DNA of 64,000 nucleotides. It comes from an uncultured Candidatus Saccharibacteria bacterium (lineage in GTDB: Bacteria > Patescibacteriota > Minisyncoccia > Minisyncoccales > Staskawiczbacteraceae). The notes under the pieces are model-generated. The model was not told where the DNA came from, did no database searches, and saw only the letters and a program-made list of their open reading frames with translations. A program made the position numbers and the translations under genes. The stretch lies in the NCBI GenBank assembly GCA_964599285.1, contig CAZREI010000001.1, forward strand, positions 34,562 through 98,561. Reading direction: 5' to 3'. Numbering within the stretch: the stretch's first letter is position 1; the number at the start of each line of letters is the position of its first letter. This document shows, piece by piece, positions 1-64,000 of this stretch.

Positions 1-6
1 TTTATA

Positions 7-264
7 ATGATGATATCTCAAAACGCAATCAAACAATATAAAACACCGGTAGATAAAGAAGGTGGATACCGAATATATACCGTTTATAAAAAAGAAAATC
101 TTTTTGTTTTTGAATGCTGGGATTGCTCCCTAACCAGTAGTGACAATTCCAGTGTCGGAACACGCAAAGCATATAATGAATTCCCAATTGAAAAAGAAGC
201 TGTAGCTGAATACGAGAAATACATAAATACCTGGGAACCTAAAAATAGATCCCCAAAACTATGA
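7..264 (+). CDS. hypothetical small protein (mobile-element neighbourhood)
   Basis: 85-aa ORF. Its stop overlaps the next start (ATGA at 261-264). No recognisable motif. Confidence 0.35.
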   Translation: MMISQNAIKQYKTPVDKEGGYRIYTVYKKENLFVFECWDCSLTSSDNSSVGTRKAYNEFPIEKEAVAEYEKYINTWEPKNRSPKL

Positions 265-578
265 ACATAAAACCAGAAAAAATAAAAGAAGAATTCACAA
301 AGGATACTTATTGGACTCGTATTCATTTTGAGTCCGAAGACAAGTCCCAAAAATCCACACTGCTTGTTTGTGCTTCGCGAGAATATTTATGGGATCTTTT
401 TGGTGCGCGCAAACCAGAAGAAGTAAAAATAGACCAATGGCTTCAGGGTGTCATTAAAAAATGGGAATCGATGGCAGATATTATTTTTAACAACAAAGTC
501 CATTATGATGTATATGCCAATACTCCGGAGGGAAGTAAAAATGGGTTAAAATTTTTAAAAGAAGAAGTGACTCCATGA
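261..578 (+). CDS. hypothetical small protein, coupled to the previous ORF
   Basis: 105-aa ORF with a 4-nt overlap to the upstream ORF. No recognisable motif. Confidence 0.35.
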   Translation: MNIKPEKIKEEFTKDTYWTRIHFESEDKSQKSTLLVCASREYLWDLFGARKPEEVKIDQWLQGVIKKWESMADIIFNNKVHYDVYANTPEGSKNGLKFLKEEVTP

Positions 579-601
579 ATTCCCCCGGAATTTTTTTGAT
601 T

Positions 602-1912
602 CTAACCCAATTCTATCTTTTTATCTTTGATAGTAAGCTTGCTTTTCATGAATGACATGAGTTCTCGTTTCTCGGTTATGGTTCCGTCCCGTAATAGGTA
701 CTTTGCATAATTCCGTATATCAATATCCGCATTATTGGCTTCTTTTTTATGGCCCAAGACGCCGATCCTGAATTTATTGAATCTGGCGATTTCCAGTTCA
801 ATGGAAGCTCTGATCCCCAGCTCATCAAGATCTATTTTATCGACTAGTTCTATAAATTCATTGATTAATCCGGGTTCGGTTATCGCCGGATTCTTGCAGT
901 CAATATTTCTAGCCTTAGAGCAAAAATAGTAGACGTGGCGATTAACCCCGCCATCCTTGAGCTTTTTAAATTTCTCATCGGCAGTGATGCCGGATCCGCA
1001 GTAGCCACACTTGATCAGTTGGGTAAAGGCGAATTCCTTACTTTCGGTTTTAGGGATAAACTTTTCATTAAGTACCACCTGCACTTTATCGAAGAGTTCC
1101 TTTGTGATAATCGGGGTATGCTTGCCCTGGTACCAATTACCACTGCCGACCGGATATTCAAACTCACCGTAGTAAAAGGTATTTCTTAATAGGATATAAA
1201 TATTTCCCAGGGTCAGAGTTTTCCCGGTCTTAGTTTTGAAGCCGCTATCCACCAGCCAGCGGAATACTTTTCGGCCGGACCACTGCTCGTTTCCCACTTT
1301 TTCGAACATCTGTCTGATAATATGCCCGCGGTGAGGGTCAATCTTTACCTGGCATTTTTTATCCGTGCGGTGTTCGCTTAGGTAACCAGTCGGCGGCTGG
1401 CTTGGGCGCCAGCCCATTTCACATCGAGTCTTAAGGCCACGCATGACATTAACTACTTTATTATCATTTTCTAGCTTAGCCTGGCTACCAAGGATCATCA
1501 GCAAGAATTTCTCATTGGGATTGTTGGTGAATTTCTGGCTGTAGGTTCTGATTTCTACGATCAACTTTTGGTCTATCAGGTCTACCACTGATCCTAGGTC
1601 TCCAGCATTCCTCGCCAGCCGGTCGGGTGCCCAGGTCAAGATACCATTGAATTTCTTTTCACGGATATCAGCCAACATCTGATTGAAGATTGGTCGCTGA
1701 CCGACTTCCTTGGATGAGTGAGCCTCTTTCTTGATTTCTGCCACCGTTAAGCCATCACGCTCCGCTATGACCAGCATTTCCTTAATCTGGGACTCAATGG
1801 AGAGTGCCTGCTGGTCTTCAGCCTCCGTGCTTTTCCTGGCATAGAGGCAATATTTTACCGGTATGGGAATTACCACGGTTTTTTCTCTCGTTGTTATAGT
1901 TGCGTTTTCCAT
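602..1912 (-). CDS. large serine recombinase (resolvase/invertase N-domain, recombinase domain, zinc ribbon)
   Basis: N-terminal 'YCLYARKSTEAEDQQALSIESQ' with the catalytic-Ser context, plus 'WAPDRLARN'. C-terminal Cys cluster 'CGYCGSG...YYFCSKARNIDC'. Length is 436 aa. Confidence 0.9.
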   Translation of the reverse strand: MENATITTREKTVVIPIPVKYCLYARKSTEAEDQQALSIESQIKEMLVIAERDGLTVAEIKKEAHSSKEVGQRPIFNQMLADIREKKFNGILTWAPDRLARNAGDLGSVVDLIDQKLIVEIRTYSQKFTNNPNEKFLLMILGSQAKLENDNKVVNVMRGLKTRCEMGWRPSQPPTGYLSEHRTDKKCQVKIDPHRGHIIRQMFEKVGNEQWSGRKVFRWLVDSGFKTKTGKTLTLGNIYILLRNTFYYGEFEYPVGSGNWYQGKHTPIITKELFDKVQVVLNEKFIPKTESKEFAFTQLIKCGYCGSGITADEKFKKLKDGGVNRHVYYFCSKARNIDCKNPAITEPGLINEFIELVDKIDLDELGIRASIELEIARFNKFRIGVLGHKKEANNADIDIRNYAKYLLRDGTITEKRELMSFMKSKLTIKDKKIELG

Positions 1913-2047
1913 GGTTTTGTATGAAGGTTTAGTATTTTTTCCACTCGTATTCGACCTTTCTACATCAAGGAATGACGCAACCCCACTAGGGAGTCCAGAC
2001 CCCAGGAGTTGATAACTTTTGTTCTCTAATTTTTTATTTATGATAGA

Positions 2048-3442
2048 ATGAACGAATTGATTATTAAAAATAAAATTATGGAAAATATTACATCATCAAC
2101 GCCTCAGCCAACATTTATCACTCCGGACATTACTCCAAACCGTCCCAAAAGGAAGGTTTTTAAAATAATTCTAATAATAGCGCTACCTATTATTGTTTTA
2201 ATTGTGATTATAGTTGCTATCCCATTTTTTCTGAATACATTTTTTGCAAAAGATATACCCACCATAGATGATTCAGATCTCCAGCTTAAAAATATTGAAG
2301 TTGCCGACGCCGATAACGCTTATTTTGATTTGGCAAAAGTAAAAGACCTTTCTTTCCCAACCAGCCAGCAAAATCCACAAGAACTGCAAAAGGTAAATGA
2401 TATGCTCGCAGGAAAAACTTGGGACGATGATTTATTTAACCAACTGTATTCCCAAAACATCCACGCTATTTCTGATTTTGATAGTGCCGCCTCAAAACCT
2501 CTATTTCAAGACCCCGCACTTGCGCATCCTTCAAGAACTGAATTACCTGAATTAACAAACCTGACAGCTAATCTTAATATGGCAAAGATAAGTGCTTTGC
2601 ATGCCCTTTATTTGGCGAAACTCGGAAAAGATAAAGAGGCGATGGATGAAGCGTTAAAATCTGCTAACATTGGCCAAAAAATTCAAAGCTCGCAAGCAAT
2701 AATCATCGACTATTTAGTTGGCGCAAGTATGAAAAAAACTGGATTGCAGACTGCCCAACAAATTCTTTCCCAATCGAAACTAGATCCTAATGCAATAAAT
2801 CAGTATACGCAAGAGATGAATCAATACTACAATAATGAAGATGGATTTATCGCGTCGTTAAAAAATGAATATTATACTGAAACTTATATTTTTGAGTTGC
2901 TTAAAGCAAACAGGTTAAAAAACGAGGATACTCAATCTCTTAAAAAAAATTATTATTTCTCACCTAACACAACAGAACTTTTGTATGCCAATCTTTGGCG
3001 TACTTATATAAATAGTATAAAAGGTTCTTGTGATAATATTGATGCCATAAATGTTAGCAAAATTTCTCCTAATAACTTTGCTCAGCTATACATAGAGAGA
3101 AACGCCATTGGGGAAAAGTTGTATGATATAGTCGCAGACAGCAATATAAAAAATCATCTTTTCCACAGGTGCGATGAAGATGTATTGATAGGATCCACCC
3201 AAACAATGTTTGCCATGAAAGCCTATAAGGATAAAAATGGTCATTATCCTAATACACTCGATGATCTTGTTCCTGGCTATTTGCCGTCCGTACCTTTGGA
3301 TCCCTATGATAACAAAGAATTAAAATATTCCGTAGATAAAAAAATCATATATTCTATCGGGAAAGATTTGAAGGATAGCGGAGGAAGTACGGGGGATGAT
3401 TGGTCAAAAATGGCAGATCCTACCTTTACGGTTAATTTTTAG
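2048..3442 (+). CDS. membrane-anchored hypothetical protein with pseudopilin-like C-terminus
   Basis: N-terminal TM helix 'VFKIILIIALPIIVLIVIIVAIPFF'. The C-terminal 'LPSVPLDPYDNKELKYS...YSIGKDLKDSGGS' resembles the GspG-type C-terminal motif. Confidence 0.55.
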   Translation: MNELIIKNKIMENITSSTPQPTFITPDITPNRPKRKVFKIILIIALPIIVLIVIIVAIPFFLNTFFAKDIPTIDDSDLQLKNIEVADADNAYFDLAKVKDLSFPTSQQNPQELQKVNDMLAGKTWDDDLFNQLYSQNIHAISDFDSAASKPLFQDPALAHPSRTELPELTNLTANLNMAKISALHALYLAKLGKDKEAMDEALKSANIGQKIQSSQAIIIDYLVGASMKKTGLQTAQQILSQSKLDPNAINQYTQEMNQYYNNEDGFIASLKNEYYTETYIFELLKANRLKNEDTQSLKKNYYFSPNTTELLYANLWRTYINSIKGSCDNIDAINVSKISPNNFAQLYIERNAIGEKLYDIVADSNIKNHLFHRCDEDVLIGSTQTMFAMKAYKDKNGHYPNTLDDLVPGYLPSVPLDPYDNKELKYSVDKKIIYSIGKDLKDSGGSTGDDWSKMADPTFTVNF

Positions 3443-3489
3443 GACACAATCGCTTCTGCTTTAAATACGGGTATTTTTAAGTTTCTATT

Positions 3490-4626
3490 ATGCTTTGTCC
3501 TAACTGCAAGAAAGATTTAAGCGAGTATAAAGATAGGCGCATAGCAATGTATCAGTGTTACCGCTGTGGCGGTTTTTGGTTTCCATTTGGCACACTCGGA
3601 GAATTTCTTGATATATCAGTGAAAGAAAATCCAAATATTCCAGAAGAAAAGCTTGATTTGGAGAGAAAAGAAGATACCTACCGTGAAGTTCACAAAGATG
3701 AGAAGTCTTTTTTATGCCCTGTGGAAAATAAGCTCATGGAGCCTTTTAATTATGCCGCTGATTCCAATATTATTGTTTATCGCTGTGAGTCTTGTGAGGG
3801 TATCTGGGCAAGTAAAGAACAAGTAAGCGATCTTCTCTCTTTTCACAAAGGGGGTAAGGCCGTAGACACATTTGCCAAGGCTTTTGGAGAAGAAATAGGG
3901 GAGGAGGCAAGAGAGGAGCAAACTATAAAAGATGTTAGCAGTGTCTTTAGCAATCCCGCTTTTATACTTTTTCCAGTTATCCTTCCTCTCGAAGAAGAAA
4001 CAAAAATTAATATTTTTCCTGCTGTAACAATTATTATCATTGCTATAAACGTATGTGTTTTTCTGTATCAGATATTTTTTATTTCTAATATTGATTTTTA
4101 CTTTCAATTTTGGGGGCTTGTTCCCGCAGTTGTTTTTTCTCAAGGAAAATATTATCAATTCCTGTCGGCCATCTTTATTCATGAAGGCTTTTTCCATCTG
4201 TTCGGCAATATGTTTTATCTCTGGATATTTGGGCCACATATAGAAAAACATATCAAACCTCTAAAGTTTTTTTCCTTTTATATATTAATGGGCATTATTT
4301 CAAGTGCTGTGTATATTGATTTTCATCCATCGTCATACATTCCTTTAATCGGAGCAAGCGGCGCAATATCAGGAATCATGGGAGCATATTTTATTTTCTA
4401 CCCAAAGGTAAAAATCAAAACTCTTTTTGTAAGCAAAATTATAGAAATACCAGCATATGTATATCTTGGTCTTTGGGTTCTTTTGCAGTTTCATTCTATT
4501 GGTTCTTCAGTTGCTTGGCTTGCCCATATTGCAGGGTTTATTTTCGGTGCCGTAATTGCGTGGATCTACAAAATCAGAAAAAGAATTATCCTAACCCAAA
4601 AACAAGTAGGTGACACAGTGAATTAA
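3490..4626 (+). CDS. rhomboid-family intramembrane serine protease with two N-terminal zinc-ribbon modules
   Basis: 'GASGAISGIMGAYF' (GxSG catalytic Ser) and 'AHIAGFIFG' (catalytic His) within a multi-TM C-terminal half. N-terminus carries 'CPNC...CYRCGGFWF' and 'CPV...CESCEGIWA'. Confidence 0.85.
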   Translation: MLCPNCKKDLSEYKDRRIAMYQCYRCGGFWFPFGTLGEFLDISVKENPNIPEEKLDLERKEDTYREVHKDEKSFLCPVENKLMEPFNYAADSNIIVYRCESCEGIWASKEQVSDLLSFHKGGKAVDTFAKAFGEEIGEEAREEQTIKDVSSVFSNPAFILFPVILPLEEETKINIFPAVTIIIIAINVCVFLYQIFFISNIDFYFQFWGLVPAVVFSQGKYYQFLSAIFIHEGFFHLFGNMFYLWIFGPHIEKHIKPLKFFSFYILMGIISSAVYIDFHPSSYIPLIGASGAISGIMGAYFIFYPKVKIKTLFVSKIIEIPAYVYLGLWVLLQFHSIGSSVAWLAHIAGFIFGAVIAWIYKIRKRIILTQKQVGDTVN

Positions 4627-4692
4627 TTTCACCGCACAAAGTGACGACCTGTCTGCTCGCAAAAAATACCTAAAAAAATAAAACCAGTAAAC

Positions 4693-5175
4693 TTAGTGTC
4701 GCCCTAAAAACTCTTCTAATCCCGGAATATTAATATCGTTTGACCTATCCTTGATAACTCCCTTCTTAATCAAAAGACCCTTCAACTCCTTTTCTTGGTT
4801 CTGAAGGAGAGCTCTAATCTCAGGATCCTCAAGATCCGCCGGGTCAAGGTTGCTGGGCAGGTTGTAGAGGTATGGCCCCTGTTCAAGGTAAGTAAGTGTT
4901 ACTCCCGATGACGTGCCGGGTTTGCCTTCCAGTTGCTCAATAATGAATTTGGCAACACTGACGTTCTTTTCATCGATAGCCTTGTGGAAGAGTTTCTCGA
5001 TTAATAAATCAAGATGGGTAATATCCTTGCTCTCCCAGACCTTACTATTCGCCTTTTCCCTCAACAGTTCTCCGATTTGTTTTTTGATTGATACTGCACC
5101 AAGCGGCCTGCCTTTGGTGTTCCGCCGCGGGTCGTTTCCTTTTTGGAATGGTTTTAATGAATCGGGATTTGCCAT
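4693..5175 (-). CDS. phage/mobile-element-type protein (DUF5681-like N-terminus)
   Basis: The N-terminal 'KPFQKGNDPRRNTKGRPLG' resembles the 'PFxKGxSGNPxGRPKG' motif of phage-associated proteins. Family assignment is from memory. Confidence 0.45.
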   Translation of the reverse strand: MANPDSLKPFQKGNDPRRNTKGRPLGAVSIKKQIGELLREKANSKVWESKDITHLDLLIEKLFHKAIDEKNVSVAKFIIEQLEGKPGTSSGVTLTYLEQGPYLYNLPSNLDPADLEDPEIRALLQNQEKELKGLLIKKGVIKDRSNDINIPGLEEFLGRH

Positions 5176-5264
5176 ATTATCTCATGATACCATGTTTCTG
5201 ATTGAACGCAGTAAATTCACAGTTATTATGGTATATATCCACACCTATTGTGCTTATGGAAAAC

Positions 5265-5475
5265 AACTAAAATGTTACACCGGTCAGTACCACCGAAAAC
5301 ACGGCTTTCTGTGTAACATTTGTAACATTTTAGGAACAAAACGGGGAAAAATGTTACACAGCCAAAATACCGAAATGTTACAAATAAGACACGAGAATAA
5401 GACACGTGACTTGTGTCTTATTTGTCTTATTTACCGAACAAAATGGGAAAAATGAGACATAGCCAAAAATTTGCA
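5265..5475. promoter_or_regulatory. iteron/operator-like array of short direct and inverted repeats
   Basis: AATGTTACA occurs 5 times (5271+, 5312-, 5321-, 5350+, 5374+). AATAAGACA occurs 4 times (5383+, 5396+, 5414-, 5423-). The 24-nt direct repeat GGGAAAAATGNNACANAGCCAAAA is at 5344-5367 and 5445-5468. Confidence 0.6.
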
Positions 5476-5499
5476 TATTTTGCCAAAACCCCTTACAAT
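5471..5499 (+). promoter_or_regulatory. candidate sigma70-type promoter
   Basis: TTGCAT (5471-5476), a 17-nt spacer, then TACAAT (5494-5499). Confidence 0.3.
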
Positions 5500-5505
5500 A
5501 CAGCT

Positions 5506-5625
5506 AGACTGAGTGGCCTAGTTACGGAGCCACTCAAAACCCCTAATTTCCCTCTTAAAACCCAGGTTCACAACTGGGTTGGGGCACTAGAAAACTAAAA
5601 AGCCGCGGTAAAACTGTGGCTTTTT
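5506..5625 (+). ncRNA. candidate ~120-nt small RNA (two hairpins plus intrinsic terminator)
   Basis: Lies downstream of the candidate promoter. Hairpins are 'gagtggc..gccactc' and 'acccag..ctgggt'. The terminator at 5597-5625 has G-U pairs that only work on the + strand. Confidence 0.3.
5597..5625 (+). terminator. rho-independent terminator
   Basis: The stem aaaaagccgcgg/ctgtggcttttt has two G-T wobbles valid only as + strand RNA, followed by a T-run. Confidence 0.6.
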
Positions 5626-5635
5626 AGTTTCTATT

Positions 5636-5752
5636 CCCAGCAGGACTCGAACCCAAATCACCCCGTGTAGGAAAATATTAAAAACCGAGGGTTTTTAAAG
5701 CAGGGGGTCGGGGTGATTTGAAAGGGTTCTAGCGAAGCGGAGTCCTGCTGGG
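5636..5752. repeat. long imperfect inverted repeat / structured region
   Basis: cccagcaggactc-gaaccc-aaatcaccccg (5636-5665) pairs with cggggtgattt..gggttc..gagtcctgctggg (5709-5752). Confidence 0.6.
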
Positions 5753-5807
5753 GGCACAAACCAGTGCTAAGTCAACTGACCGACTGGGTCTGATGACTTA
5801 GTCGCTC

Positions 5808-5838
5808 AAAATCACCCTTTATTTTAGGGTGATTTTTT
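5808..5838 (+). terminator. rho-independent terminator
   Basis: Stem aaaatcaccct / agggtgatttt followed by tt, just upstream of the EamA gene. Confidence 0.6.
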
Positions 5839-5854
5839 GATAGGATGAGCGAAT

Positions 5855-6766
5855 ATGTTGACATGGTATCTGCTAGCTTTTTCTGCTCCAGCGCTTTGGG
5901 CAGTGAGCAATCATATCGATAAATATGTCTTAGGTCGTTATTTGAAGGGTGGAAGCATCGGCGCTCTTGTTATTTTCGGCGGGATTGTCGGCTTTATTTT
6001 TTCCATATTAATTTTTATTCTTGCTCCTCATCAATTATTAGCACTGACTCCTTTTCACGCCGCAATAATTATCATCAATGGAATACTCCTAATTGCTGCT
6101 ATGATTCCATATTTTTATGCCCTTTCAAAAGATGAAACTTCTATCATTGTTCCACTCTATCAAACCGTTTCTATTTTCTCCTTTTTGTTAGGATTTGCTG
6201 TTCTAGGAGAGACGATATCAGTTATGCGAATATTTGCCGGTATTTTGATTATTGCTGGAGCAGTAATGATTTCCGTAGACCTCGAAAATCTCAAAATTAA
6301 GAAAGGCGTTCTCCTTCTCATGTTGCTTTCTTCGTTCATGGTAGCAATCTATATTCTCATTTTTAAAATCGTTGCGCTTCAAGAAAATTTCTGGGGTAGC
6401 GCTTTTTATGAAGAAGTCGGGATTGCTTTGGCGGGTTTGTTGATTTTTACTTTTACGGGTAGGTATCGAAGACAGTTTTTGACCATTTTGAAGGAGAACC
6501 GGCTTTCCATTATTGGCGTTAATGGCTTAAATGAATTGGTAAATATTGGAGCGAAGCTGATGGTAAACTATGCTAGCTTACTGGCGCCTATTGCACTTGT
6601 GACAGTCGCCAATGGATTGCAACCATTTTTTGTTTTCATTTATGGCATCGCACTGACCCTATTCTTTCCAAAAGTTGCCCAGGAACGGGTTGATAGAAAA
6701 CATCTTGCACAAAAAGTCGTAGCAATCATTATTATATTTGCCGGCAGTTATTTGCTTATCTTTTAA
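5855..6766 (+). CDS. EamA/DMT-family transporter
   Basis: 303 aa with ~10 predicted hydrophobic helices and the duplicated EamA-like architecture. Confidence 0.75.
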   Translation: MLTWYLLAFSAPALWAVSNHIDKYVLGRYLKGGSIGALVIFGGIVGFIFSILIFILAPHQLLALTPFHAAIIIINGILLIAAMIPYFYALSKDETSIIVPLYQTVSIFSFLLGFAVLGETISVMRIFAGILIIAGAVMISVDLENLKIKKGVLLLMLLSSFMVAIYILIFKIVALQENFWGSAFYEEVGIALAGLLIFTFTGRYRRQFLTILKENRLSIIGVNGLNELVNIGAKLMVNYASLLAPIALVTVANGLQPFFVFIYGIALTLFFPKVAQERVDRKHLAQKVVAIIIIFAGSYLLIF

Positions 6767-6837
6767 TGGTTGTAATTATCCTTTCTTCTGGTATATTAAT
6801 ACGTAGATCTTTCCATCCTTCATCTTGGAGTTTTGCA

Positions 6838-7386
6838 ATGATTTCCTTAATTGCCGCGGTTGCCCAAAACGGAGTTATTGGTTATAGAAACGCCATGCCC
6901 TGGAATTTGCCCAATGATTTTCGATGGTTTAAGGAAAAAACGTTTGGCAAACAGTTAATTGTTGGACGCAAAACGTTTGAATCCATCGGCAAAAAACCGT
7001 TGCCCAACCGATCCCATGTTATCCTGACTACCCAGCGGGCATACGAAATCCCCAGCGATTGTAATTGTGTTCTGGCGCACTCTATAGATCAGGTCTTGGC
7101 GCTGACGCAGGAAAATCAAGAAACCATGGTATGCGGTGGCGGAATTGTCTACCAGCAATTTTTGCCCACGGCAGACAGGATGTACCTGACGTACGTTCAC
7201 CACGACTTTGAGGGAGACGTGTTCTTTCCAGAATTTTCGCCAACCCAATGGAGCCAAATCAATAAAAGGGACTACGGTCCCGATGAGGAAAATGTATACG
7301 CGTACTCCATCATCACTTTCCAAAAAACCAAGACTTCTTTGAATTACGAAATGCTTTCGAGGTATTTTCTTCAAATTTTGAGATAG
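6838..7386 (+). CDS. folA: dihydrofolate reductase
   Basis: 'MISLIAAVAQNGVIGYRNAMPWNLPNDFRWFKEKTFGKQLIVGRKTFESIG' is classic DHFR. The start was moved to ATG 6838. The last ~16 codons and the stop lie inside repeat family A. Confidence 0.85.
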   Translation: MISLIAAVAQNGVIGYRNAMPWNLPNDFRWFKEKTFGKQLIVGRKTFESIGKKPLPNRSHVILTTQRAYEIPSDCNCVLAHSIDQVLALTQENQETMVCGGGIVYQQFLPTADRMYLTYVHHDFEGDVFFPEFSPTQWSQINKRDYGPDEENVYAYSIITFQKTKTSLNYEMLSRYFLQILR

Positions 7387-7508
7387 AAATTTGATAGAAT
7401 TTTTCGGCTTAGCCAACGGCTCCGCCGAAAAATTATAGCGAATTTGTAGCCAAAATTTGGAGAAAAGACCCGAAATCCACTTTTTAATGTGCATTTCGTA
7501 ATTCAAAG
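7339..7508 (+). repeat. family A long-hairpin MITE-like element, copy 1
   Basis: TIRs are TTGAATTACGAAATG...CATTTCGTAATTCAA. Core is 'gagatagaaatttgatagaatttttcggcttagccaacggctccgccgaaaaattatagcgaattt'. Confidence 0.85.
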
Positions 7509-7513
7509 AAGGT

Positions 7514-8287
7514 TTAGCTCTTGGTTTTTCTTTGCTTACCGCTACCGCCTTTACGCCATGGCATTGAAGAAAATAGGGGATAGTACACATCTTCTTTTGT
7601 TTTGATTTCAAATGAAGAAAACGGCAGTTTTGACACGACGGGTTTAGTTACAAATGTTACCCAGGGAATGTCGGTGATAAGGCAAAGCGGCGTAGCCTCG
7701 GACCCTTCACCCATTAAAACAACAGCAGCCGCGGCAAGCCCATCGGCAATATTGGTTTGAGCCATTTTAAATTTTCTTCCAAACAAGTCGGGCTTGGCGC
7801 GATAATCTTTTAAGGGATTAAATCCGTAGTGGGCCAGCGAAATTCCCAAAACGCCGCGACGCAGGGGGAGGGTGTGAGAATCAGTAATAATAATGCCCAG
7901 ATTTTTTACCTTATATTTTTTTCGAAGCCAAGTCCATAATTGTTTTGCTGCGGCTTGCACATCTTTTGGCCATAGAATGTAGTAGCCATCAGCGTTACTT
8001 TCGTCAACGCCGGCCGCGGGAATGAATACATTATTTTTTATGGTGTGCATGCACCAAGCTCCCGGGGTGGCTTGGCGAGGCAAATACAAATCAGCTTCTT
8101 GCGCTACCAGTTCGTCCTTATTATGATCGATCATCGGCACACAGCATCCTTGCCAAATGCTCACTACTTTTGAGGTAATGGCGATGATACTTTTTTCGGG
8201 AATGGATTTTACAGAATCTTCAATGGCCGCCAAAAGATCATCTTGCGGTGGCCGGAGAACGCTGGTTTTAATGGGTTGCACGATCAT
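7514..8287 (-). CDS. CofE-family gamma-glutamyl ligase-like protein
   Basis: 'IITDSHTLPLRRGVLGISLAHYGFNPLKDYRAKPDLFGRKFKMAQTNIADGLAAAAVVLMGEGSEATP' matches the F420-0:gamma-glutamyl ligase fold pattern. Convergent with folA. Confidence 0.65.
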   Translation of the reverse strand: MIVQPIKTSVLRPPQDDLLAAIEDSVKSIPEKSIIAITSKVVSIWQGCCVPMIDHNKDELVAQEADLYLPRQATPGAWCMHTIKNNVFIPAAGVDESNADGYYILWPKDVQAAAKQLWTWLRKKYKVKNLGIIITDSHTLPLRRGVLGISLAHYGFNPLKDYRAKPDLFGRKFKMAQTNIADGLAAAAVVLMGEGSEATPLCLITDIPWVTFVTKPVVSKLPFSSFEIKTKEDVYYPLFSSMPWRKGGSGKQRKTKS

Positions 8288-8333
8288 ACTTATGTAATGT
8301 TAATTATTGGGTAATAATATCATTGGCGCATCA

Positions 8334-8366
8334 AAAAATACAGTCCGCTTGAACTGTATTTTTTCA
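8334..8366 (-). terminator. hairpin terminator (bidirectional shape)
   Basis: aaaaaatacagt..actgtatttttt, downstream of the 72-aa gene on the minus strand. Confidence 0.5.
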
Positions 8367-8386
8367 CGTCTAACCGAGTGAGTGCT

Positions 8387-8605
8387 TTAGTAACCGGGAG
8401 ATCGATTTTGCTGTTGGGTCTGGCTTTGGGTTTGAGATGGGCCAGCGCTTTGCTGAATTTGCGGTTGCGGATAGCGACCACGGTAAATGAAAAAGGCGAT
8501 AATTACCAATAAAATGGCGATAATAATACCCAGTAAAAGTCCCGCGCCCATTCCATCACCCGAATTATTCTGACTTGAGGGAGGATTGTTAATTACGGTT
8601 GCCAT
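8387..8605 (-). CDS. small membrane protein with a Gln/Pro-rich tail
   Basis: 72 aa with a single TM helix 'GLLLGIIIAILLVIIAFFIY'. Confidence 0.4.
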   Translation of the reverse strand: MATVINNPPSSQNNSGDGMGAGLLLGIIIAILLVIIAFFIYRGRYPQPQIQQSAGPSQTQSQTQQQNRSPGY

Positions 8606-8676
8606 AGGTTTTTACGATATTAATTGTTAATGCGCGACCTTTAGTAACATATAAGACGAAGCTGTTGGTAAATCTT

Positions 8677-8725
8677 TTTATTATGGCCCAGCTAAGCGGG
8701 CCTACCCCGCCCAGCGGGGTGCGAC
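8677..8725 (+). repeat. family B double-hairpin element, degenerate copy
   Basis: 'tttattatggcccagctaagcgggcctaccccgcccagcggggtgcgac' shares the ACCCCGC-NNN-GCGGGGT hairpin. Confidence 0.4.
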
Positions 8726-8921
8726 TCCGCCAGGGGGATCAAGGTTCGATAAGCAGATTGGCAAACACCCAAGGAGATTGAGCAACTGAACCTCAAAAGA
8801 AATCCCTTATTGTTGCGTCGCATATTATACTACCCCGAATCGCCCAGCCAAATCTCTTCATTTCCCTTCATTGGTTGCGGTGGTTCGGGGGAAAGACAAA
8901 TGGGTCGGCTTGTTTTCATTA

Positions 8922-9092
8922 CCGTGAATCGCGAAATGGTTTCTTTGGATTTCCCCCAATTTTTGAGATAGAAATTTGATAGAATTTTTCGGCTTAGCCA
9001 ACGGCTCCGCCGAAAAATAATAGCGAATTTATAGCCAAAAATTGGGGGAAAGACAAGAAATACGTTTTCATCATCCATTTCGTAATTCACGG
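8922..9092 (+). repeat. family A element, copy 2
   Basis: TIR variant CCGTGAATCGCGAAATGG...CCATTTCGTAATTCACGG with the same core as copy 1. Confidence 0.85.
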
Positions 9093-9118
9093 TTCATTAT
9101 CATTCATTTTTTAAAATT

Positions 9119-9162
9119 TTGAATTACGATTTGAATGGCATTGTCCATTTTGTAATTCAAAG
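9119..9162. repeat. family A solo-TIR mini hairpin
   Basis: 'ttgaattacgatttgaatggcattgtccattttgtaattcaaag' has only the terminal inverted repeats. It ends 9 nt before the ATG at 9171. Confidence 0.6.
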
Positions 9163-9170
9163 CAAAACCT

Positions 9171-9593
9171 ATGGCTCAAGATTCAAATACAACCACAACT
9201 TGGATTATCGTTATCGTAGTCATTATCATTATCATCGCTTTGGGTTGGTGGTACTTTGCCCAGCAAAATGCGGCAACCACGGTTACCACAACGCCATCGC
9301 CAAGCGCGCAAGTTCAAAGTTCGGCAAAATATATTATGTCATTTAGTTTTTCTGGTTTGACGCCGGCGGTTAGCGCCACCATTGACAACACCAACTACAC
9401 GGTCACAGCAACCGTTCCCAAAGGCACTGACTTGACCAAACTGACGCCCACGATTACGGTTTCTGATAATGCCACGGTAGTCCCCGCATCGGGCACCCAG
9501 CAAGATTTTACCAATCCGGTTACCTACACTGTTACGGCCCAGGACGGATCAACCCAGCAATATACCGTTACCGTGAAGGCGGCCAGCAAATAG
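9171..9593 (+). CDS. membrane-anchored surface protein with an Ig-like beta-sandwich domain
   Basis: N-terminal TM 'WIIVIVVIIIIIALGWWYF'. C-terminal 'TVPKGTDLTKLTPTITVSDNATVVPASGTQQDFTNPVTYTVTAQDGSTQQYTVTV' is typical of bacterial surface Ig-like repeats. Confidence 0.6.
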   Translation: MAQDSNTTTTWIIVIVVIIIIIALGWWYFAQQNAATTVTTTPSPSAQVQSSAKYIMSFSFSGLTPAVSATIDNTNYTVTATVPKGTDLTKLTPTITVSDNATVVPASGTQQDFTNPVTYTVTAQDGSTQQYTVTVKAASK

Positions 9594-9608
9594 TGGGAAA
9601 ATAATCAA

Positions 9609-9643
9609 ATTAAAACCACTTAGTATGAGTGGTTTTAATTTTC
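9609..9643 (+). terminator. rho-independent terminator
   Basis: ttaaaaccact-tagtatg-agtggttttaa followed by ttttc. Confidence 0.6.
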
Positions 9644-9664
9644 GCAACGGATCATTTAAGATTT

Positions 9665-9881
9665 CCTTGAATTACGAAATGCCCGTTTAAGAAGACTCTT
9701 TTTGTCTTTTCCGAGACGGGGCGAATTGACTGCGGCCAATTGCGCCTCGCGTCTTGACCAAATTTTGGCTATAAATTCGCTACAATTTTTCGGCGGAGCC
9801 GTTGGCTAAGCCGAAAAATTCTATTGAATTTCTATCTCAAAATTTGAGAAAAATCCTAAAAAGGCATTTCGTAATTCAAGG
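9665..9881 (-). repeat. family A element, copy 3 (inverted, with a ~45-bp internal insert)
   Basis: The core is in reverse orientation ('ggctataaattcgctacaatttttcggcggagccgttggctaagccgaaaaattctattgaatttctatctc'). Extra segment 'ccgagacggggcgaattgactgcggccaattgcgcctcgcgtcttgacc'. Confidence 0.8.
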
Positions 9882-9956
9882 AAAAGTTTAAAAGATTTTA
9901 CATCAGGTGCCGTCATACTGTATGATGACGCTCGCATGATTACCTGCAAGGTTAAG

Positions 9957-10044
9957 CAGTGTCCGCATGCGCCAGCGGCAACCATATTCTTTCAGGAGAA
10001 ATTAAATATGCCTGAAAGAGTGCCGCTGTCGCATGCGGACAGTG
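9957..10044 (+). promoter_or_regulatory. 88-nt hairpin enclosing the SD and start codon of the next ORF
   Basis: 24-nt arms at 9957-9980 and 10021-10044 (2 mismatches). An inner stem ctttcagg/cctgaaag flanks AGGAG (9994-9998) and ATG 10008. Confidence 0.5.
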
Positions 10045-10322
10045 TGAGGCAATCCATTATTAAAGGAAATACTACTGCTATGATTTTGATTATTTGGTTA
10101 GAATATATCGTTGTGTTTTTCGCTGCTAATCCGGTGGGGTTTGTGATGGGCATGGCACTCTTGGTGTACGCTCAATTTCGCTTGTTGCAAAATATTTCCG
10201 AAGATAAACAGCAAAAACGCATGCGGAAAATTATCCTGCAAAATGCTCATGCCTGGGAATATAGATTGACACATCTGCATCTTAAATTTCCAAGGTTACG
10301 GTTTAAACGAAAACCAGCGTAA
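10008..10322 (+). CDS. small membrane protein
   Basis: SD AGGAG lies 9 nt upstream. Two hydrophobic helices 'MILIIWLEYIVVFFAANPVGFVMGMALLVYA'. A strong terminator follows. Confidence 0.45.
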   Translation: MPERVPLSHADSVRQSIIKGNTTAMILIIWLEYIVVFFAANPVGFVMGMALLVYAQFRLLQNISEDKQQKRMRKIILQNAHAWEYRLTHLHLKFPRLRFKRKPA

Positions 10323-10330
10323 GTTTTAGA

Positions 10331-10363
10331 AACCGGCTCGCCAAAAATGGCGAGCCGGTTTTG
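10331..10363 (+). terminator. rho-independent terminator
   Basis: aaccggctcgcc-aaaaat-ggcgagccggtt followed by tt. Confidence 0.7.
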
Positions 10364-10448
10364 CTTGCAAAAAGCTTCTAAAGTATGTGATAATGACTAT
10401 GAAAATCATCCGGATATTTGTGCGAGGCTAAGCCTACCACAAAAATGT

Positions 10449-11051
10449 ATGAACAAATTTTTGGAATTAAAAAAACTGCACCAGGAAATGGTAAAAAACG
10501 CAAACCTTCCCCTCAAAACCAATTTGGTGTTTGGCGAAGGCAACCCCGATTGCCAGGTGCTGTTTATTGGCGAAGCGCCCGGAGCTGTGGAAGACCAATT
10601 GGTGCGCCCGTTTGTCGGCCGATCCGGACAGCTGTTGCGAAAATCCATCCGCGAGCTTGACTGGAAAGAAGAAGATGTGTATATTACCAATATTGTCAAG
10701 CGCAGGCCTCCGGAAAACCGCGACCCGTTGCCCGAAGAAATCGCCGCCTACAAACCTTACTTAACGCGCCAAATTGAAATTATCAATCCCAGAATTATTA
10801 TCCCGCTTGGCCGCTTTTCCATGAATTACTTTCTGCCCGAAGCTAAAATTACCCGCGACCAAGGCCACCTGTTTGAGGTGGTAGTTAAAAGTAAATCCGG
10901 ACAAGAATTAACACTGTTTGTGGCACCGATGCTTCATCCATCAGCGGCACTAAGAGCACCAGCCATGATGAAATCGTTTCAAGAAAGTTTCAAAAAACTC
11001 CCAGCGATGCTTAAGAAAGTGGAAGAAATGAAAGCTAAGGTGAAGCCTTAG
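10449..11051 (+). CDS. uracil-DNA glycosylase, family 4
   Basis: 'GEGNPDCQVLFIGEAPGAVEDQLVRPFVGRSGQLL' and 'HPSAALR'. The start was moved past the terminator to ATG 10449. Confidence 0.85.
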   Translation: MNKFLELKKLHQEMVKNANLPLKTNLVFGEGNPDCQVLFIGEAPGAVEDQLVRPFVGRSGQLLRKSIRELDWKEEDVYITNIVKRRPPENRDPLPEEIAAYKPYLTRQIEIINPRIIIPLGRFSMNYFLPEAKITRDQGHLFEVVVKSKSGQELTLFVAPMLHPSAALRAPAMMKSFQESFKKLPAMLKKVEEMKAKVKP

Positions 11052-11168
11052 CAAATCCCAAATTACAAATTACAAATCACAAACAACACCTAAATCACAA
11101 ATTAAAAACGTTTAGAATTTCAGTCATTAGGATTTATTTGTAATTTGGTGCTTGTAATTTGTAATTTC
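11052..11168. repeat. family E long hairpin (ACAAATTACAAAT arms), copy 1
   Basis: Arms 'aaattacaaattacaaatcacaaac' and 'gtaatttggtgcttgtaatttgtaattt'. It ends 8 nt before tRNA-Ala. Confidence 0.7.
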
Positions 11169-11176
11169 AAAGCATT

Positions 11177-11249
11177 GGGCCCATAGCTCATTCGGTAGAG
11201 CGCGCGCATGGCATGCGCGAGGTGACGAGTTCGAATCTCGTTGGGTCCA
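11177..11249 (+). tRNA. tRNA-Ala (anticodon GGC)
   Basis: Manual cloverleaf: acceptor GGGCCCA/TGGGTCC with G3:U70, D arm GCTC..GAGC, anticodon loop ATGGCAT, T arm ACGAG-TTCGAAT-CTCGT, discriminator A. No encoded CCA. Confidence 0.9.
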
Positions 11250-11252
11250 CAA

Positions 11253-11310
11253 CTTATTGTGCGACCCCGCTTAGCGGGGTCAAGGGTCCGCTGGGCGGAC
11301 CGACAAAATC
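11253..11310 (+). repeat. family B double-hairpin element
   Basis: 'cttattgtgcgaccccgcttagcggggtcaagggtccgctgggcggaccgacaaaatc'. Confidence 0.85.
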
Positions 11311-11396
11311 AGGGGTTTAACCTCTTTTTTTGTTTGCGTTTTGGACGGCTGGTGCTATATTAAAATCATTCACTGGGATTCATCGTCATTATTAGC

Positions 11397-12284
11397 ATGA
11401 GGTTGCAATACAAATTATTTTTATTTGGGCTATCGGTGGCGCTGGTTTTTTTCGCTCGGTTTTCAATTGCGGATGCTTTGCCGGCGCCTGGTGTAGTTAT
11501 TTCTTCTGATCATCTTGCGCAAGCTGACACGCTTTTGGTGGCCGTAAAAAATGAAACTGTAAAACCAGCGGGAACTTTGGGCAACGTAAAGCTACGATTT
11601 TTTCAAAGTCAAAATCAACAGGATTGGATTGCTTTAGTGGGCATGCCTGTTAGCAAAAAACCTGGTGATTATTTGCTCACCGTTACGGTCGCCGGCAAGG
11701 CGCCGTTTCAAAAAACCATTACCGTGGCGGCGCGGGAATTTCCGGTTACCGAATTGGTGTTAACGCCCCAGCTTTTACAAGAAGGCTACACGGCCAAAAA
11801 AATTATCAAAAATATCACCACCAAAGAAAATGTGCGTTTGGAAAAAGTGCTAAGCGTTATCCATAAAAAATCTTATATTGCAAAACCTTTTATTGACCCG
11901 CTCAAAGAAATTAAAATCGTGGGACCGTTTGGCGATATCCGGGCAACTAAAAAATATAAAATCCAGCACTTGGGGGTTGATTTGGCGGCACCCATCGGCA
12001 CGCCGGTGCTGGCGGTCAACGATGGCAAAGTGGTGTTTGAAAAAAGTTTGCCTGATTATGGCAACACACTGGTCATAGATCACGGCCTGGGATTATATTC
12101 GCTATATCTGCACCTTAAAACCTTCAACGTAAAAACGGGGGCCGCGGTAAAGCAAGGGGACACGGTGGCGCTATCGGGAAACACCGGGTACGTGACCGGC
12201 CCGCACTTGCATTTTTCTATCAAGATGCGCGGAGCTGCATTAGATCCACTAAAATTCATCCAAACCACGCAAACCACTTGGTAG
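11397..12284 (+). CDS. M23/LytM-family peptidoglycan endopeptidase
   Basis: Signal peptide, then 'HLGVDLAAPIGTPVLAVNDGKVV', 'GNTLVIDHG' and 'GNTGYVTGPHLHFSI'. Confidence 0.85.
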   Translation: MRLQYKLFLFGLSVALVFFARFSIADALPAPGVVISSDHLAQADTLLVAVKNETVKPAGTLGNVKLRFFQSQNQQDWIALVGMPVSKKPGDYLLTVTVAGKAPFQKTITVAAREFPVTELVLTPQLLQEGYTAKKIIKNITTKENVRLEKVLSVIHKKSYIAKPFIDPLKEIKIVGPFGDIRATKKYKIQHLGVDLAAPIGTPVLAVNDGKVVFEKSLPDYGNTLVIDHGLGLYSLYLHLKTFNVKTGAAVKQGDTVALSGNTGYVTGPHLHFSIKMRGAALDPLKFIQTTQTTW

Positions 12285-12286
12285 AT

Positions 12287-12343
12287 TTATTATGCGACCC
12301 CGCTTAGCGGGGTCAGGGGTCCGCTTAGCGGACCGACAATTTG
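12287..12343 (+). repeat. family B double-hairpin element
   Basis: 'tttattatgcgaccccgcttagcggggtcaggggtccgcttagcggaccgacaatttg'. Confidence 0.85.
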
Positions 12344-12447
12344 TTGACAATAGAGTAGTTTAATGATAGTATAAAACCGTAGCCCGGCGAAGAATTTTTC
12401 TTCGTTTTTGACAACCTAATCCCTTTGAAGTTTGAAGGAGGAATGCG

Positions 12448-13188
12448 ATGGTTCCCATTGTGGTTATGTTTCCTGATCACCAGGGCAAAGACGCTTTAGA
12501 TGGAGAATTTGTAACTCGGATAAAAAACACCCTGCCCAAAGCCGTCATCGTCCCGATTCTCAATGGCCTTCCATTAGCAGAGTTAGCTACCATTGCTGGC
12601 AAGGTTTCTGGATCCTGCGAGCCAGTGGTCGCGGCCGATGCTAGGGGACTGCTCGACACTTTAATTGCTGGCTATGTCAGGGTATTGGGTCAATATCCTT
12701 TGGCAACGGTCGTCCGTCTTGATACGGCGGAACATCCCGTTACGGATATTCCCAGGTTGATCGAAGTGGCCATAAACATCAATGGAATGGCAATCGGCGA
12801 TCTTGAATTCGAGCCAGGAACGCTAAGGAGTGATTCCATTGATGAATTTGCCCACCTTGATCTTTTTCCGGAACTCTATCGCCAAACCACCCGCGGCAAG
12901 CTTTCCATTTCCTGCGCGCATGGGTACCAAGCGTTTGCTCCGGGCGTATTGCGGGCAGTCCTTACAGCCGCTCAATGCATCGTCCACCGCGTCCAACAAG
13001 AGTTGGGGCCGATAAGCTGGGGGTTTGACGGGGCAATGGCACTGGGAGCAGTTGGCATTGGAACACCCGTTACCGTTGAAAAAGTTGAAGCTCAAGTACT
13101 GCGCGATCGCCCTCGCGCAAAGGTGGCCAGCCAATTTGCCGGAGCTTTGCGGATGTGCCTGGCCGCCGGCCAGCTATTTCAGTACTAG
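12448..13188 (+). CDS. orphan hypothetical protein, visibly more GC-rich than its neighbours
   Basis: Strong SD 'gaaggagg' upstream of the ATG, a 246-aa Ala/Gly/Leu-rich product, and its own terminator. No motif recognised. Confidence 0.55.
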   Translation: MVPIVVMFPDHQGKDALDGEFVTRIKNTLPKAVIVPILNGLPLAELATIAGKVSGSCEPVVAADARGLLDTLIAGYVRVLGQYPLATVVRLDTAEHPVTDIPRLIEVAININGMAIGDLEFEPGTLRSDSIDEFAHLDLFPELYRQTTRGKLSISCAHGYQAFAPGVLRAVLTAAQCIVHRVQQELGPISWGFDGAMALGAVGIGTPVTVEKVEAQVLRDRPRAKVASQFAGALRMCLAAGQLFQY

Positions 13189-13193
13189 TCCAT

Positions 13194-13245
13194 AGCGTTT
13201 TGCGGGATTCGTGAAAACGAAATTACCCGCAAAACGCTTTTTTAT
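13194..13245 (+). terminator. rho-independent terminator
   Basis: 13-bp stem agcgttttgcggg...cccgcaaaacgct followed by ttttttatttt. Confidence 0.7.
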
Positions 13246-13272
13246 TTTATAAAAATATCGTACAATGGAAAA

Positions 13273-13884
13273 ATGAAACATACGTTAACATCAAACGAAA
13301 TAGTTTTTGGGCTTGCATTTGATATTGAGAAAGATAAAGACCGTAAGAGCAAGTATCGGCCGGCAAAAAGAGATTTAAATTCAAATAAAGAAGTATTTGC
13401 TGACGTTAGGCTTGAAGCATTTGCCAATGTAATACGACTTAACATTACGAATAAATTAATTGTCGTGGGAGGAAATGAGCAAAAATATAGTAAAGAAACA
13501 CCACTCATTAATCGGGGGTGGGCCGTTTGCGAGATGCTTATTCATGATTTTGGCGTTAACCCAAAACAAGTGGGGTATTTAGAGTCCAAAGGAAATACTG
13601 CCGGTAATATTATGGCCATTAAAAAGTACGTTAAGAAAAATAAGATAGGCAAATATTTTATCGTCAGTAATTTTTACCATTTACCAAGAATTAGCGCGGA
13701 GTTAATCTTAAGAAAAAACCCTGCCATTACTTTGCCAGCAGAAGCATTCTGGTTATTAGACCATAATAATTCTACAAAAAAACTGGCAACTCTTTTGGGT
13801 AATGGGCCGTTGGCACAAAGGATTGTTAAAGAGTCCCAGGGTATTATGCAAAAAATTTCCAGAACTAATAAAAAACTACTGTAA
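13273..13884 (+). CDS. DUF218/YdcF-like protein
   Basis: 'IVSNFYHLPRISAELILR' resembles the DUF218 'SxxYHxxRA' region. Assignment is from memory. Confidence 0.5.
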   Translation: MKHTLTSNEIVFGLAFDIEKDKDRKSKYRPAKRDLNSNKEVFADVRLEAFANVIRLNITNKLIVVGGNEQKYSKETPLINRGWAVCEMLIHDFGVNPKQVGYLESKGNTAGNIMAIKKYVKKNKIGKYFIVSNFYHLPRISAELILRKNPAITLPAEAFWLLDHNNSTKKLATLLGNGPLAQRIVKESQGIMQKISRTNKKLL

Positions 13885-13895
13885 TCATTCGTTTC

Positions 13896-13942
13896 AAAAA
13901 AATACCATAATTTCCGCACCTGCGAAAATGATGGTATTTTTT
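13896..13942. terminator. bidirectional terminator between convergent genes
   Basis: aaaaaaataccat...atggtatttttt. Confidence 0.55.
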
Positions 13943-13957
13943 CAGATTTTTTTTGGG

Positions 13958-14590
13958 TTATTTTGCCAAATCCGTAAAAATTACAAGACGTTGCGTGTAG
14001 GTTTTTTGGGTGGCAATCCAATCTCCGTTGCAAGTAATCAAATTCAGATGCACGCCGTTTTTGTTGCTAAACACTTCCGAAGCGCGGTCGTTTGGGTTGT
14101 AGATTTTGCTGCCGGTGACCACAAAAGAAAATCGCTTGCCTTTATCGTCCTTGACGTAAACAACGTCGCCTTTTTTAAGCTGACTAAGGTTGTCAAACAC
14201 TGAATGCGCCCCGCTTTTCCATGGGCCAAAGTGTCCGGTCAGGATGGCGCTGCCTTGCGAGCCGGGCCGCGGACCGAGTTTAAACCAAGCCACTTGGTAA
14301 GGCCCTTTTGGCACGCCAATAGACCCGTCAGCTGCTAATCCAACGCTGATAACTTGCGCGTCCACCTTGATACTCGGAATACTCAAATGCACGGGCAGGC
14401 CGGGGCCAGTTTGGGTGCTTACGGCACTGGCTTGGAAATTTTGGCTGGCTGCTTGGGTTGGCGACTGGGACGCTCCAGGAATAATTTGCGTTGGTAAATT
14501 CTGGCCAGAAAATCCATAAAAAACTGCCAGCGCAATCAGCGCCAATCCGCCAAGAATGATGGATATGTTTTTTACGATTTTTGTAGCCAT
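13958..14590 (-). CDS. sortase-family transpeptidase
   Basis: N-terminal TM anchor, 'AILTGH' (His) and 'LNLITCNG' (TLxTC-type Cys). The start was moved to ATG 14590 because the upstream ATG lies inside a repeat. Confidence 0.8.
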   Translation of the reverse strand: MATKIVKNISIILGGLALIALAVFYGFSGQNLPTQIIPGASQSPTQAASQNFQASAVSTQTGPGLPVHLSIPSIKVDAQVISVGLAADGSIGVPKGPYQVAWFKLGPRPGSQGSAILTGHFGPWKSGAHSVFDNLSQLKKGDVVYVKDDKGKRFSFVVTGSKIYNPNDRASEVFSNKNGVHLNLITCNGDWIATQKTYTQRLVIFTDLAK

Positions 14591-14605
14591 AATATAAAAG
14601 CTTCT

Positions 14606-14677
14606 CGTCATTGCGAGGCGCGCCGAAGCAATCTTTTTGACAATGCCTGGATTGCCGCACTGCGGTTCGCAATGACG
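14606..14677. repeat. family C (GTCATTGCGAG...GCAATC) inverted pair
   Basis: 'cgtcattgcgaggcgcgccgaagcaatc' and 'gattgccgcactgcggttcgcaatgacg'. Confidence 0.8.
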
Positions 14678-14735
14678 AAAAGAAGAAATCTCCTCAACTA
14701 AGAGCCGAGCGACTTGCCCGGCTCTTAGTATCTGG

Positions 14736-15809
14736 CTATTTTGCTATCCATGCGCGTCGTGCTCCAACTGCAACCAGGAACAATCCCAACACTGACAAGC
14801 CGGCTAAGGCTGCTGCGTTCCATCCTGAAGGCTGGTCAGCGGGGCCAAATCCGGTGTTAGGCAAAACGGGAGTAACCGATGTGGGCGATACGGTAAACAG
14901 CACATCGTTGGACATTCCTCCTGGAGCGGGATTGGTTACCGATACCACGTACAATCCCGTAGTTCCAAGATCAGAAGCCGGAATCAATGCCGTCAGCCGA
15001 TTGGAAGACACAAAGCCAGTGGTACGGTTCAATCCATTGAAAGATACCTGGGAATTTGGGGTAAAGTTGCCGCCAAGGACGGTCAGGGTGAAAGCACCAC
15101 TGCCAACTACCGCTGACGATGGCAAAATGCTGGAGATAACCGGAGTGAGGTTTGGATTTGGGGTAGGGGTAGGAGTGTTGCCCGTAACAATAAAAGCCAA
15201 TGCATTAGAGGTTGCTGCTCCCGGATTGGTTACGGTAACGTTGAAGCTGCCGGAATTTACCAGGTCTACCGCGTTAATCGGAACGGTCAGTTGGTTGCTG
15301 GAAATGTAGGCCGTGGATCGAGCTAATCCGTTGACGTTCACCAAAGCTCCGGAAACAAAGCCTGAACCATTGACGGTAAGCGTGAATCCCGAACTTCCCA
15401 TAGCCGCCGATGAGGGTGACAAAGAACTGATGCTGGCTACCCCGTTTATATTGCCCACGGTAAACGTTACGCTGTTGGACGTTCCGCCGCCAGGACCCGG
15501 ATTGGTTACGTTAACGCTGAAACTTCCCGTGTTGCTGGTGTCGGAAGCAAAAACTGAGGCATCTACCTGGTTGGAAGAAATATAAGTAGTTGGCCGGCTG
15601 GATCCATTAAAGTTTACCATGGCTCCCGGCACAAAGTTACTGCCGTGGACAATCAGGGTAAAACCTGCCGTGCCCGCTGCCACCGATGACGGAACCACGT
15701 TGTTGACAAAAGGAACGGGGTTATCAGCCAGGGCCGCGAAAGGGATCATGGCCGCTAGTGCCAAACCCGTTGCTAAAACTGCGATAGATCGGATATTTTT
15801 AGTGTTCAT
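14736..15809 (-). CDS. LPXTG-anchored surface protein with three IPT/TIG-like repeats
   Basis: Signal peptide and three ~95-aa repeats ('P.ISS..PSS...G..GFTL.V.G..F..G..V.FNG..R.T..SSN'). C-terminal 'LPNTG' plus hydrophobic helix plus 'RRAWIAK'. Confidence 0.85.
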   Translation of the reverse strand: MNTKNIRSIAVLATGLALAAMIPFAALADNPVPFVNNVVPSSVAAGTAGFTLIVHGSNFVPGAMVNFNGSSRPTTYISSNQVDASVFASDTSNTGSFSVNVTNPGPGGGTSNSVTFTVGNINGVASISSLSPSSAAMGSSGFTLTVNGSGFVSGALVNVNGLARSTAYISSNQLTVPINAVDLVNSGSFNVTVTNPGAATSNALAFIVTGNTPTPTPNPNLTPVISSILPSSAVVGSGAFTLTVLGGNFTPNSQVSFNGLNRTTGFVSSNRLTALIPASDLGTTGLYVVSVTNPAPGGMSNDVLFTVSPTSVTPVLPNTGFGPADQPSGWNAAALAGLSVLGLFLVAVGARRAWIAK

Positions 15810-15902
15810 AGGTTTTTTATTTAATGTGATTATATTGGATTATATTGGGTTCGACCTTTATACTTAACCAGACGTTGGAGAGCGTAAAATCTTTGTTATT
15901 TC

Positions 15903-15930
15903 AGTCGTCGGCCGCGCGCGGCCGACGACT
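15903..15930. repeat. perfect 28-nt GC-rich palindrome
   Basis: agtcgtcggccgcg|cgcggccgacgact, in a divergent intergenic region. Confidence 0.8.
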
Positions 15931-16020
15931 CTGAAAAACTAGCTCAAACCCCTTGAAAAAATCTATAATTGTGCCATAATACCTTTGAATTAATAGCAAG
16001 TAACAATTTACATTAAACCT

Positions 16021-16896
16021 ATGAAAACCATACCATTATTTGCTTTCGCGGGAATTATTGCGCTATTTTTCGTTGCCAGTTTTTTGCCGGTCCAGCCTGC
16101 AAAAGCCATTACCTGCTACTCGCACGCCTCGCGCCAATGCATCAGTAATATTTCTTACTGGTATAACTCCTGTGGCGTCCTGGAAGACTTGGCCCAAAAC
16201 TGTAATGCCACCGGCCAGGTCTGTCAAAGCGGCCAATGCGTCAGTAAAAACCCCGTAACGACAATAACCCCAAGACCAACCCCGCAAAGCTCGCCGGTTT
16301 TGGTGCAAGCTCAGAATTCTCAAACCGCCAGCGCGACCATTGCTGTTTTTGGAAAAAATCACACCGACAGCGCGCAATGGACCAAAAATGTTTCCGCGGC
16401 GACTGGCAGCACCATTGACGTTTTGATTGTTGTCAAAAATAAATCCGAAACTCCCATCACCGATGCCTCGGTAAAAACATATTTGACCAGCCCGATTTTT
16501 ACCATCAGCGACTTACAAATTAACAACGCAACGGCTCCTTCCAACGATATTTCCCAAATTAACCTTGGTACGCTGGCAGCCAAAACAGCGCAAATTATTT
16601 CTTTTAGCGCGACGGTGCAATCACCCAGTGTCCAACCCCAAGCAAACGGCGCGACCGGAACCCAAATTATTGCCAACGTTACTTCGGGCACGGCCACGTA
16701 CGATTCGGATTACCTGGTAGTTTCTACCAACGCCGGCAATGGCGCATTAGCATCGGCTACTCCCACTGCCAGCCCAAGTTCAAAATTGGGATCCGGTTTT
16801 TTTAGCTTTAACAATAACTGGTTTATTTGGTTTTTGATCGTCCTGGTGCTGGTAGTAATCTTTATCATTTTGTTCAGGCGATTCTCCCGCGAATAA
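16021..16896 (+). CDS. secreted/anchored protein with a Cys-rich 'YWYNSCG' module and a DUF11-like domain
   Basis: Signal peptide. 'CYSHASRQCISNISYWYNSCGVLEDLAQNCNATGQVCQSGQCV'. C-terminal TM 'WFIWFLIVLVLVVIFIILFRRFSRE'. Confidence 0.7.
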   Translation: MKTIPLFAFAGIIALFFVASFLPVQPAKAITCYSHASRQCISNISYWYNSCGVLEDLAQNCNATGQVCQSGQCVSKNPVTTITPRPTPQSSPVLVQAQNSQTASATIAVFGKNHTDSAQWTKNVSAATGSTIDVLIVVKNKSETPITDASVKTYLTSPIFTISDLQINNATAPSNDISQINLGTLAAKTAQIISFSATVQSPSVQPQANGATGTQIIANVTSGTATYDSDYLVVSTNAGNGALASATPTASPSSKLGSGFFSFNNNWFIWFLIVLVLVVIFIILFRRFSRE

Positions 16897-16903
16897 CTTT
16901 TGT

Positions 16904-17079
16904 AACCGTGAATCACGAAATGGACAATAAGAAACATATTTCTTGTCTTTCCCCCAATTTTTGGCTATAAATTCGCTATAATTTTTCGGCGGACCCTTTG
17001 GGTAAGCCGAAAAATTCTATCAAATTTCTATCTCAAAAATTGGGGAAAATCCAAAGAAACCATTTCGTGATTCACGGTT
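16904..17079 (-). repeat. family A element, copy 4
   Basis: TIRs are CCGTGAATCACGAAATGG...CCATTTCGTGATTCACGG with the core in reverse orientation. It ends 10 nt before the ATG at 17090. Confidence 0.85.
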
Positions 17080-17089
17080 ATGCTTTGTC

Positions 17090-19717
17090 ATGCCCCAATC
17101 CGCAGCGGTTTTTGAATTTACTTCTTATACATTTGAACCCGATAAAAAAAGGGTTCTTTTCCGTTACACCACCAAATTTAAGGATCGACCACCGCTGCGT
17201 TTTACCGAAACTATTTTGTTGCCAAAGATTCCCAACCTTGATCGCATTCCGCCAGAACCTTTAAAAAAACTCCTCCAAAGCCTGCACTTAATACTGGGCA
17301 TCAGTTATTACAAGTTTTATTGCCCGCCCGCCGTAGCCTTGGCGAAGGAGGATGCGAAACTGTCAAAACAAGAAGCCGAGTTTTGGAACATCGTATACAA
17401 AAAAGGCCTTGGCGAATTTTTTTACAAAAACAATCTGAATCCAAACCGCGCTCCAAAATTTCCGTACGGGGTAACCCGTAACCAGGAACCCGTAACCAGT
17501 AAATTACGCGTTACGGGTTACGCGTTACCGGTTACCAAAAGATCTCTCGTGGGCATCGGGGGAGGAAAAGACTCCATCGTCGCCGCGGAATTATTGAAAG
17601 AAGGCGGGTTTGACGCCACCGCGTTTTACGTTCAAACCAGCAGCGACTCATCGCTGGTAAATAGCATCATCAAAAAAACTGGCCTGCCGTCGCTGAAAAT
17701 TCGACGATTGCTAGACGAAAAAGTGCATCAACCTCATCTTTATGATGGCCATGTTCCCGTGTCAGCCATCCTGGCATTTTTGGGATTTTTTGCCGGCATA
17801 CTTTACGGTTTTGATTATGTCATCGTGGGCAACGAATACAGCAGTAACTTTGGCAACCTCAAATACAAAGGTTTAGACATTAACCACCAGTGGAGCAAGT
17901 CGTTTGAATTTGAAACGCTTTTTCAAACCTATGTAAAAACTTTCATCACGCCTGACATAACCTATTTTTCTTTGCTGCGGCGGTTTTACGAAATCCGGAT
18001 TGTAAAATTGTTTGCAAGTCATAAAAAATATTTTCCGCATTTTTCAAGCTGCAATTCCAATTTCAGAATCGCGGAATCACGCGGAAATTTACGCGGAAAA
18101 ATGCGGAATAAATGGTGTGGTCGATGTGCTAAGTGTGTTTTTGTATTTACACTTCTGTCGGCGTTTTTACCAAAAAAAGAATTGGTTAACATTTTTAAAA
18201 AAAACTTGTACCAAGATAAAACTCTCCTGCCATTATTTAAAGATATTTTGGGATTTGGCGCGATGAAACCTTTTGATTGCGTCGGCACGTTTGAAGAAGC
18301 GCAAACCGCGATGTGGCTGGCCAAAAAAAGATTCGCCCGTGATTTTATTATGCGACAACTTGGCCGGCGCGTAACATTTCACCAAGAAGTTTTTACGACC
18401 AACAAAAACGCCCGCATTCCCGAACAGTTTACTTTCTTGGGAATGGATAGCACGTTGATAGCCGGATTTGGCAACGAGGGAAGTGCTACCAAGAAATACC
18501 TTGAAAAATATTACCCAAAATTAAAACTTGGGATAGCCGAAATATATAAAAATAGGGAAGTGTTCCGCGTAGTTCCGCGTGAATTTCCGCGTAGTTCCGC
18601 GGCTTTTGATCTGGCAATCAAAACTCCAGGCATCAAAAAAGAACTGATTAAAATTCCGTACACCACCGCCACCAATATTTTTTTCTCAAATATTTCCGGC
18701 AAATATCTTACTATCGGCGTTACCGGCAGCAAAGGAAAAAGCACCACCGCGTCACTCATTTTTCATATCTTAAAAACCGCCGGAAAAAATGTTCACCCCG
18801 TTAAATCCGCCAAAAGCGGTGTTTCGCAAACTGCGAAACAATTTAACAGGGTAAAACTATTGGGCAACATTGGAAAACCCATGCTAGAAAATTTGCTCCA
18901 TCCTATAGCAAAAAATACCATTTTTGTCCTGGAACTTTCCAGTTACCAGTTAGATGACCTGCGGTTTTCTCCCGATATTGCCGTGGTGACAAATTTATTT
19001 CCGGAGCACTTGGATTTTCACGGTAGTCTTCAACATTATTACGATGCCAAAAAAAATATCATCCGCTACCAGCAGCCCGACCAATATTTTGTCTACGATA
19101 AAAAAACTGAACCGTGGCTAAAAGAATATCGAGGCAAGCCGGTGCCATTTGCCAAAACAATTCCGGTTCCAAAACACCAAATTCCATTATTGGGTCAGCA
19201 CAATGAAAGCAACATTAAAGCGGCCATCGCCGTCGCTCGGATTTTAAAAATTCCGGAAGCAAAAATAAAAAAAGCCATTAAATGTTTTAAAGGCTTACCG
19301 CATCGATTAGAAAACGTAGGAACATTTAAGGGAATTATTTTTTACGACGACGCCATTTCCACCACGCCCGAATCAACCATCATGGCCATCAAAGCCTTGC
19401 CAGGCGTGCAAACTATTTTTTTGGGAGGCAGCGACCGCGGCTACGATTTTTCGCAGTTGGAAAAAACCTTAAAACAATATAAAATAAAGAACGTGGTGCT
19501 GTTTCCCGACACCGGCTCGCGCATCATAAAAAACACCAAGGGTTTGAATATTCTAAAAACTCGCAGCATGGAAAAAGCGATTGCCTTCGCCTACAAACAC
19601 ACCACACCAGGACACATCTGTTTATTGTCCTGCGCATCGCCCAGCTATTCATTATGGAAAAACTTTGAACACAAAGGCACCCAATTTACCAGATTGGTAA
19701 AAAAGTTGGCTAAGTAG
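17090..19717 (+). CDS. murD: fusion protein: PP-loop-like N-terminal domain (possible MurL-type epimerase) plus UDP-MurNAc-L-Ala--Glu ligase MurD
   Basis: The C-terminal half carries 'IGVTGSKGKSTTASL', 'LELSSYQLDD', 'NLFPEHLDFHGS' and 'GLPHRLE'. The N-terminal ~455 aa carry 'VGIGGGKDSIVAAELL' and 'WCGRCAKC'. Confidence 0.85.
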   Translation: MPQSAAVFEFTSYTFEPDKKRVLFRYTTKFKDRPPLRFTETILLPKIPNLDRIPPEPLKKLLQSLHLILGISYYKFYCPPAVALAKEDAKLSKQEAEFWNIVYKKGLGEFFYKNNLNPNRAPKFPYGVTRNQEPVTSKLRVTGYALPVTKRSLVGIGGGKDSIVAAELLKEGGFDATAFYVQTSSDSSLVNSIIKKTGLPSLKIRRLLDEKVHQPHLYDGHVPVSAILAFLGFFAGILYGFDYVIVGNEYSSNFGNLKYKGLDINHQWSKSFEFETLFQTYVKTFITPDITYFSLLRRFYEIRIVKLFASHKKYFPHFSSCNSNFRIAESRGNLRGKMRNKWCGRCAKCVFVFTLLSAFLPKKELVNIFKKNLYQDKTLLPLFKDILGFGAMKPFDCVGTFEEAQTAMWLAKKRFARDFIMRQLGRRVTFHQEVFTTNKNARIPEQFTFLGMDSTLIAGFGNEGSATKKYLEKYYPKLKLGIAEIYKNREVFRVVPREFPRSSAAFDLAIKTPGIKKELIKIPYTTATNIFFSNISGKYLTIGVTGSKGKSTTASLIFHILKTAGKNVHPVKSAKSGVSQTAKQFNRVKLLGNIGKPMLENLLHPIAKNTIFVLELSSYQLDDLRFSPDIAVVTNLFPEHLDFHGSLQHYYDAKKNIIRYQQPDQYFVYDKKTEPWLKEYRGKPVPFAKTIPVPKHQIPLLGQHNESNIKAAIAVARILKIPEAKIKKAIKCFKGLPHRLENVGTFKGIIFYDDAISTTPESTIMAIKALPGVQTIFLGGSDRGYDFSQLEKTLKQYKIKNVVLFPDTGSRIIKNTKGLNILKTRSMEKAIAFAYKHTTPGHICLLSCASPSYSLWKNFEHKGTQFTRLVKKLAK
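17464..17536. repeat. intragenic in-frame hairpin (CGTAAC/GTTACG words)
   Basis: 'ggtaacccgtaaccaggaacccgtaacc...gttacgggttacgcgttaccggttacc' encodes 'GVTRNQEPVTSKLRVTGYALPVT'. Confidence 0.7.
18067..18113 (+). repeat. intragenic array of 4x CGCGGAA
   Basis: 'aatcgcggaatcacgcggaaatttacgcggaaaaatgcggaa' encodes 'ESRGNLRGKMRN'. Confidence 0.7.
18558..18602 (-). repeat. intragenic array of 4x TTCCGCG (inverse of the 18067 array)
   Basis: 'ttccgcgtagttccgcgtgaatttccgcgtagttccgcgg' encodes 'FRVVPREFPRSSA'. Confidence 0.7.
18796..18851. repeat. intragenic in-frame compound hairpin
   Basis: Outer stem ccccgttaaat/atttaacaggg with inner hairpins ccgc-caaaa-gcgg and tgtttcgc-aaact-gcgaaaca. Encodes 'HPVKSAKSGVSQTAKQFNRV' between the MurD P-loop helix and 'LLGNIG'. 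Confidence 0.7.
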
Positions 19718-19720
19718 AAC

Positions 19721-19806
19721 TGGCTACCAAATACGAATCTGTACGAATATACCAATAACCAAAGCGTTTTCATTCGTATATTCGTACAGATTCGTATTTG
19801 GTAGCA
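19721..19806. repeat. family D (TACGAATAT-word) long hairpin, copy 1
   Basis: Perfect 29-bp stem gctaccaaatacgaatctgtacgaatata / tatattcgtacagattcgtatttggtagc. It ends 3 nt before the ftsW start. Confidence 0.85.
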
Positions 19807-19808
19807 TA

Positions 19809-20936
19809 GTGATGAAGCAACACATAAATTATTATTTTTTAGGATTATCCATTATTCTTTCCGGATTCGGTCTGCTGTTTTTATCAACCCTTTCGGCCAT
19901 CGCCTCGCTGCAAGTGTTTGGCAACACTAACCACTATTTATTCCACCAATTAATTGCCCTGGTCATTGGCATTGTTGCCGGCATCATCATATTTTTTCTG
20001 CCGCTGGGATTTTTAAAAAAACTGTCGCCGATATTGCTGGTAATAAATGTTTTGGGATTGGTGGTGGTATTTTTGCCATTTTTGGGAACCAAATTTTGGG
20101 GTGCTTCGCGCTGGATTAGCGTGGGAGACACCACCTTCCAACCTTCGGAATTTTTTAAAATCACCATCATTTTATTTTTTGCCAGCTGGCTTGCCAGCAA
20201 GTTCTCCGAGTCATCAAAAAGAGGCTTTGGATTTAAAATAAAAAAAGAGTACGATAATCTGGTAAAAGTATTTGTGCCTTTTGTTATTTTTTTGGCCATC
20301 ATCGCCGCCATTTTTTATTTACAAAAAGACATCAGCACGCTGGGCATTATCATGGTGGCGCTCTTGGGAATGTACTTTATTGCTGGCACGCCGATTTGGC
20401 ACACGCTGACATTGCTAGTGGTTGGAGTGTCAGGTGCGGCGCTGGTTATTATTAAAGAACCTTATCGCTTAAACCGTTTGCTGATATTTTTGCATCCGGA
20501 CGCCGACCCTTTGGGCAAAGGATTACAATTAAAACAGTCACTCATTGCCCTGGGATCAGGTGGTTGGTTTGGAAAGGGGCTTGGCATGTCCACCCAAAAA
20601 TTCGGCTTTTTGCCCCAAGCCATGTCGGACTCTATTTTTGCCATTTTGGGAGAGGAACTGGGCATCATCGGTTGCGCTATTTTGGTGCTGGCATTTTTAG
20701 CATTTTTGTATTTGGGATTTAAAATCTCGCGCCAATCAACTGATTCATTTGCTCGCCTGACCGCCGTTGGCATCACCCTGTGGATTGTGTTTCAGGCGTT
20801 TTTCAACATAGCCTCAACCCTGGGGTTGTTTCCACTAAGCGGCATTCCGCTGCCATTTTTTTCTTACGGAGGCTCGCACATCATAGCGGAACTGATGGGA
20901 GTGGGGTTGATGTTGAATATCTCTAAGAACGGGTAA
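19809..20936 (+). CDS. ftsW: SEDS-family peptidoglycan glycosyltransferase FtsW/RodA
   Basis: Multi-TM protein with 'GGWFGKGLGMS', 'SDSIFAILGEELG' and 'PLPFFSYGGS'. Confidence 0.9.
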   Translation: MMKQHINYYFLGLSIILSGFGLLFLSTLSAIASLQVFGNTNHYLFHQLIALVIGIVAGIIIFFLPLGFLKKLSPILLVINVLGLVVVFLPFLGTKFWGASRWISVGDTTFQPSEFFKITIILFFASWLASKFSESSKRGFGFKIKKEYDNLVKVFVPFVIFLAIIAAIFYLQKDISTLGIIMVALLGMYFIAGTPIWHTLTLLVVGVSGAALVIIKEPYRLNRLLIFLHPDADPLGKGLQLKQSLIALGSGGWFGKGLGMSTQKFGFLPQAMSDSIFAILGEELGIIGCAILVLAFLAFLYLGFKISRQSTDSFARLTAVGITLWIVFQAFFNIASTLGLFPLSGIPLPFFSYGGSHIIAELMGVGLMLNISKNG

Positions 20937-21020
20937 GTGGCTTGATTTACGATTTATGATTTAGGATTTATGAATCCGTAAAAAAACGACGCCTCATCAT
21001 TCTGATTTGGCGCCCTGTTA

Positions 21021-21287
21021 TTAGAGCTTCTTGCCACACTCTGTGCAATAAATGCTTCTTGCCTCTTCAGGAAGTTCGCACTCGTCCTCTTTTTCGGTTT
21101 GATGGTATTTATGCGGGTCAGCGTCATGACGCTCCTGTTCGGAATTCTCCTCTCTTATTTCTAATGCATCCAAATTGGGCGGAAGAGGAAGAAGTTTACC
21201 ACATTGCCGACAATACCTATCATAGTTACCGATGGGCCAATGACAGTTTGGGCATTCTTGAATATTGATTTCATCAAATAAGACCAT
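21021..21287 (-). CDS. small double zinc-ribbon protein
   Basis: 'CPNCHWPIGNYDRYCRQCG' and 'CTECGKKL' separated by an acidic linker. Confidence 0.5.
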   Translation of the reverse strand: MVLFDEINIQECPNCHWPIGNYDRYCRQCGKLLPLPPNLDALEIREENSEQERHDADPHKYHQTEKEDECELPEEARSIYCTECGKKL

Positions 21288-21399
21288 ATGGCCTCCTGGT
21301 TAAGAAAGAGCAAATAGTAACCTTTTGTACTTTAGTACATTAAAATAATAATGTCAAGTCTTTTATGGCTCTGCCAAGTTTGATAACATGAACGAACAA

Positions 21400-21463
21400 G
21401 ATTGCCGCGCTGCGGCCTCGGCCAGCTGAGCTGGCCAGACCCGCTCAGCGGGTCGCAATGACG
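21400..21463. repeat. family C element
   Basis: 'gattgccgcgctgcggcctcggccagctgagctggccagacccgctcagcgggtcgcaatgacg'. Confidence 0.75.
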
Positions 21464-21464
21464 T

Positions 21465-21536
21465 TACGTATTAGCAATTTTGTAGATTAGCATAAGATTT
21501 GTAGATTTGCATTGCCCTTATTAGCATTACAATTAT
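21465..21536. repeat. family G arm (GCAAATCTACAAATCT words)
   Basis: 'attagcaattttgtagattagcataagatttgtagatttgcattgccc' is near-identical to 33780-33826. It abuts the murG ATG. Confidence 0.7.
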
Positions 21537-22649
21537 ATGAAAATACTTTTTACCGGTGGGGGAACGGGCGGCCACTTGTTTCCCGTCATTGCCATCGCCC
21601 GGGAACTCAAGCGCTTGTCGCAGGACCCGTCCATTAGCCTGCACTACATTGGTCCCGCGGACAGATTGGGCAGCGCGGTTTTGGCCCAGGAAAACATTGC
21701 CATTCATTCCATTGTTGCCGGAAAACTGCGCAACTATTTTTCTTTACAAAATATCAGCGACGCGCTTTTTTTTATTCCCCTTGGATTTTTGCAAAGCTTT
21801 TTTTTGTTGCTTTTTATCCGACCCAATCTGGTTTTCAGCAAAGGCGGCACCGGATCGGCCCAGGTGGTACTGGCCGCCAGAATTTTGGCCATCCCGATAT
21901 TCATTCACGAATCCGATTCGGTAGCCGGCCGCGCCAACAAGCTGGCCTATTCGTGGGCCAAAAAAGTGTTTGCCTCATTTGAAAAAACTGATTACTTTGA
22001 CCCGTCAAAATCCGTGGTAGTGGGCAACCCGATATTAAAAGAAATCACCGAAGGTGACAAAAAAACCGCAAAAGATATTTTCAATCTTGCACTGCAAAAA
22101 CCGGTTTTACTCTTTTTGGGAGGTTCGCAAGGCGCCCAGCCCATCAACGATTTTATCCTTGGCATTTTGCAGGATCTGACAAGAAGTTACCAGGTCATCC
22201 ATGTCTGTGGCAAAAAAAATGAAACAGCAGTCAAAGAAGAGTCTGACGTGATTTTGACTGGCGACGCAAAAGCGCAATACCATGTTTTTGGATTCCTCAA
22301 TGAAATAGAACTAAAACATGCCTTCGCCGTCGCGGACTTGGTGGTTTCGCGGGGCGGGTCGGGCAGCATTTTTGAAATCGCCGCTTGCGGCAAACCCAGC
22401 ATTATTATTCCTTTGCCATCATCGGCCAACAACCACCAAGCCAAAAATGCCTATGCGTACGCCAAAAATGGCGCGGCGCTGATCATAGAACAAGACAACC
22501 TGACCCCAAACTTTTTTCTGGAAAAACTGCGCAATTATTTTTCACATCCGGAAGAGTTGGAAAGCATGAGCCAAGCCGCCCTGCAATTTGCCAAGCCACT
22601 GGCAGCCAAAGCGATTGCAAGAGAAATCTTGGAATTTCTCAATGCGTAA
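21537..22649 (+). CDS. murG: UDP-GlcNAc:lipid I N-acetylglucosaminyltransferase MurG
   Basis: 'KILFTGGGTGGHLFPVIAIA', 'RGGSGSIFEIAACGKPSIIIPLP' and 'HQAKNA'. Confidence 0.9.
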   Translation: MKILFTGGGTGGHLFPVIAIARELKRLSQDPSISLHYIGPADRLGSAVLAQENIAIHSIVAGKLRNYFSLQNISDALFFIPLGFLQSFFLLLFIRPNLVFSKGGTGSAQVVLAARILAIPIFIHESDSVAGRANKLAYSWAKKVFASFEKTDYFDPSKSVVVGNPILKEITEGDKKTAKDIFNLALQKPVLLFLGGSQGAQPINDFILGILQDLTRSYQVIHVCGKKNETAVKEESDVILTGDAKAQYHVFGFLNEIELKHAFAVADLVVSRGGSGSIFEIAACGKPSIIIPLPSSANNHQAKNAYAYAKNGAALIIEQDNLTPNFFLEKLRNYFSHPEELESMSQAALQFAKPLAAKAIAREILEFLNA

Positions 22650-22788
22650 TTGATCTAATTAACCTAATTATTCTAATTGATCTAATCAAATCCCAATGCC
22701 AAAATGTCCAAACCGTTTTAGCAATTAGTCATTCACGTTTTTAGACATTCCTTAGAATAATTAGGTTAATTAGAACAATTAGAATAAT
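22648..22788 (+). repeat. family F long hairpin (AATTAGAATAATT arms), copy 1
   Basis: Arms 'taattaacctaattattctaattg' and 'cttagaataattaggttaattagaacaattagaataatt'. It ends 7 nt before the gltX ATG. Confidence 0.8.
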
Positions 22789-22795
22789 TTAAAAA

Positions 22796-24265
22796 ATGAG
22801 AGAGAAAAAATCAAAAGTAAAAATAAATGATATTCGCGTGCGCTTTGCTCCCTCTCCCACCGGTCCTTTGCACATTGGTGGCGCTCGCACGGCGCTGTTT
22901 AATTACCTGTTTGCCAAACAACACAAAGGCAGCTTTTTGTTGCGCATTGAAGATACTGATAAAGAACGTTCAGATCAAAAATGGACCCAGGAAATTATTG
23001 ACGAATTACACTGGTTGGGCCTTGAGTGGCAAGAAGGTCCGGATGTGGGCGGTAAATTCGGCCCATACAAGCAATCTCAGCGGCTTGATATTTACCAAAA
23101 ATATTTAGAAAAATTATTAGCAGAAAACAAATCTTATTATTGTGATTGCAGTCCGGGAGAATTAGAAGCCAAACGCCAAGACCAGCAAAGCAGGGGACTG
23201 GCACCAAAATATGATGGCAAGTGCCGTGGTTTGCACAAAACCCAGGGCGTCATTCGGTTTCATATAGAAAATAAAAAAGTGAAATTCCACGATTTGGTGC
23301 GCGCTGATGTGGAGTTTGACATGGGACTTTTAGGTGATATTGTCATTGCCAAAAATCTGGAAACTCCGCTGTTTCACTTCACTGTTGTGGTTGATGATTT
23401 TTTGATGCAGATAAGCCACGTCATCCGCGGCGAAGAGCACCTGTCAAACACGGCCCGCCAAATACTATTGCAGGAAGCGCTAGGATTTTCGCATCCGATA
23501 TACGCGCACATTCCGCTGTTTTTAAATCCTGACCGCAGCAAAATGTCCAAACGTCAAGGGGACGTGACACTAAAGGACTACCATGACAAAGGTTATCTGC
23601 CTGAAGCGCTGATAAATTTCATGGCGCTTTTGGGCTGGAATCCGGGGACCCCTTCGACTTATCGCTCAGGGCAAGCTGAAAAAGAAATATTTACGCTTGA
23701 CCAATTGGTCAAAGAATTTTCCTTGGAAAACGTGCAAAAATCCGGTGCCATATTTAACCTGCAAAAATTGGATTACTTAAATGGCTATTATATTCGCGAA
23801 AAATCTGCGGCGGCTTTGGTGAAATTGTGTTTACCGTATTTACCGGAAAGCGCGGCCAACCTGCCTAAAAAAACGCTGGAAAAAATAGTAGAAGCATACA
23901 AAGCGCGGCTAAAAAAACTTTCCGATATTACCGAACTAACAAATTTTTTCTTTCAAGAAAAATTATCATACGACAAAAAATTATTAGCCTGGCAAAAAAT
24001 GGGGGATAGGGAAGTGAGGGAATCATTGGAGCATTCACAAAAAGTTTTATCATCGGCAAAAAAATGGGACAAAAAAGGTTTGGAAGAATTACTGGTCAAA
24101 GAAGCTGAAAAATTCAATCCAAAAAGCAAAGGAAATTTGCTGTGGCCGCTAAGAGTAGCCTTGTCTGGAAAAGAAGCATCGGCCAGCCCGTTTGAAATAG
24201 CCGAAATTCTAGGCAAAGAAAAATCAATGCAAAGAATCCAAGAAGCCATAGCACTGCTTGATTAG
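22796..24265 (+). CDS. gltX: glutamyl-tRNA synthetase
   Basis: 'RFAPSPTGPLHIGGARTALFNYLFA' (HIGH) and 'KMSKRQG' (KMSKS). Confidence 0.9.
   Translation: MREKKSKVKINDIRVRFAPSPTGPLHIGGARTALFNYLFAKQHKGSFLLRIEDTDKERSDQKWTQEIIDELHWLGLEWQEGPDVGGKFGPYKQSQRLDIYQKYLEKLLAENKSYYCDCSPGELEAKRQDQQSRGLAPKYDGKCRGLHKTQGVIRFHIENKKVKFHDLVRADVEFDMGLLGDIVIAKNLETPLFHFTVVVDDFLMQISHVIRGEEHLSNTARQILLQEALGFSHPIYAHIPLFLNPDRSKMSKRQGDVTLKDYHDKGYLPEALINFMALLGWNPGTPSTYRSGQAEKEIFTLDQLVKEFSLENVQKSGAIFNLQKLDYLNGYYIREKSAAALVKLCLPYLPESAANLPKKTLEKIVEAYKARLKKLSDITELTNFFFQEKLSYDKKLLAWQKMGDREVRESLEHSQKVLSSAKKWDKKGLEELLVKEAEKFNPKSKGNLLWPLRVALSGKEASASPFEIAEILGKEKSMQRIQEAIALLD
23651..23678. repeat. intragenic in-frame repeat word in gltX
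   Basis: 'ccttcgacttatcgctcagggcaagctg' encodes 'PSTYRSGQAE', at a position where GltX proteins are usually contiguous (from memory). Confidence 0.4.
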
Positions 24266-24275
24266 AACTATCGTG

Positions 24276-24309
24276 AATGGCTAATTCGCACGAATTAGCC
24301 ATTTTTATT
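24276..24309 (+). terminator. hairpin terminator after gltX
   Basis: aatggctaattcg..cgaattagccatt followed by tttatt. Confidence 0.55.
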
Positions 24310-24360
24310 GTGCGACCCCGCTCAGCGGGGTCAAGGTCCGCTTAGCGGACCGACAGTTTG
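24304..24360 (+). repeat. family B double-hairpin element
   Basis: 'tttattgtgcgaccccgctcagcggggtcaaggtccgcttagcggaccgacagtttg'. Confidence 0.85.
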
Positions 24361-24479
24361 GCTTGGCAAAAAGATAAAACTACTCTATACTGAAGTTCAG
24401 CACCTACTACATGGCTCATCTTAGTTTTGCCTTCGCCAAACCAAAGATGCGCCATACTCATACACAGGGAGGATTTGTC

Positions 24480-25028
24480 ATGGAACGGGTAACACCACGT
24501 ACTGGAGAGAGAGAGTCATTACGGGTTCACATCCGTTGGATGATTCGGCGCGACATGCCCGAAGTACTCTGCATTGAAGAAAGTAGTTTTGATTACGCTT
24601 GGACAGATGAAGACTTCTTGCGATGTTTGCGCCAACGCCAGTGCATTGGCATGGTTGCCGAGCATGGCGAAAAAGTCCTCGGATTTTTCATAAAGGAGCT
24701 CCACCGGTCAAAATTCCACATCTTGAATTTTGCCGTCCATCCGGACTTTCGCCACCAAGGAATTGGCAGTCAAATGGCAGGCAAACTCATCAGCCAGCTC
24801 GCGAGTGAAGGCCATCCAAATCGGCGCACTATCGAATTGGAGGTACGTGAAAAAAATCTGCCGGCGCAACTCTTTTTCCGAAGCCAGGGCTTTGAAGCCA
24901 CGCGCGTACTTCGAAGTTACTACGAAGACACCGGAGAAGACGCGTTCCTGATGCGTTACCAGCTCAATGGCGCTCACATGGAAACCGAGACAAGCCGACT
25001 TGCTCAATATTTTGAAGGGCAAGATTAG
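24480..25028 (+). CDS. GNAT-family N-acetyltransferase (RimI-like)
   Basis: 'ILNFAVHPDFRHQGIGSQMAGKLI' is the acetyl-CoA motif A. SD 'gggagga' precedes ATG 24480. More GC-rich than flanking housekeeping genes. Confidence 0.8.
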   Translation: MERVTPRTGERESLRVHIRWMIRRDMPEVLCIEESSFDYAWTDEDFLRCLRQRQCIGMVAEHGEKVLGFFIKELHRSKFHILNFAVHPDFRHQGIGSQMAGKLISQLASEGHPNRRTIELEVREKNLPAQLFFRSQGFEATRVLRSYYEDTGEDAFLMRYQLNGAHMETETSRLAQYFEGQD

Positions 25029-25046
25029 AAATGGCAAATCCCGACA

Positions 25047-25080
25047 GAAGCCCTGGATTCAATTTCAGGGCTTTTTTATT
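25047..25080 (+). terminator. rho-independent terminator
   Basis: aagccctg-gattcaattt-cagggctt followed by ttttatt. Confidence 0.65.
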
Positions 25081-25119
25081 ATTTTACGGATGTGGTAAAA
25101 TACATTAACGCGTCGCAAT

Positions 25120-25174
25120 CTTATTGTGCGACTCCGCTCAGCGGAGTCAGGGTCCGCTTAGCGGACCGACAAAT
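25120..25174 (+). repeat. family B double-hairpin element
   Basis: 'cttattgtgcgactccgctcagcggagtcagggtccgcttagcggaccgacaaatg' carries a compensated hairpin variant (ACTCCGC/GCGGAGT). Confidence 0.85.
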
Positions 25175-25177
25175 GAT

Positions 25178-25516
25178 ATGGACACAAAAGCATTTTTTAA
25201 AAACTTAGCCATTATCGCCATCATCTTTGTGGTGCTTTTTTTGAGCCAACTACCTTATTTTCGACAACGGGGTAATGGAAGTAATGGCACTTACTCACAA
25301 GGAATCGCGCAGCTAAACTCCTATTGGCTCAAAGCCAACGATTGGGTCAAAGCGTATCTTGGACCCAAGGTCAGTAGGGAAGTGGCCAAGGATAAGGTCA
25401 CTGCAACCCAAGAATTTACCAAGCAAAAAGATTATTTAGTGCAAAATATTTGGGAGAAAATAAAAAATTATTTCGCACAAAAATTTTCCGCGATCTTTGG
25501 CACCAAAGTAAAGTAG
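25178..25516 (+). CDS. small membrane-anchored protein
   Basis: The start was moved out of the repeat to ATG 25178. TM helix 'LAIIAIIFVVLFLSQL'. Confidence 0.5.
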   Translation: MDTKAFFKNLAIIAIIFVVLFLSQLPYFRQRGNGSNGTYSQGIAQLNSYWLKANDWVKAYLGPKVSREVAKDKVTATQEFTKQKDYLVQNIWEKIKNYFAQKFSAIFGTKVK

Positions 25517-25524
25517 GGTATGTC

Positions 25525-25553
25525 TTGACAGGGCTTTTTGCAGAGCTTATCAT
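25525..25553 (+). promoter_or_regulatory. candidate sigma70-type promoter for the recombinase gene
   Basis: TTGACA (25525-25530), a 17-nt spacer, then TATCAT (25548-25553). Confidence 0.4.
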
Positions 25554-25610
25554 GGATAATAGTAGTTCGCATAATTATAGTTAAGCGTACCATAAGAGGC
25601 CCTTAAACAT

Positions 25611-26591
25611 ATGGAACAAAGCAATATACCAATCCCAAAACACATAAATAACTTCTTAGATTGGATAGATATTGAAAAAGGATTATCTTCTAAAACTCAA
25701 GAAAATTACCGCAGATTCCTTGAAAAATTTTTGGTTTGGTTGAAAAAAAATAATTTAGAAAGTTTGCTTCCCCACCAGCTAACCAAAGAACATATTTGGG
25801 ACTATAGGGTCCACTTATCACGTCATTCCCCTCGACCCAGCCGACCTGGGTACCCCGATAACCAGCCTTTAAAGAAGATAACCCAAAACTACTATTTAAT
25901 CGCTTTAAGGGCCTTTTTAGGCTATTTTGTGGCCAAAGACATACTTTCCATGCCTCCCGATAAAATAACGCTTTCTAGGCCCGATAAAGAGAAAATAGTG
26001 AAGTTTTTGACACTAGAACAGCTATATAAGCTATTTTTAGCTCCAGATACCTCTACGATGCAAGGATTGCGAGATAAAGCCATATTAGAGACCTTCTTTT
26101 CAACCGGAATGAGAATATCAGAGTTAACTTCTTTAAATCGGGAGCAAATTAAAATCAAACCAGGTGCAAATGAAATAGAACTTGGAATTGTCGGCAAGGG
26201 AGGCAGGGCTAGAACCGTTTATTTTTCAAAAAGCACCGTAGAATCGCTAAAAAAATACCTTGACGCGCGAGATACTCAAAACGATAAAGAAAAGGCATTA
26301 TTTGTAAGTTATAGCGGAAAAAAAAATTCACCACACAGATTAACTCCAAGAGCCATTGAAAAAAACTTAAAAAAATACATCATTTTGGCGGGTCTGCCGG
26401 TCACCACAACCCCCCATGTCCTGCGCCATAGCTTTGCTACTGATTTATTGACCCAAGGCGTGGATTTAAGAGTTATCCAGGAATTTCTGGGACATAAAAG
26501 CATTGTTGCCACTCAAATATATGCCCATGTTACGAGTAAAAAATTAAAAGATATCCACCAAAAATTCCACGGCGAGCCAGGTTCAAAGTAA
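25611..26591 (+). CDS. tyrosine recombinase, XerC/XerD-like
   Basis: 'HVLRHSFATDLLTQGVDLRVIQEFLGHKSIVATQIYAHV' (R-H-R-Y catalytic region) and 'GKGGRARTVYF'. Confidence 0.85.
   Translation: MEQSNIPIPKHINNFLDWIDIEKGLSSKTQENYRRFLEKFLVWLKKNNLESLLPHQLTKEHIWDYRVHLSRHSPRPSRPGYPDNQPLKKITQNYYLIALRAFLGYFVAKDILSMPPDKITLSRPDKEKIVKFLTLEQLYKLFLAPDTSTMQGLRDKAILETFFSTGMRISELTSLNREQIKIKPGANEIELGIVGKGGRARTVYFSKSTVESLKKYLDARDTQNDKEKALFVSYSGKKNSPHRLTPRAIEKNLKKYIILAGLPVTTTPHVLRHSFATDLLTQGVDLRVIQEFLGHKSIVATQIYAHVTSKKLKDIHQKFHGEPGSK
25821..25858. repeat. intragenic in-frame repeat word in the recombinase gene
   Basis: 'cgtcattcccctcgacccagccgacctgggtaccccga' (family C-like GTCATTCC plus a cccag..ctggg hairpin) encodes 'RHSPRPSRPGYPD'. 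Confidence 0.45.
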
Positions 26592-26631
26592 CAAACTGTC
26601 AGCCGTTTTAGTCACTCTCCCCAATCCTAAT

Positions 26632-26729
26632 GTGTCGCACAATAAAACGCTCCTACCCACCTACGAGTAGGAGTGTTTTGTCGGTCGCTAAGCGGACCCT
26701 GACCCCGCTCAGCGGGGTCGCATAATAAG
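26632..26729 (-). repeat. composite: truncated family B tail, 24-nt hairpin module, full family B copy (left island boundary)
   Basis: 'gtcgcacaataaaacgctcctacccacctacgagtaggagtgttttgtcggtcgctaagcggaccctgaccccgctcagcggggtcgcataataag'. Confidence 0.85.
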
Positions 26730-26804
26730 ATTGAGGCAAAGAAAAAGCCCTGCGCATTGCTGACGCCGGGCCTGTTTTTTTTTGCGTGGTAAGCGTGGAT
26801 ACGC

Positions 26805-27512
26805 TTACGGTTTTTGAGCTTGGGGTTGCTGTCCTTGATTCCAAACTTCGATACAGTAGCTGCGATAGTGGTACCTCGAGTCTCCTTCATCTAAAGCCAC
26901 CAAAAGAAGATCAGTATGGACAGGAAAACGCTTCATTGAGCTTGGATTTTCCAGGTGAAAATCTCGCGGGATATGCCGCACCCACAATTCCCGTACCTCA
27001 AATTGTACGTCAGCACATTTTTCCCGCAAAACCTTCATAATCTGTGCCACGGATACAGAAAGACTTTGGTCATTTACATCTATGACTCTTGGAAGCCAAC
27101 TAGCGTCTGTTTGCATGGTTTTAGAGTAATAGACAGCGAAGGCTATACCAAGAATGATACTGGGTAACCCACCGTATTTGCAGGATACCACAAACCAAAT
27201 AGGAGGGTCGGTAAAACATGCCGTAACACCCATCCCAAAAATCCCGAAAAGAGCCAAGATAGCTGCAATAACAATGGGAGGACCTAGGGCGTCGTACAGC
27301 TTTTCATCTAAACGACGGGCGTTACGAACTGCACTATCCATGTATGCTGTCACGGATTCACGCGTAAACGGCTGGATTCCCAGCTGCTCCATGGCCAAAC
27401 ACAGGGGTGTTAACGCCTCGGTTTTTTCGGGGCCAGACTCTTGGTCAGCTTGAGAAGATTCGCTTTCAACTTGAAATCGAATCGGCCGGCGTTCTAACAA
27501 TGCGGTGCTCAC
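26805..27512 (-). CDS. hypothetical membrane protein (island cargo)
   Basis: 235 aa with central hydrophobic helices 'PPIVIAAILALFGIFGMGVTACF' and 'GGLPSIILGIAFAVYY'. No motif recognised. Confidence 0.5.
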   Translation of the reverse strand: MSTALLERRPIRFQVESESSQADQESGPEKTEALTPLCLAMEQLGIQPFTRESVTAYMDSAVRNARRLDEKLYDALGPPIVIAAILALFGIFGMGVTACFTDPPIWFVVSCKYGGLPSIILGIAFAVYYSKTMQTDASWLPRVIDVNDQSLSVSVAQIMKVLREKCADVQFEVRELWVRHIPRDFHLENPSSMKRFPVHTDLLLVALDEGDSRYHYRSYCIEVWNQGQQPQAQKP

Positions 27513-27615
27513 GACGCAATCCTTTCACTCAAGAAAGTAGCAGGAGCCACAAAACGCTTGTGGCAAAAAGAAGGAACTGGTTTTATGCTAACACGAGCGC
27601 GACACCCAGTCAACG

Positions 27616-27671
27616 AAGTCGGTCCGCTCAGCGGACCGAAACCCCGCTTAGCGGGGTTGCACAATAAAAAG
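27616..27671 (-). repeat. family B double-hairpin element
   Basis: 'gaagtcggtccgctcagcggaccgaaaccccgcttagcggggttgcacaataaaaag'. Confidence 0.85.
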
Positions 27672-27711
27672 CACTCTTGTCGCATAATTACTTATTTGCT
27701 ATACTTATACT

Positions 27712-28212
27712 ATGACAGCGAAAATATCAGAATTTAATTTAGCTCAACTTGCCAGCGATGACGGCTGTTTTGATTTGCAGTTTCGCAAGGATACTCGGCA
27801 CGATCGCACCGGCTCCCCCACTTACTATCGCTGGAAGGCGCAATTTATTATTACCCTGCCAAAAGAACAAGTTGACATTTTGGAAAAAGCTAAAAAAACT
27901 ATCGGCTGTGGTACGGTTTCAAAAACTGCTACACAAGCCCGATTTTCGGTCCAGAACATTGATGATATTGCCGATGGCGTAATCCCCTACTTTACCCAAC
28001 ACAAGCTGTCGGGCAATAAAAAACAAGATTTTTCGCTGTGGCAAAAAGCCGTCCAAATTATTTACCAAAATAAGCGGACGCCGCTTTCCAAATGGAAAAA
28101 GAATGATTTGTTGAGCCTTCTGCAAATCCACAAAGCCAGCGCCAAATATAAAATAAAACCCAAAAAATCCAAGTGGATGGAGATGGCACAAGTGTTAGTT
28201 AAAAAACCGTAA
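27712..28212 (+). CDS. LAGLIDADG-family homing endonuclease, single-motif (homodimer-size), free-standing
   Basis: 'FNLAQLASDDGCFDL' is a LAGLIDADG-type motif. 166 aa. 'GVIPYFTQHKLSGNKKQDFSLW' is typical of the family. Confidence 0.75.
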   Translation: MTAKISEFNLAQLASDDGCFDLQFRKDTRHDRTGSPTYYRWKAQFIITLPKEQVDILEKAKKTIGCGTVSKTATQARFSVQNIDDIADGVIPYFTQHKLSGNKKQDFSLWQKAVQIIYQNKRTPLSKWKKNDLLSLLQIHKASAKYKIKPKKSKWMEMAQVLVKKP

Positions 28213-28227
28213 ATACATCAGCAACTT

Positions 28228-28287
28228 GTCATTCCCAGCTCGACTGCCTTTAAAAAAACTCTGGATCCCCGCTTTCGCGAGGATGAC
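28228..28287. repeat. family C variant (GTCATTCC...GGATGAC)
   Basis: 'gtcattcccagctcgactgcc...ctggatccccgctttcgcgaggatgac'. Confidence 0.6.
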
Positions 28288-28323
28288 TAGTGGAGAAAAA
28301 AAGTTGCGAATAACGAAAAGAAA

Positions 28324-28353
28324 GAACCGCAGAAACGCTCTGCGGTTTTTTTG
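28324..28353 (+). terminator. rho-independent terminator
   Basis: aaccgcaga-aacgct-ctgcggtt followed by tttttg. Confidence 0.6.
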
Positions 28354-28368
28354 TTGCGCAAAGGACAG

Positions 28369-28728
28369 TTATTGGGTTTGTGCTGTTTGGTAGGACGGCA
28401 CCACTTCAAACACGATGGCCGTGAAACCAACATACCTTTTTGTTTGGTAGTAGCGCCAGCGACTTGCGTCCTTGTTTGAAACAAGGCTTTGCGCCCATTG
28501 CCGATGCTCCGTTGTATTTTTGGAAACCAACGAATCTTCAATGACTACCGCCACGTAGGCGCAACGATCCCGTTCCGAAAAACTCATTTCTGGCGCGGTT
28601 GTTTCATCCACGAATACCACGTAATCGGGAATGTCTTTTGCGTACGTCGCAACAAAATACGTAACAACATTGGAAGCAACAATCGCCAAAATTACCAGAG
28701 CGTGCCACCGCAGATTTTTAGAAACCAT
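28369..28728 (-). CDS. hypothetical membrane-anchored protein (island cargo)
   Basis: 119 aa with N-terminal TM 'WHALVILAIVASNVVTYFVATY'. Confidence 0.35.
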   Translation of the reverse strand: MVSKNLRWHALVILAIVASNVVTYFVATYAKDIPDYVVFVDETTAPEMSFSERDRCAYVAVVIEDSLVSKNTTEHRQWAQSLVSNKDASRWRYYQTKRYVGFTAIVFEVVPSYQTAQTQ

Positions 28729-28858
28729 CGCAAAACCCCTTTGCGTTAGAAATCGAAGTTATGCAGGTGCTGGGTTTATTGTACTGCGAATGGATGCAAG
28801 AAAAAAGCCCCTCCACACGCGTGTGCGAAGGGGCTTGGCGATACTTTTGAGCATCGCC

Positions 28859-30295
28859 CTAAATCAAGGTCATTGTAGGAGCTGTAACGGGTGGAGTCGA
28901 ATCCATCGTTCCGGTTGTTGCACCAGTCGTAAATTTGACCCACGACAATGCGATGGTCGCGGTTGTTCCCGGCGGAAGGCCACCTATACCCACCGAAGCG
29001 TAAGATACAAATACTGCCATCATCAATCCAGCGCCACCGTTGGGAACGGCAAGATTCAAACCAGTCAGGTATGCAATTCCATTTACCGGAGCCGCGCACA
29101 CCGTTCCTACGCAAATATTGGTAACGGCGTTGTTGGTAACCGTGAACTTCAGTGCGGTAATAGTCAAGGCACCACCTACCGAAACAAAGTTGTAGGTTGC
29201 CTGGGAAGCATTGACAGCTCCACTACTACCGACCGCGATGGATTGCGACGGCGTTGTAAGAGCGGTAACAATCGTGGGGCGGCTCAAATGGCCGATACTT
29301 AGTGTTAAAGTTTGGCCAGTGATCGGGCCGACCGTAGCCGGAATGTTGTCAACCACGCCGATAGACGAAACTGTCAGCATGGTGGCAATGGTGCCGCTGA
29401 TATCTGGACCGGTGTCGGTAAAGATGTCGAGTACCATGGACTGTCCGGACTGCAAGATGTCGTTAACCGAGAATACATCGTTGCCCGTTGGCTGAATGGC
29501 TTGTGAGCCAGAGCCAGTGGTGTCCGAAGTCTTCAAGCCCGAAAAGTTACTGAAAGTCGTGCCCGCCACGGTCGTGGCAATGCTCAAGGAACTGATCCGG
29601 ATAGCTTCCGACGTTCCCAAGTTTTGTAAAACGTAAGAACCAATCTTTACGTTAGTCGTATTGGGCGCAACGGTTTGGTTTAGGTAAGCGGAATTTTGAG
29701 AAACTACCAGTAACGCGGCGGATTTCAAATGGTGGAGCGTTGGACTTGCGCCACCATACGCCACATGGGAATTAGGAACCGGCGTATTGCGCAAGTCGGC
29801 AAAAAACGCCTGGGCTAATTCCACACCAATCTTGTCTCCCGTGAAGTGGCTGCCAAAGTAAGCGACCACTTGCAGATGGATCAAACGATTTGGCCGAGCC
29901 CACGCCGGATAGAAGGTGCGAAAATCAACCACGTCGGTTTGGTAGTTTGCGCGCGCCGCGGCAATAGGGGTTTCGCAGCCATCTCGCGAATCGCCGTTAA
30001 GGTCAGCCAGAAGCCTCATGCCTATGGTATTAGGCCACAAAACTTCGCTTCCCACGGCCGGGACCAACAGCATTTCTGTCAGCCTTGCGTACGATCGGTT
30101 CGTAGTATTGATGGTCATGTCGGCGATCACCCGATTGGTGGCGCCCGGCAAGATGTTCAACGGCCTTTCGGGCAGGTTCATTACCTGCACCATAGGCGGC
30201 ACAACCGGCGGCAGTGGAGGCAAAAAACCTCCTGTCGGCAATTCCCTATACTCCAACTGTTCCAGCGAAAGACGGCAAACATTCTTCTTGGACAT
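28859..30295 (-). CDS. GC-rich secreted beta-rich orphan protein with an 'LxLEQLExR' N-terminal motif
   Basis: 478 aa. N-terminus 'CRLSLEQLEYRELPTG' followed by a Pro-rich stretch, then Thr/Ser/Gly/Val-rich sequence. Confidence 0.55.
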   Translation of the reverse strand: MSKKNVCRLSLEQLEYRELPTGGFLPPLPPVVPPMVQVMNLPERPLNILPGATNRVIADMTINTTNRSYARLTEMLLVPAVGSEVLWPNTIGMRLLADLNGDSRDGCETPIAAARANYQTDVVDFRTFYPAWARPNRLIHLQVVAYFGSHFTGDKIGVELAQAFFADLRNTPVPNSHVAYGGASPTLHHLKSAALLVVSQNSAYLNQTVAPNTTNVKIGSYVLQNLGTSEAIRISSLSIATTVAGTTFSNFSGLKTSDTTGSGSQAIQPTGNDVFSVNDILQSGQSMVLDIFTDTGPDISGTIATMLTVSSIGVVDNIPATVGPITGQTLTLSIGHLSRPTIVTALTTPSQSIAVGSSGAVNASQATYNFVSVGGALTITALKFTVTNNAVTNICVGTVCAAPVNGIAYLTGLNLAVPNGGAGLMMAVFVSYASVGIGGLPPGTTATIALSWVKFTTGATTGTMDSTPPVTAPTMTLI

Positions 30296-30413
30296 TGCAC
30301 GTTCTCCTAAAATATAATGAGCTTTCCTTCACGCTTTTTAGGGCGTATTCCTTCACACGAAAGAATATTTTAGCTTAGCACACTTTGTATATTTTGTCCA
30401 TACTTTGACCAAT

Positions 30414-30552
30414 CTTGTCGGTCCGCTAAGCGGACCTTGACCCCGCTCAGCGGGGTCGCATAATAAAACACTCCTACTCGTAGGTGGGTAGGAGTGTTTT
30501 GTCGGTCCGCTACGCGGACCCTGACCCCGCTCAGCGGGGTCGTATAATATAA
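30414..30552 (-). repeat. composite: family B copy, 24-nt hairpin module (flipped), family B copy (right island boundary)
   Basis: 'cttgtcggtccgctaagcggaccttgaccccgctcagcggggtcgcataataaaacactcctactcgtaggtgggtaggagtgttttgtcggtccgctacgcggaccctgaccccgctcagcggggtcgtataatat'. Confidence 0.85.
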
Positions 30553-30559
30553 ATCTGAA

Positions 30560-30587
30560 GATTGCTTCGCTGCGGCTCGCAATGACG
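30560..30587. repeat. family C element
   Basis: 'gattgcttcgctgcggctcgcaatgacg'. Confidence 0.8.
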
Positions 30588-30616
30588 ACGGTGAAAAAAA
30601 TGACGACTATAAAAAA

Positions 30617-30661
30617 TTCGTGATTCGTGGAAATTCGTTCGTCAATTCGTGTTCATTCGTT
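30617..30661. repeat. family D-like half element (ATTCGT words)
   Basis: 'attcgtgattcgtggaaattcgttcgtcaattcgtgttcattcgt'. Confidence 0.5.
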
Positions 30662-30663
30662 TT

Positions 30664-31350
30664 TTACTTCCCGAAGCGGCGGTGGCGGCTGTCAAATTCC
30701 TCCAGCGCTTTATCAAAGTCTTCCTTGGTAAAATCCGGCCAGAGTTTTTCGGAAAAATAGAGTTCCGCGTAGGCCGCTTGCCATAAGACAAAATTAGACA
30801 AGCGCATCTGGCCGCCGGCGCGGATGACCAAATCCGGATCGGGCAAGCCCGCCGTTGATAAATAATTTTCAAACAGTTCTTCGGTTATTTTTTCTGCCGG
30901 AATTTTCTCCTGGATGATTTTTTTGACCGCTTGCACAATGTCCCATTTTCCGCCGTAGCTTACGGCCAGATTCAAATGTAATTTTTGATTTTTCGCGGTT
31001 TGAGTTTCTACATTTTCCACCACTTTTTTTAAAGATGAAGATAATTTTTCTTTTTGGCCGATGACGCGCACCCGCACGCCTTCTTGGTTAAACCGATCAA
31101 TGCCTTGGCTAAGGTATTTTTCAAACACGTGCATTAAAAAATCAACCTGATCTTGCGGGCGCTTCCAATTTTCACTGGAAAATCCAAAAACGGTGACCAC
31201 CTTCACTCCCCTTTCCTTGCACCAGCCCAAAAAATCATTGAATTTATCTTTGCCTTTTAGGTAACCGTCTTGCATCAAAAAACCCTTTTCTTGCGCCCAG
31301 CGCCGGTTGCCATCGGGAAATAAGACGATATGATTTGGTACCTTTGACAT
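30664..31350 (-). CDS. uppS: undecaprenyl-diphosphate synthase
   Basis: 'HIVLFPDGNRRWAQEKG', 'VTVFGFSSENWKRP' and 'DLVIRAGGQMRLSNFVLWQAAYAELYF'. Confidence 0.9.
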   Translation of the reverse strand: MSKVPNHIVLFPDGNRRWAQEKGFLMQDGYLKGKDKFNDFLGWCKERGVKVVTVFGFSSENWKRPQDQVDFLMHVFEKYLSQGIDRFNQEGVRVRVIGQKEKLSSSLKKVVENVETQTAKNQKLHLNLAVSYGGKWDIVQAVKKIIQEKIPAEKITEELFENYLSTAGLPDPDLVIRAGGQMRLSNFVLWQAAYAELYFSEKLWPDFTKEDFDKALEEFDSRHRRFGK

Positions 31351-31378
31351 AGATTACAGTATACACGATGGAAAATTT

Positions 31379-31407
31379 TTGACAAATACAGGTATTCTTG
31401 CTAACAT
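31379..31407 (+). promoter_or_regulatory. candidate sigma70-type promoter for rpmA
   Basis: TTGACA (31379-31384), a 17-nt spacer, then TAACAT (31402-31407). Confidence 0.4.
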
Positions 31408-31444
31408 ACAATTGTTATGTAATTGAACTATTAAAGTTATTATC

Positions 31445-31530
31445 TTGCTACGAAATACGAATTTTTTACGAATATACGAAACTAAACGCTTATGTTCGTA
31501 TATTCGCAGGTAATTCGTATTTCGTAGAGA
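31445..31530. repeat. family D long hairpin, copy 2 (rpmA leader)
   Basis: 'gctacgaaatacgaattttttacgaatatacgaa...ttcgtatattcgcaggtaattcgtatttcgtagaga' ends 5 nt before ATG 31536. Confidence 0.85.
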
Positions 31531-31535
31531 AATTC

Positions 31536-31814
31536 ATGTCAACAAGTAAATCATCAGGTTCATCCAGGCTCGGCCGAGATTCGGCCGCACAGCGCCTTGG
31601 CATTAAGCGATACGCCGGCCAAACGGTAAAAACCGGCATGATCATCGTGCGCCAGCGCGGCACGCGGTATTTGCCTGGAAAAAATGTAAAACGCGGATCG
31701 GACGATACGCTCTACGCCTACAAACCGGGAACGGTGCGGTTTGCAACTAAATTAAAAAAGTTATTTAATGGACGGCAACGGCAGGTTAAGGTGGTGAATG
31801 TAGACGCAAAATAA
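31536..31814 (+). CDS. rpmA: ribosomal protein L27
   Basis: '[56 protein letters not shown]'. The start was trimmed to ATG 31536. Confidence 0.9.
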
Positions 31815-31832
31815 ATAATTATTTATTTTACG

Positions 31833-31968
31833 TAAATCACAAACCACAAATTACAAATCACAAACAATATCTAAATTCGAATTTTTAAAACTAAAACTTA
31901 TTTAGAATTTCGGGTTTTAGTAATTGGAATTTGTTTGTAATTTGTTTATTGTAATTTGGAATTTAACA
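31833..31968. repeat. family E long hairpin, copy 2
   Basis: Arms 'aaatcacaaaccacaaattacaaatcacaaac' and 'gaatttgtttgtaatttgtttattgtaatttgg'. Confidence 0.7.
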
Positions 31969-31988
31969 AAAAATAGAATCTCTCGATT

Positions 31989-33611
31989 CTATTTTTTGTT
32001 TGTGGCTTTGATAAATTCCCTAAACAGCGGATTGGGCTTGAGCGGGCGCGACGTAAATTCCGGGTGGAACTGGGTTCCCAACATAAACGGATGCACGGAT
32101 TTTGGTAGTTCGGCAATTTCCATCAACCGACCATCGGGGGAGGTGCCGCTAAACACAAGCCCCGCGTCCGAAAGCGGTTTTATATAATCCATATTTACCT
32201 CGTATCGATGCCGATGACGCTCACGAACTTCGCTGGCTCCATACGCTTCTTTGGCAATAGTTTTTGGATGCAATACACACGGATAGCCGCCCAGGCGCAT
32301 GGTGCCTCCGTAGTCCTGCCGAGACATTTTATCTTTTTGTTCAACCATCAAATCAATAACCTTGTGCGGCGCATCGGGATTTACTTCGGCGGTGTTTGCA
32401 TTTTTTAACCCCGCGACGTTCCTGGCATATTCAATAACCATCCACTGCATGCCATAGCACAGTCCAAGGTACGGAATTTTGTTGACACGAGCAAACTCAA
32501 TGGCAAGCACAATGCCCTCCACTCCCCTGCTGCCAAATCCGCCAGGAACCACGATGCCATCGTAGGCGCGCAGTTGCTCCAACTTTTTGGGATCTTTTTC
32601 ATATTCTTCGGAATCAAGATAAGAAAGTTTTATCCCCACATTCTGATCGGCGCACGCATGTTTTAGGGCTTCAATGACGGAAATATAAACGTCTGACAGA
32701 ACGTAGTCTCCCGACATAAAATATTTTCCAACGACGGCAATTTGCAATTTTTTACTGCCATTTTTTACTTTGGCGACAAAACCCTCCCATTCTTTTAAAT
32801 TGGTTGGACGGTGTTTCAATCCCAACACATCGCATAAAATATCTCCCAATCCGTCTTTTTCAAAATTCAAAGGCACGTCGTAAATGCTTTCCACGTCCGG
32901 AGCCGAGATAACACGCTCTGGCAATACGTTGCAAAACGTGGCGATTTTTTCTTTGCGTTTTTGGTCAAGCGGTACGGTGGCACGGGCCAAAATAATATCT
33001 GCCTGCAGTCCCGCCGCATTGAGTTCCCGATTGGCGTGTTGAGTAGGTTTGGTTTTCATTTCTCCAATGTGATTTGGTGAATGCACATAGGAAACCAAAA
33101 CATTGGCAACATCATGGGGATGTTGATGCTTTAATAGACGCGCGGCTTCTAAAAATAAAATATTATCGTAGTCGCCAACCGTTCCACCAATTTCAATAAC
33201 CACAATATCGGCTTTTGACTCCGATCCTGCAGCCTTAATGCGACGAATAACATCAAGAGGCACATCGGGAACCACTTGGACGGTCTTGCCCCCGTATTCC
33301 AAATTGCGCTCTTTGCGGATGACTTCCTGGTAGACCCGACCCGTGGTCATGTAGTTAATAGACGGCAGTGTTTCATCCAGAAACCTTTCGTAGTTGCCCA
33401 TGTCTTGATCGGTTTCATAGCCGTCGTCCAAAACAAAAACCTCGCCGTGTTCGGTGGGGTTCATAGTGCCCGCATCAACGTTGATGTAAGGGTCGATTTT
33501 TAGGGCAGTAACCGTATATCCTTTTGATTTAAGAATGCGGGAGATCGAAGAAGAAGCTATGCCTTTGCCGATTCCGGACATCACGCCGCCGGCGACGAAA
33601 ATATACTTCAT
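31989..33611 (-). CDS. pyrG: CTP synthase
   Basis: 'KYIFVAGGVMSGIGKG' and the glutaminase domain 'GLCYGMQ' and 'HRHRYEVN'. Confidence 0.95.
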   Translation of the reverse strand: MKYIFVAGGVMSGIGKGIASSSISRILKSKGYTVTALKIDPYINVDAGTMNPTEHGEVFVLDDGYETDQDMGNYERFLDETLPSINYMTTGRVYQEVIRKERNLEYGGKTVQVVPDVPLDVIRRIKAAGSESKADIVVIEIGGTVGDYDNILFLEAARLLKHQHPHDVANVLVSYVHSPNHIGEMKTKPTQHANRELNAAGLQADIILARATVPLDQKRKEKIATFCNVLPERVISAPDVESIYDVPLNFEKDGLGDILCDVLGLKHRPTNLKEWEGFVAKVKNGSKKLQIAVVGKYFMSGDYVLSDVYISVIEALKHACADQNVGIKLSYLDSEEYEKDPKKLEQLRAYDGIVVPGGFGSRGVEGIVLAIEFARVNKIPYLGLCYGMQWMVIEYARNVAGLKNANTAEVNPDAPHKVIDLMVEQKDKMSRQDYGGTMRLGGYPCVLHPKTIAKEAYGASEVRERHRHRYEVNMDYIKPLSDAGLVFSGTSPDGRLMEIAELPKSVHPFMLGTQFHPEFTSRPLKPNPLFREFIKATNKK

Positions 33612-33826
33612 GATAATGGTAATGCAAATCTACAAATCTCATGCGAATGCCGCGAAATTGCGAATGCTACAAATCTTGGATTGCCGCGTGTCCGGCTTGC
33701 GAGCCGGCACTCGCAATGACGACGAGCGCATATACGCCTCTCACCGTCATTGCGAGCCGCAGCGTGGCAATCCAGACACATTAGCAATTTTGTAGATTAG
33801 CATGAGATTTGTAGATTTGCATTGCC
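33612..33826. repeat. family G composite long hairpin with a family C pair at its centre
   Basis: The left arm 'ggtaatgcaaatctacaaatctcatgc' and right arm 'gcatgagatttgtagatttgcattgcc' enclose 33679-33773 ('ggattgccgcg...cgcaatgacg' / 'cgtcattgcgagccgcagcgtggcaatcc'). Confidence 0.8.
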
Positions 33827-34276
33827 CTATGCTTTCTCTTCCGTTATAATCACTTTTACTTCTGCTTCCAAGTTATGATCCAGATTTATTTTTACCGGAA
33901 ATTCTCCGGTTGCCTTTATCGGTTCACCAAGCGTAATCTGGGATTTTTTTACCACAAAGCCCATTTCTTTTAATTTTTCGACTATCTTTACGGCGCTAAT
34001 GGACTCAAACAACTGACCCGAGTCCCCCACCTTCACCGCCATCGGCACTTCCAAGCCATCAAGATGCGATGCCATTTCTTGGGATTTTTTCAGATCTTCT
34101 TCAACCTCTTTTTCCATGACCTCTTTTTGTTTTTTAAGCCACAGTAAATTTTCTTTGGTAGCTTTTTTGATCAAATTCTTGGGCATCAAAAAGTTTCGGG
34201 CATAGCCGTCTTTAACTTCCTTAACATCATACTTTTTCCCCACGTTTTCAATGTCCTCAAGCAAGATTACTTTCAT
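33827..34276 (-). CDS. rplI: ribosomal protein L9
   Basis: 'MKVILLEDIENVGKKYDVKEVKDGYARNFLMPKNL'. Confidence 0.9.
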   Translation of the reverse strand: MKVILLEDIENVGKKYDVKEVKDGYARNFLMPKNLIKKATKENLLWLKKQKEVMEKEVEEDLKKSQEMASHLDGLEVPMAVKVGDSGQLFESISAVKIVEKLKEMGFVVKKSQITLGEPIKATGEFPVKINLDHNLEAEVKVIITEEKA

Positions 34277-34389
34277 GGATATAGTTTTTGGTTTAAAGTT
34301 TTAGGTTTTGGTTTTTTGGTTGTAAGTTTTAAACCGAAAACTTTTTTAAACTTAAACTTTAAACTATCAACTACTAACTATTTGATATT

Positions 34390-35580
34390 CTACTTTAAAT
34401 TCTGTATGATTTCAAGGGCTTTGGCCAGCTGCGGATCTTTTTTTGCCTGGATATCGGCGTCGTTGATGTCAACTTTTACATCGGGGGCAAGTCCGACTTC
34501 GGAAATGGAATTTCCCTTGGGCGTCAGCCACTTGGCAATGGTAATTTTCAAAAACGATGCGTTGTCCTGCAAATTTATTACTTCCTGCACCGATCCCTTG
34601 CCAAACGATTTTTCGCCAATCAATTGGACATTACGATCATCGTGCAAGGCTCCGGCCAATATTTCCGAAGCCGATGCTGACCCTTTGTTCATCAAAACCA
34701 CCACCGGATACAAAGCAAAACTGGCGTTTCCCTCGGCTTTATACTGCTCCTGCGCCTTGCCTTTTCCAAAATCTTCAATGGTCACCACCTGGCCTTGTTT
34801 TAAAAACCAACCGGCAATATCCTGGCAAACTTCAAGGTATCCGCCTGGATTGTCGCGCACGTCAATGATAATTTTTTTGGCCGGACTTTTTAAAATTTCA
34901 AAAGCGGCTTTTTTAAAATCATCTGATAACGTTTGGTCAAACTGGTGGATATGGATAACCGCCACATCGCCATCTTTTAGCTGCCAATCCACCGATGGCA
35001 CAATAATAGTGGCGCGGGTAATGGTAAAATCTTTGGTGTCGTTCCATCCTTCCCGAAAAATGGTAAGTGTCACCGGAGTTCCCTTTTTGCCGCGGATGGC
35101 GTTGACCGCTTGATCGGCGCTCATGTCAGAAGTGCTTTTGCCATTGATTTTTACAATCGCATCACCGGCTTTTAACCCAGCTTTTTCGCCCGGCGTACCT
35201 TTTAGGGGTGCCACAATAGTCAGCTGGTCTTTTTTGATGGCAACTTCTATGCCAATACCTTCAAATGATCCAGCCAAATCCTGTTGGAATATTTTGGCGT
35301 CTTGCGGATTAAAAAACGAAGTGTATGGGTCTCCTAAGCTTTTAGTCATGCCGGCGATAGCGCCGTAAACCACCTGCTGATCTTGAATTTTATCGGGATT
35401 GATATAATTTTGGTGGAGCTTATTGTAAGCGTCCCAGAACAAAGAAAAATCAACCGTTTCCGGTTTGCAAACTTTGCAGACCACCTGGCTTTTACCCAAT
35501 AAATCACCGGCACCAAAAGCAATCAAAAGCAACAGAATAAATCCTACCCCATAGCCAATATTTTTTTTATTAAAAACCAT
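34390..35580 (-). CDS. ctpA: C-terminal processing peptidase (S41) with a PDZ domain
   Basis: 'GIGIEVAIK...GTPGEKAGLKAGDAIVKING' (PDZ), 'DVRDNPGGYL' and 'VVLMNKGSASASEILAGAL'. Confidence 0.9.
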   Translation of the reverse strand: MVFNKKNIGYGVGFILLLLIAFGAGDLLGKSQVVCKVCKPETVDFSLFWDAYNKLHQNYINPDKIQDQQVVYGAIAGMTKSLGDPYTSFFNPQDAKIFQQDLAGSFEGIGIEVAIKKDQLTIVAPLKGTPGEKAGLKAGDAIVKINGKSTSDMSADQAVNAIRGKKGTPVTLTIFREGWNDTKDFTITRATIIVPSVDWQLKDGDVAVIHIHQFDQTLSDDFKKAAFEILKSPAKKIIIDVRDNPGGYLEVCQDIAGWFLKQGQVVTIEDFGKGKAQEQYKAEGNASFALYPVVVLMNKGSASASEILAGALHDDRNVQLIGEKSFGKGSVQEVINLQDNASFLKITIAKWLTPKGNSISEVGLAPDVKVDINDADIQAKKDPQLAKALEIIQNLK

Positions 35581-35662
35581 GTCCTATTTATACCAAAAAA
35601 TATTTCACAAGGCAATGCGCAGCACGGCAATCCTCGTACTTCAAGCAAAACCCCGTCACCGT

Positions 35663-35735
35663 GTCATCCCAGGCCGCGACCCGGGATCCAGAATTTCAAC
35701 ACCCTCCTGGATTCCCGCTTGCGGCGGGAATGACA
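35663..35735. repeat. family C variant pair (GTCATCCC...GGGAATGAC)
   Basis: 'gtcatcccaggccgcgacccgggatccag' and 'ctggattcccgcttgcggcgggaatgaca'. Confidence 0.6.
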
Positions 35736-35901
35736 GCGGGTACGGTTCACATGTAAACCGTACCCTAAATTTACAACGTTGTAAATTTGCGCTACGGTTT
35801 TAAAATGAAACTCCGCCACCGTCATTGACGTAGAGTGAAAACAAATTCTTTGCATAAAAAAATTGCTTTCATTTATGAAAACAATTTTTTTTATTACTTA
35901 A

Positions 35902-36210
35902 TTATATCGCGTTTTCTTTCTGGCGGATTTGGAGGATTTTGTTTTGGAGGGTTCTTTGGGCCATCAGGTCCTTTGGGTTTTTAATTCCCAATTTTGGCAT
36001 GATTCCCAAGAATCCCGACCGGTACATCCAAATGCCGATGACCGCAATTACCAGCGGCAGGAAAAACGAATCGGTCAAAAGATTATTGGTCAGCCCAGTT
36101 GAAACATTAGTTGGGCCAAGTCCTGGTGTCACAATCACCGACGCGCTGGCGTTTCCTGGGTCATACCCGGGATCGGTGGTAGTGACAATAACGTTGTTTG
36201 CACTAGTCAT
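35902..36210 (-). CDS. small membrane protein
   Basis: 102 aa with TM 'FFLPLVIAVIGIWMY'. The start context 'tcgtagagaaattcATG' is identical to that of rpmA. Confidence 0.45.
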   Translation of the reverse strand: MTSANNVIVTTTDPGYDPGNASASVIVTPGLGPTNVSTGLTNNLLTDSFFLPLVIAVIGIWMYRSGFLGIMPKLGIKNPKDLMAQRTLQNKILQIRQKENAI

Positions 36211-36215
36211 GAATT

Positions 36216-36304
36216 TCTCTACGAATTACGAATGTAGTACGAATATACGAATGCAAATGTTTTTGGTTATTGGTATATTCGTAAAAAATTCGTATTTCGT
36301 AGCA
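36216..36304. repeat. family D long hairpin, copy 3
   Basis: 'ctctacgaattacgaatgtagtacgaatatacgaatg...ggtatattcgtaaaaaattcgtatttcgtagca'. Confidence 0.85.
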
Positions 36305-36308
36305 TATT

Positions 36309-39300
36309 TTATCTTAATACTTGCGCGTAGTAAGTAATGGTTCTTGTCTGGCCTTGGGTGATGCTGCCGATGTTTAATCCCGATATCACGTCGCCGGAAT
36401 TAGGAATGCCGTCAACCGTTAAGTTTCCCTTGTAAATTAAGTTGTAAGGCAGAAGATCTCGCACCGAAACATTGTTGACGTTCTGAAAGGCAGATGAAGA
36501 AACTACAATTTTAAACTGGACAACATCATCAACGTGGGCATAGACAAAGTTTCCCCAGGTCAACAGTCCATTGGAAAGGTTGCGCACGGTTTTTACCACA
36601 ATGAACGAAGACCGGCTTGTCGTCTGTCCCACACAAGAACTGTTTTGGCAGGTTTGGTTGCCCTGGCAATACTGCGCCACTTCCTGCTGGTTGCCGCAGG
36701 AGTTGTACCAGTACACATTATTGTTGGAACAGAGCTGGTAGGAATGGTTGATGCAGAAATTATTATTGTTATTGATACAGCTTCCGTTCTGGCAGGTTTG
36801 GTTTGAATTGCAGTTGTAGCTGAAGGTTCGGTTGCCGCAATTGTCTTGATTATACACCGCGTTTCCTTGGCAAATCTGGCTGGTATTCTGGTTGCAATTT
36901 TGGTTAACTTGAACACTGCAAGAAGCGCTTTGCGTCTGACCAGCCGATGTTACGGTGACCGAAGCGGTTTGGGTATTTGAATAGTAGTTTGAGTTTGAAA
37001 AAACGTTGGAACAGCTTTGATTGGAACCACTGCAAGCTCCCGACCATTGGTAAGTGTAGCTGCTGTTGCCGCCGGTTGGGCTGGCCGTAAAGGTTACCAC
37101 CTGGTTGGCATTGGCCGGATTTGGAGAAGCATTGCAGGTAACCTGTAAATTGCTTTGAGTTTGGTTAACTTGAACGGAACAGGTGGTGTCTTTAGTTTGG
37201 CCATCGGATGTTACTCTCAAGTTGGCGGTTTGGGTTCCGGTGCTACCAAAAGAATTTTGGCAAGTTTGGCTGGAACCGGTACAGGCGTTGGTCCACTGGT
37301 AATTATAGGTTCCATTGCCACCGCTGACGGTTGGCACAAAGGTTACTTGCTGATTAGTGTTGGCGGGATTAGGAGCAGCCAAACACGAAGCTTGCAGATT
37401 ATTATTGGTAGTTTGATTAACCTGAACACTGCAGATTGCGTCCTGAACTTGACCACCCGAAGTCACCCGAAGCCCGGCATTAAAGGTGCCTGTATTGCTA
37501 AACGTAGTGGAGCAGGTTTGGCCGGAGCCGGTGCAGGCATTGGTCCATTGATAAGTATAGCTGCCGTTCCCACCATTGATAATTGGGAAAAAGGTTACTT
37601 GCTGGTTAGTCGTTGTAGGGTTTGGTGAAGCGCTGCAAGAAATTTGCAAAGGATTTGGCGTTGGGGTTGGGGTAGGAGTTGGGGTCGGGGTTGGCGTAGG
37701 TCCTGGATTTACCTGGACCGTGCAGACCGCATCTTGGGCCTGATTGCCCGAAGTTACATGAAGCGCAGCAGTATAAGTTCCTGGCGCAAATGAGTTTACG
37801 CAGGTTTGGTTATTTCCATTGCAAGCCAACATCCAATGATAAGTATAACTTCCCGTTCCGCCGATGGCGCTTCCAGTAAAGGTAACTGGCTGGTTTGGTG
37901 TGGCGGGATTGGGAGCGCCGCTGCAAGAAATTTGCAGGTCGGCAGTTGGCGCTATAATGCTGAAATAATTGTCTGATAGATCGTTTGGAGCACCGGTTTG
38001 GGTAACATCATCGACTTCTATTTTGTATGTATTGCCTTGTAGCCCAGCTGGTATTGTCCATGAATATGATCCAGAATTAATGGTATTCGCTATAAGCGTA
38101 CTGACAACAACGCCACGATAATCATTAAGGAAAATCTGAATGTTTGCATTTAATGGCACGTTAGTTGATGTCCACGTAATAGTGTGCGTGGTTCCTTGAA
38201 TCCATTGCTCACCTCCATTTGGTGAAATCACGGTAATAGTTGGTGTTGGATTGTTATTGCAGGTGCCGTTTGAGCAGGTTTGGTTGCTTTGGCAATTCTG
38301 CACCAAATTGCCTCGCACTCCGCAAGAGTCAAAGTTGTAAACACCGGTAACTCCGTTGACCGTGGTGCATTGCTGGGATGCGTTTGGAGTGCAGGTTTGG
38401 TTGACTAATACACTGCACGAAGCAGTTTGGGTTTGGTTTCCCGAGGTAACGGTTACGGACGCAACGTGGATTCCCGGAAAAGCATACGCTACCCTGCAAA
38501 TTTGGGCGCTATCGCACATGGCTACTCCTCCGGTCCATTGGTAGCTATAACTGCCAGTGCCTCCGGTGGGTATAGGGGTAAAGGTAACTTGCTGGTTAGT
38601 GTTGGCTGGATTAGGAGAGGAAGAACAGGAAACTTGCAGAGGGTTTGGATTTTGAATGCAGGTTCCGCCCATGCACGTTTCGTTTGCATTGCAAGGTGTT
38701 TTTTGCTGAAACACGGTAGCGGTGTCACAACGGGCATTGGGTGTTGAAGGATTGACACAAGTATTGGTGGTAAAATCTTGCCACACACTGCCGTTAAAGC
38801 ATCTTGGGAATCCCGTGTATCCAGTAGCTCCGCAATCGGTGTTAGTGTTGCACGCGATAGTTTGGTTCTGGCAGACGGCAGTGCTGGAACTGGTGTTGAC
38901 GCAGGTTTGGTTGGTGGTGCAATTTTGGGCAAGACTGCCTCGCACTCCACAAGAATCAAAGTTGTAAACACCGGTAACTCCGTTGATTGTGGCACATTGC
39001 TGAGATGCGTTAGGAGTGCAAACCTGGTTTACCTGGACATCGCAAGTGGCATCCTGGAATTGGCTCCCTGATGTTACATGCAAATGTGCCGTATAGGTTC
39101 CTGGATTTGAAAAGGTGCGAGCGCAGCTTTGGTTGGAACCATTACAATCGCCGGTCCATTGATAGATGAAATTTCCAACGCCTCCGGTAACCGAAGCATG
39201 AAATTGCATTGCGGTGTTGGTCGATACGGGGTTTGGAAAAGCAAAACAGGAAACTTGGAAAGGAAAAGGAGTCGGAGTTGGCGTGGGATTATTAAAACAG

Positions 39301-40025
39301 CTTCCGGATTGGCAAGTTTGGATTGAAGAACAGCTATGGTCAAACGTTTGATTTCCGCAAGAGTCTACATCAAATACCGAATTATTTTGACAGATCTGGC
39401 TGACGTTAGGCGTGCAAGTTGGCGTTGGGGTCGGGGTGGGAGTTGGCGCTGGAGATGGAACGAGACTCGGACAATCATTTATTAAATTTGCAAAGGAATA
39501 CCCAAAAGGCTGACCTGGGTAAGTTACCACTGGCGCGACGCCATTGATGGCATCCATGAAAAAATCCAGCTGCATGGATCCGCAGGACTGGTTGTTAAAT
39601 TGCACCACGTCGGCTTCTATCAATTTGCTTTCACCGGGTTGCAAGGTTACGTCTTGTGAAATGACTTGGCAGGCCTGGCTGGTGGGATTTTGGTCGGGAG
39701 TCCAGTAGTGCTGGCACTGGCCGATTCCGGATCTGGCTGGCCAACCACTGGCTTCCTGGCAACGACAAGAAAACTTGCGCAAAGCAAGCGTCTTGGCAAA
39801 TCCATCGTTGTTTTTGACCCAGGCTTGCAGGCTGTTTTGGCCGCCCACAACATACTGGGCAATCGGGCCGATAGTCAGCCCGTTAAAATAACTTGATGGG
39901 GCAATGACCGTGCCGCTGTTGCCATAGGTATAGTCGGCCGATATTACTCCCGGGTACAATAAGATGCTGGCCAACGCAAAAAACAGCAATGCGCCGGTGC
40001 TCGATGCTTTATATACTATCTTCAT
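36309..40025 (-). CDS. giant secreted protein: ~8 PKD-like repeats, ~6 Cys-rich modules, C-terminal DUF11-like domain
   Basis: Signal peptide from ATG 40025. Repeats 'LQVSC..PNPA.TNQ.VTF....GG.G.Y.YQW...C.G..Q.C'. Cys modules 'C.PNASQQC......VYNFDSCG.......C..NQTC'. PT-rich linkers. Confidence 0.8.
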   Translation of the reverse strand: MKIVYKASSTGALLFFALASILLYPGVISADYTYGNSGTVIAPSSYFNGLTIGPIAQYVVGGQNSLQAWVKNNDGFAKTLALRKFSCRCQEASGWPARSGIGQCQHYWTPDQNPTSQACQVISQDVTLQPGESKLIEADVVQFNNQSCGSMQLDFFMDAINGVAPVVTYPGQPFGYSFANLINDCPSLVPSPAPTPTPTPTPTCTPNVSQICQNNSVFDVDSCGNQTFDHSCSSIQTCQSGSCFNNPTPTPTPFPFQVSCFAFPNPVSTNTAMQFHASVTGGVGNFIYQWTGDCNGSNQSCARTFSNPGTYTAHLHVTSGSQFQDATCDVQVNQVCTPNASQQCATINGVTGVYNFDSCGVRGSLAQNCTTNQTCVNTSSSTAVCQNQTIACNTNTDCGATGYTGFPRCFNGSVWQDFTTNTCVNPSTPNARCDTATVFQQKTPCNANETCMGGTCIQNPNPLQVSCSSSPNPANTNQQVTFTPIPTGGTGSYSYQWTGGVAMCDSAQICRVAYAFPGIHVASVTVTSGNQTQTASCSVLVNQTCTPNASQQCTTVNGVTGVYNFDSCGVRGNLVQNCQSNQTCSNGTCNNNPTPTITVISPNGGEQWIQGTTHTITWTSTNVPLNANIQIFLNDYRGVVVSTLIANTINSGSYSWTIPAGLQGNTYKIEVDDVTQTGAPNDLSDNYFSIIAPTADLQISCSGAPNPATPNQPVTFTGSAIGGTGSYTYHWMLACNGNNQTCVNSFAPGTYTAALHVTSGNQAQDAVCTVQVNPGPTPTPTPTPTPTPTPNPLQISCSASPNPTTTNQQVTFFPIINGGNGSYTYQWTNACTGSGQTCSTTFSNTGTFNAGLRVTSGGQVQDAICSVQVNQTTNNNLQASCLAAPNPANTNQQVTFVPTVSGGNGTYNYQWTNACTGSSQTCQNSFGSTGTQTANLRVTSDGQTKDTTCSVQVNQTQSNLQVTCNASPNPANANQVVTFTASPTGGNSSYTYQWSGACSGSNQSCSNVFSNSNYYSNTQTASVTVTSAGQTQSASCSVQVNQNCNQNTSQICQGNAVYNQDNCGNRTFSYNCNSNQTCQNGSCINNNNNFCINHSYQLCSNNNVYWYNSCGNQQEVAQYCQGNQTCQNSSCVGQTTSRSSFIVVKTVRNLSNGLLTWGNFVYAHVDDVVQFKIVVSSSAFQNVNNVSVRDLLPYNLIYKGNLTVDGIPNSGDVISGLNIGSITQGQTRTITYYAQVLR

Positions 40026-40132
40026 AATCGTGGCGCGCTTTATTAGGCTCGCGTAAGTAGATGCCCGAGAAACTTGGCAAATCCCCACTACAAAACAAAG
40101 CGTCAAATTAATTTACCTTTTTATGTATTTTA

Positions 40133-40305
40133 CTTTGAATTACGAAATGCTTTCGAGGTATTTTCTCCAAATTTTGAGATAGAAATTTGATAGAATTTTT
40201 CGGCTTAGCCAACGGCTCCGCCGAAAAATTATAGCGAATTTATAGCCAAAATTTGGAGAAAAGACGCGAAACTCGCCTTTTCAAATGGCATTTCGTAATT
40301 CAAAG
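40133..40305 (+). repeat. family A element, copy 5
   Basis: Near-identical to copy 1 (TTGAATTACGAAATGCTTTCGAGGTATTTTCT...). Confidence 0.85.
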
Positions 40306-40570
40306 TATTTTAGTACAACGTATCAAAAAAGAATCCTTTTTGATGTATGACATTACATGCTACCCTTTTTGTGTGTTGCTGTCAAGCCTTGGCGCAATTG
40401 GCAAGCATTTTTCTGGGGTTTTTGCCGTGTTCATTATATTCTTTGAAAAATGAAGATAGTATTAATCAGCAAAAAACCAGAAGCAGGAAGCAAGAAAAAT
40501 CTTGTTCAACAAAAAACGCTTTTGCAGCGTATGAGGCATTGTAACCGCAGAAGATTAATATTTTATGAAC

Positions 40571-40657
40571 ATGCTACCAAATACCAATAGTTACGAATAT
40601 ACCAATAACCAAAACGTTTTCATTCGTATATTCGTAAAAAATTCGTATTTCGTAGCG
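40571..40657. repeat. family D long hairpin, copy 4
   Basis: 'atgctaccaaataccaatagttacgaatataccaataaccaaaacgttttcattcgtatattcgtaaaaaattcgtatttcgtagcga'. Confidence 0.85.
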
Positions 40658-40663
40658 ATCGTC

Positions 40664-40726
40664 ATCCCAATAACTTAATAACCACTCCAATAATAGCCAG
40701 CACCACCCCCACTACCCAAAACCGTC
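40664..40726 (-). pseudogene. relic duplicate of the mraY 3' end (last 20 codons plus stop)
   Basis: The reverse complement translates 'RRFWVVGVVLAIIGVVIKLLG*', versus the live mraY C-terminus 'MRFWIVGIVLAIIGVVIRLLG*'. Confidence 0.7.
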
Positions 40727-40732
40727 GCTTCG

Positions 40733-40817
40733 CTCCTTAGAAACCCACGGTTTCTAACGTGTCCGCTTCGCGGCACTGTTTTCCTTCACGGGGAAATACC
40801 CAATTTCCCCGACCCCC
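40733..40817. ncRNA. candidate structured motif, copy 1 (three hairpins)
   Basis: 29 nt are identical to copy 2 (gctccttagaaacccacggtttctaacgt), followed by a variable hairpin and then a conserved 41-nt segment with a covarying 8-bp stem. Confidence 0.35.
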
Positions 40818-40854
40818 TTTGTACGGTTTTGGATTGTCCTGCCTCAAAGAGTTG

Positions 40855-41916
40855 CTATCCCAACAACCGTATTACCACTCCTATGATAGCTAATACAATT
40901 CCAACAATCCAAAACCGCATCGTAACCTTGTATGCTGGCCAGCCTATGGCTTCAAAGTGATGGTGGATGGGTGTGGATTGGAATATTTTTTTGTGGCGAA
41001 ATTTTTTGGATAAAAGTTGGATAATCACTGACAGAACTTCTATCACCAAAAGACCGGCAATGATGGGCAAGACAAAAACGGAATCTGTCAAAAACGCTAC
41101 GACCGACAACGTGGTAGCAAGCCCGACCGTTCCCACTTCTGACATGTAAAACCGAGCCGGCGGAATGTTAAACCACAAAAAAGAAAAAAGCGTTCCCGTA
41201 ATGACCGCGCAGAAAGTTGCCAAATCCACCTTGCCCTGCGAGAAAGCAATAATGGTAAAGGCGCCAAAAATAGAAGCAAAAACGCCGCCAGACAATCCGT
41301 CTAACCCGTCAATGATGCCTCCGGACCAGGTAGCAATCATCACGATAATAAAAACCGGAATATAAAAAATTCCCAAAGAAATATGTCCCAATAACGGAAT
41401 GCTGATTACGTCAAATCCGAGTTTTGCATAAAACCACCAACCACCTACCAATCCAATCAGCGCTACTATCAAAAGGCGTTTTTTAAAAGACAATCCCCCG
41501 CCAACATAACCACCCAGCGACGATACTACCAGCATATCGTCTAAGAGCCCCGCCAATGAAGCGACTATCAACGTAAACAACGGAAGCCAGGTTTGGCTTC
41601 TTGATAAAAAATTCAGATTTGCAAACCAAGTATTAGGAAACAGGAAAGAAATAATATAAAAAAAGAAAATAACCGCTACCGTGGTGATGCAAATTAAAAG
41701 TCCTCCCATGCGCGGCGCCTTGGTTTCACGCTCTTTATGAAGACTGTTAAATACTACAGCTTCTTCTCCGCTGATAGCTTTTTTTCCAGCCTGTTTTTTC
41801 CAGAGCTTATGCTTATACAAAAAATGTATTAAAAAAGGACACCAGGCAATGGCGATGATAGAAGCGGCGGCCGAAACCCCCAAAACCTTAATTACATAAA
41901 ACGTAAGAAGTGTCAT
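40855..41916 (-). CDS. mraY: phospho-N-acetylmuramoyl-pentapeptide transferase
   Basis: Multi-TM protein with 'GLLDDMLVV', 'IIDGLDGLSGG' and 'TPIHHHFE'. Confidence 0.9.
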   Translation of the reverse strand: MTLLTFYVIKVLGVSAAASIIAIAWCPFLIHFLYKHKLWKKQAGKKAISGEEAVVFNSLHKERETKAPRMGGLLICITTVAVIFFFYIISFLFPNTWFANLNFLSRSQTWLPLFTLIVASLAGLLDDMLVVSSLGGYVGGGLSFKKRLLIVALIGLVGGWWFYAKLGFDVISIPLLGHISLGIFYIPVFIIVMIATWSGGIIDGLDGLSGGVFASIFGAFTIIAFSQGKVDLATFCAVITGTLFSFLWFNIPPARFYMSEVGTVGLATTLSVVAFLTDSVFVLPIIAGLLVIEVLSVIIQLLSKKFRHKKIFQSTPIHHHFEAIGWPAYKVTMRFWIVGIVLAIIGVVIRLLG

Positions 41917-41923
41917 TAAACTT

Positions 41924-42097
41924 GGCTACGAAATACGAATTTTTTACGAATATACGGAAACGCTTCGCTTCTCCACGAATTACGAAACGAGTACGAATAT
42001 ACGAACGTGAACCTATGACTCATTTTCGTATATTCGTAAGATTTCGTATTTCGTAGCCCGTTTTGGTATATTCGTAAAAAATTCGTATTTCGTAGCG
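41924..42097. repeat. family D double-length hairpin cluster, copy 5
   Basis: 'gctacgaaatacgaattttttacgaatatacgg...cgtatattcgtaagatttcgtatttcgtagc' plus 'ggtatattcgtaaaaaattcgtatttcgtagcga'. It starts 8 nt upstream of the mraY ATG. Confidence 0.85.
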
Positions 42098-42100
42098 ATA

Positions 42101-43102
42101 TCACCAGGTGTAGGCTTTCCCAACCCAGTCAACCAGTTCCTGCATTTGGCCGAAGCGGTCTTCGGTTCCAAGAACAATATAAATAATATCATCTCCCTGT
42201 TTTTGGTTTTGTTGGACCACCATAAAACATCCCAGCGCCTTGTCGGTCCATCCGGTTTTGCCGCCGATGATATTATCCGTTCCCAGTAATTTGTTGGTGT
42301 TGACCAGAACGTGATGAAGTGTGCCATCGTCCAAATATAACGAATGCTCCTTTTGGCTGACAATTTCCCGAAAGAGCGGATAATTTTCAAACAAGTATCC
42401 TGATAATACGGCCAAGTCTTTGGCACTGGAATGAGACGCGACGTCCAGACCGGCTGGATCGCTAAAATGGGTTTGAGTCAATCCCAAATTTTTGGCTTGC
42501 TCGTTCATGGCTGACACAAAAGCGTCAGTACCCATCACTTCCGAAAGCGCAAAAGCGGCTCGATTGCTGGATTCCATTAAGGTAATGTATAAAAGGTTTT
42601 TTACCGAAAGTGTTTGGCCAAGTTGCAAGCTTCCCTGTTCACCCTCTTGTGCCATCGCCGCTGAATCTATGGTAATTTTTTTGCCCAAGTCAAGATTTTG
42701 CATCACCGCCAGCGCTGTCATCAGCTTGGTCAAACTGGCAACCGGCAAACGTATTTGAGCATTTTTTTGAAATAATATTTTGGAAGGTTGGTTGCCAATT
42801 TCAACTGCAATAGCTGAAGGCGCGTCAAGCGCCAAGTCTTCCACTTGCCAATTGCGAGTGGGCTTGGTGTCTGGATTAGCCAGTGGTTTAACCGCAGGAC
42901 TGTCCGATGGCAAAGGTTTTTGAATGTTAGCTGATACGTTTTCAATAGGCGCGGGCAAACTTGCGGTAAAAAATCCCTTGTGACTAAAAGTCCAATTGCT
43001 CGCGTTGGTCGCAAGCCACTGGACTGAAGTAACCAGCAGCGAAGCCAAAACCAAACATTTAAAAAATACTACGGCTTGTTTTGCGATGTATACCCTGTTC
43101 AT
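42101..43102 (-). CDS. D-alanyl-D-alanine carboxypeptidase (S11 PBP)
   Basis: 'ASLTKLMT' (SxxK), 'MESSNRAA' (SxN) and 'GGKTGWT' (KTG). Confidence 0.85.
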   Translation of the reverse strand: MNRVYIAKQAVVFFKCLVLASLLVTSVQWLATNASNWTFSHKGFFTASLPAPIENVSANIQKPLPSDSPAVKPLANPDTKPTRNWQVEDLALDAPSAIAVEIGNQPSKILFQKNAQIRLPVASLTKLMTALAVMQNLDLGKKITIDSAAMAQEGEQGSLQLGQTLSVKNLLYITLMESSNRAAFALSEVMGTDAFVSAMNEQAKNLGLTQTHFSDPAGLDVASHSSAKDLAVLSGYLFENYPLFREIVSQKEHSLYLDDGTLHHVLVNTNKLLGTDNIIGGKTGWTDKALGCFMVVQQNQKQGDDIIYIVLGTEDRFGQMQELVDWVGKAYTW

Positions 43103-44580
43103 TTTTTATGTTTACCGTGAATGTTTGCTTTTTTTGTGGCAAGTGTTTTGTGGCCAGGAGCTGGATGCTTTTGTATTTGAATATGTAATTCCTTCAATTG
43201 CTCCGGATAAATTTCCGATGGAGCCTGCATCATCAAGTCTCGTCCATCACCGGTTTTAGGAAAAGCAATCACTTCGCGGATATTGGGTTCGCCCAATAAT
43301 AATGCCACAATCCTATCAATGCCGCTACCAATTCCTCCGTGCGGCGGCGCGCCAAAGGTGTAAGCTTCCACCATATGACCAAACTTTTCCTTGATTTCTT
43401 GTTTGCCATACCCCATAATTTCAAACACCGCCTCAATGGCTTCAGGCGTATTGTTGCGGATGCTGCCTCCGCCGATTTCCCAACCATTGAGCACAATATC
43501 ATACTGGCTGGTCAATATATTGGCGATGTTTTTTTTGGCTAATAAATCTTGCATAAACTCCGGCTTGGGCGCGGAAAAAGGGTTGTGGGTGAATGTCCAC
43601 TTTCCGTCATCGCCTTGCTTGCCCTGAGCCGGTTCGACGGGTTCAAAAAAGGGAAAGTCAACAACCCAGCAAAATGCCAAAAGATTTGGATCGTTTTTAT
43701 CAGTGCGAAGATCTGGCTTGTCCGATTGATATTTTTCCATTGCTTCCTGATAGCTCAATCGTGGAAACGGAATCTGTTGGATTTTTTTTTCGGGAAAAAG
43801 AGTTTGGACCAGCGCGATGAGCATCCGTTCGTACAGTTCTATAAAATCATCCCGTTCAATGAAGCTCATTTCCACGTCAATTTGAGTGTGCTCGGTTTGC
43901 CGATCCCCCCGCGGATCTTCGTCGCGCAGGCATCGAGCCAACTGAAAATATTTTTCAATCCCCGCTACCATCAGCAGTTGCTTGTACTGTTGCGGGCTTT
44001 GCGGGAGCGCGTAAAACATCCCCGCGTGCAGGCGGCTTGGCACCACAAAATCTCGCGAGCCTTCCGGAGTTGACTTGGTTAATGTTGGAGTTTCAATTTC
44101 CACAAAACCTTCCTGGGCAAAAAACGCGCGCGCAAAGTTAGTCACTTTTTGTCGCATAATAAGATTGCGCTGTAACCGCGGTCGGCGCAAATCCAAGTAG
44201 CGATATTTCATGCGTATCTCCTCGTTAATTTCCATGCCATCGGTGCTTACATCAAAAGGCAATGTTTGCGCTTTTGCCAAAACCGCCAAGCTTTCCACAG
44301 CCATTTCCACACCACCGGTTTCAATAGCGGTATTGACCATTTTTTCCGGCCGCTTAATAATCTGGCCAACAAGCTCCACCACCCATTCGCTACGTACGTC
44401 CTGCGAAGTGGCGTAAGCCTCTGCGTTTTGCGGCACCAGCACGCACTGCAAAACCCCCGACTTGTCGCGCAAATCAATAAAAACAATCTTGCCATGGGCA
44501 CGGCGCACACTGACCCATCCGGCCACCTTCACTTTTTCGCCCACATGTTTTGCCGCCTCACTGATTAGAAATCTAGGCAT
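43099..44580 (-). CDS. aspS: aspartyl-tRNA synthetase, bacterial-type core without the GAD insertion domain
   Basis: 'FYALPQSPQQYKQLLMVAGIEKYFQLARCLRDEDPRGDRQTEHTQID', 'GGGSIR' and 'PPHGGIGSGIDR'. Only 493 aa. Confidence 0.9.
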   Translation of the reverse strand: MPRFLISEAAKHVGEKVKVAGWVSVRRAHGKIVFIDLRDKSGVLQCVLVPQNAEAYATSQDVRSEWVVELVGQIIKRPEKMVNTAIETGGVEMAVESLAVLAKAQTLPFDVSTDGMEINEEIRMKYRYLDLRRPRLQRNLIMRQKVTNFARAFFAQEGFVEIETPTLTKSTPEGSRDFVVPSRLHAGMFYALPQSPQQYKQLLMVAGIEKYFQLARCLRDEDPRGDRQTEHTQIDVEMSFIERDDFIELYERMLIALVQTLFPEKKIQQIPFPRLSYQEAMEKYQSDKPDLRTDKNDPNLLAFCWVVDFPFFEPVEPAQGKQGDDGKWTFTHNPFSAPKPEFMQDLLAKKNIANILTSQYDIVLNGWEIGGGSIRNNTPEAIEAVFEIMGYGKQEIKEKFGHMVEAYTFGAPPHGGIGSGIDRIVALLLGEPNIREVIAFPKTGDGRDLMMQAPSEIYPEQLKELHIQIQKHPAPGHKTLATKKANIHGKHKK

Positions 44581-44635
44581 AATTTTTTATTATTTTACAG
44601 ATTCAAAAGGTTTATATTTCGTTTCAACTTTATTT

Positions 44636-45199
44636 TTACGAATTTTCTGCTACTTTTTTAATTAATGCCTCCAACATCTCTAATGTTCCCTGCTTCTGCG
44701 CCAAATCTCTAACCCGCTCTAAATCAACTTCTGAAATAGCCAACACTGATTCTATATCTTCAAGCTGTCGAGTTGATTCCGTCATTTTGTGCCACAAAAG
44801 CTTGCTTAAAATTAAATCTTCAGGACAAACAAAATTAATCTTATAACCATAAAAATCTTTGGCAACCGCTCGTTTTAATTCTTGTTCATTAAAATAATCT
44901 TTAACAATCCAAAAATCTGCTTTTAGTCCGGTGTTTGGATCAACAAAATTAAATTCTCCCTTTTGTTTTAACGCTTGCCCCATGGCTTCTTTCGAAACAT
45001 ACACATCTTTATCGAATTGTAATAATTCTCTAGCCAAGGTACCAATATCTTTTGGAGTAAATTCAACGATGATATCAACGTCTGCGGTATGACGCACCCT
45101 TCCCCAAACAGAAACTGCCATTCCACCCGTTATAGCATAAGGTATTTTTAACCGGTCTAATATTTTAGCTATTTTTATGAGAAAGGCCGTTATTTCCAT
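44636..45199 (-). CDS. minimal nucleotidyltransferase-fold protein
   Basis: 'IPYAITGGMAVSVWGRVRHTADVDIIV' fits the GGx(9-13)DxD NTase signature. Confidence 0.55.
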   Translation of the reverse strand: MEITAFLIKIAKILDRLKIPYAITGGMAVSVWGRVRHTADVDIIVEFTPKDIGTLARELLQFDKDVYVSKEAMGQALKQKGEFNFVDPNTGLKADFWIVKDYFNEQELKRAVAKDFYGYKINFVCPEDLILSKLLWHKMTESTRQLEDIESVLAISEVDLERVRDLAQKQGTLEMLEALIKKVAENS

Positions 45200-45347
45200 G
45201 CTTTTTCCTATCGTTTAACGAGTTTAACGTTTTACCAAGCTCAAAAAGCTGACCTACCATGCTAATCTTTTGGGCTGCGGTCATTTTCTTAAAAATTTCA
45301 TCCTGCATTTTCTGAGCCATCTTTGGAGTTACTATTTGTTTTTTCAT
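45165..45347 (-). CDS. small helical protein upstream of the NTase gene (possible partner)
   Basis: 60-aa ORF overlapping the NTase start by 35 nt. No motif recognised. Confidence 0.3.
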   Translation of the reverse strand: MKKQIVTPKMAQKMQDEIFKKMTAAQKISMVGQLFELGKTLNSLNDRKKHGNNGLSHKNS

Positions 45348-45350
45348 TAT

Positions 45351-46529
45351 TTATTTCAACTTTATTTTTATAAATTTTCGTTTGCCCGCCTGCACCACCA
45401 TTTCATTTTCCAACGCTACCTCTTCTTTCCAGTTGGTAATTTTTATTTCCGAATTAATGGTCACCGCGCCACCGTCCACCAGCCGGCGGGCTTCATTTTT
45501 TGAGGGAGCCAAATTACTATCGCACAATAAATCTAAAATCGGGTAACTGGTTTTTGATGTTTCAAAAATTTCTATTTCGCTAGGCGTTTCGTGCCGGCGA
45601 AACACTTTATCGAAATTTTCTGTTGCCTCTCTAGCGGCTTTTTCTCCGTGGTACATTTTTACAATCTCGCTTGCCAGACGCGCTTTTTGATCGCGCGGGT
45701 TTGGTATTTTTTTAATTTCTTGTAAATCTAAATTCGTGCAAAGTTCAACATAATCACCAATCAATTCATCCTTTATAGACATAATTTTTCCGTACATATT
45801 TTCAGGAGTATCGGTAAGGTAAATCGCGTTATCATACGTTTTACTCATTTTACGCCCATCGGTGCCCAGCAACAGTTTTGTGGTTAAAATATCTTTGTCT
45901 TTATGATGGTATATTTTTTGCAAGGTTCTGCCACAAAGCATGTTAAACATTTGGTCGTTTCCGCCAATCTCCACATCAACGTCCATGGCCACCGAATCGT
46001 ACCCTTGCATTAACGGGTACATAAATTCAGTTTGGTTTATCGGAGTATTTTCTTTCATGCGCTTATCAAACATGTCCCGATGCAACATTTGCTGAACGGT
46101 AAAATGGCTGGATAATGTTAGAATATCTTCCCACCGTAATTTTGAAAGCCAAGCGGAATTATACTTTATTTTTACGTTGGAAAAATTTAAAACTTTGGAA
46201 GCCTGCTTTTTATAATTTTTAAAATTTTCTTTGATTTGCTTATCAGAAAGCGGTAAGCGCATGGCATCGCGGCCAGAAGGATCCCCAATTTTTGCGGTAA
46301 AATCTCCGATTAACAAAATAACTTCATGTCCCAGTTCCACAAATTCTTGTAGTTTTTTCAAAACAACCGCATGCCCCAAATGCAACAAAGACCCCGTAGG
46401 ATCAATGCCGTAATATACCCTAAGCCGCTTGCCCGAAAGCAGCTTTTTTCCCAAGTCCTGTCGCACAATAACTTCGCTCACTCCCCTGCTCAACACGCCT
46501 TCAATTTTTTGCTGGTCAATGTTTACCAT
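45351..46529 (-). CDS. tyrS: tyrosyl-tRNA synthetase
   Basis: 'GIDPTGSLLHLGHAVVLKKL' (HIGH), 'KMSKT' and the C-terminal S4-like 'SKNEARRLVDGGAVTIN'. The start was trimmed to ATG 46529. Confidence 0.9.
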   Translation of the reverse strand: MVNIDQQKIEGVLSRGVSEVIVRQDLGKKLLSGKRLRVYYGIDPTGSLLHLGHAVVLKKLQEFVELGHEVILLIGDFTAKIGDPSGRDAMRLPLSDKQIKENFKNYKKQASKVLNFSNVKIKYNSAWLSKLRWEDILTLSSHFTVQQMLHRDMFDKRMKENTPINQTEFMYPLMQGYDSVAMDVDVEIGGNDQMFNMLCGRTLQKIYHHKDKDILTTKLLLGTDGRKMSKTYDNAIYLTDTPENMYGKIMSIKDELIGDYVELCTNLDLQEIKKIPNPRDQKARLASEIVKMYHGEKAAREATENFDKVFRRHETPSEIEIFETSKTSYPILDLLCDSNLAPSKNEARRLVDGGAVTINSEIKITNWKEEVALENEMVVQAGKRKFIKIKLK

Positions 46530-46566
46530 GAGTTTATTATACTGATTTGCCAATAAAATAAAACTA

Positions 46567-46594
46567 TTGACAATAACTCTCAACATAGTAAGAT
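46567..46594 (+). promoter_or_regulatory. candidate promoter for the small Cys-rich ORF
   Basis: TTGACA (46567-46572), a 16-nt spacer, then TAAGAT (46589-46594). Confidence 0.35.
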
Positions 46595-46660
46595 GGGTGC
46601 GAGTAGGATGGCAGAATGGTTTTGCCAAAAACTCAATGTGTCCTTTGACAAGGGATTGGT

Positions 46661-46855
46661 ATGAACATCAGTGAAAACGGGTTCGGGAAGAATTTTTGTA
46701 GAGGCAACTGCGGCAAAGAACTGCCAAGAGGCCAGTTCTACTGCCCGACTTGCCATGGCAAGATAGGTTCAAAGCCGCTTTCAAAAGTGGCTATCCTGAT
46801 GATGCGGTGCAAACCGAAAGGCAAACGTTGTCCGGCAAAGAGTCCGCCGGAATAG
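46661..46855 (+). CDS. small Cys-rich (zinc-ribbon-like) protein
   Basis: 'CRGNCGKELPRGQFYCPTCHGK', bracketed by a candidate promoter and a terminator. Confidence 0.4.
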   Translation: MNISENGFGKNFCRGNCGKELPRGQFYCPTCHGKIGSKPLSKVAILMMRCKPKGKRCPAKSPPE

Positions 46856-46877
46856 TAAAATCACAAAACCACGAATG

Positions 46878-46907
46878 CGGCAAAGCTGATGCTTTGCCGT
46901 CTTTTTT
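46878..46907 (+). terminator. rho-independent terminator
   Basis: cggcaaagc-tgat-gctttgccg followed by tcttttttt. Confidence 0.65.
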
Positions 46908-48232
46908 TAAAACTTGTCCACAAGCTTATAAATATCTCCAGCTCCCATAATCACTAATACTTCCCCATTTTTTATGTTTTCTTTTACGAATTTTTCGGCT
47001 TGATCAGTTGGCATATAAGTTGCATTTTTGCGAGCGATTTTTTTTACCAGATTTTCAGAGCTTACCTCATTGCTGATTTTTTTCTCCTCGCGGCCAGCGA
47101 CATCGTAAATATCGGTAATAATAATGGTATCTATTTTGACTTGCCGAAACACTTTTACAAAATCTTTTAATAAATAAAACGTGCGCTGATATTGGTGGGG
47201 CTGGAAAATGAGCCAGATTTTTCTTCGCCCTTCCGAAGCCTTGCGCGAAGGAGGGTTAGAAGGATATTTTTCTCGTGCGGCTTTAAGTGTCGCTAACACT
47301 TCGTTTGGATGATGGCCGTAATCAGAAACCACGATTATTTTTTTCCCATTGACATTCCCTTCCTTAATTTCGAATCTTCTCCAAGATCCCTTGTATTCAG
47401 AAAGAACTTTAAACGTAATAGCATCTTTGATATGCAAAATTCTGGCCACTGCCAGTACCGCCAATGCGTTGGACACGTTATGCTGGCCGGGAATTTTTAA
47501 AATCTTTTTTATTTTTGCCGATTCTTTCTGGCGCAGCGAATATGGCATAGCGGAAAATTTCCCACCAGAAATTTTTTTCAAATTTTTATCGTCGTTATTA
47601 AATACCAAAAATCCATCGCGGGGTAACTTGGCAATAAAATGCTTGAAGGTTTTTACAACGTTGGCAAACGTTTTAAAATAATCCAAATGTTCTTTGTCCA
47701 CGTTGGTGACTACCGTAATTTTAGGAAAATAATGGGAAAAAGAATCATCGTACTCGCAGGCTTCAATGACCAGGTACTTGCTCTGGCCCATCCTAAAATT
47801 TGAATTATTAAACTCTTTTAATTTAGTGCCGACAATCACCGTCGGGTCCAGCCCCGCTTTTACCAACGTCAAAGCAATCATGGCCGTGGTAGTACTTTTG
47901 CCATGGCTCCCAGAAACCGCGATGGTGTCGTATGTTTTGGTTAATTCTCCCAATGCTTCAGGGTAAGTTATAGCTTTTAGCTTATAGCTTATAGCTTTTA
48001 GCAATTCCGGGTTATTCTGCGCAACTGCGGGACTATAAACTACTAAATCAAAACTTTTATCTATGTGTTCTGCTTTATTGCCAATGAGAATTTTTACTCC
48101 TTTGGCTTCCAAAAAATCGGTAATTTCCGACTGTGCCAAATCCGAGCCACTAATTTTGTGTCCCTGCCCCAAATAATATTGGGCCAAAGCCGAAACCCCA
48201 ATACCCCCAATGCCAATAACGTGAATTTTCAT
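46907..48232 (-). CDS. murC: UDP-N-acetylmuramate--L-alanine ligase
   Basis: 'KIHVIGIGGIGVSALAQ', 'IAVSGSHGKSTTTAMI' and 'VVTNVDKEHLDYF'. Confidence 0.9.
   Translation of the reverse strand: MKIHVIGIGGIGVSALAQYYLGQGHKISGSDLAQSEITDFLEAKGVKILIGNKAEHIDKSFDLVVYSPAVAQNNPELLKAISYKLKAITYPEALGELTKTYDTIAVSGSHGKSTTTAMIALTLVKAGLDPTVIVGTKLKEFNNSNFRMGQSKYLVIEACEYDDSFSHYFPKITVVTNVDKEHLDYFKTFANVVKTFKHFIAKLPRDGFLVFNNDDKNLKKISGGKFSAMPYSLRQKESAKIKKILKIPGQHNVSNALAVLAVARILHIKDAITFKVLSEYKGSWRRFEIKEGNVNGKKIIVVSDYGHHPNEVLATLKAAREKYPSNPPSRKASEGRRKIWLIFQPHQYQRTFYLLKDFVKVFRQVKIDTIIITDIYDVAGREEKKISNEVSSENLVKKIARKNATYMPTDQAEKFVKENIKNGEVLVIMGAGDIYKLVDKF
47223..47263. repeat. intragenic in-frame repeat word in murC (AGCCTTGCGCGAAGGAGG type)
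   Basis: 'cttcgcccttccgaagccttgcgcgaaggagggttagaagg' encodes 'PSNPPSRKASEGRRK' on the minus strand. Confidence 0.55.
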
Positions 48233-48294
48233 ATTTTTCTGTCCAGACGCGAGCGAGGCCGGCTTTGCCGGATCGCCCGTCTCGGGAAAAATTT

Positions 48295-48376
48295 CTTACG
48301 AATTACGAATTTGGCCGAATTACGAATGTACGAATTCGCCGTATTCGTAATTCGCTTAAATTCGTAATTCGTAGGA
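48295..48376. repeat. family D-type hairpin, copy 6
   Basis: 'cttacgaattacgaatttggccgaattacgaatgtacgaattcgccgtattcgtaattcgcttaaattcgtaattcgtagga'. Confidence 0.8.
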
Positions 48377-49048
48377 TTATTTTAATTGATGTGATTCAAT
48401 AATTACATAGCGCGGCCCCTGGCGCGTCAGTTCTGATTCCATTACTTCAATCGATTCAACCGTGAATGTCGCATCAAGGGATTGGCTGACTTCCGGTCGC
48501 TCCTCTGGTTCAATCGCCCGCCACTCCCAATCTTTAATTCTGGCCAAGGTAACATGTGCGGTAAAACTATTTTTATCAATTTTAAATTTTATGCTTTCAA
48601 ACAACGCGTCTTCTAAATCTTTTTTAAGTTTTGATGCTTCGCTATTTGCTTGGCCACCTGCCCAAATGTATCTCGGGCTCCTAAGTTTTGGCATCGATAA
48701 CGCATCATTGTCTATATTCTCATCTTCTGTAACCATATCGCTGCTGACACTATTGCTATTTAAAAATTTAGGCGCCCGAGGAGGAACTTTTCCTTCCGGC
48801 CCGTACGCTATTTTTTGCAGGGTAATATTAAAAGCCCTGTGGCGGCTGGCGACTTCTTTTGCATCCAAACAGACTTGACCCAATTCAACATCGGTTAAGT
48901 CTCCCAAAAACAATAGGGTAATATGCAAATTTTCTTCGGGCGTCCACTTGGCAGGCAAATCCGGCCATTTTTTTTGAAAACCGGCCAAAAACTTTTTGAC
49001 ATCGCCAGGCAGATTTATGGCGATAAAAATTCGATGTCGCTTATGCAT
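48377..49048 (-). CDS. thpR: 2H-phosphoesterase (2'-5' RNA ligase / ThpR family) with a central insertion
   Basis: 'HITLLFLG' and 'HVTLAR' HxT/S motifs, spaced ~35-40 aa further apart than I recall for the family. Confidence 0.8.
   Translation of the reverse strand: MHKRHRIFIAINLPGDVKKFLAGFQKKWPDLPAKWTPEENLHITLLFLGDLTDVELGQVCLDAKEVASRHRAFNITLQKIAYGPEGKVPPRAPKFLNSNSVSSDMVTEDENIDNDALSMPKLRSPRYIWAGGQANSEASKLKKDLEDALFESIKFKIDKNSFTAHVTLARIKDWEWRAIEPEERPEVSQSLDATFTVESIEVMESELTRQGPRYVIIESHQLK
48672..48781. repeat. intragenic ~110-bp TIR-bounded insertion in thpR
   Basis: The TIRs ctcgggctcctaagtttt (48672-48689) and aaaatttaggcgcccgag (48763-48780) enclose sequence translated as 'PKFLNSNSVSSDMVTEDENIDNDALSMPKLRSP'. 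Confidence 0.65.
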
Positions 49049-49159
49049 GCGTTCAGCTTATCAAAAAAACTTTTTGGTTTCACTATTGACATATACTTCT
49101 AACGTGCTACCGTTAAAGTAGTATTGGAACCACTTGGCAATTCAAATTAAGGAGAAGTT

Positions 49160-49516
49160 ATGGAAATTCGAAAACGCACGCTGGTGGCGTGTGATTTGTA
49201 CCTGCCGGCCAATAGAAAAATGGGGTTTGGCATCGTACTAAATCAGGATGAAAATGAAAACAGTTTAGCGGGACGGAGCTTCCGAGTAAAAATAATCTAT
49301 CCGGACTCCGCTAAAAACTCAACCTATCACATTCTTGAAACCGAAATGGTTCCGCTGGCACAAGATTGTGATCTGGATAGCAAAGCAGATCATCTCCTGG
49401 AACATCTCCCCGAAGTTTTCCTTACCCTAATACGCGCCATTGACGGTCTGAAAAGGGAAAACCAATTCCTCAAACAGACCATTAACGGCGGCGTTGACGG
49501 TGTTAAGATACGGTAG
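49160..49516 (+). CDS. hypothetical protein
   Basis: 118-aa ORF preceded by 'aaggagaag' and followed by a terminator at 49541-49569. Confidence 0.5.
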   Translation: MEIRKRTLVACDLYLPANRKMGFGIVLNQDENENSLAGRSFRVKIIYPDSAKNSTYHILETEMVPLAQDCDLDSKADHLLEHLPEVFLTLIRAIDGLKRENQFLKQTINGGVDGVKIR

Positions 49517-49540
49517 GTCTTGCGAGGAATTTCGTAAGAC

Positions 49541-49569
49541 AAAGCTCGAATCCCGGTTCGAGCTTTTTT
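49541..49569 (+). terminator. rho-independent terminator
   Basis: aaagctcgaa-tcccgg-ttcgagcttt followed by tttg. Confidence 0.65.
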
Positions 49570-49589
49570 GTTCTTTTAAACATGGTACT

Positions 49590-50294
49590 ATGGAAATGAT
49601 GAATAAAGAAATTGCTGATATTTTTAATGACATGGCTATCCTCTTGGAAATTAAGGGAGATTCGGCTTTTCGAATCAATGCTTACCGAAAATCGGCTCGG
49701 ATTTTGGCTTCCCTACCCCAGGATATTTCAAGTATTTATCAGGAGAAGGGGTTAAAAGGCATACGGGATATCGGCATCGGAGAGAAAAATGCCAAGAAAA
49801 TTGAGGAGTATATTCAAAGCGCCGCGCGCCCGCGGGCGCGCGGCGCAGGTGGCTTCGGAAAAATCAAAGACTACGAAAAATTAAAAGAAGAAACCGCTAT
49901 CCGCCAAATTATCACCCATTTTTTCAAATCCAAGGGACTGGGCTTGCAAGAATTAAAAGAACATGCTAAAAAAAGAAAGATAATCTATTCCCGCTACACC
50001 AAACCGGCAAAACAGCTTTTAGAATTGGCTGGATCCATTGAAGGCGCCAAACAAGCCATTGATACGGTAGCCGCCTGGGCCAATTCGCGCAAACTGGATT
50101 ACACCATTGAAACGGTTTTTAAAAAGTGGCTGGAATTGGATCGCTTAAAGCCCAAAGAAATTATCAAAAAACCGTTTTACCAGGGTGACCCGATAGTAGA
50201 AAAACACGGCAAGCGTTATGTTATTTCAAAGCAGGGAGAATGGCTCTTGTTCGCGGGCAAGGACAAAGACATAGAGTGGAGAATAGTAAATTAA
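49590..50294 (+). CDS. helix-hairpin-helix protein resembling the N-terminal 8-kDa domain of PolX, without a polymerase domain
   Basis: 'EIADIFNDMAILLEIKGDSAFRINAYRKSARILASLPQDI...IGIGEKNAKKIEEYI'. The start was moved past the terminator. Confidence 0.55.
   Translation: MEMMNKEIADIFNDMAILLEIKGDSAFRINAYRKSARILASLPQDISSIYQEKGLKGIRDIGIGEKNAKKIEEYIQSAARPRARGAGGFGKIKDYEKLKEETAIRQIITHFFKSKGLGLQELKEHAKKRKIIYSRYTKPAKQLLELAGSIEGAKQAIDTVAAWANSRKLDYTIETVFKKWLELDRLKPKEIIKKPFYQGDPIVEKHGKRYVISKQGEWLLFAGKDKDIEWRIVN
49819..49846. repeat. perfect 28-nt GC palindrome embedded in frame
   Basis: gcgccgcgcgcccg|cgggcgcgcggcgc encodes 'SAARPRARGAG'. Confidence 0.8.
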
Positions 50295-50424
50295 CCTAAT
50301 TATTCTAATTATTCTAATCAAATCCCAATACAAAAATACCTAATGCCTAAAATCGTGCTTGGGCATTCACTGATTTAGTCATTATTTAGAATAATTAGTT
50401 CAATTAGAATAATTAGAATAATTT
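50290..50424 (+). repeat. family F long hairpin, copy 2
   Basis: Arms 'ttaacctaattattctaattattctaat' and 'tttagaataattagttcaattagaataattagaataatt'. It ends 7 nt before the efp ATG. Confidence 0.8.
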
Positions 50425-50431
50425 CACACGC

Positions 50432-50998
50432 ATGTTGACACACACTGATTTAAAAAAAGGAACTCAATTTATTTTTGAAGGCCAGCCATGGGAAGTGGTG
50501 GACGCGCTTTTGGTTAAAATGGCCCAGCGCCGGCCGGTGGTGCAGACCAAAATAAAAAACCTCATTGACGGCCGGTTTCAGGAAAAAAATTTCCAGCAGG
50601 GCGACGTGTTTGAAGAAGCTATGTTGGAAAAAAAGAATATTAAGTTTTTGTATTCTAATAAAGGCCAGTATTGGTTTTCCGAGGAAAACGATCCCTCCAA
50701 GCGCTTCTTTTTTACCGAGGAAATGCTGGGAGCGCAGGCAAAGTTTTTTAAACCTAATTCAATGGTGGAAGGTATTATGTTTGATGAAAAAATCATCAAC
50801 GTAAAGTCGCCCATCAAGGTGCAATTGAAAGTCAAAGAAGCGCCACCGGGAATTAAGGGAGACCGCGCTCAGGGAGGAACTAAAGCGGCCGTGCTGGAAT
50901 CGGGAGCGGAAATTCAGGTTCCATTATTCATAGAAGAGGGTGACACAATAGAAGTCAACACGGAACTGGGAGAATACGTAAAGCGCGCGTCGGAATAA
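50432..50998 (+). CDS. efp: translation elongation factor P
   Basis: 188 aa with 'DLKKGTQFIFEGQPWEVVDALLVKMAQRRPVVQTKIKNL' and 'PPGIKGDRAQGGTKAAVLESGAEIQVPLFI'. Confidence 0.95.
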   Translation: MLTHTDLKKGTQFIFEGQPWEVVDALLVKMAQRRPVVQTKIKNLIDGRFQEKNFQQGDVFEEAMLEKKNIKFLYSNKGQYWFSEENDPSKRFFFTEEMLGAQAKFFKPNSMVEGIMFDEKIINVKSPIKVQLKVKEAPPGIKGDRAQGGTKAAVLESGAEIQVPLFIEEGDTIEVNTELGEYVKRASE

Positions 50999-51010
50999 TT
51001 TAAAATTTAA

Positions 51011-51043
51011 AAAAGCCGTCGCGTTTGGAGCGACGGCTTTTTT
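51011..51043. terminator. bidirectional terminator between convergent genes
   Basis: aaaaagccgtcgc-gtttgga-gcgacggcttttt. Confidence 0.7.
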
Positions 51044-51054
51044 AGTTTAGGTTT

Positions 51055-51981
51055 TTACAGGAATTTTTTAAAAAGGCTTTTTACCACAAGAGAACTTAAG
51101 AAAGAAGCCAGTAACTGGGATTGGAGAAGATACGGAAGGTTTGTAGAATTTGTTGAACTTGTTGAAGGTGGCTGGTTTTGAGTATTACTACTATTATTAT
51201 AATTAGAGCTCCCAAGCAAACAATCAGAATTCTCTTGGCATAATTTATTTCCATGGCTAAATACACATTTCATATCTTGGCAGGTGGAACCAGATTCTCT
51301 GCAATCGTATTCCCCACCATTGCATTGGTCAGAACCTGGACCATCTTTTTCTACACACTTTTGGTAAGGTGGATCTTTTTCATCGTCGACACAGACAAAA
51401 TGAGTACTTTTTTTACAATCACTATTATTTCTACATTGATCATCACCTTTTCCTGCTACATAAATACATGTTTCTTGAGAACACTCGGTATGGATTGAGG
51501 AAGTCACACCACACTCGAAATCACCATAACACTGATTAAATCCTCCATGACCTCCACCTAATAAACACCTTTGATTAACACATATATTATTTCTTCCACT
51601 AGCACAATCATCATCACTATTGCATTCATTAATACCTGGACTATTTATTTCTTTGCAAACATTGAGACCTCCTTCTCCGACAGCACATTCGTTGTGATTT
51701 TCTATAACAACCGGAGGAAAGAAGCCAGATCCTGGAATAAAGCAATCTCCATCACGAAGGCATTGATTTTTACCCTCTCCATCTTTAACTTCGCATTTCG
51801 CTGTAGTAATATCTCCCGCCGCCTCCTGAACACATTCATTATGAGTCAATTTAATTGGAGTAGGTGTAGGAGATAAATTACCCGGTGTTTCTCCCGAGTA
51901 GGCTTTTACCGCAACATGCATACCGAATATAAAAACAGAAACAACGCCTAATAAAATAACTGCTTTTAAAAAATTTTTCAT
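51055..51981 (-). CDS. secreted protein with six Cys-rich repeats
   Basis: Signal peptide. Repeats of the form 'C.....C....G.G..QC....DC' occur 6 times. Asn/Ser-rich tail and a hydrophobic C-terminus. Confidence 0.6.
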   Translation of the reverse strand: MKNFLKAVILLGVVSVFIFGMHVAVKAYSGETPGNLSPTPTPIKLTHNECVQEAAGDITTAKCEVKDGEGKNQCLRDGDCFIPGSGFFPPVVIENHNECAVGEGGLNVCKEINSPGINECNSDDDCASGRNNICVNQRCLLGGGHGGFNQCYGDFECGVTSSIHTECSQETCIYVAGKGDDQCRNNSDCKKSTHFVCVDDEKDPPYQKCVEKDGPGSDQCNGGEYDCRESGSTCQDMKCVFSHGNKLCQENSDCLLGSSNYNNSSNTQNQPPSTSSTNSTNLPYLLQSQLLASFLSSLVVKSLFKKFL

Positions 51982-52010
51982 GTATTTTTAATTTTAATAA
52001 TTTTTACTGC

Positions 52011-54488
52011 TTATTTTTTAACTATGGGTGGCGGAGTTGGAGGTACTACCGGAGCCATAACAAACGAGCGCTTTACAATATCTTCTTCCACTATCGCTCG
52101 CGGTTTTCCGTATTTTAATTTGGAGATTTTTTTTATGGCTTCCACAATTTTTGGATTTCCTTTTTTGGGCGCGTACGTTTCCATTTTAAATGGGCTTGAA
52201 ATTTTGTTATTTAACATCATTTTTACAATCAAGTTAAAGTTGTCCAAATTGACCAAGTCAAAACGCGAGAAGCCCGGCTCAAACTGTTTTTCCAAAAATT
52301 CAGCATCTTCCGCGCCAATCCGGAAAGCGCCGATCGTCCCCACGTTCCCCAGCACTGCATTTTTAATTTGATCAGTTAGTTGTGGAATATATTGATGAGC
52401 GATGGTTAAATTTAATTTATACTTTCGGGCTTCAGATAAAATGGTGGCAATGGAATCGGTGGTAAAATTTTGGAACTCGTCAACATACAAGTAAAAATCT
52501 TTTCGCTTTTCAGACGCCATAGCAGATCTTTTCATAGCCGCCATCTGCATTTTGGAAACCAAAATCAGACCCAACAAAGAACTGTTAACTTCACCGGTCT
52601 GACCCTTAGATAAATTGGCCAAAAATATTTTTCCGCTATCCATAATTTCCGATAAATCAAACCCGGATTGACCCTGTCCGATAATATTTCTCATCATTTC
52701 GTTTTCAATGAACCGCCCCACTTTTGACACCACATATCCCAACATATCGCTGCGAGTATTTCCTGTTGTCTGCGCCCATTCTTTGACCCAAAAATTCCTG
52801 ACCACCGGATCCTGCACCTTGGCCAGACGTTCCTGCAAAAAAGCTGGGTCGGTAAACATTTTGGGAATTTCCACCAGCGTGCCCGGGTGATCCTTGTCGG
52901 CCATCAGCGCCAGCATGGCGTTTCGCATGTAGTGTTCAAACATCGGGCCGATGATTTCTGGCGGAAATAGTTTGTAAAAAATGGCAATCATTTCCTGCAC
53001 CGCAAAATCTTTTTGCTCGGGCGAATCGTATTCCAGCATATTTAAACCCATGGGTCGCTCCAGGTCAAAAGGTTCAAACAACACCACGTCGTCAACTCGG
53101 TTTTTGGGAATGTTGGCCAGCGTCGCTTCTATTAATTCCCCGTGCGGGTCAATGACTGCCACGCCTTCCCCATTTTCAATATCCTGTCGAATCATTTCCT
53201 GTAAAAAGGCCGATTTTCCGGTACCGGTTTGCCCAATGACATAAAAGTGGCGGCGGCGATCATCGCGCGAAGCAAAATAGACCCTTTTTTCTTCACCGCG
53301 AAACAATACTTTGCCCAATAAGTTAATCCCCTGTTCCGGCAAATCGCTGGGCGGAGCAGCCACCGCGGATTTTGCGGCTTTAATATAAGGAGTTTCGGTA
53401 AAGTGCGTCGGGAAATGGTAAATGCTGGCCAGTTCTTCAATGTTTAAAATATTGCTTTGCGACTGGTCAAAAATCCGAAAACTGAATTGATACATAAATT
53501 TTTTCAGCTGCCGTTTTTGCACGATTACGGGATTTAAGCTATTGATGGCCGAAAGCGAAAACTGCGAAAAGGCGCCAACTAAGTGATGTAAAATTTCCTC
53601 CGCCCGATCTTTGGATTGGGCGCAAGCCACCAGTCGTATATTTGTTTCAAATGGCTGTTTTTGAATTTTATTTTGCACGGCGTCGTAAGCCACTTGGTCA
53701 AAACCTTGCTCTTTGGGTTTTTGGGATTCCAATTCTTTTTGAGATGGAGTTTGTGGTTTGGCTCCGCTCTTAAATATTTCCGACAAAAGCGTCATGGCCA
53801 TATTTTGCGTGGCTTCTATCACGGCGCTGCGGGCGTTTTTGCCTTCCCTGATTTTTTGCAAAGCCTTTTCGCCTTTTTTCCGTAAATTCAATCCCGATAG
53901 CGGCCGTATGATCACCTGCACCGCCGCGCCTTCGCTGGGCGCAATTTTGCTTAAATTATTGGTGATGGTTGATAAGGGATCCTTTTCCAGTTTTTGGTAG
54001 GTACTGATGGGAAATAAATAATTTTCCTGCAACTTTGTATATGCGCCGGCCGATTCTCCCTGCGGTTCAAAAACGGTATAGTCTTCAGGAACCTTGTCCA
54101 CAATAGCCCGCGGATAAACACCCTGCACGTATTTTTCAAAAGCTGACTCTAAATATGTTGGTACGCAAACATAAAACAAAATATCGCTGCCGCCGGTTTT
54201 TGAGGCGATTTCCAGAGCTATTGATGGCGCTTCTTGAAATACTTTTGGTTTTTTTAAATATAAAAAGTTTGCCAGCACTTGCTCCATTTGGGAAATTAAC
54301 ACTTTTTCTTCCTTTTGCGCCTCGCCTTCTTTTTTGGCTTCGTTTTTTGGCATCATAATCAAAAACAGGACGGATTCTAATCCGCCAAAAACCGCCCGTT
54401 TTTCCGATTGCTCTGCGCGTAGGGCAATCATAAAAGCAAAGACAATCAAGAAAAAAACCAAGATGAGGCCGTAGATGATGAAAGGCAT
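52011..54488 (-). CDS. membrane-anchored P-loop ATPase of the TraD/VirD4/HerA-FtsK type (T4 coupling-protein-like)
   Basis: N-terminal TM. Walker A 'VIGQTGTGKSAFLQEMI', Walker B 'FYLYVDEFQNF' and 'LTIAHQYIPQL'. Confidence 0.75.
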   Translation of the reverse strand: MPFIIYGLILVFFLIVFAFMIALRAEQSEKRAVFGGLESVLFLIMMPKNEAKKEGEAQKEEKVLISQMEQVLANFLYLKKPKVFQEAPSIALEIASKTGGSDILFYVCVPTYLESAFEKYVQGVYPRAIVDKVPEDYTVFEPQGESAGAYTKLQENYLFPISTYQKLEKDPLSTITNNLSKIAPSEGAAVQVIIRPLSGLNLRKKGEKALQKIREGKNARSAVIEATQNMAMTLLSEIFKSGAKPQTPSQKELESQKPKEQGFDQVAYDAVQNKIQKQPFETNIRLVACAQSKDRAEEILHHLVGAFSQFSLSAINSLNPVIVQKRQLKKFMYQFSFRIFDQSQSNILNIEELASIYHFPTHFTETPYIKAAKSAVAAPPSDLPEQGINLLGKVLFRGEEKRVYFASRDDRRRHFYVIGQTGTGKSAFLQEMIRQDIENGEGVAVIDPHGELIEATLANIPKNRVDDVVLFEPFDLERPMGLNMLEYDSPEQKDFAVQEMIAIFYKLFPPEIIGPMFEHYMRNAMLALMADKDHPGTLVEIPKMFTDPAFLQERLAKVQDPVVRNFWVKEWAQTTGNTRSDMLGYVVSKVGRFIENEMMRNIIGQGQSGFDLSEIMDSGKIFLANLSKGQTGEVNSSLLGLILVSKMQMAAMKRSAMASEKRKDFYLYVDEFQNFTTDSIATILSEARKYKLNLTIAHQYIPQLTDQIKNAVLGNVGTIGAFRIGAEDAEFLEKQFEPGFSRFDLVNLDNFNLIVKMMLNNKISSPFKMETYAPKKGNPKIVEAIKKISKLKYGKPRAIVEEDIVKRSFVMAPVVPPTPPPIVKK

Positions 54489-54494
54489 TATTGT

Positions 54495-54639
54495 GAATTA
54501 TTCTAATTATTCTAAGTGCTCTAGTTATTCTAAGGAATGTCTAAAAACGTGAATGACTAATTGCTAAAACGGTTTTGGGATTTTGGTCATTGGGATTTAT
54601 TTAGGTCAATTAGAGTAATTAGGTTAATTAGAATAATTC
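54495..54639 (-). repeat. family F long hairpin, copy 3 (reverse orientation of copy 1)
   Basis: The centre 'ggaatgtctaaaaacgtgaatgactaattgctaaaacggttttgggattttggtcattgggattt' is the reverse complement of the copy 1 centre. It starts 7 nt upstream of the ATPase ATG. Confidence 0.8.
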
Positions 54640-54649
54640 GCAAGGAATT

Positions 54650-55042
54650 TTATTTTAAAAATTCTTTGTAGTATCCTTCTTGCGCCAGCTTGTCATGGAA
54701 TGTATCCAAAAGGTACGGATCATTCATTTTTTTGGCGACTTGCACCGCAAAAACCACTCCTTTAGTTTTGACAAGCTGCAGCAGGTGTTCTAGTTTTTTC
54801 TCATCATCCAGTGATTGCGCTTTTGCCGCGTGCTGCCCTGCTTCATTTTTTTGCTTTGCATCCAAATCCATCGCTTCTAATTCTTGGCGCACTTTTTTAT
54901 GATCAAGTTCATCCTGCGATAATTCCCTTTTTTCCGGCGTTTCTTTGGTTTCCCCTGCAATAGCGGCAGTTTCTTGTTCAATCAAAAACTCCTCGGGCGC
55001 ACCAATTTCTTTGTGTTTTTCAGTTTTATCTTTTTTTACCAT
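54650..55042 (-). CDS. acidic coiled-coil hypothetical protein
   Basis: 130 aa, Glu/Lys-rich, tightly packed in the operon. Confidence 0.45.
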   Translation of the reverse strand: MVKKDKTEKHKEIGAPEEFLIEQETAAIAGETKETPEKRELSQDELDHKKVRQELEAMDLDAKQKNEAGQHAAKAQSLDDEKKLEHLLQLVKTKGVVFAVQVAKKMNDPYLLDTFHDKLAQEGYYKEFLK

Positions 55043-55047
55043 TTCTT

Positions 55048-55668
55048 TTATTGTAGCTGCATGTCGATGATCGCCTTTTGCTTCTTGGAAGAATTGGGAT
55101 CAGACACGATGACTTCTATTTTTAGATCCTTTGATTCTTTAGAAACTTCGTAGTATTTGGTGCAAGGCGTTGGTTCAAATTCGGGTTTTAATAACGCACC
55201 GCACAAATTGGGGTTGGGCAAAAAGTAAAACGCCTGGTCGTTGATGGTGACAAAATTCCGGCCGTCCGAATCAATGATATTGCCCACGTCCCAGGAGTCG
55301 CGCGGAATGTTCACCTTTCCTTTGTTCTGCGCGCCGACAACCACTTTAACGAATCGGTCGGTGGTGGTTAAATTCTGCTGGAAGGCTCGATTTCGGCTTA
55401 CCAAAACGCTGCCTAAGTCCTGGGCCGACTCAAAAACAAAGCGAGTGTTGCCGATGGTGGTTTCGTAGACCGGTTCGGGAGACTCAACAACACCAGAAGG
55501 ACCTGGGCTGGAACTAGGTTTTGCATTTCGGTTAGCCGCGATCCTGATGGCCACAAAAATGATAATCACCACAACCACCAGTAAAATGCCTAAAAATAAA
55601 ATGACCGTTGACACCGCCCCCGCTGATTTTTTTTGATTTTTGATTTTCATAGGAGTATAAGTTTTCAT
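55048..55668 (-). CDS. membrane-anchored extracytoplasmic beta-sandwich-like protein
   Basis: N-terminal TM 'VSTVILFLGILLVVVVIIIFVAI' with a beta-rich C-terminal domain. Confidence 0.5.
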   Translation of the reverse strand: MKTYTPMKIKNQKKSAGAVSTVILFLGILLVVVVIIIFVAIRIAANRNAKPSSSPGPSGVVESPEPVYETTIGNTRFVFESAQDLGSVLVSRNRAFQQNLTTTDRFVKVVVGAQNKGKVNIPRDSWDVGNIIDSDGRNFVTINDQAFYFLPNPNLCGALLKPEFEPTPCTKYYEVSKESKDLKIEVIVSDPNSSKKQKAIIDMQLQ

Positions 55669-55688
55669 TTATTATATCACAAGCCCTT

Positions 55689-55848
55689 TGTCATTGCGAG
55701 ACGGCGCGCCCTCGGGCGCGCCGTTTTGGTAACTCTCGCCACCGTCATTGCGAGTCCCGACCGCAGACCCGCTAAGCGGGCCCGCAGTCGGAGACGCGGC
55801 AATCCAGTCATCACAAAAAGATTGCTTCGCTGCGGCTCGCAATGACGG
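55689..55848. repeat. cluster of three family C elements (one containing a GC palindrome at 55701-55724)
   Basis: 'tgtcattgcgagacggcgcgccctcgggcgcgccgt', 'ccgtcattgcgagtcccgaccgcag...gacgcggcaatcc' and 'gattgcttcgctgcggctcgcaatgacgg'. Confidence 0.8.
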
Positions 55849-55887
55849 CATGCGGTAAGGTTTGTTTCACCGGTCAAACGTCAAATG

Positions 55888-58800
55888 TCACTTGTTAACG
55901 GTATTTAGAGCCGCCAGTGTGGCCGGTCCCACGTTGCCGGTTTGGCGAATGTTTTTTGATTTCTGAAAAAGTTTTACGGCTTGTGTGGTGGCTTGTCCGT
56001 AGTAACCATTGGGAATCGCGGTTAAAAATCCCAACTTTACCAAAAGCTGTTGAAGATTCAAAACGTCGGGACCACGGTCGGTCGGGCCAAGGTAGCGAGT
56101 CAAGGACGTGCTTAAGATTGCTTCGCTGTGGCTCGCAATGACGGGTGACATGACCGTAACTTGGGCAACCGCTCGAGCCTCATGGCCATAGGAATCTTTG
56201 GCAAAGACGGTGATGGTGTGCGTTCCAATATCATGTTGAGTCGGAGTCCAGGTAAAGATGCCCAAGGCATTGATGTTGGCGTTGGTGATACTGGTGGCCA
56301 CGGCAGGCGCGGGCGGCGTGGACTGCTTATTCTCACGAATAAGCAGTCCGTTGAGAACGTCTTTGGTTTTGGGGCCCACGTTTCCGGTTTGGCGGATGTT
56401 TCGAGATTGCTGGAAAAGTTTTACGGCAGTGATGGTTGATGGACCGTAGTTTCCGTTTGGTTGGATGTTTGATGGAAAGAAACCTTGCTGGTGCAACCAT
56501 TGTTGCAGTGCTAAGACATCGGGGCCGTGATCGCCCGGACCAAGGTAGCGGGAGAGCAACGCGCTTTGCGGAGGCACAGTGACGGGTGGCAAAGACACTA
56601 CCGGAGTTGATGGAGTAAACTGGTCGCTTAAAGAATACAACGGGTTGGTGGCAAAACCTTGTGGGTAAGCCTTGAGCGTAACCTGATTACCCGCGGCAAC
56701 GGATTGCTTTGAGTTGGAAAGCGAGAGGCTGAACTGAGAGCCGATCCAGCCGATGCCGCCACCCCCGCCACCTCCACCGGACGGAGTTGGTGTGGGCGTT
56801 GGCGAAGCCGCGGCCGGCGTGGTAGCAGAAGATTCGTTGGATGGATTTCCGATGCCAACAGAATTGATAGCAGAAACTCGGTAGTTGTATTGGGTGCTGG
56901 CAGTCAGGCCGGTATTGGAATAGGTGGTTGCAGTCGTCCCGGTATCGGCCACCAAAACAGCAAATCCGTTGCCAACCGGAGATTCTCTTTCTATTTTGTA
57001 ACCAGTAACCGTTCCTGAAGGCGCCGTCCAAGATAAATCAATCTGGCTGGTAGAAATAGCCGTAGCTGATAAATTAGTTGGAGCATCAGGAATAAATAGC
57101 TGCCAACGAAGATATGGGTAGCCATCGTTGCGCGCCAATGCGCTATCGATGTTCCAAATAGTGGCAAAGTCCCAAGGTTGTGATCCGCCTTGAGCATAAA
57201 CGGCATGAGTAGTTGCTCCCTTGAAAACAGTGGCACCGGCGGGTTCCAGAGTGCCTTGCCCGTTGTCGTGAGCGGAGTCAGTGAAGAAGGAGTTGGTGAT
57301 GGTGGGAATTACATTAGTGTTGCCTATTAAACCACCTACGTTACCTGTACCAGAAACGGTACCGTTAGCATAAGAGTTAGTGATGACAACTAAATTAGCG
57401 AAAGAAATTCCCACTAACCCGCCTATGTTACCGTCGCCAGAAACATTACCGGTAGCATAAGAATTGACAATGGTAGTGGGACCATACGCGCCCGCCATGA
57501 GCCCACCGCTATCAAATCCCGTCCCAAGAACACTTACATTCCCCGTGGCATACGAGTTGGTGATGGTAAGGGTGCCATCTGAGTCACCCACCAAGCCGCC
57601 AGTGTAGATACCGGTTACATTTCCGGTAGCATAGGATTTATCAACAATGAGGATGCCATCCATGTCACCGACTAATCCGCCGATACCATACGATGAATCA
57701 TCGCTGCTTGTGTTGGCAGTAGAGTAAGATTGGGTGATAGTAGTGATTCGGTCATATGGACTAAAATCGTCTTCCACGTATCCCACCAAGCCTCCAATAG
57801 CAAAAGCATTAGTAGGAACTCCGGTTACGCTTCCCGTAGACCAGCAGTTGGTGATGGTTGAAGTGCCAGATGACCAGCCGACAAGTGCGCCAACTTCATA
57901 ACTGCCACTTATGTTAGCTGATTCCACACCAACATTTTGAATGGTAGCATTGTTAATGAAACCAAAAAGCCCAATGGCTTCCACGCCGCTAGTGTTGATG
58001 AATAAGTTAGTGACTTTGTGTCCTTGGCCATTCAGTGATCCTGTGAAGGGAGTGAAGGTGTTATCAAAATCTCCCACGGGGATGAATCCCGCGCCGGAAT
58101 TCCAGTTGACGGTGTCGGAACAGTCAATGTCTCGGTCTAAAATAAAATAGGAAGAAAGCCAGTTATTCATTTCTTGGAGTTGGGTGCAGGAAGTGATTAC
58201 ATACGGATCATTTTGGGTGCCAGAACCCGAGCCGAAAAAAGAGCCTCGTGTAGTAAAATTCAACTCATCACCATACGCGTATCCCTGCGAATTGTGAGCA
58301 TAAGCCCTAAAATAATATGTGGTACTTGAGACGAGGCCAGTTAGGGAAGAGGAGAATGAAATGGCACCAAATGGACCATTGGCATCTTCCGTAAACGTGT
58401 CGTAGCCCGAAGAACCTGGCGCAGTGTTACCAGGATCTGATGGGAAGCTGGTGGTGCCATACACAAATCCTCGCTTGTCGGCATCTTCGCCGCCGGTATC
58501 GGTGATGGTGCCATGGACATCGGCGGCTGTAATGCCAATATTGTCGGAGGAATCGGTGGTAACTACCGGCTGAGAATTGGAAAAGATCCAGCCGGTGTTG
58601 TTGTCTGGGTCGGTGATGGAGTTTGCTCCGGCATACCATTGGGCGCCACCCGTCGCAGCGGAGTCTTGCAAATCAAGGTAGTCGCAATGAACAACGCCCG
58701 ATGGTTTGGACAAGGTATGACGAACTCCGTTGGTGGATGATCGAATGGTAATAATATTTCCTGGACTCCCGGCACAAGTGAACGTGCCATTGATGGTTTG

Positions 58801-61425
58801 AGTGAGAGAGGAGGGGAAGGCAATAGATTCAGGGGCGCCGATGGTAAAATTAGCGAACGTGTTTGCTGAAGAGAAAATTGATGACCCATTTGCTCCTGAA
58901 ATTACGACTGAGGTAGGATAGAATCCTCCAATAGTTCCATTAAAACTGATGAGACCAGAAGAAGTAATGGTGAACACGGGAGTAGTTCCGTTGGCTCGAT
59001 CAACAGAATCAGAAAAGGTAATATTACCATTTCCTGTATCAATGGTAGAATTAGTCGGTATTTGAACTGGACTATTGAATAGCACTGACTGATTCGAGGT
59101 AGTTACATTAGCGTTAAGAAAAGTAAATCCACTGCTAAAAGTAAATGCCCCACTGCCGGAAGCGGTTTGATTTCCATTAAGGAAAATGAAATTTTGAGCA
59201 ATAAAATGAATCGATGTATCCCAAGAGGAATAACTATTTAATGTTATCGTATCTGTTTTTGAGTTGTCACCGATGGTTAGGTCAGTGTAGTTAAGATAAC
59301 CCAGTGTCGTGCTATCAAGTTGCAAAGTTCCCGTTCCGCCGGCTACTCCCACGGTGGTGCTGGCAGTGTAAGGGGCGATCGTCAGTGACGAAACGCTGTT
59401 GATGTCATTGGCTTGGGCAAGGTTGATGGTATCTGTATTAACCGTGATGGTGCCAGTGCCGCTGGTTTGCAGGCCACCAGATATGCCCACTTGGATACCG
59501 TAGTTAGAACTATCACCACCGCCGCGAATACCAATAATAGACAAGTTACCAGACCCTGTAGTTTTGATAGTACTGTTAGTATTAAAAATTGAAATTCCAA
59601 CATTGTCACTACCTGTTCCAGCTCCGCCGCCCGTAGCAGTGATACTCAGATTACCATCAGCCGTAGAAATAGCGCCGCCACTTCTCACAGTTACACCATA
59701 ATTGCTATCGCCATTACCGCTGCCAGTGCCTCCGCCATTACCGATAATACTTAAACTTCCTGATCCGGTATTGCTCATAAGAGCATTGGTACCGGAGACT
59801 TTAACACCATAATTAGCATTACTGGCATCATCACTGCCTCCAGTACCGGTGATAGTCATCGCGCCTCCCGAACCGGTAATAGAACTGCCATCGTTGACGT
59901 AAATACCATAATTACCAAATCCACCACCCGACCCGCTACCACCAGTCCCCGTAACCGAGAGGGTTCCGGTGCCGGTTGTTTGAATACAATGAGAAACCTG
60001 ACACTCAACTCCATCATTAGAATTGCCTGAACCATCAGAATCTCCGCCAATACCCGAAACTGAAAGATTGCCCGAACCGGTAGTTTTAATAGTGCTATTA
60101 GTATTTGCAATCAAAACACCATAACTAGTACTGCCCGTCCCCGCACCACCGCCATTACCGGTAGCAGTTAAATTCCCATCAACCGTAGAAACAATTGCAC
60201 CGCCTCCCATTTGCAAGCCATAGTCTTGGCTACTATCACCAGTTCCCATTCCATTGGCGGTTACAACAAGGGTGCCTGATCCGCTATTATTGATAGCGGC
60301 GGTGCTGCCCGAAATGCGAATGCCGGCATTACTACTGCCGCTGCTATTGCCGCCAGTACCCGTGATAGTCATCGCGCCTCCTGAAGCATTAATAGAACCG
60401 GCCACAAAAATGCCATTGTTACTGCCTCCACTGCTGGTACTGCCGGTTCCTGTAACTGAAATAGCACCAGTACCGGTTGCTTGAATACAATTAACTACAT
60501 TGCAATATACTCCATAATTGCTCCCGCTACTCCCGCTGGGATTGCCCCCGGTTCCGGTAATTGAAATATTCCCCGAACCCGTGCTTTCAATGGTGCTATT
60601 GGTTCCAGTAATATAAACGCCATAGTTATTAGCGCCTGACCCTGCTCCTCCGCCGGTACTATTATTGATGGTAAGATTGCCATTCTCTGCAGAAATACTG
60701 CCACCGGCCGCGACTCGCAAACCATAATCACTATTGCTATTGCTGGTACCATTTCCATTACCCGTGATGGAAATGGTACCCGAACCAGTAGTAGTGATAT
60801 GGCCGTCAAGACCAACGCCTATATTGTTATTGGTAGTAGTGGCAAAACCTTGTCCATTAGCTATGACATTGCCTCCGCCAGCGGTTATTGTCCCTGAAAT
60901 ATAAATACCAATCGGCTGACCAGAATTTCCTATGGCAAACCCGGCACCCGTATCAATAGTACCGCTGCCCCCTCCTACAGTAACATTCCCTCCATTAGAT
61001 GTAATCGTACTATCAATCAGTACATAGCCGGAAGAGTCGGCATCTCTATCCGCATTCAATAAAATGTTAAGTTTGTTGGATGTAGAGGAAATATTTGCAC
61101 CAATATTGAGTATAATATTACTATCAGCGTAGAAACTTGCAGTCGCATCAGTTCCGGAAGATTTGGTAAAGGCATTGTTGACGGTGATGCTGCCTCCGCT
61201 GGCGGTAAAGCTCACACTCGTGCTTGCATTAAGTTGGGTTTGGATATCAGTAACATTGACGACGCAATCACTACCGCTGGTCGCCCAATCCGGACTGCCG
61301 GTGCAAGTAGTAGAAGAACTACTGATAGTAAGGTTGGCAGCTTGGGCGAATACCGGCAGGAACACAAAAAACACGGTAAGAATGAGTGACAGGAGAAAAA
61401 TGTTTTTTACATTACATTTTAACAT
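55888..61425 (-). CDS. giant surface protein: Gly/Ser/Thr-rich tandem repeats, GLUG-motif repeats, FN3, Ig-like and two PG-binding domains
   Basis: Signal peptide. ~140-aa repeats 'TGSGNLS..G.GG...'. 'GGLVG' occurs 6 times. '[21 protein letters not shown]...GYKIERE' is FN3. There are two 'LG.GD.GPDVL.LQ..L...GF......G.YG..T..AVK.FQ....I..TG.VGP.T' domains. Confidence 0.85.
56116..56144. repeat. family C element embedded in frame in the giant gene
   Basis: 'gattgcttcgctgtggctcgcaatgacgg' differs by 1 nt from the intergenic copies at 55820-55848 and 30560-30587. It translates as '[10 protein letters not shown]'. Confidence 0.85.
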
Positions 61426-61538
61426 AGTGCTAATGTGAAATTCGAAATTTTTGCAGACATATTCTTAAATTATACCACGATTTTGCGAGCCATTACCATC
61501 TCTTTTTTGTGGATAAATATCTGGTCAAAATAAAATCA

Positions 61539-61560
61539 GCGCGGCCCCGCGGGGCCGCGC
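61539..61560 (-). terminator. perfect 22-nt GC palindrome, likely prmC terminator
   Basis: gcgcggccccg|cggggccgcgc is flanked by an A-run and a T-run. Confidence 0.6.
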
Positions 61561-61584
61561 CTATTTATTTTGTGAAGAGCTAAG

Positions 61585-62364
61585 CTAATCACAAATAATC
61601 ACGTACCTAAATTTACCGTACTGGTCTTTGCGAAATTCCCAGTGATTGTAACCGTATTTTTTTAATAATTTTTCTATGCCAGGTTTTTGCGGCGGGTCAA
61701 ACTCCATGTATATTTTTCCGTTTTGGTTTAGGAAATTTTTGGCTTCGGCCAAAAATTTCCTGATGTAAAACAATCCATCCTTTCCACCAAACAAAGCCAT
61801 TTTGGGTTCGTATTGTAAAACTGATTTTTGTATGTTATTTTTTTGTGTCGTTGGAATATACGGCGGATTGGCAAAAATGTAATCATACCTGCCTTTTATA
61901 TTACTAAAAACATCTGATTGAACGACATGATGCCTTTTCTTATTATCTATTCGCTTATTCGTACGAATAAGCGAATAGTTTATTTTTATATTTATTTTTA
62001 TCTGTTCTAAAAAGTTTTTTTCTTTTTCCACAAACGTTAGAGTCGCGTTTTTAATCTGTCGCATAATAGAAACACCAATGCACCCGGACCCGGCAAACAT
62101 ATCTAAAACTCGTATACTACGTTTTTCACGGCCGTTAAAATCAGAGTATATGTCTTCCGTGGCTTTTTGGACCCAATATTCCGTTTCCGGCCGAGGAATC
62201 AAAGGCTTTTTCGACAAATCAATTTTGCATCCTAAAAATTCAGTAAAGCCAATAACATAATCCACCGGCTCCCCCATTTTCAGGCGCCTAACATCTTGTT
62301 GAAATTTTGCAGTTGGCTTTCCCTGATATTTCTCTTTCAAAAGCCATGAGATTTCTTTTTGCAT
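61585..62364 (-). CDS. prmC: release-factor glutamine N5-methyltransferase
   Basis: 'VLDMFAGSGCIGVS' (SAM motif) and 'IFANPPYIP' (NPPY). Confidence 0.85.
   Translation of the reverse strand: MQKEISWLLKEKYQGKPTAKFQQDVRRLKMGEPVDYVIGFTEFLGCKIDLSKKPLIPRPETEYWVQKATEDIYSDFNGREKRSIRVLDMFAGSGCIGVSIMRQIKNATLTFVEKEKNFLEQIKINIKINYSLIRTNKRIDNKKRHHVVQSDVFSNIKGRYDYIFANPPYIPTTQKNNIQKSVLQYEPKMALFGGKDGLFYIRKFLAEAKNFLNQNGKIYMEFDPPQKPGIEKLLKKYGYNHWEFRKDQYGKFRYVIICD
61947..61978. repeat. perfect 32-nt palindrome embedded in frame in prmC
   Basis: ctattcgcttattcgt|acgaataagcgaatag, built of ATTCGT/ACGAAT words, translates as 'YSLIRTNKRID'. Confidence 0.8.
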
Positions 62365-62384
62365 GTTTTTTTATTCTTGCATAA

Positions 62385-62413
62385 ATAAAAAAAAGACCCA
62401 AATTACTTTGGGT
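62385..62413 (-). terminator. rho-independent terminator after pyrB
   Basis: The minus strand reads gacccaaagtaatttgggtc followed by ttttttttatt. Confidence 0.65.
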
Positions 62414-62429
62414 CACCAACCGTTAGGTT

Positions 62430-63404
62430 CTATTCTTTTGGAGCAAGGATTATCCGAAGCAAAGCCATCCGCACTGATAGCCCATTGGCTACTTGTCGAA
62501 AATAAGCGGCTCGTGGGTCGGCGTCAACTTCGGGCGCGATTTCATCCACCCTGGGCAACGGATGCATAATGATGGCATCTTTTTTCATGCGCTCAAGCAC
62601 CTTGCCATCAACGGTAAAGTATCCGAGTTTCCGGTCGTTGCTCTTAAAATTACTTCCGCGCTCTTTTTGGACTCTGGTCTGGTAGATCACATCTATCTCC
62701 GGCGCTACGTCCAAAATGCTCGTTGATTCGGAAAACACAATGCCTCGACGCTCCAAGTATGCTTTAATGTCCGGCTTCATTTGAGCACATGTTGGCGAGA
62801 CAAAATCAATGTGCACACCTTCGAACTTACCCAAGTTGTAGCAAAGCGAACGCACGACCCTACTTTTTTCCAAATCACCCACCATGGCAATGCGTAAATT
62901 ATCGATGCGACCCAACTCTTTTTGGATAGTAAAAATGTCCAGCAATGCCTGCGTGGGATGCTGCTGTTTGCCATCCCCCGCATTGATGATAGGAACACTG
63001 GAAACTTTGGCCGCTTCTTTGGACGCATCATCTTGGTGATGGCGCAAAACGATGACGTTAGGCTTATACTGGCAAAGAACCTGTATGGTATCGGTAAGAA
63101 TTTCGCCCTTTGCCGCCGAAGAAAACAGCCCGGCGTTTTCGGTGGAAAACATAGTTTGTCCACCAAGCCTAAGCATTGCGGCAGAAAATGATGCCCTGGT
63201 ACGAGTACTTTCTTCGTAAAATAACTGAACCATGGTTTGATGTTCCAGAAGAGTTCTTACCCATTTTAATTCAACTCGTTCTTGCATCGTATTAGCTCTG
63301 TCCATCAATATCGCTTCCCGAAAAAATGGGCCCTCAATCCATTCTCGAGAAAACTGCTGTGCTTCCAGGATGTGAGGAAAACCAGGAAATCGTTCGGAGA
63401 TCAT
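62430..63404 (-). CDS. pyrB: aspartate carbamoyltransferase catalytic subunit
   Basis: 'ESTRTRASF', 'HPTQALLD' and 'HPLPRVDEI'. SD AAGGAG lies 8 nt before ATG 63404, so the ORF-track TTG start was trimmed. Confidence 0.9.
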   Translation of the reverse strand: MISERFPGFPHILEAQQFSREWIEGPFFREAILMDRANTMQERVELKWVRTLLEHQTMVQLFYEESTRTRASFSAAMLRLGGQTMFSTENAGLFSSAAKGEILTDTIQVLCQYKPNVIVLRHHQDDASKEAAKVSSVPIINAGDGKQQHPTQALLDIFTIQKELGRIDNLRIAMVGDLEKSRVVRSLCYNLGKFEGVHIDFVSPTCAQMKPDIKAYLERRGIVFSESTSILDVAPEIDVIYQTRVQKERGSNFKSNDRKLGYFTVDGKVLERMKKDAIIMHPLPRVDEIAPEVDADPRAAYFRQVANGLSVRMALLRIILAPKE

Positions 63405-63474
63405 TACCCTGCTCCTTGTTGTTAAGGTGCGACCACTCAAAAAATCCGCAACGTCACTCGCCTTTTTTGGGCGA

Positions 63475-63592
63475 GCTCCTTAGAAACCCACGGTTTCTAA
63501 CGTCTCTGTGCTCATGAGAATTTTTTGCTAAAAATTCTCATGAGCACAGGACTGTTTTCCTCCACGGGAAGATACCCAATCTTCCCGACCCC
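63475..63592. ncRNA. candidate structured motif, copy 2 (pyrB upstream region)
   Basis: Same conserved flanks as 40733-40817. The variable middle hairpin is expanded to a 19-bp stem (ctgtgctcatgagaatttt/aaaattctcatgagcacag). Confidence 0.35.
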
Positions 63593-63597
63593 ATCTT

Positions 63598-63628
63598 TAA
63601 AAAAGCAGCTTTAATAGCTGCTTTTTTG
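63598..63628. terminator. bidirectional-shape terminator after rplU
   Basis: aaaagcagct-ttaat-agctgctttt. Confidence 0.65.
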
Positions 63629-63636
63629 CGGATTTT

Positions 63637-63978
63637 TTAATTTCCAATTTTTAAAATCTCAATTTCAGTGAACAGTTGCCGATGTCCGATTTTTCTTTTG
63701 TATCTTTTCTTGGGCTTGTATTTAAAAATAATCAGTTTTTCGCCTTTGCCATGATTCAGTACTTTGGCGGTTACTTTGGCATCTTTTACTAGCGGCGCGC
63801 CAATTTGCATATCTTTGTTTCTCGCACCCTCCTTCGCTAAAGCTTCAGAAGAGCAAAGCAATAAAACCTCGCCAAAGGTAATTTCTTTTCCTTCTTTTTC
63901 ATCCAGTTTTTCCACCTTGATTTTATCGCCGGGCTGGACAAGATACTGCTTGCCACCGGTTTTAATCACTGCAATCAT
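63637..63978 (-). CDS. rplU: ribosomal protein L21 (with a short internal insertion)
   Basis: 'MIAVIKTGGKQYLVQPGDKIKVEKL' and 'KVLNHGKGEKLIIFKYKPKKRYKRKIGHRQ'. Confidence 0.9.
   Translation of the reverse strand: MIAVIKTGGKQYLVQPGDKIKVEKLDEKEGKEITFGEVLLLCSSEALAKEGARNKDMQIGAPLVKDAKVTAKVLNHGKGEKLIIFKYKPKKRYKRKIGHRQLFTEIEILKIGN
63824..63851. repeat. intragenic in-frame repeat word in rplU (GCGAAGGAGG type)
   Basis: The reverse complement 'cttctgaagctttagcgaaggagggtgc' encodes 'SEALAKEGA', which is absent from the L21 sequences I can recall. Confidence 0.5.
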
Positions 63979-64000
63979 GATAGTTTTTGGTTTTAGGTTT

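Follow-up and report, generated by a model that had tools for sequence, protein, structure and literature searches.

Two look-alike stretches in a 64-kb window, the whole length of DNA analyzed here, represent a small insertion element that is widespread in Patescibacteria (CPR bacteria) and had not been catalogued before. The best reading of this element, to which we give about an even chance, is a non-autonomous mobile structured repeat whose propagation requires its fold; it is possibly a ribozyme or other functional RNA. The core spans ~95 nt and, with optional modules, reaches up to ~250 nt. More than 140 copies were gathered from Patescibacteria genomes and metagenomes, comprising 18 genome loci (17 titled as Patescibacteria lineages) and at least 120 metagenome loci. 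A covariance-model search of 596 kb produced 105 matches, with two to three copies on several contigs, and the window itself contains three. No matching family was detected in Rfam 15, in line with the initial annotation's candidate novel element, and no copy was found in phage, plasmid, and IMG/VR collections.

The initial annotation described two copies, and the sequences at 40733-40818 and 63475-63592 match its description. They share an identical 29-nt 5' part, GCTCCTTAGAAACCCACGGTTTCTAACGT, the hairpin TTAGAAACC-CAC-GGTTTCTAA, and the joint ACTGTTTTCCTYCAC (in summary form, CTGTTTTCCTYCAC), while their middle hairpins are non-homologous (7 bp with a bulge in copy 1 versus ~20 bp in copy 2). 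The 8-bp stem, GGGGAAAT-ACCCA-ATTTCCCC versus GGGAAGAT-ACCCA-ATCTTCCC, differs at two compensated pairs and is followed by GACCCC. Chance is excluded for the shared hairpin and joint, since their 24-nt and 18-nt patterns each had ~0 matches expected in shuffles, and predicted folds of the + strand agree with the described hairpins (z = -4.6 and -9.3). The element proved larger than described, including (C)GTCGCTTCGCTCC at its 5' end and, at its 3' end, CCCCTTTG or CCCATCTT as a tail in covariation with the stem; copies 1 and 2 are each enclosed by host-derived inverted repeats in their flanks, 40716-40725 with 40823-40832 for copy 1 and 63439-63451 with 63626-63638 for copy 2. The count of two also gave way, to a third, circularly permuted copy in the window, with permuted relatives at loci L027, L079, and L123, and to the copies found elsewhere.

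Table 1. Features of the three element copies in the window and of their flanks.
Feature	Position	Strand	Remark
Copy 1, 5' terminal joint CGCTTCGCTCC	40726..40736	+	Boundary from copies tightly enclosed by flanking inverted repeats; opposite strand reads GGAGCGAAGCG, with a GCGAAGC mini-hairpin motif that recurs family-wide
Copy 1, P2 hairpin TTAGAAACC-CAC-GGTTTCTAA	40737..40757	+	Near-invariant across family
Copy 1, P3 variable hairpin GTGTCCGC-TTC-GCGGCAC	40759..40776	+	With the following UGUUUU, resembles an intrinsic terminator on the + strand
Copy 1, conserved joint J3/4 CTGTTTTCCTTCAC	40776..40789	+	
Copy 1, P4 homopurine/homopyrimidine hairpin GGGGAAAT-ACCCA-ATTTCCCC	40790..40810	+	
Copy 1, linker GAC and third-strand tail CCCCTTTG(T)	40811..40822	+	Tail parallel-complementary to purine arm GGGGAAAT
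Copy 1, flanking host-derived repeat CCAAAACCGT	40716..40725	+	P1: pairs with 40823-40832, enclosing the element
Copy 1, inverted copy ACGGTTTTGG of the left flank's end	40823..40832	+	
Copy 1, diverged direct duplicate of the mraY 3' end (40853-40905)	40672..40722	+	~71% identity
Copy 2, 5' extension: CGTCA, hairpin CTCGCC-TTTTTTG-GGCGAG, CTCC	63452..63479	+	Homologous to GTCGCTCGCC...GCTCGCTC extension in metagenome copies
Copy 2, P2 hairpin	63480..63500	+	
Copy 2, P3 (20-bp hairpin), then ACUGUUUUCC	63505..63550	+	Terminator-like on + strand
Copy 2, joint CTGTTTTCCTCCAC	63552..63565	+	
Copy 2, P4 GGGAAGAT-ACCCA-ATCTTCCC	63566..63586	+	
Copy 2, linker GAC and tail CCCATCTT	63587..63597	+	Tail tracks stem: G6 to C; A instead of T at the A4 position
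Bidirectional terminator hairpin AAAAAAGCAGCT-TTAAT-AGCTGCTTTTTT	63598..63628	+	Between copy 2 tail and rplU
Left arm AAAAAATCCGCAA of old rplU terminator hairpin	63439..63451	+	
Right arm TTGCGGATTTTTT of interrupted rplU terminator hairpin	63626..63638	+	
Copy 3, diverged and circularly permuted	~5631..5752	-	Covariance-model match, 31.8 bits, E = 2e-6
Copy 3, flank CCCAGCAGGACTC	5752-5740	-	First part in minus-strand order
Copy 3, P4 3' arm CAAATCACCCC	5720-5710	-	
Copy 3, GAC and tail	5709-5701	-	
Copy 3, P2 TTAAAAACC-CTC-GGTTTTTAA	5698-5678	-	
Copy 3, joint TATTTTCCTACAC	5677-5665	-	
Copy 3, P4 5' arm GGGGTGATTTG	5664-5654	-	
Copy 3, tRNA-like GGTTCGAGTCCTGCTGGGAATAG	5653-5631	-	Last part in minus-strand order

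On the strand used in the initial annotation, the fold consists of the 9-bp, sequence-invariant hairpin P2, an optional P3, a 14-nt pyrimidine joint, and P4. P2 is near-invariant in 16/17 genome matches, which were chosen by the element's other end, and P3 is replaceable or missing across the family. Among 64 distinct family stems of P4, 94.9% of cells are paired, one arm stays purine, and positions 1-6 vary only by GC-to-AU transitions in either direction. The motif is indeed structured, as first proposed, its joints being conserved and its stems either covarying or replaceable, and covariation gained massive support once more than 100 relatives were added.

The 6-8 nt following the GA(C) linker run parallel to the P4 purine arm and are altered whenever the stem alters. 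The resulting three-way covariation of purine arm, pyrimidine arm, and tail is as strong as Watson-Crick covariation. At positions 3-6, purine arm and tail matched in 87.9% of cases versus 71.1 ± 1.4 in shuffles, with 63 versus 28 ± 5 double changes and a covariation of 0.582 versus 0.315, a value reached by 0/500 shuffles; slid registers matched in at most 71%. The third strand carries C at G-C pairs (362/372) and at C-G pairs (70/80), T at A-T pairs (195/264), and G at T-A pairs (10/22), with a permutation z of ~10. In the pyrimidine motif, the textbook choices at such mismatches are G opposite T-A and C opposite C-G. The adjacent strand appears to read the P4 hairpin a third time, in a triple helix, and the covariation predicts an intramolecular triplex of R-Y-Y architecture, or its purine-motif equivalent on the complementary strand. 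Evidence on which strand folds conflicts: G.U counts and third-strand rules at inverted pairs point to the + strand, while A.C mismatches in P4, GNA triloops and GCGAAGC mini-hairpins, and how often A stands at A-T pairs point to the other.

That the element is an insertion is shown by an empty orthologous site. Copy 2 is located in the loop of the old rplU terminator hairpin, with ~175 nt between the arms; locus L142 has the same rplU-pyrB synteny with a spacer of just 88 nt and a plain rplU terminator, AAACCCGCCAATTTGGCGGGTTTTTTGA, at the corresponding place. Typically, 13-73 nt of host sequence are directly duplicated beside the element, as seen in at least 29/110 copies, and a short inverted copy of this stretch is also present. 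Together these duplicates enclose the element, and the interrupted gene or tRNA is often intact. In 29/110 copies the flanks carry direct repeats of 11 nt or more, against a null 95th percentile of 10. Duplicated sequences include the dnaX and rnhA 5' ends, tRNA 3' ends, and the mraY 3' end, whose duplicate beside copy 1 is a target duplication flanking the element; L039 has an identical layout, with the mraY 3' end as a 50-nt exact repeat. Of 14 copies adjacent to a tRNA, 11 have the tRNA's last 14-20 nt, a stretch reaching from the 3' strand of the T-stem to just beyond the discriminator, directly repeated at the insert's far side; such copies show an intact tRNA, fixed orientation, and tandem accretion. 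Arrays of the form tRNA[A]-terminator-a-X-A-terminator-a-E-A occur at L032 and L040. Some flanking duplications could be structure-provoked rearrangements outside insertion proper, and the 63-nt flanking repeat at L027 may be an assembly artefact.

The element has no fixed gene partner, as its neighbors are mutually unrelated housekeeping genes that include those for L15, S14, L27, EF-Tu, NusG, GroEL, and tRNAs. Counting against the mobile reading, neither 400 neighboring ORFs across the family nor the genes beside the window copies included a transposase, an integrase, or any other recurrent protein. The element also lacks terminal inverted repeats and a target duplication of fixed length, so it cannot be matched to any known transposition chemistry. 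The proposal of a functional RNA rather than a simple repeat stands only in part: the covarying fold is real, but the empty site, the duplicated host flanks, and the occurrence in both orientations and in arrays largely amount to a MITE-like multi-site repeat.

We regard as tentative the alternative that one strand of the element yields a functional structured RNA, either a self-cleaving ribozyme of a new class or a module for RNA processing or stability that punctuates operon and tRNA transcripts. The triple helix would then be part of an active or protective fold, and the element's dispersal would be secondary, as for hammerhead and twister ribozymes riding on repeats. Consistent with this are the conserved single-stranded joints, covarying or replaceable stems and covarying tertiary contact, the optional P1 and P3, and circular permutations that retain all parts. 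Joints and P2 are near-identical across very distant Patescibacteria lineages, a core identity unusual for selfish repeats and more typical of RNAs working with conserved machinery. Stable loop types, optional expansion modules at fixed positions, and circular permutation also speak against a mobile repeat and are classic signatures of functional RNAs, especially self-cleaving ribozymes. Between copies 1 and 2, which share one genome, the fully compensated stem and tail changes suggest selection on individual copies. Copies inside ribosomal-protein operons and tRNA clusters must be transcribed, P3 is shaped by transcription context (it is weaker when co-directional with neighboring genes, median -3.5 versus -8.3 kcal/mol, p = 0.0035), and G at T-A and C at C-G obey pyrimidine-motif rules on the + strand. 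However, no ribozyme or other family in Rfam matched even at E = 10, and a promoter was not evident. Within ribosomal-protein operons the element is found in both orientations, which means that the mRNA does not always contain the same strand. In P4, G.U pairs are very infrequent whichever strand is read, 3-6 consecutive C+.G-C triples are unfavorable at neutral pH, and the purine-motif triplex, as the alternative, is not known to be stable in RNA. The duplications and inversions of flanking host sequence are, moreover, DNA-level events.

A host-serving DNA structural element of the REP/BIME type is unlikely. P2 would then be a palindromic protein-binding site, and P4 with its mirror repeat a cruciform or H-DNA tract that absorbs supercoils, or alternatively a mark for gyrase or nucleoid-protein sites beside highly transcribed genes; the element would also insulate neighboring transcription units. 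P2 is indeed a perfect 9-3-9 palindrome that is conserved in sequence rather than covarying, and the homopurine mirror repeat is a classical H-DNA motif. Copies are found at gene ends and next to terminators, tRNAs, tuf, groEL, and genes for ribosomal proteins, and the flanking host repeats alternate in orientation with two linker kinds, as in BIMEs. Nevertheless, three-way covariation with a hairpin arm on the same strand argues for folding within one strand and not for duplex H-DNA. The element is also far larger and more complex than REPs, whose families are genus-specific while its core is near-invariant across Patescibacteria, and what genes small genomes contain may account for the apparent enrichment near highly expressed ones.

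The initial annotation's suggestion that copy 2 is a cis-regulatory leader of pyrB, as a riboswitch or protein-binding leader, is highly improbable and already contradicted by the element's distribution: the pyrB start at 63404 (giving a protein 100% identical to one database entry) does place copy 2 71-188 nt upstream on the coding minus strand, close to the distance first given, with an SD-like GGAGG and an AAGGAG that abuts the hairpin, but pyrB has its own SD 8 nt ahead of the ATG, model search or inspection by eye found no element at the pyrB relatives L140 and L142 (the latter despite its shared rplU-pyrB arrangement) or in the pyrB upstream spacer of L144, the remaining window copies lie after mraY and in an unrelated spacer, and genes beside family members are unrelated.

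Among known systems, REP/BIME and RAYT-associated REPIN sequences are likewise multi-copy, intergenic, hairpin-forming, and found in both orientations, often right after stop codons or at terminators, and they form clusters of a repeated unit whose orientation alternates, with two linker kinds. The element opens with (C)GTCGC, which is reminiscent of the CGTC head reported for one REP superfamily (PMC3733652). REPs are 20-40-nt, genus-specific single palindromes, whereas the element is a 95-250-nt multi-hairpin with triple-strand covariation, near-invariant across a whole superphylum, and no RAYT-like gene was seen. The BIME arrangement is also reversed: here it is the linker that is conserved, and the units that alternate come from local host sequence. 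Like MITEs and IS200/IS605-derived PATEs, the element is short, non-coding, and non-autonomous, with insertion polymorphism, secondary structure, possible terminator or promoter side-effects, and insertion sometimes in hairpins. Unlike them, it lacks terminal inverted repeats and similar subterminal hairpins at its ends, its flanking duplication is long, variable, and accompanied by an inverted copy, and a parent IS was not found.

Comparison with tRNA 3'-end integrative elements covered tyrosine-integrase islands, casposons, and the folded single-strand attP of CTX-type phages. The tRNA-end repeat, intact tRNA, fixed orientation, and tandem accretion are shared, and the enclosing inverted pair would fold into a copy of the target duplex, as in a folded attP. 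In contrast, the insert is just ~200 nt and non-coding, uses many tRNA and non-tRNA sites, each with its own repeat, and is not accompanied by an integrase or Cas1-like gene. Small self-cleaving ribozymes (hammerhead, twister, twister-sister, hatchet, pistol) resemble the element in size, in combining conserved junction nucleotides with stems that covary freely, in having optional or closing stems, and in their natural circular permutations and dispersed multi-copy occurrence, sometimes on repeats. The element matches no Rfam ribozyme model in sequence or structure, and none of these ribozymes has a 6-8-layer hairpin-plus-tail triple helix.

With known triplexes, natural and designed (MALAT1/PAN ENE, telomerase and SAM-II/preQ1-II pseudoknots, H-DNA, and the R-loop-Y-loop-Y 'paperclip'), the element shares a homopurine/homopyrimidine helix and a third strand predicted from covariation to lie in the major groove. 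Its order of purine arm, loop, pyrimidine arm, short linker, and pyrimidine strand is exactly the layout of designed intramolecular triplexes, and G opposite T-A and C opposite C-G are as in pyrimidine-motif triplexes. It does not clamp an A-rich tail between U-rich strands, as ENEs do, and its putative 6-8 layers are G-C-dominated, versus 3-5 mostly U.A-U layers in riboswitch and telomerase triplexes. It also differs in being bacterial and multi-copy, and its triplex is predicted from covariation.

Under the preferred reading, a mobile structured repeat, a Patescibacteria-wide family of small non-coding elements would have been put into many unrelated places. The fold may be conserved because it is recognized when the element is copied into new sites, most likely while the nucleic acid is single-stranded, in the loops of hairpins or at replication forks, and probably through a circular or template-switching intermediate. 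The putative copying enzyme would act in trans. Once inserted, the element would be mostly passive, except for P3 with its U-run, flagged as terminator-like, which may act so in one orientation and could thereby account for the ~70% bias against that orientation inside operons and for the loss of P3 from sense copies.

The element, which the initial annotation had described as a two-copy motif, proved to belong to a large family with a third copy in the window itself. Re-reading the window confirmed the anatomy claimed for the first two copies: they share an identical 29-nt 5' segment containing TTAGAAACC-CAC-GGTTTCTAA and a common joint, ACTGTTTTCCTYCAC, their middle hairpins are unrelated, and an 8-bp stem with the loop ACCCA, followed by GACCCC, differs at two positions that are both compensated. 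The number of chance matches expected for the element patterns searched was zero. An exact-pattern scan of species-representative genomes with the 3' half, leaving stem positions free, returned 18 loci, 17 of them titled as Patescibacteria lineages (Staskawiczbacteria, Nealsonbacteria, Parcubacteria, 'Saccharibacteria' MAGs, and 'Patescibacteria group'), while metagenome contigs searched for the 5' hairpin yielded at least 120. Selection of the metagenome set on the 5' end leaves its picture of the 3' half unbiased. We parsed 120 complete copies and built a covariance model from 48 of these; the initial annotation had proposed one from its two copies. The model detected 105 copies in 596 kb of fetched loci (two or three on several contigs), and matched copy 3 in the window at 31.8 bits; a weak match inside pyrB was judged spurious. 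Element density is estimated at only some 15-50 per Mb.

The Rfam scan likewise proposed gave no Rfam 15 family at gathering threshold across the whole window except one tRNA. Copy 2, scanned at E <= 10, returned generic long-hairpin noise far under gathering, 17 related loci matched tRNAs only, and the element matched none of the Rfam self-cleaving classes hammerhead, twister, twister-sister, hatchet, pistol, HDV, and glmS. A phage or plasmid origin was rejected because IMG/VR, phage and plasmid collections held no matches, and literature searches found no account of such an element. The element is real, novel, structured and Patescibacteria-wide.

Taking the + strand of copies 1 and 2 as the forward orientation, the consensus reads (C)GTCGCT(T/C)CGCTC(C), then P2, a hairpin of the form TTAGAAACC-NNC-GGTTTCTAA, a C, the middle hairpin P3, the joint CTGTTTTCCTNNAC, the homopurine/homopyrimidine hairpin P4, a GA(C) linker, and a tail; one example of P4 and tail is GGGGAAAU-ACCCA-AUUUCCCC-GAC-CCCCUUUG. 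Predicted folds of the copies reproduced the three hairpins. The sequence of P2 was almost unvarying, also in the set picked by the element's other end. P3 was absent, reduced to a minimal GCTTCGC, or extended to a hairpin of up to 20 bp, and P4 was free to vary in sequence, loop and length, tolerating large loop insertions and, at one set position in the 3' arm, an additional conserved hairpin. This optional module, (A/G)GGTCGGGA-hairpin-TCTCGCGACCC, was seen at loci L044, L059, L103, L101, and L042, at a fixed point in the pyrimidine arm 3 bp from the P4 base, and left the purine arm and tail uninterrupted.

Several other accounts of the sequence were rejected. A small ORF through the element was discarded, as P3 length varies by 7, 18, 23, and 51 nt, and because these include length changes not divisible by 3 the element is not coding. 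P1 was dismissed as an intrinsic closing stem, since only ~20% of copies have a significant inverted repeat on their flanks, and that repeat comes from the host, and the conserved upstream block CATAGTGGTAATAC was excluded as a genome-wide pre-start-codon motif of its lineage. There are too few G-tracts for a G-quadruplex, and alternative Watson-Crick pairing of the tail fails because the tail is the mirror of the stem arm, not its complement. Long ORF calls traverse the element in some loci (peptide ...RNPRFLT... from the P2 hairpin), giving false N-terminal extensions and an annotation hazard in Patescibacteria genomes.

Coordinates of the element copies and associated features in the window and in compared loci
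Feature	Sequence	Position	Strand
Copy 1, beside the mraY 3' end	Window	40733-40818	+
Copy 2, upstream of pyrB	Window	63475-63592	+
Copy 3	Window	about 5631-5752	-
Duplicate of mraY 3' end	Window	40672-40722	
mraY 3' end	Window	40853-40905	
Spurious model match in pyrB	Window	63081-63171	
160-aa ORF adjoining copy 3	Window	4693-5175	-
1265-aa ORF, ~630 nt downstream of copy 1	Window	36309-40106	-
ATTCGTA(W3) clusters	Window	19729-19799, 31453-31522, 36224-36297, 40622-40650, 41931-42090, 48301-48369	
spc ribosomal-protein operon	L021	1-9102	
Permuted copy in exact direct repeat	L027	1-270	
ORF call through element	L029	4148-6374	
ORF call through element	L113	244-877	
Cassette X	L032	about 3447-3548	+ coordinates

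Across 64 distinct P4 stems, 94.9% of cells were Watson-Crick paired, and positions 1-6 held only G-C and A-U pairs with the purine on the 5' arm, strand flips being absent. The tail is the parallel complement of the purine arm and changes along with it: the arm GGGGAAA is accompanied by the tail CCCCTTT, GGGAGAA by CCCTCTC, GGGGGAA by CCCCCT.., GGAAGGG by CCATCCC, and GGGAAAAA by CCCTTTTT. Compared to kinship-blind shuffles, arm and tail matched more often at positions 3-6 (87.9% vs 71.1 +/- 1.4), had more double-change cells (63 vs 28 +/- 5), and reached a higher covariation score (0.582 vs 0.315, attained by 0/500 shuffles); shifted registers were matched at 71% at most. This arm-tail signal was as strong as the Watson-Crick signal of the P4 stem, 0.605. 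The third base was C for 362 of 372 G-C pairs, T for 195 of 264 A-T pairs, C for 70 of 80 C-G pairs, and G for 10 of 22 T-A pairs. Each sequence was assigned its own linker register, GA or GAC, with GAC in 58/64; the phylogeny-blind permutations of pair against third base used the same register-choice rule, and the arm-tail and stem shuffles ran on the already registered alignment.

Purine arm, loop, pyrimidine arm, 2-3-nt linker and pyrimidine strand follow one another as in an intramolecular R-Y-Y triplex, and the complementary strand would give a purine-motif R.R-Y triplex. Judged from sequence, the element combines the putative components of a triple helix, a homopurine/homopyrimidine helix and a third strand tracking the purine strand, and the three-way covariation of purine arm, pyrimidine arm and tail is consistent with one. 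Dozens of independent stem variants define a base-triple code, and to our knowledge no comparative signal more extensive than this covariation exists for any natural intramolecular triple helix in bacteria. The putative helix differs from the ENE-type RNA triple helix, in which a U-rich internal loop clamps a 3' A-rich tract; here the stem is G/A against C/U with a C/U tail, and the internal loop and A-tract partner are absent.

The locus L142 offers an empty site: its PyrB is 61% identical, and it has the same rplU-pyrB-methyltransferase order as the window and an 88-nt rplU-pyrB spacer with a plain terminator, AAACCCGCCAATTTGGCGGGTTTTTTGA; the corresponding site in the window reads AAAAAATCCGCAA - about 175 nt - TTGCGGATTTTTTGA. 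At copy 2 the loop of the old terminator contains the whole insert, made up of the element, a small hairpin and a new terminator hairpin. Of 110 copies, 29 had flanking direct repeats 11 nt or longer (range 13-73 nt), against a null 95th percentile of 10, usually in the layout direct repeat, element, inverted copy of the repeat's end, spacer or terminator, direct repeat. The flanking repeat was often a gene end (the dnaX 5' end in L087, the rnhA 5' end in L050, and the mraY 3' end in L039), and because the repeat duplicates that end, the host gene stays intact. Copy 1 has the site and layout seen in L039: the mraY 3' end occurs a second time, at 71% identity, and the copy is enclosed by CCAAAACCGT and ACGGTTTTGG.

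A circularly permuted order, P4 3' arm - tail - P2 - joint - P4 5' arm, was found in L027, L079, L123, and copy 3. The permuted copy at the very start of contig L027 is surrounded by a 63-nt exact direct repeat, either a genuine duplication or possibly an artefact of assembly across an insertion polymorphism. Copy 3 carries a tRNA-Leu-like 3'-end fragment with no tRNA gene nearby and adjoins an ORF weakly matching DUF5681 (phage-associated); together these may be the remnant of an older integration. Clustering of 400 ORFs within 3 kb of copies gave housekeeping families only and no other recurrent protein cluster, and a transposase or integrase associated with the element in this neighbourhood was rejected.

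Read in the tRNA sense, copies beside tRNAs have the layout tRNA[...A] - terminator - a - element - A. Here a is antisense T-loop/T-stem/acceptor sequence, and A repeats the tRNA 3' end; in 11 of the 14 tRNA-adjacent copies the match is exact over 14-20 nt, beginning at the T-loop/T-stem border. A tRNA or intron reading was suggested by the T-loop-like GGTTCGAAT, the acceptor-like 3' flank, and the occurrence of group I introns in Patescibacteria tRNAs (PMC13011429); tRNA, tmRNA or tRNA-intron identity was rejected, as ARAGORN finds complete tRNAs adjoining, not interrupted by, the element. What looks tRNA-like is the 3' end of the neighbouring tRNA, duplicated or inverted. A conserved second cassette of ~100 nt, X (CACGAGTTACTAAGTGTGCTCGGGCGAGTACGCCC...CCGCGTTGCGGGTACCCGC), which has no Rfam match, stands in tandem with the element in the L032 and L040 arrays, with the same tRNA-derived inverted and direct repeats on its flanks.

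The element is an insertion with host duplications and without gene specificity, and its footprint, a host duplication plus inverted copy that leaves genes and tRNAs intact, fits no known transposition chemistry. We would give an even chance to the reading of a non-autonomous mobile repeat that needs its fold to propagate, by way of a single-stranded or circular intermediate and a putative enzyme.

Evidence on the active strand points both ways. For the forward strand, P3 G.U pairs number 37 versus 10 on the other strand, P4 loops are GNRA-like, and third-strand choices at inverted pairs obey pyrimidine-motif rules. For the complementary purine-rich strand, P4 A.C mismatches become G.U with the tail following the pyrimidine arm, P3 loops and terminal joints become C-GNA-G triloops or GCGAAGC mini-hairpins, the latter extremely stable in DNA, and A opposite A-T pairs would give allowed T.A-T triples in the antiparallel motif. 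G.U pairs in P4 are rare whichever strand is considered. The element could instead function as RNA, for example as a ribozyme of a new kind or in RNA processing, as its extreme conservation, circular permutations and compensation within individual copies would suggest; we consider this rather unlikely.

About 70% of the nearest ORFs lie on the strand opposite the forward orientation, with the tail a median 30 nt away from a stop codon and P2 a median 78 nt away from a start codon. Three copies lie antisense to that orientation inside the spc operon of L021, and L068 has three within 10 kb whose orientations are mixed, the one between rpsM and rpsK being sense. Given a bias of only ~70% and the mixed L068 copies, a strict orientation rule for transcription or replication was rejected; a promoter inside the element was also rejected, as no sigma-70-like match was found. 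P3 plus CUGUUUU is predicted to be terminator-like on the forward strand, and in copies 1 and 2 it has the G+C-rich hairpin and U-run of an intrinsic terminator, although it is part of the element only and absent from many copies. P3 was weaker where the forward strand is co-directional with the neighbouring gene (median -3.5 vs -8.3 kcal/mol, Mann-Whitney p = 0.0035). Most simply read, copies that terminate transcription are tolerated within operons only when they lie antisense, a selfish-insertion signature and a sign that transcription 'sees' the element.

Other features were observed around the copies. In the Parcubacteria-like contig L021, 0/13 spc operon genes had a Shine-Dalgarno sequence. 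In 5/13, (G/A)TAAT(A/T) or GTATTAC stands some 4-6 nt ahead of the start codon, suggesting that this lineage uses an initiation signal other than SD. A second repeat family in the window forms intergenic clusters in which ATTCGTA(W3) units stand in inverted pairs (23 matches vs 2.3 expected), and its ATTCGTAAA repeats also precede rplE in the unrelated L021. The 1265-aa ORF near copy 1, with internally repeated PKD-domain modules and cysteine-rich spacers, is probably a surface protein.

Known classes of element share some of these properties. Like tyrosine-integrase elements that target tRNAs, the insertions have a tRNA 3'-end direct repeat at both junctions and leave the tRNA intact, but those elements carry an integrase and one cognate att, whereas the inserts are ~200 nt and non-coding, use numerous sites outside tRNAs as well as 11 or more different tRNAs, and had no integrase cluster among the 400 neighbouring ORFs. 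MITEs have terminal inverted repeats and short target duplications of fixed length; the element's ends, GTCGC... and ...CCCCTTTGT, are not inverted repeats, and its duplications vary from 13 to 73 nt. IS200/IS605-derived PATEs have similar subterminal hairpins, no target duplication, and insertion 3' of a fixed tetra- or pentanucleotide, whereas P2 and P4 are unrelated, host duplications exist, and no common junction target word was seen. In integron attC sites, R''(RYYYAAC) precedes R'(GTTRRRY), and cassette arrays lie beside intI/attI; by eye, P2 (GTTAGAA...TTCTAAC) has the reverse order and an imperfect R', and cassette arrays are absent.

A host DNA-structural element of the REP/BIME type appears improbable to us. 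These are high-copy, 20-40-nt imperfect palindromes with a GTAG or CGTC head; the element begins with (C)GTCGC but is at least 95 nt long with three different hairpins, and its estimated density is low. Such repeats also flank a RAYT (Y1 transposase) gene; the 400 ORFs clustered from within 3 kb of copies showed no recurrent family beyond housekeeping ones. The proposal that copy 2 is a leader regulating pyrB is scarcely credible and fails because pyrB relatives lack the element (the model has no match at L140 or L142, and the L144 spacer has no copy by eye), while family neighbours are unrelated genes and tRNAs, with downstream genes as diverse as L15, S14, L27, L33, S7, EF-Tu, NusG, GroEL, L14, S8, and others.

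More tentatively, the element may represent a new functional fold class built around a 6-8-layer major-groove triple helix, serving as a transcript-punctuating ribozyme or a triplex-based ssDNA mobile element. One possible form is a self-cleaving or self-processing ribozyme family that punctuates Patescibacteria transcripts. Another possibility is the first natural mobile element to use an intramolecular ssDNA triplex for recognition and integration, targeting hairpin loops and tRNA T-arms, which, if true, would involve transposition or integration chemistry not previously described. The covariance model can be used to mark elements, which would keep spurious ORFs through them and false gene starts from the duplications out of annotations. 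Patescibacteria (CPR) account for much of bacterial diversity, and their tiny genomes are considered poor in mobile elements. A conserved, multi-copy structured element fills their intergenic spacers, even in ribosomal-protein operons, and was previously uncatalogued; should its fold act as RNA, it would be a candidate for a new ribozyme or processing signal, and should it act as DNA, for a new recombination substrate.

What the first reader, a model, noticed from the sequence alone, without database searches (positions are those of the whole stretch)
48672..48781. A ~110-bp TIR-bounded element translated as part of the 2H phosphoesterase
Inside thpR/ligT, the 18-nt inverted repeats ctcgggctcctaagtttt and aaaatttaggcgcccgag bound a segment translated as PKFLNSNSVSSDMVTEDENIDNDALSMPKLRSP. 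This lengthens the spacing between the two HxT motifs by roughly the same amount. It is the largest in-frame repeat-like insertion in the window, and the clearest case with MITE-like ends.
Basis: seen in the sequence. Interest (0 to 1): 0.55.

Follow-up and report, generated by a model that had tools for sequence, protein, structure and literature searches.

The report
Hairpin-bounded in-frame insert in thpR
A 109-base segment closed by a conserved 19-base-pair hairpin sits in frame in an RNA-repair enzyme gene of a tiny uncultured bacterium. The same element is found only at this one codon junction in scattered relatives, so it looks like a single-site selfish insertion rather than an ordinary jumping repeat.

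Summary
Arms 48672-48689 and 48763-48780 are 16/18 complementary and bound an in-frame segment of thpR (48377-49048, minus strand). This adds 35 residues between the two HxT motifs (spacing 123 residues versus 88).

It is not a multicopy MITE. No second copy turned up in the window, in about 370 kb of related DNA, or in the genome, metagenome and viral scans. Every copy found lies at the same thpR codon junction.

It is also not a chance repeat. At least 15 diverged Parcubacteria thpR genes carry it. Element length runs from 43 to 109 nt, always in frame.

- The arms co-vary: 5 pairs show compensatory changes, and 0 of 500 shuffles reach the observed covariation score.
- The arms keep synonymous codons: 86% identical codons versus 50% in the rest of the gene.
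- The arms rank among the most conserved 18-nt windows of the gene, above the catalytic motif.
- The interior is as diverged as synonymous sites.
- AlphaFold2 predicts a disordered loop.

Carriers are scattered on the gene tree. One copy is decayed. One pair of hosts about 63% identical shares an identical insert.

Best reading: a single-site, RPE-like palindromic insertion element that is translated and tolerated, often lost, and occasionally transferred. The machinery is unknown.

The parts
48377..49048 (-). thpR/ligT gene (RNA 2',3'-cyclic phosphodiesterase, 2H family), 223 aa. It is the host of the insert.
   Evidence: ORF. Pfam LigT_PEase 1.1e-20. AF2 model with Foldseek hits to 1iuh, 1vdx, 5h7e and 5ldm, target TM-score 0.78-0.85. 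Orthologs are named RNA 2',3'-cyclic phosphodiesterase in Candidatus Staskawiczbacteria.
48672..48780 (-). Whole hairpin-bounded element, 109 nt. It begins at the second base of the Pro90 codon and ends at the second base of the Arg126 codon.
   Evidence: Covariance model R1 scores 66.2 bits here.
48677..48781 (-). The 35 extra codons (Pro90 to Ser124), 105 nt, that are absent from the closest ortholog. The boundary can be slid over the duplicated Pro-Arg codons.
   Evidence: Codon alignments of window vs P0002 and of P0036 vs P0089.
48762..48780 (-). 5' arm in gene orientation: CTCGGGCGCCTAAATTTTT, coding (P)RAPKF(L).
   Evidence: Most conserved 18-nt window of the gene among 10 carriers.
48672..48690 (-). 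3' arm in gene orientation: CAAAACTTAGGAGCCCGAG, coding (P)KLRSPR.
   Evidence: Ranks 4th of 514 windows.
48691..48761 (-). Variable interior (the hairpin loop), 71 nt. It codes an acidic, hydrophilic peptide, LNSNSVSSDMVTEDENIDNDALSM.
   Evidence: Same length and ungapped homology to the P0036 interior, 45-47% nt identity. pLDDT below 50.
48917..48925 (-). First HxT motif (His42-Ile-Thr44).
   Evidence: Invariant columns H42 and T44 in alignment A1. Coordinates computed from the ORF start.
48548..48556 (-). Second HxT motif (His165-Val-Thr167).
   Evidence: Invariant H165 and nearly invariant T167. Coordinates computed from the ORF start.

Best explanation
This is a small palindromic insertion element with no ORF of its own, 109 nt here and 43-109 nt in relatives. 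It occupies one codon junction of thpR: the turn K-x-P|P-R-[YM]-[IV]-W that links the two lobes of the 2H phosphoesterase.

Its two 19-nt arms pair into a hairpin stem in single-stranded DNA or RNA. The loop between them is free to change in sequence and length.

The length is always a multiple of three beyond the host frame, and the sense orientation is stop-free and hydrophilic. It is therefore translated as a disordered acidic surface loop that the enzyme tolerates.

Inferred history: it mostly co-diverges with its host gene, is often lost precisely, sometimes decays, and is occasionally moved between lineages into the same site.

Inferred cause of arm conservation: the arms are held at the nucleotide level because the stem itself is what unknown, trans-acting insertion, excision or repair machinery acts on. 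In anatomy and consequence it works like a Rickettsia palindromic element. It differs in being a single-target, homing-like element rather than a dispersed repeat.

Shown: the insertion, the frame, the stem conservation and covariation, the variable loop, the patchy distribution and the disordered prediction. Inferred: mobility, loss and the role of the stem.
For: 1. Insertion and site. Most orthologs are 188 aa. The window protein has 35 extra residues at one junction.

2. Same element at the same junction elsewhere. It is present in P0010, P0036, P0075, L006, L007, L008/P0271, P0289, P0290, P0294, P0298, P0313, P0333, P0337, P0369 and P0383. Sequenced element lengths are 43, 70, 76, 79 (six copies), 106 and 109 (two copies) nt, all in frame. 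The three copies found by a frame-blind DNA pattern were all intact ORFs.

3. Stem. Over 12 sequences, 82.9% of cells are paired, against 30-58% when partners are slid. Five pairs changed on both sides. The covariation score is 0.107 versus 0.046 in shuffles (0/500). RNAalifold recovers the same helix independently. All six intact copies tested fold with this stem (z -1.9 to -4.2). The decayed copy does not.

4. The constraint is on nucleotides, not on the protein. The middle arm codons change amino acid while staying complementary: GCG/AGC (Ala/Ser), GAT/ATC (Asp/Ile), CCT/AGG (Pro/Arg), CCG/TGG (Pro/Trp). Identical codons given identical residues are 119/138 in the arms versus 669/1329 elsewhere. 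The left Arg is always CGG and the right Arg always AGA. Arm nt identity is 0.74-1.00. Interior identity is 0.36-0.60 and host third-position identity is 0.36-0.57. The arms rank 1st and 4th of 514 18-nt windows. Using only carriers found by protein homology, they rank 3rd and 17th of 502, above the catalytic NLHITL window.

5. Tolerated loop. AF2 gives pLDDT below 50 for residues 90-120 (87-122 with a carriers-only alignment), and more than 80% of the remaining residues score at least 70. Solved LigT structures join the two flanks directly.

6. Patchy distribution, decay and transfer. Fitch parsimony needs 11 changes for 14 carriers among 240 sequences (shuffled mean 13.7). Relatives 76-87% identical lack the insert. 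The P0075 left arm is decayed. P0313 and P0337 share an insert identical at 24/24 residues, while their flanks are 60% and 66% identical. The P0313 allele is seen on about 10 contigs.
Against: - No machinery is identified. The genes nearby are murC, an HHH_8 protein, a small unknown ORF and efp.
- No copy exists outside thpR, so transposition in the usual sense is unproven.
- Interior similarity tracks host similarity (Spearman 0.64). This fits plain vertical descent with losses.
- The single case for lateral transfer rests on protein sequences only. DNA for P0313 could not be fetched.
- Some carriers (L006-L008) were found with a pattern that fixes arm bases, which inflates apparent arm conservation. 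The check without them softens the result but does not remove it.
- The scans had limits. The pattern gap of 45-75 misses the 43-, 70- and 76-nt forms. The metagenome collection missed known JGI carriers.
Confidence: 0.5

Rival explanations
1. A host cis-acting hairpin embedded in the coding sequence. The stem forms in the thpR-murC mRNA, or in single-stranded DNA, and does a job for the cell. It could be a site for a double-strand-specific RNase, or a ribosome pause between the two lobes. The loop is merely carried along in frame.
For: The arms are conserved at the nucleotide level, including synonymous sites, and they co-vary. Loop length and sequence are irrelevant (7 to 71 nt). A C.A mismatch at stem position 3 is kept in 10 of 12 sequences. 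murC follows thpR on the same strand.
Against: The element is absent from the great majority of orthologs, including relatives 76-87% identical to carriers. The arm is allowed to decay in P0075. There is no Rfam match. There is no strand preference in stem stability (p = 0.35). An identical insert in two divergent hosts is not expected for a vertically kept regulator.
Confidence: 0.2
2. A one-off ancient insertion that is now a passive relic. A hairpin-forming segment entered the loop once in an ancestor of these Parcubacteria, has been lost many times, and never moves. The arms stay complementary through templated correction of quasi-palindromes during replication, plus some protein-level selection on PRxPKF and KFxRPR.
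For: Interior similarity correlates with host similarity (Spearman 0.64). Orientation and site are the same in all 12 sequenced carriers. The window and P0036 interiors are collinear and as diverged as neutral sites. No other copies exist anywhere.
Against: Templated correction keeps the arms complementary but does not keep their sequence the same across lineages. Yet the arms are 74-100% identical where synonymous sites are saturated. This model needs dozens of exact, scar-free losses, since carriers are 14 of 240 and spread over the tree. P0313 and P0337 share an identical insert in hosts about 63% identical. AF2 sees no structure that would explain protein-level selection on the arms.
Confidence: 0.2
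3. A classical multicopy MITE. It would be a non-autonomous transposon with terminal inverted repeats, mobilised by an IS transposase, that happened to land in frame.
For: Terminal inverted repeats, small size, no ORF of its own, variable interior with conserved ends. The window is rich in other palindromic repeat families.
Against: There is no second copy in 64 kb, against five copies of an unrelated roughly 200-bp palindromic element in the same window. All known copies are at one codon junction of one gene. There is no clear target-site duplication. nhmmer and interior alignment show no relation to the abundant intergenic element.
Confidence: 0.05
4. An intragenic invertible segment. The inverted repeats would be recombination sites for an invertase, and flipping would switch ThpR between full-length and truncated forms.
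For: Inverted repeats flank a short segment inside a gene. The flipped orientation would introduce a stop codon in the window copy.
Against: All 12 sequenced carriers, and both independent assemblies of this genome, are in the same orientation. No recombinase gene lies nearby. The 43-nt form has only a 7-nt loop.
Confidence: 0.03
5. A chance inverted repeat inside an ordinary lineage-specific loop extension.
For: A single 16/18 repeat is only marginally unexpected in 64 kb. Folding of the window copy alone is modest (z -1.3 to -2.0).
Against: The stem is conserved with covariation in 11 of 12 carriers, and the arms rank with the catalytic motifs in nucleotide conservation.
Confidence: 0.02

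Closest known systems
Rickettsia palindromic elements (RPEs)
   Same: Short (about 100-150 bp) palindromic elements without a transposase, inserted in frame in protein-coding genes and translated. They are thought to sit where the fold tolerates them (review PMC10969869). At orthologous sites they are inherited, and they are said to decay (my own recollection of the RPE literature, not read here). In this case the insertion is in frame, the arms are palindromic, the loop is predicted disordered and on the surface, and one copy is decayed.
   Different: RPEs are dispersed, for example 44 copies in unrelated genes of R. conorii. This element is known from one codon junction of one gene family, with no second copy in any DNA searched. 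Its arms are more conserved than its host's catalytic motif, while the interior is free to vary. I compared it with no RPE sequence, so homology is untested.
Bacterial MITEs (e.g. ERIC, Correia, Nezha)
   Same: Terminal inverted repeats, small size, no coding capacity of their own, conserved ends with a variable middle, and occasional in-frame fusions with host ORFs (PMC10969869).
   Different: No multiple copies, no clear target-site duplication, no partner IS, and a single target site.
Homing elements (inteins, group I introns with homing endonucleases)
   Same: One conserved target site in a conserved gene, patchy phylogenetic distribution, and signs of a gain, decay and precise-loss cycle. 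There is one apparent lateral move into the same site in a divergent host.
   Different: It encodes no endonuclease, has no splicing motifs, and stays in the protein. No machinery is known.
Integron attC sites and IS200/IS605 or REP hairpins (single-strand hairpin recombination substrates)
   Same: An imperfect palindrome whose stem is conserved while the terminal loop varies widely in length, with a fixed mismatch in the stem.
   Different: There are no GTTRRRY/RYYYAAC core sites and no GTAG or CGTC heads; the arms start CTCGG. It lies inside a gene and in frame, not between cassettes. No integrase, TnpA or RAYT gene is in the window neighbourhood.
Other in-frame hairpin inserts in the same genomes
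   Same: In the window, murC carries a 30-nt GC-rich insert and the HHH_8 gene carries a perfect 12-bp GC hairpin, both in frame. The same thpR junction in orthologs carries other insert types: FDSAQGKP, PYSETKSLTGR..NRP, and a 14-bp hairpin in P0082.
   Different: Those are short and GC-rich. At least one is truly dispersed, since the murC 30-mer recurs exactly in another genome's thpR loop. The thpR element has the GC content of its host gene (42%), a long loop, and is specific to one gene.

Membership tests
MITE | Terminal inverted repeats | tested here: met
   Arms are 16/18 complementary in the window and 15-18 of 19 in ten other carriers (12 of 19 in L097).
MITE | Small, with no transposase gene | tested here: met
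   43-109 nt. The interior codes only a hydrophilic loop.
MITE | Several copies per genome at different sites | tested here: not met
   One copy in 64 kb at up to 3 mismatches, and by covariance model. Only thpR copies in 370 kb of related DNA. Public scans gave thpR hits or none. Whole genomes of carriers could not be searched.
MITE | Target-site duplication | tested here: inconclusive
   The Pro-Arg codons are duplicated at both ends (CCTCGG and CCGAGA, 4 of 6 identical). They are also part of the inverted repeat itself.
MITE | Partner autonomous IS with the same ends | not tested
   None seen in the window. No genome-wide search was possible.
Rickettsia palindromic element-like in-frame repeat | Palindromic element inserted in frame and translated | tested here: met
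   Three copies found by a frame-blind pattern are intact ORFs.
Rickettsia palindromic element-like in-frame repeat | Copies in many unrelated genes | tested here: not met
   All copies are at one thpR junction.
Rickettsia palindromic element-like in-frame repeat | Insert lies at the protein surface, compatible with the fold | tested here: met
   AF2 pLDDT is below 50 for residues 90-120 between strands 73-83 and 127-134. The core matches LigT structures.
Integron attC site | R''/R' core sites RYYYAAC ... GTTRRRY | tested here: not met
   By reading the sequence, the arms are CTCGG..CC.AAATTTT / AAAA.TT.GG..CC.AG. No GTT core is present in most copies.
Invertible segment (inverton) | Both orientations present in populations | tested here: not met
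   All 12 carriers and 2 independent assemblies are in one orientation.
Intein or self-splicing intron | Splicing motifs, or size able to hold them | tested here: not met
   Only 15-37 residues, with no Cys/Ser/Thr...Asn junctions. No Rfam intron match.
2H phosphoesterase ThpR/LigT (host gene) | Two HxT motifs, LigT Pfam domain and 2H fold | tested here: met
   H42-x-T44 and H165-x-T167. PF02834 1e-20. Foldseek probability 1.0 to 1iuh, 1vdx and 5ldm.

The most novel reading that the evidence does not exclude
This is a new kind of ORF-less homing element. It would be a bare hairpin that is inserted into, and cleanly removed from, one specific codon junction of a housekeeping gene by host or trans-acting single-strand DNA machinery. 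It survives because it is translated as a harmless loop. That would explain why its stem is as conserved as the enzyme's catalytic motif while the loop drifts. A related reading is that the conserved stem is a cis-acting RNA element that some lineages of these minimal bacteria acquired horizontally together with its loop.
Probability: 0.3. Interest if true: 0.75.

Novelty: new variant of a known kind. Interest (0 to 1): 0.58.

Why it matters
In-frame palindromic inserts have been described mainly in Rickettsia. They are cited as a way in which selfish DNA creates new protein loops.

Here the same outcome is seen in the Candidate Phyla Radiation, in three adjacent genes of one small genome. One of the elements behaves differently from any dispersed repeat. 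It has a single target site. Its ends are conserved at the nucleotide level as strongly as the catalytic motifs. Its loop is free to vary. Its distribution is patchy, and there is one probable lateral move.

If it is mobile, it gives a tractable case of site-specific insertion and excision without an element-encoded enzyme. If it is not, it is an example of a structured nucleic-acid element hidden in a coding sequence.

There is also a practical point. Such inserts inflate protein length variation in these genomes, and they mark permissive loops in the 2H phosphoesterase fold.

Tried and rejected
1. Relation to the abundant roughly 200-bp nested-palindrome intergenic element (five copies in the window). 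Its inner arms, CTCCAAATTTTG..70 nt..CAAAATTTGGAG, resemble the thpR arms in sequence and spacing. However, nhmmer gives no hit at E of 10 or less. Interior alignments score z of about 1. The covariance-model hits of 17-24 bits are no better than those of other generic palindromes. The family is absent from 300 kb of related loci. Rejected as unsupported.

2. Searching the protein database with the insert peptides alone. Only 4 candidates shared words with the query and none scored. Uninformative.

3. Profile search of 1.84 billion cluster representatives. No representative matched the insert columns. Carriers are hidden behind insert-free representatives.

4. Rfam. Nothing at the insert. Only sub-threshold microRNA-type matches to neighbouring palindromes.

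5. Strand of the functional hairpin. The sense C.A mismatch would be a G.U pair on the antisense strand, but overall stem energies show no strand preference.

6. Orientation as a test of single origin. The inverted form has stop codons in 8 of 11 copies and is very hydrophobic in the rest, so selection alone could fix the orientation.

7. Translational bypass, intein, intron and attC site. Rejected from the sequence: there is no stop codon after a take-off codon, no splice motifs, and no GTTRRRY core.

8. Literature search for in-frame palindromic inserts in Parcubacteria or the Candidate Phyla Radiation. Nothing relevant found.

Full report
**Observation**

The region 48377-49048 (minus strand) is a 223-residue ORF.
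- It matches Pfam LigT_PEase at 1e-20.
- Its AlphaFold2 model matches solved LigT/ThpR structures (1iuh, 1vdx, 5h7e, 5ldm) with target TM-scores of 0.78-0.85.
- Homolog names place the window in Candidatus Staskawiczbacteria (Parcubacteria, Candidate Phyla Radiation).

Inside the gene the inverted repeat is as described. Arms are at 48672-48689 and 48763-48780, 16/18 complementary, with 73 nt between them. The end coordinate in the finding is one base too far.

The quoted peptide is residues 93-125. The HxT motifs are 123 residues apart, against a mode of 88 in relatives. Two independent read-set assemblies reproduce the locus exactly.

**It is an insertion**

Most orthologs are 188 aa. A codon alignment with the closest relative (P0002, 76% identical, same gene order) shows exactly 35 extra codons. 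They lie between K-V-P and P-R-Y-I-W, and the Pro-Arg codons are present at both ends (CCTCGG ... CCGAGA).

Solved LigT sequences join the two flanks directly. AlphaFold2 gives pLDDT below 50 for residues 90-120. With a carriers-only alignment the low-confidence stretch is 87-122. No secondary structure is predicted there, and more than 80% of the remaining residues score at least 70. The insert is an external, probably disordered, acidic loop at the junction of the two lobes.

**It is not a dispersed repeat**

- The arm has no other match in the window at up to 3 mismatches.
- A covariance model of the element scores 66 bits here. The window's many other palindromes score 25 bits or less.
- A permissive core pattern finds only thpR copies in about 370 kb of related DNA.
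- A two-arm pattern found nothing in 185,579 representative genomes and nothing in viral contigs.
- The same pattern gave three hits in the metagenome collection. All three are thpR genes at the same junction with intact frames.

These scans have limits. The gap range misses the shorter forms found later. The metagenome collection did not return carriers known from JGI.

**It is a conserved element at one site**

Protein searches and look-ups brought the number of distinct carriers to at least 15. Twelve have DNA in hand. Element lengths are 43, 70, 76, 79 (six copies), 106 and 109 (two copies) nt, always in frame. The shortest form is little more than the two arms and a 7-nt loop.

The stem is kept:
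- 82.9% of cells are paired, against 30-58% when partners are slid.
- Five pairs changed on both sides.
- The covariation score is above all 500 shuffles.

RNAalifold finds the same helix without being told. The middle arm codons change the amino acid but stay complementary: Ala/Ser, Asp/Ile, Pro/Arg and Pro/Trp. The constraint is therefore on the nucleic acid.

Synonymous codons are identical in 86% of arm comparisons, against 50% elsewhere. The left Arg is always the codon CGG and the right Arg always AGA.

Host third positions are saturated (identity 0.36-0.57), and so is the interior (0.36-0.60). The arms are 74-100% identical.

In 18-nt sliding windows the arms rank 1st and 4th of 514. 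After removing carriers that had been found with an arm-based DNA pattern, they rank 3rd and 17th of 502. With the decayed copy included, they rank 14th and 16th of 508. The catalytic NLHITL window ranks about 43rd-45th in these checks.

**Distribution**

Carriers are scattered over the host gene tree. Fitch parsimony needs 11 changes for 14 carriers among 240 sequences, close to the shuffled mean of 13.7. Relatives 76-87% identical to carriers have clean empty sites.

Interior similarity nevertheless tracks host similarity (Spearman 0.64). The window and P0036 interiors are collinear. Much of the history therefore looks like co-divergence with repeated exact loss.

One copy (P0075) has a decayed left arm and no longer folds.

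One pair stands out. P0313 and P0337 have inserts identical at 24 of 24 residues, while their flanks are 60% and 66% identical. The P0313 allele is seen on about ten contigs, and its nearest relative lacks the insert. This suggests at least one recent move of the insert alone. The evidence is at protein level only.

**Context**

The junction is a hot spot. Orthologs carry unrelated inserts there:
- FDSAQGKP-type;
- a family of about 19 residues, PYSETKSLTGR..NRP, which also has inverted-repeat ends;
- a 14-bp hairpin in P0082;
- GC-rich pieces.

Compared with its closest syntenic relative, the window genome has in-frame inserts in three adjacent genes:
- murC, +11 residues, 47225-47254;
- thpR, the element studied here;
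- the HHH_8 gene, +12 residues, a perfect 12-bp GC hairpin at about 49818-49853.

The murC 30-mer recurs exactly inside the thpR loop of another genome.

**Interpretation**

The anatomy and consequence match Rickettsia palindromic elements: palindromic, no ORF of their own, in frame, translated and tolerated at the surface (PMC10969869). The defining dispersal across many genes is not met.

Several features fit a single-site, homing-like selfish element better than a passive relic or a host regulator:
- conserved ends with a free interior;
- one target site;
- patchy distribution;
- one decayed copy;
- one probable lateral move.

No machinery is identified. A cis-acting RNA or DNA hairpin with a host function, and an ancient relic maintained by templated correction, both remain live alternatives. 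Confidences are 0.5 for the single-site element, 0.2 for each of those two rivals, 0.05 for a classical MITE, 0.03 for an inverton and 0.02 for a chance repeat.

**Verdict**

I rate the finding as a new variant of a known kind, with interest 0.58.

Noticed in passing
window 47225-47254 (minus strand, inside murC 46907-48232): A 30-nt GC-rich piece, CCTCCTTCGCGCAAGGCTTCGGAAGGGCGA, adds 11 residues (SNPPSRKASEGR) to MurC relative to the closest relative. The identical 30-mer lies inside the thpR hot-spot loop of another genome (L053 208-237). A copy with 3 mismatches is in L040 97-126. It looks like a short dispersed element that lands in frame in different genes.
   Followed up: partly
window about 49818-49853 (plus strand, in the HHH_8-domain gene ending at 50294): A perfect 12-bp GC hairpin, GCGCCGCGCGCC-CGCG-GGCGCGCGGCGC, 92% GC in a 44% GC window. 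It adds 12 residues (SAARPRARGAGG) in frame relative to the closest relative.
   Followed up: partly
window 7312-7527, 8904-9111, 9655-9888, 16885-17098, 40119-40326: Five copies of a roughly 200-bp nested-palindrome element, mostly between genes. Outer arms are GAATTACGAAATGC / GCATTTCGTAATTC. Inner arms are CTCCAAATTTTG..70 nt..CAAAATTTGGAG. A central GC hairpin is also present. There is no Rfam family and no copy in 300 kb of related loci.
   Followed up: partly
window 48294-48376 (just downstream of thpR); also 19723-19805, 31445-31530, 36219-36302, 40591-40637, 41924-42096: Palindromes built from TACGAAT-type words, with arms up to 38 nt. The only matches are sub-threshold, generic-hairpin hits to microRNA models.
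   Followed up: no
window 22647-22789, 50288-50424, 54495-54639: AT-rich palindromic repeats built from CTAATTATTCTAATT words, lying between genes.
   Followed up: no
window 14605-14678, 33710-33756, 55742-55848; also 9957-10044 and 30420-30541: GC-rich hairpins sharing GTCATTGCGAG / CTCGCAATGAC arms. There is also a 24-nt GC palindrome, and a pair of tandemly repeated small palindromes (GGTCCGCTAAGCGGACC, GACCCCGCTCAGCGGGGTC).
   Followed up: no
window 18028-18113 (inside the 875-aa ORF 17090-19717, plus strand): Another 18-nt inverted repeat with a 50-nt spacer inside a long ORF. It could be a further in-frame hairpin-bounded segment.
   Followed up: no
L065 (thpR locus of a Nealsonbacteria genome) and proteins P0275-P0388: A second insert family at exactly the same thpR junction, PYSETKSLTGR(R/L)DKI(A/E)NRP. 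It is present in more than 15 orthologs. Its ends also form an inverted repeat (CCTATTC ... GAATAGG).
   Followed up: partly
L005 (P0082) thpR, same junction: A compact 14-bp hairpin, GGGGCGAATTTCGC-tgaa-GCGAAATTACGCCTC, translated as TDGANFAEAKLRLAS. The same protein also has an SRSQNDRGSSIESG insert at another site, shared with P0043 and P0094.
   Followed up: no

Follow-up and report, generated by a model that had tools for sequence, protein, structure and literature searches.

A five-gene block on the minus strand of the 64,000-nucleotide stretch analysed here (the window) is composite, and sequence comparison indicates that the unit widely conserved across Patescibacteria is only two of its genes, encoding an 825-aa T4 coupling-protein-like ATPase and p130, a small protein of 130 aa. 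We consider the chance about even that this p130-ATPase core represents a detached coupling-type motor and its adaptor, serving a T4SS encoded elsewhere. The window derives from the chromosome of a CPR (Patescibacteria) bacterium near Candidatus Staskawiczbacteria. The ultra-small Patescibacteria comprise a large share of bacterial diversity, and a role has been assigned to few of the essential genes specific to the phylum. Members of the ATPase family occur in nearly all of the phylum and are conserved like a translation factor, and its dedicated small partner, a fusion in one clade and two paralogue types provide handles for experiments. Should it prove to be the motor that the essential patescibacterial T4SS lacks, the ATPase would offer an entry to the epibiont-host cargo of that system; if it is not the T4SS motor, it is a new core machine.

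Two genes of the block are lineage-specific insertions

The original prediction described five co-oriented genes, and ORF calls place all five on the minus strand, where the domains and spacers of the block given below also lie, at the coordinates predicted and with properties broadly as described. Strong terminator hairpins at 61538-61561 and 51007-51045 bracket the block, in which the intergenic gaps are 29, 161, 5 and 219 nt. The adhesin (55888..61425), a surface protein of 1845 aa, has a signal peptide, repeats, an FN3 domain (56824-57087) and two PG_binding_1 domains (56329-56544 and 55906-56076), the domains being assigned by Pfam. Its repeat region is rich in G, S, T and N (49% of residues), and its GC content is 0.47-0.51 compared with about 0.42 in the flanks. 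At the other end of the block, the Cys protein (51055..51981; 308 aa) has a signal peptide and 24 Cys residues that form six four-Cys modules, and matches no family in Pfam or NCBIfam.

Synteny was compared in a sample of 80 species-level genomes, and homologues were sought in 84 related loci. Neither phmmer nor blastp found a homologue of the adhesin or of the Cys protein across the 84 loci, a result that does away with the proposed five-gene conserved unit. The gene order at locus L010, among the closest relatives, is L21-MTase-p206-p130-ATPase-EF-P, where p206 is the 206-aa protein of the block; p206 adjoins the MTase gene directly in L005, L009 and L010, and EF-P adjoins the ATPase gene directly in L010 and L011. 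Because the backbone of the relatives is empty at both positions, the adhesin and Cys genes are lineage-specific insertions.

The first reading of this locus took the five genes to make up a single device, with an ATPase that would export or serve the adhesin and the Cys protein. The common orientation of the genes and the strong terminators on either side are consistent with such a device, and other close relatives have different large secreted proteins beside p206-p130-ATPase, namely a DKNYY protein of 693 aa in L001 and, in L009, a G8-domain protein of 1341 aa. Set against this are the 84 loci without adhesin or Cys-protein homologues, the empty positions in the relatives, and the finding that, in the sample of 80 species, no position around the ATPase is enriched in large secreted proteins. 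Moreover, both secreted proteins have ordinary signal peptides, so that Sec export would be sufficient for them. Conservation of the neighbourhood had been put forward as a test of the tie between an ATPase device and the adhesin, and in the synteny comparison it failed. On sequence grounds the one-device reading is thus already contradicted by synteny, and we regard it as very improbable.

The ATPase joins a DUF8128 domain to a predicted coupling-protein fold

The ATPase (52011..54488; 825 aa), the core of the conserved module, consists of a TM helix and a PF26449 (DUF8128) N-domain followed by a T4CP-like NBD of the DUF87/TrwB type, and its AF2 model has a pLDDT of 86.8. The family has more than 7,700 homologues, of which the best 120 are 73-85% identical to the window's protein; a precomputed PF26449 match is recorded for the identical database protein and for all of the best 120 homologues listed. 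The membrane anchor (54378..54488) is modelled as a single long helix, aa 2-37, with a hydrophobic core at about aa 3-23 and a hydropathy peak of 3.07 over residues 3-21. The DUF8128 N-domain (53331..54374; aa 39-386) is a phylum-specific alpha/beta domain of about 350 aa, modelled mostly at pLDDT >85 with the exception of the loop 230-261, and an EELAS..HFP motif at its junction with the NBD is invariant in an alignment of 62 sequences. Comparison of the DUF8128 profile with PDB sequences returned designed repeat proteins only and no meaningful relative, and no family recurred when 62 members were scanned against Pfam. The C-terminal extensions of long homologues were considered as a clue to function and set aside, as these are Pro/Ala-rich, apparently disordered tails containing no Pfam domains.

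Assignment of the T4CP-like NBD (52059..53330; aa 387-810) is based on Pfam, Foldseek and invariant motifs. T4SS-DNA_transf (38.8 bits; cut-off 20.1), DUF87 and TrwB_AAD_bind each exceed the Pfam gathering cut-off within residues 390-730. The Walker A motif is GQTGTGKS (419-426) and the Walker B motif YVDEF (668-672), and residues G419, G422, K425, D670, E671, R688 and Q699 are invariant in an alignment of 24 ATPases that are only 30-56% identical to that of the window. In the AF2 model an all-alpha insertion (approximately aa 490-618) separates strands 468-471 and 621-625. Foldseek aligned the model with TrwB-deltaN70 over about 430 of 437 residues (TM score 0.59-0.65, E 1e-12), phmmer related the ATPase to TrwB at E 8e-5, and further Foldseek matches included Cagbeta, TrwK/VirB4 and HerA. 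The ATPase belongs to the FtsK/HerA superfamily, and its modelled C-terminal half adopts the coupling-protein fold of TrwB/VirD4. The initial description of a TM-anchored, T4 coupling-protein-like ATPase is therefore borne out by Pfam, Foldseek and the one N-terminal TM helix.

The ATPase shares with T4CPs (TrwB of R388, VirD4, TraD and Cagbeta) the NBD, the all-alpha insertion seen in the model and an N-terminal membrane tether. In T4CPs, however, two TM helices directly precede the NBD, whereas the ATPase has one, its fused clade (below) has none, and the 350-aa DUF8128 lies between anchor and NBD; in addition, it has no relaxase or T4SS neighbourhood and is chromosomal, housekeeping-like and extremely conserved. 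Matches to NCBIfam equivalogs fall far below cut-off, at 47.6 versus 250 for CD1115 (PcfC), the best NCBIfam match, and 43.9 versus 366 for TraD. VirB4/TrwK gave the best Foldseek E value (3e-15) in a full-length alignment and has a two-domain layout of similar size, an N-domain preceding the ATPase domain, but the global TM score is only 0.26-0.31, which the C-terminal domain alone could explain; the ATPase also has no Pfam CagE_TrbE_VirB match, and an all-alpha insertion is characteristic of T4CPs. Three assignments were rejected. For FtsK/SpoIIIE, an alpha/beta motor with a gamma domain and a 4-TM N-domain, the Pfam FtsK_SpoIIIE score of 15.9 bits lies below the cut-off (24) and no gamma domain was detected; a HerA-type role in defence or repair is opposed by an NCBIfam HerA score of 27.5 against a cut-off of 970 and by the lack of a conserved nuclease partner; and for membership of a defence system, PADLOC gives P-loop-level matches only.

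p130 is conserved with the ATPase

The putative cytoplasmic partner of the ATPase, p130 (54650..55042; 130 aa, pI 5.6), was followed with an iterated family HMM. Its N-terminal half is highly charged, poorly conserved and disordered-looking, and conservation is concentrated in the C-terminal 45 aa or so, which contain a helical C-domain (54668..54796; aa 83-125) with the pattern K..LL.L...KG...A..VA.KM.DPY.LD.FHD.L. The family occurs in 39 of the 84 loci and is invariably adjacent to the ATPase on its upstream side or fused to it. About 30 loci have an unfused p130 directly upstream, and in 10 loci p130 and the ATPase are fused in frame, the p130-like domain taking the place of the TM helix; the ATPases of this fused clade contain no TM segment whatsoever. 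The fusions constitute Rosetta-stone evidence for a physical p130-ATPase interaction, and sequence evidence of this kind supports p130 as a real partner of the ATPase, in agreement with the earlier expectation that at least one of the small proteins would be one.

The p130 C-domain has no relatives in PDB or Pfam. Weak Pfam matches to DUF3801 were obtained for 3 of 38 family members (best E 0.015), and p130 was rejected as a PcfB/DUF3801 homologue when hhalign, run with one and then with four PcfB sequences, gave a probability of 0.2-0.3%. The resemblance to PcfB (DUF3801)-PcfC of pCF10, in which a small protein is likewise encoded immediately upstream of a T4CP, therefore goes no further than gene order and presumed role. 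A second precedent is CagZ, a small regulator bound to the T4CP Cagbeta (PDB 8dol). Depending on the class, the small protein upstream of the ATPase comes from one of at least three families with no sequence relationship to one another, and hhalign found no distant homology between p130 and the other small upstream proteins (groups A and B).

p206 belongs to a close clade

The third member, p206 (55048..55668; 206 aa), is separated from p130 by 5 nt and is predicted to be bitopic, with a DUF4352-like extracytoplasmic beta-sandwich. The AF2 model (pLDDT 90.3) consists of a TM helix and then the beta-sandwich, which upholds the earlier description of a membrane-anchored, beta-rich protein; the database copy starts 6 codons downstream and is 200 aa long. 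Two Cys residues, C156 and C169, occupy invariant alignment columns. The p206 family HMM has matches in the 10 closest loci only, so that by sequence p206 is restricted to a close, Staskawiczbacteria-level clade. No Pfam or NCBIfam family matches its sequence. Foldseek matched the model to YxkC, Lmo 4eae, YjhA and 4les (E 2e-5 to 6e-3); p206 may resemble the DUF4352-type Gram-positive proteins YxkC, YjhA and Lmo 4eae in fold and in membrane-anchored or lipoprotein topology, but the TM scores are modest (0.40-0.57) and DUF4352-type proteins have no known link to an ATPase.

The module occupies a housekeeping neighbourhood

The ATPase is lineage-specific, as had been suggested, in that it belongs to a Patescibacteria-wide family, and it is encoded apart from T4SS genes, none of which turned up when 8 kb around the ATPase was searched in 80 loci. 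In particular, no VirB4-like P-loop protein lies within that distance, by a strict Walker A motif filter that could miss atypical VirB4s; the Walker A proteins of at least 400 aa found there are DnaX, ClpB, ComM, FtsH and an ABC protein. No relaxase (Dtr) or mating-pair-formation genes were detected among the window ORFs scanned or within 8 kb in the 80 loci. VirB4, VirB6, relaxase and pilin families are absent from the window ORFs scanned, as originally noted, in a scan that left out several ORFs of 160-250 aa and that short pilin genes could escape.

The neighbours of the ATPase are housekeeping genes, including dnaX, cysS, secY-adk-map, gyrBA and comM. The gene at position -1 is co-stranded with the ATPase in 68 of 76 loci; dnaX is a neighbour in 14 loci, and rmuC and a PDDEXK nuclease gene are also seen, the PDDEXK gene lying two genes upstream of p206 in L001, L003 and L004 only. 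Between relatives, the ATPase is 74-81% identical, compared with 72-85% for EF-P, and exceeds L21, MurC and TyrRS. The p130-ATPase module is vertically inherited and chromosomal, and a core cellular process would account for its conservation and housekeeping setting better than an accessory role in secretion.

The counterpart in Southlakia epibionticum is essential

Two saccharibacterial loci, L068 and L083, are syntenic gene for gene with SEML1_0138-0145 of Southlakia epibionticum. SEML1_0142 (1019 aa), listed as core and Patescibacteria-enriched, is classified ES/ES/ES by Tn-seq, and SEML1_0141 (139 aa) is classified GD/ES/ES (Wang et al. 2023, Table S1). We infer that SEML1_0142 is the orthologue of the ATPase on the basis of synteny and of the lengths of the genes, rather than of the ML1 sequence. 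By synteny with the published Tn-seq, then, the counterpart pair SEML1_0141/SEML1_0142 is essential in the only species tested genetically. The arrangement is that of the window: a small ORF precedes an ATPase, here of roughly 1000 aa, whose P-loop domain begins near residue 380. The saccharibacterial small protein nevertheless has no detectable homology to p130, with which it has no more in common than general architecture and a DDPY-like motif, and the upstream membrane protein is of a 4-TM, DUF2178 type where the window has p206.

The ATPases of L068 and L083 fall in one clade with that of the window, and the tandem second copies form a separate clade; by sequence, the family has two paralogue types. 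One T4CP homologue of S. epibionticum is non-essential (PMC12102498), which fits the second paralogue, SEML1_0293, called NE. In the literature searched, mention of the family is limited to a "T4CP homologue, possibly exapted" (PMC12102498) and to table rows left without comment (PMC10633639).

Possible functions of the p130-ATPase module

As a detached coupling-type motor, the ATPase would assemble into a hexameric ring on the inner membrane face and, driven by ATP, feed a protein or nucleic acid substrate to a patescibacterial T4SS. This recipient T4SS, predicted for the present genome, would be encoded elsewhere and have no neighbouring coupling protein. p130 would dock on the N-terminal region of the ATPase as an adaptor or regulator, in a role like that of CagZ with Cagbeta or TraM with TraD, and in the Staskawiczbacteria-level clade the tightly coupled upstream gene, p206, encodes a membrane anchor with an extracytoplasmic beta-sandwich. 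The T4SS cluster of S. epibionticum is essential and has no recognisable coupling protein (PMC10633639). Of 3,035 Patescibacteria genomes, 2,918 contain a T4CP homologue and 2,417 contain VirB4, and only 148 of 5,713 T4CP homologues lie near virB4 (PMC12102498). Among the rows listed in Table S1 of the same study, VirB4 is carried by 9 of 10 Staskawiczbacteria genomes and is recorded for the source genomes of loci L006 and L009. This VirB4 distribution and the low number of T4CPs near virB4 lean against the stand-alone device without a T4SS that was first proposed.

The T4SS-coupling mechanism is inferred. Counting against it are DUF8128 where T4CPs have their canonical two-TM domain and the different families of small upstream protein in different classes, and also the absence of any T4SS gene link in 80 loci and the TM-less fused clade, unusual for a coupling protein. 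The last two observations favour a T4SS-independent housekeeping translocase, an essential, phylum-specific p130-ATPase motor for DNA or protein that is T4CP-like in fold only, whose task might be to maintain the genome, to handle nucleic acid that has been imported, or to build membrane proteins or the envelope. This reading, to which we assign a real though distinctly less than even chance, also gains from conservation at the level of EF-P, from housekeeping operons with recurrent DNA-metabolism neighbours (dnaX, gyrB/gyrA, comM, rmuC and the PDDEXK nuclease), from the essentiality of the gene in S. epibionticum, and from the statement by the authors of PMC12102498 that exaptation of T4CP homologues cannot be ruled out. 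It is weakened by the patescibacterial T4SS clusters, which have no T4CP of their own. A role in place of FtsK is unlikely, since a canonical FtsK, SEML1_0096, is present and essential in S. epibionticum. The higher frequency of T4CP homologues (96% of genomes) than of VirB4 (80%) is what incomplete MAGs would yield for a gene that has about two copies; at a detection rate of 0.8 per gene, at least one of two copies would be found at a calculated rate of 1 - 0.2^2 = 0.96. To our knowledge, the other ATPases that combine the T4CP fold with the all-alpha insertion belong to T4SS contexts, which also speaks against a housekeeping translocase. A more specific form we consider only slightly less likely than this reading in general: a phylum-defining essential machine, independent of the T4SS, in which a translocase of coupling-protein fold was taken over for a core task of the cell, with an N-domain that may be derived from that of VirB4 and an adaptor that was exchanged by class and in one clade fused in replacement of the anchor. 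That the locus is instead the remnant of an integrated conjugative element or of a defence system, with a HerA/DUF87-type ATPase and accessory genes, seems to us scarcely credible. Weak PADLOC matches to mad8 and HerA models, the PcfB-PcfC-like order of small protein and T4CP, and the recombinase genes described below could be read in this way, but the PADLOC matches are limited to the generic P-loop region and the hhalign result separates p130 from PcfB/DUF3801. Furthermore, the family is near-universal, vertically inherited and conserved at the level of EF-P, its flanks are housekeeping genes in conserved order, and neither a patchy, transfer-like distribution nor flanking attachment sites were seen.

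Spacers and repeats

The p130-ATPase spacer (54489..54649; 161 nt) is AT-rich and contains an imperfect inverted repeat, with arms of 43 nt made of TAATTAGAATAA-like units, and a promoter-like site, TTGACC/CAAAAT, at 54609-54580. The corresponding gap in close relatives is 3-152 nt, so that the 161-nt spacer is not conserved. An Rfam scan of the window returned a single tRNA and nothing else, and a serine recombinase gene and a tyrosine recombinase gene are present elsewhere in the window. The p206-adhesin spacer (55669..55887; 219 nt) is GC-rich and carries a GC hairpin and one copy of a dispersed repeat, GTCATTGCGAGCCGCAGCGAAGCAATC, which occurs 5 times within the window against a chance expectation of 0.

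Results

The five-gene block and its spacers

All five minus-strand ORFs called in the original prediction are present with exact coordinates: a 1845-aa adhesin (55888-61425), p206 (206 aa, 55048-55668), p130 (130 aa, 54650-55042), an 825-aa ATPase (52011-54488) and a 308-aa Cys protein (51055-51981). The spacers between them measure 219, 5, 161 and 29 nt in that order, and strong hairpin terminators lie immediately outside the block at both ends. The 219-nt spacer is a GC-rich dispersed repeat, and the 161-nt spacer is an AT-rich imperfect palindrome in which 43-nt imperfect arms of TAATTAGAATAA-like units (54491-54643) flank a promoter-like site. This p130-ATPase spacer, 3-152 nt long in close relatives, could serve as an operator or promoter.

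The adhesin combines a signal peptide, long G/S/T/N-rich repeats, one FN3 domain and two PG_binding_1 domains (Pfam). GC content over its gene (56001-60000) is 0.47-0.51, against 0.39-0.44 around it, which may reflect its Gly/Ala/Ser/Thr-rich composition or a foreign origin. p206 is predicted, with high model confidence (pLDDT 90.3), to carry a beta-sandwich after its TM helix, and the Cys protein has six four-Cys modules in addition to a signal peptide. p130 is mildly acidic, with a charged, weakly conserved N-terminal half and conservation concentrated in the C-terminal ~45 aa.

Gene order across Patescibacteria

Gene order was compared across 84 loci, comprising 80 species-representative loci from many patescibacterial classes and four loci on metagenome contigs. 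Housekeeping genes make up the flanks and remainder of the window (L21, ornithine/aspartate carbamoyltransferase, methyltransferase, EF-P, MurC, TyrRS, AspRS/AsnRS, CTP synthase, FtsW, MurG and GltX). The ATPase homologues carry the names Parcubacteria, Patescibacteria or Staskawiczbacteria, and the nearest species-level genomes by ATPase are Candidatus Staskawiczbacteria at 77-81% identity. On these grounds the window is chromosomal DNA of a CPR/Patescibacteria bacterium.

The closest relatives share the backbone L21-MTase-p206-p130-ATPase-EF-P (convergent)-HHH protein-MurC-TyrRS (locus L010, with similar orders in L005, L009 and L011), and the window has this backbone plus the adhesin and Cys protein. 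No homologue of either gene occurs at the 84 loci, and the proposed five-gene, adhesin-linked device fails. By gene order, the two are insertions at either flank of a conserved trio, p206-p130-ATPase. Other genes occupy the same positions in relatives: the trio is preceded by a PDDEXK nuclease gene in L001 and L003, and the ATPase is followed by a 693-aa DKNYY protein in L001 and by a 1341-aa G8-domain protein in L009. Taking all loci together, the positions beside the ATPase show no excess of large proteins with N-terminal hydrophobic segments over positions several genes away. p206 was detected only in the 10 closest loci, where it stops 5 nt ahead of p130 or overlaps it. In another lineage (L031, 4578-7460; L042; L053) two genes precede the p130-ATPase pair. 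One encodes a protein of 855-1022 aa that has a single predicted hydrophobic segment and matches no Pfam family, the other a ~105-aa protein; this may be that lineage's own equivalent of p206.

A dedicated small partner upstream of the ATPase

The ATPase has a dedicated small partner. In 68 of 76 loci the gene directly upstream is co-oriented with it, and frequently no more than 10 nt separate the two or they overlap by 4 nt. An iterated HMM placed the p130 family in 39 of the 84 loci, every time directly upstream of the ATPase. At 10 loci, forming one clade, a p130-like domain is in frame with the ATPase, yielding fused proteins of 908-935 aa, among them the 935-aa protein at L069:7563-10370. 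None of the 10 contains a hydrophobic segment; the p130 module stands in place of the TM helix, with its junction to the ATPase at the first N-domain strand. No other observation argues as strongly as this natural fusion for a physical partnership between p130 and the ATPase.

In other classes the upstream position is taken by different small proteins, one family in 15 loci and several smaller families, among them the saccharibacterial one. All combine an extended low-complexity N-terminal region with a short helical C-terminal region; homology to p130 was not detected. A same-strand dnaX lies downstream of the ATPase at 14 loci (L013, L015, L017, L022, L025, L026, L029, L030, L037-L039, L052, L061 and L082) from classes such as Uhrbacteria and Magasanikbacteria, two genes away where checked (e.g. 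L022, L025, L026), and cysS is just upstream in at least L022. Most of these loci have a different small upstream family with the motif KGEETA...WLK.IPGVNKFFLEQEAKIK.

Fold and presumed activity of the ATPase

The ATPase is tethered to the membrane by a single N-terminal hydrophobic helix and has an intact ATPase domain of the coupling-protein fold. Pfam T4SS-DNA_transf, DUF87 and TrwB_AAD_bind match residues 390-730, all above gathering cut-offs. Its AlphaFold2 model (pLDDT 86.8, pTM 0.74) comprises a long N-terminal helix, an alpha/beta domain (aa 39-356), a RecA-type domain and an all-alpha insertion at about aa 490-618. When compared with the PDB by Foldseek, the C-terminal half matched nearly all of TrwB-deltaN70 (TM 0.59-0.65, E ~1e-12), as well as Cagbeta and HerA; the lowest E-values (3e-15) were to full-length TrwK/VirB4, at a global TM of 0.26-0.31 that is explicable by the C-terminal domain alone. 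Sequences only 30-56% identical to the window's ATPase all retain Walker A, Walker B, R688 and Q699, and the enzyme is therefore presumably active.

Precomputed annotation assigns the N-domain to Pfam DUF8128. A profile of 62 DUF8128 sequences gave no meaningful match to PDB sequences, and the 62 members showed no recurrent family in Pfam. The ATPase family is large, with 21,871 clusters at 50% identity (E <1e-3), 5,749 of them below 1e-30. In some members the C-terminus extends into a Pro/Ala-rich, apparently disordered tail of as much as ~1,200 aa; the window's ATPase has only a short Pro-rich tail. Such tails reach 400-1,200 aa in the homologues P0285, P0286, P0301, P0316 and others, with the short recurring motifs PPPIGAPPV and DITGG. 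Full-length DUF8128 ATPases also occur in records labelled uncultured Gammaproteobacteria, Bdellovibrionales or Methylomirabilota (L029, L030, L031, L033, L035, L040, L042 and others); the gene contexts are CPR-like, and the labels are probably wrong.

Constraint and genomic context

The ATPase is under strong purifying selection. Between the window and its relatives it is 74-81% identical; over the same genome pairs the values are 72-85% for EF-P, 64-72% for L21, 60-70% for MurC, 51-53% for TyrRS and 44-56% for p130 and p206. In other classes it sits beside dnaX and cysS, beside secY-adk-map and ndk, or beside comM and gyrB-gyrA. T4SS genes are absent locally: no VirB4-like protein was found among the Walker-A proteins, 400 aa or longer, encoded within 8 kb of the ATPase at 80 loci, and no T4SS, relaxase or pilin family among the scanned window ORFs, a set outside which several ORFs of 160-250 aa fall. 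Conservation and context of this kind typify a core chromosomal gene rather than a mobile element or defence island.

Two paralogue types and the Southlakia gene pair

The T4SS cluster of Southlakia epibionticum ML1, SEML1_0006-0019, is essential and has no recognisable coupling protein (Wang et al. 2023, PMC10633639). Tables S1 and S2 of that study list SEML1_0142, a 1019-aa, Patescibacteria-enriched core-family protein with a P-loop domain at 381-800 that scored ES at 3/3 time points; SEML1_0141, a 139-aa hypothetical protein encoded 12 nt upstream (GD/ES/ES); SEML1_0293, a second, non-essential paralogue of 921 aa; and SEML1_0096, a canonical, essential FtsK. The main text mentions neither SEML1_0141 nor SEML1_0142.

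Two saccharibacterial loci, L068 and L083, share the gene order of SEML1_0138-0145: ComM (minus strand), a small 4-TM protein, a ~145-aa protein, a ~1000-aa ATPase, two minus-strand genes, GyrB and GyrA. In a neighbour-joining tree their ATPases fall in the main clade with the window's ATPase, and the tandem second copies of L044, L051 and L056 branch apart as a deep clade of their own, type 2. The same-strand DUF8128 pairs lie at 1128-3587 and 3587-6163 (L044), 8001-10373 and 12232-15453 (L051), and 7929-10496 and 13630-16557 (L056). Because of the synteny of L068 and L083 and their place in the tree, we infer that the window's ATPase is of the orthologue type of essential SEML1_0142, an assignment based on synteny and gene lengths, not on ML1 sequences. 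On the same basis, the non-essential T4CP cited by Quinonero-Coronel et al. (2025, PMC12102498) would be the other paralogue.

Discussion

The patescibacterial ATPase shares with type IV coupling proteins the NBD, the all-alpha insertion and scores above the Pfam threshold, but differs in the two-TM N-domain, genetic linkage and equivalog scores. It works like a type IV coupling protein and partly qualifies as one, and its best classification is the patescibacterial DUF8128 ATPase family, as a variant among coupling proteins. Earlier work had already noted this family and that its genes lie apart from virB4: 5,713 VirD4-type T4CP homologues were reported in 2,918 of 3,035 Patescibacteria genomes, 148 of them near virB4, with VirB4 in 2,417 genomes, and the authors do not rule out exaptation (PMC12102498). 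The dedicated small partner and its fusion, the split into two paralogue types and the link to the essential SEML1_0141/0142 pair were found nowhere in the searchable literature. This is an important, poorly understood gene family whose function we infer.

The ATPase would form a hexamer at the cytoplasmic face of the membrane, p130 would act as an adaptor or regulator on its N-terminal region, and together they would energise substrate delivery to a T4SS encoded elsewhere. Taken as a whole, we regard this model as about evenly balanced between true and false. Among the matches listed in the entries of Table S1 of PMC12102498, VirB4 occurs in nine of ten Staskawiczbacteria genomes; L006 and L009 both come from VirB4-bearing genomes of this set. 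The main rival, a core function independent of any T4SS, is a serious though less probable alternative, favoured by the housekeeping context, the fused clade lacking a TM segment and the novel N-domain. Prevalence (96% for T4CP, 80% for VirB4) does not discriminate between these two roles, because, by calculation, 96% of MAGs would show one or both copies of a gene present about twice when single-gene detection is 80%. A device linked to the adhesin is very improbable, as is a mobile-element or defence origin. PADLOC returned only generic P-loop matches.

Other features of the window

A 27-nt GC-rich repeat, GTCATTGCGAGCCNCAGCGAAGCAATC, is dispersed in five copies (14607-14633, 30560-30586, 33746-33772, 55820-55846 and 56116-56142) where none is expected by chance. 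One copy lies within the adhesin ORF between the two PG_binding_1 domains, translated as 11 residues, and another in the spacer directly downstream of that gene. The left end of the window encodes a large serine recombinase (602-1912, minus strand), which on a matching Logan contig (L086) is followed by an SduA_C-domain gene and a Peptidase_S24 gene, and a tyrosine recombinase lies mid-window (25611-26591, plus strand). These regions may represent a mobile or defence island with no relation to the five-gene block. A 478-aa ORF (28859-30295, minus strand) has no Pfam family, and an 875-aa protein (17090-19717, plus strand) has Mur-ligase domains only in its C-terminal 330 aa, the N-terminal 540 aa giving no Pfam match. 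A second large surface protein, of 1265 aa and with a PKD domain, is encoded at 36309-40106 (minus strand).
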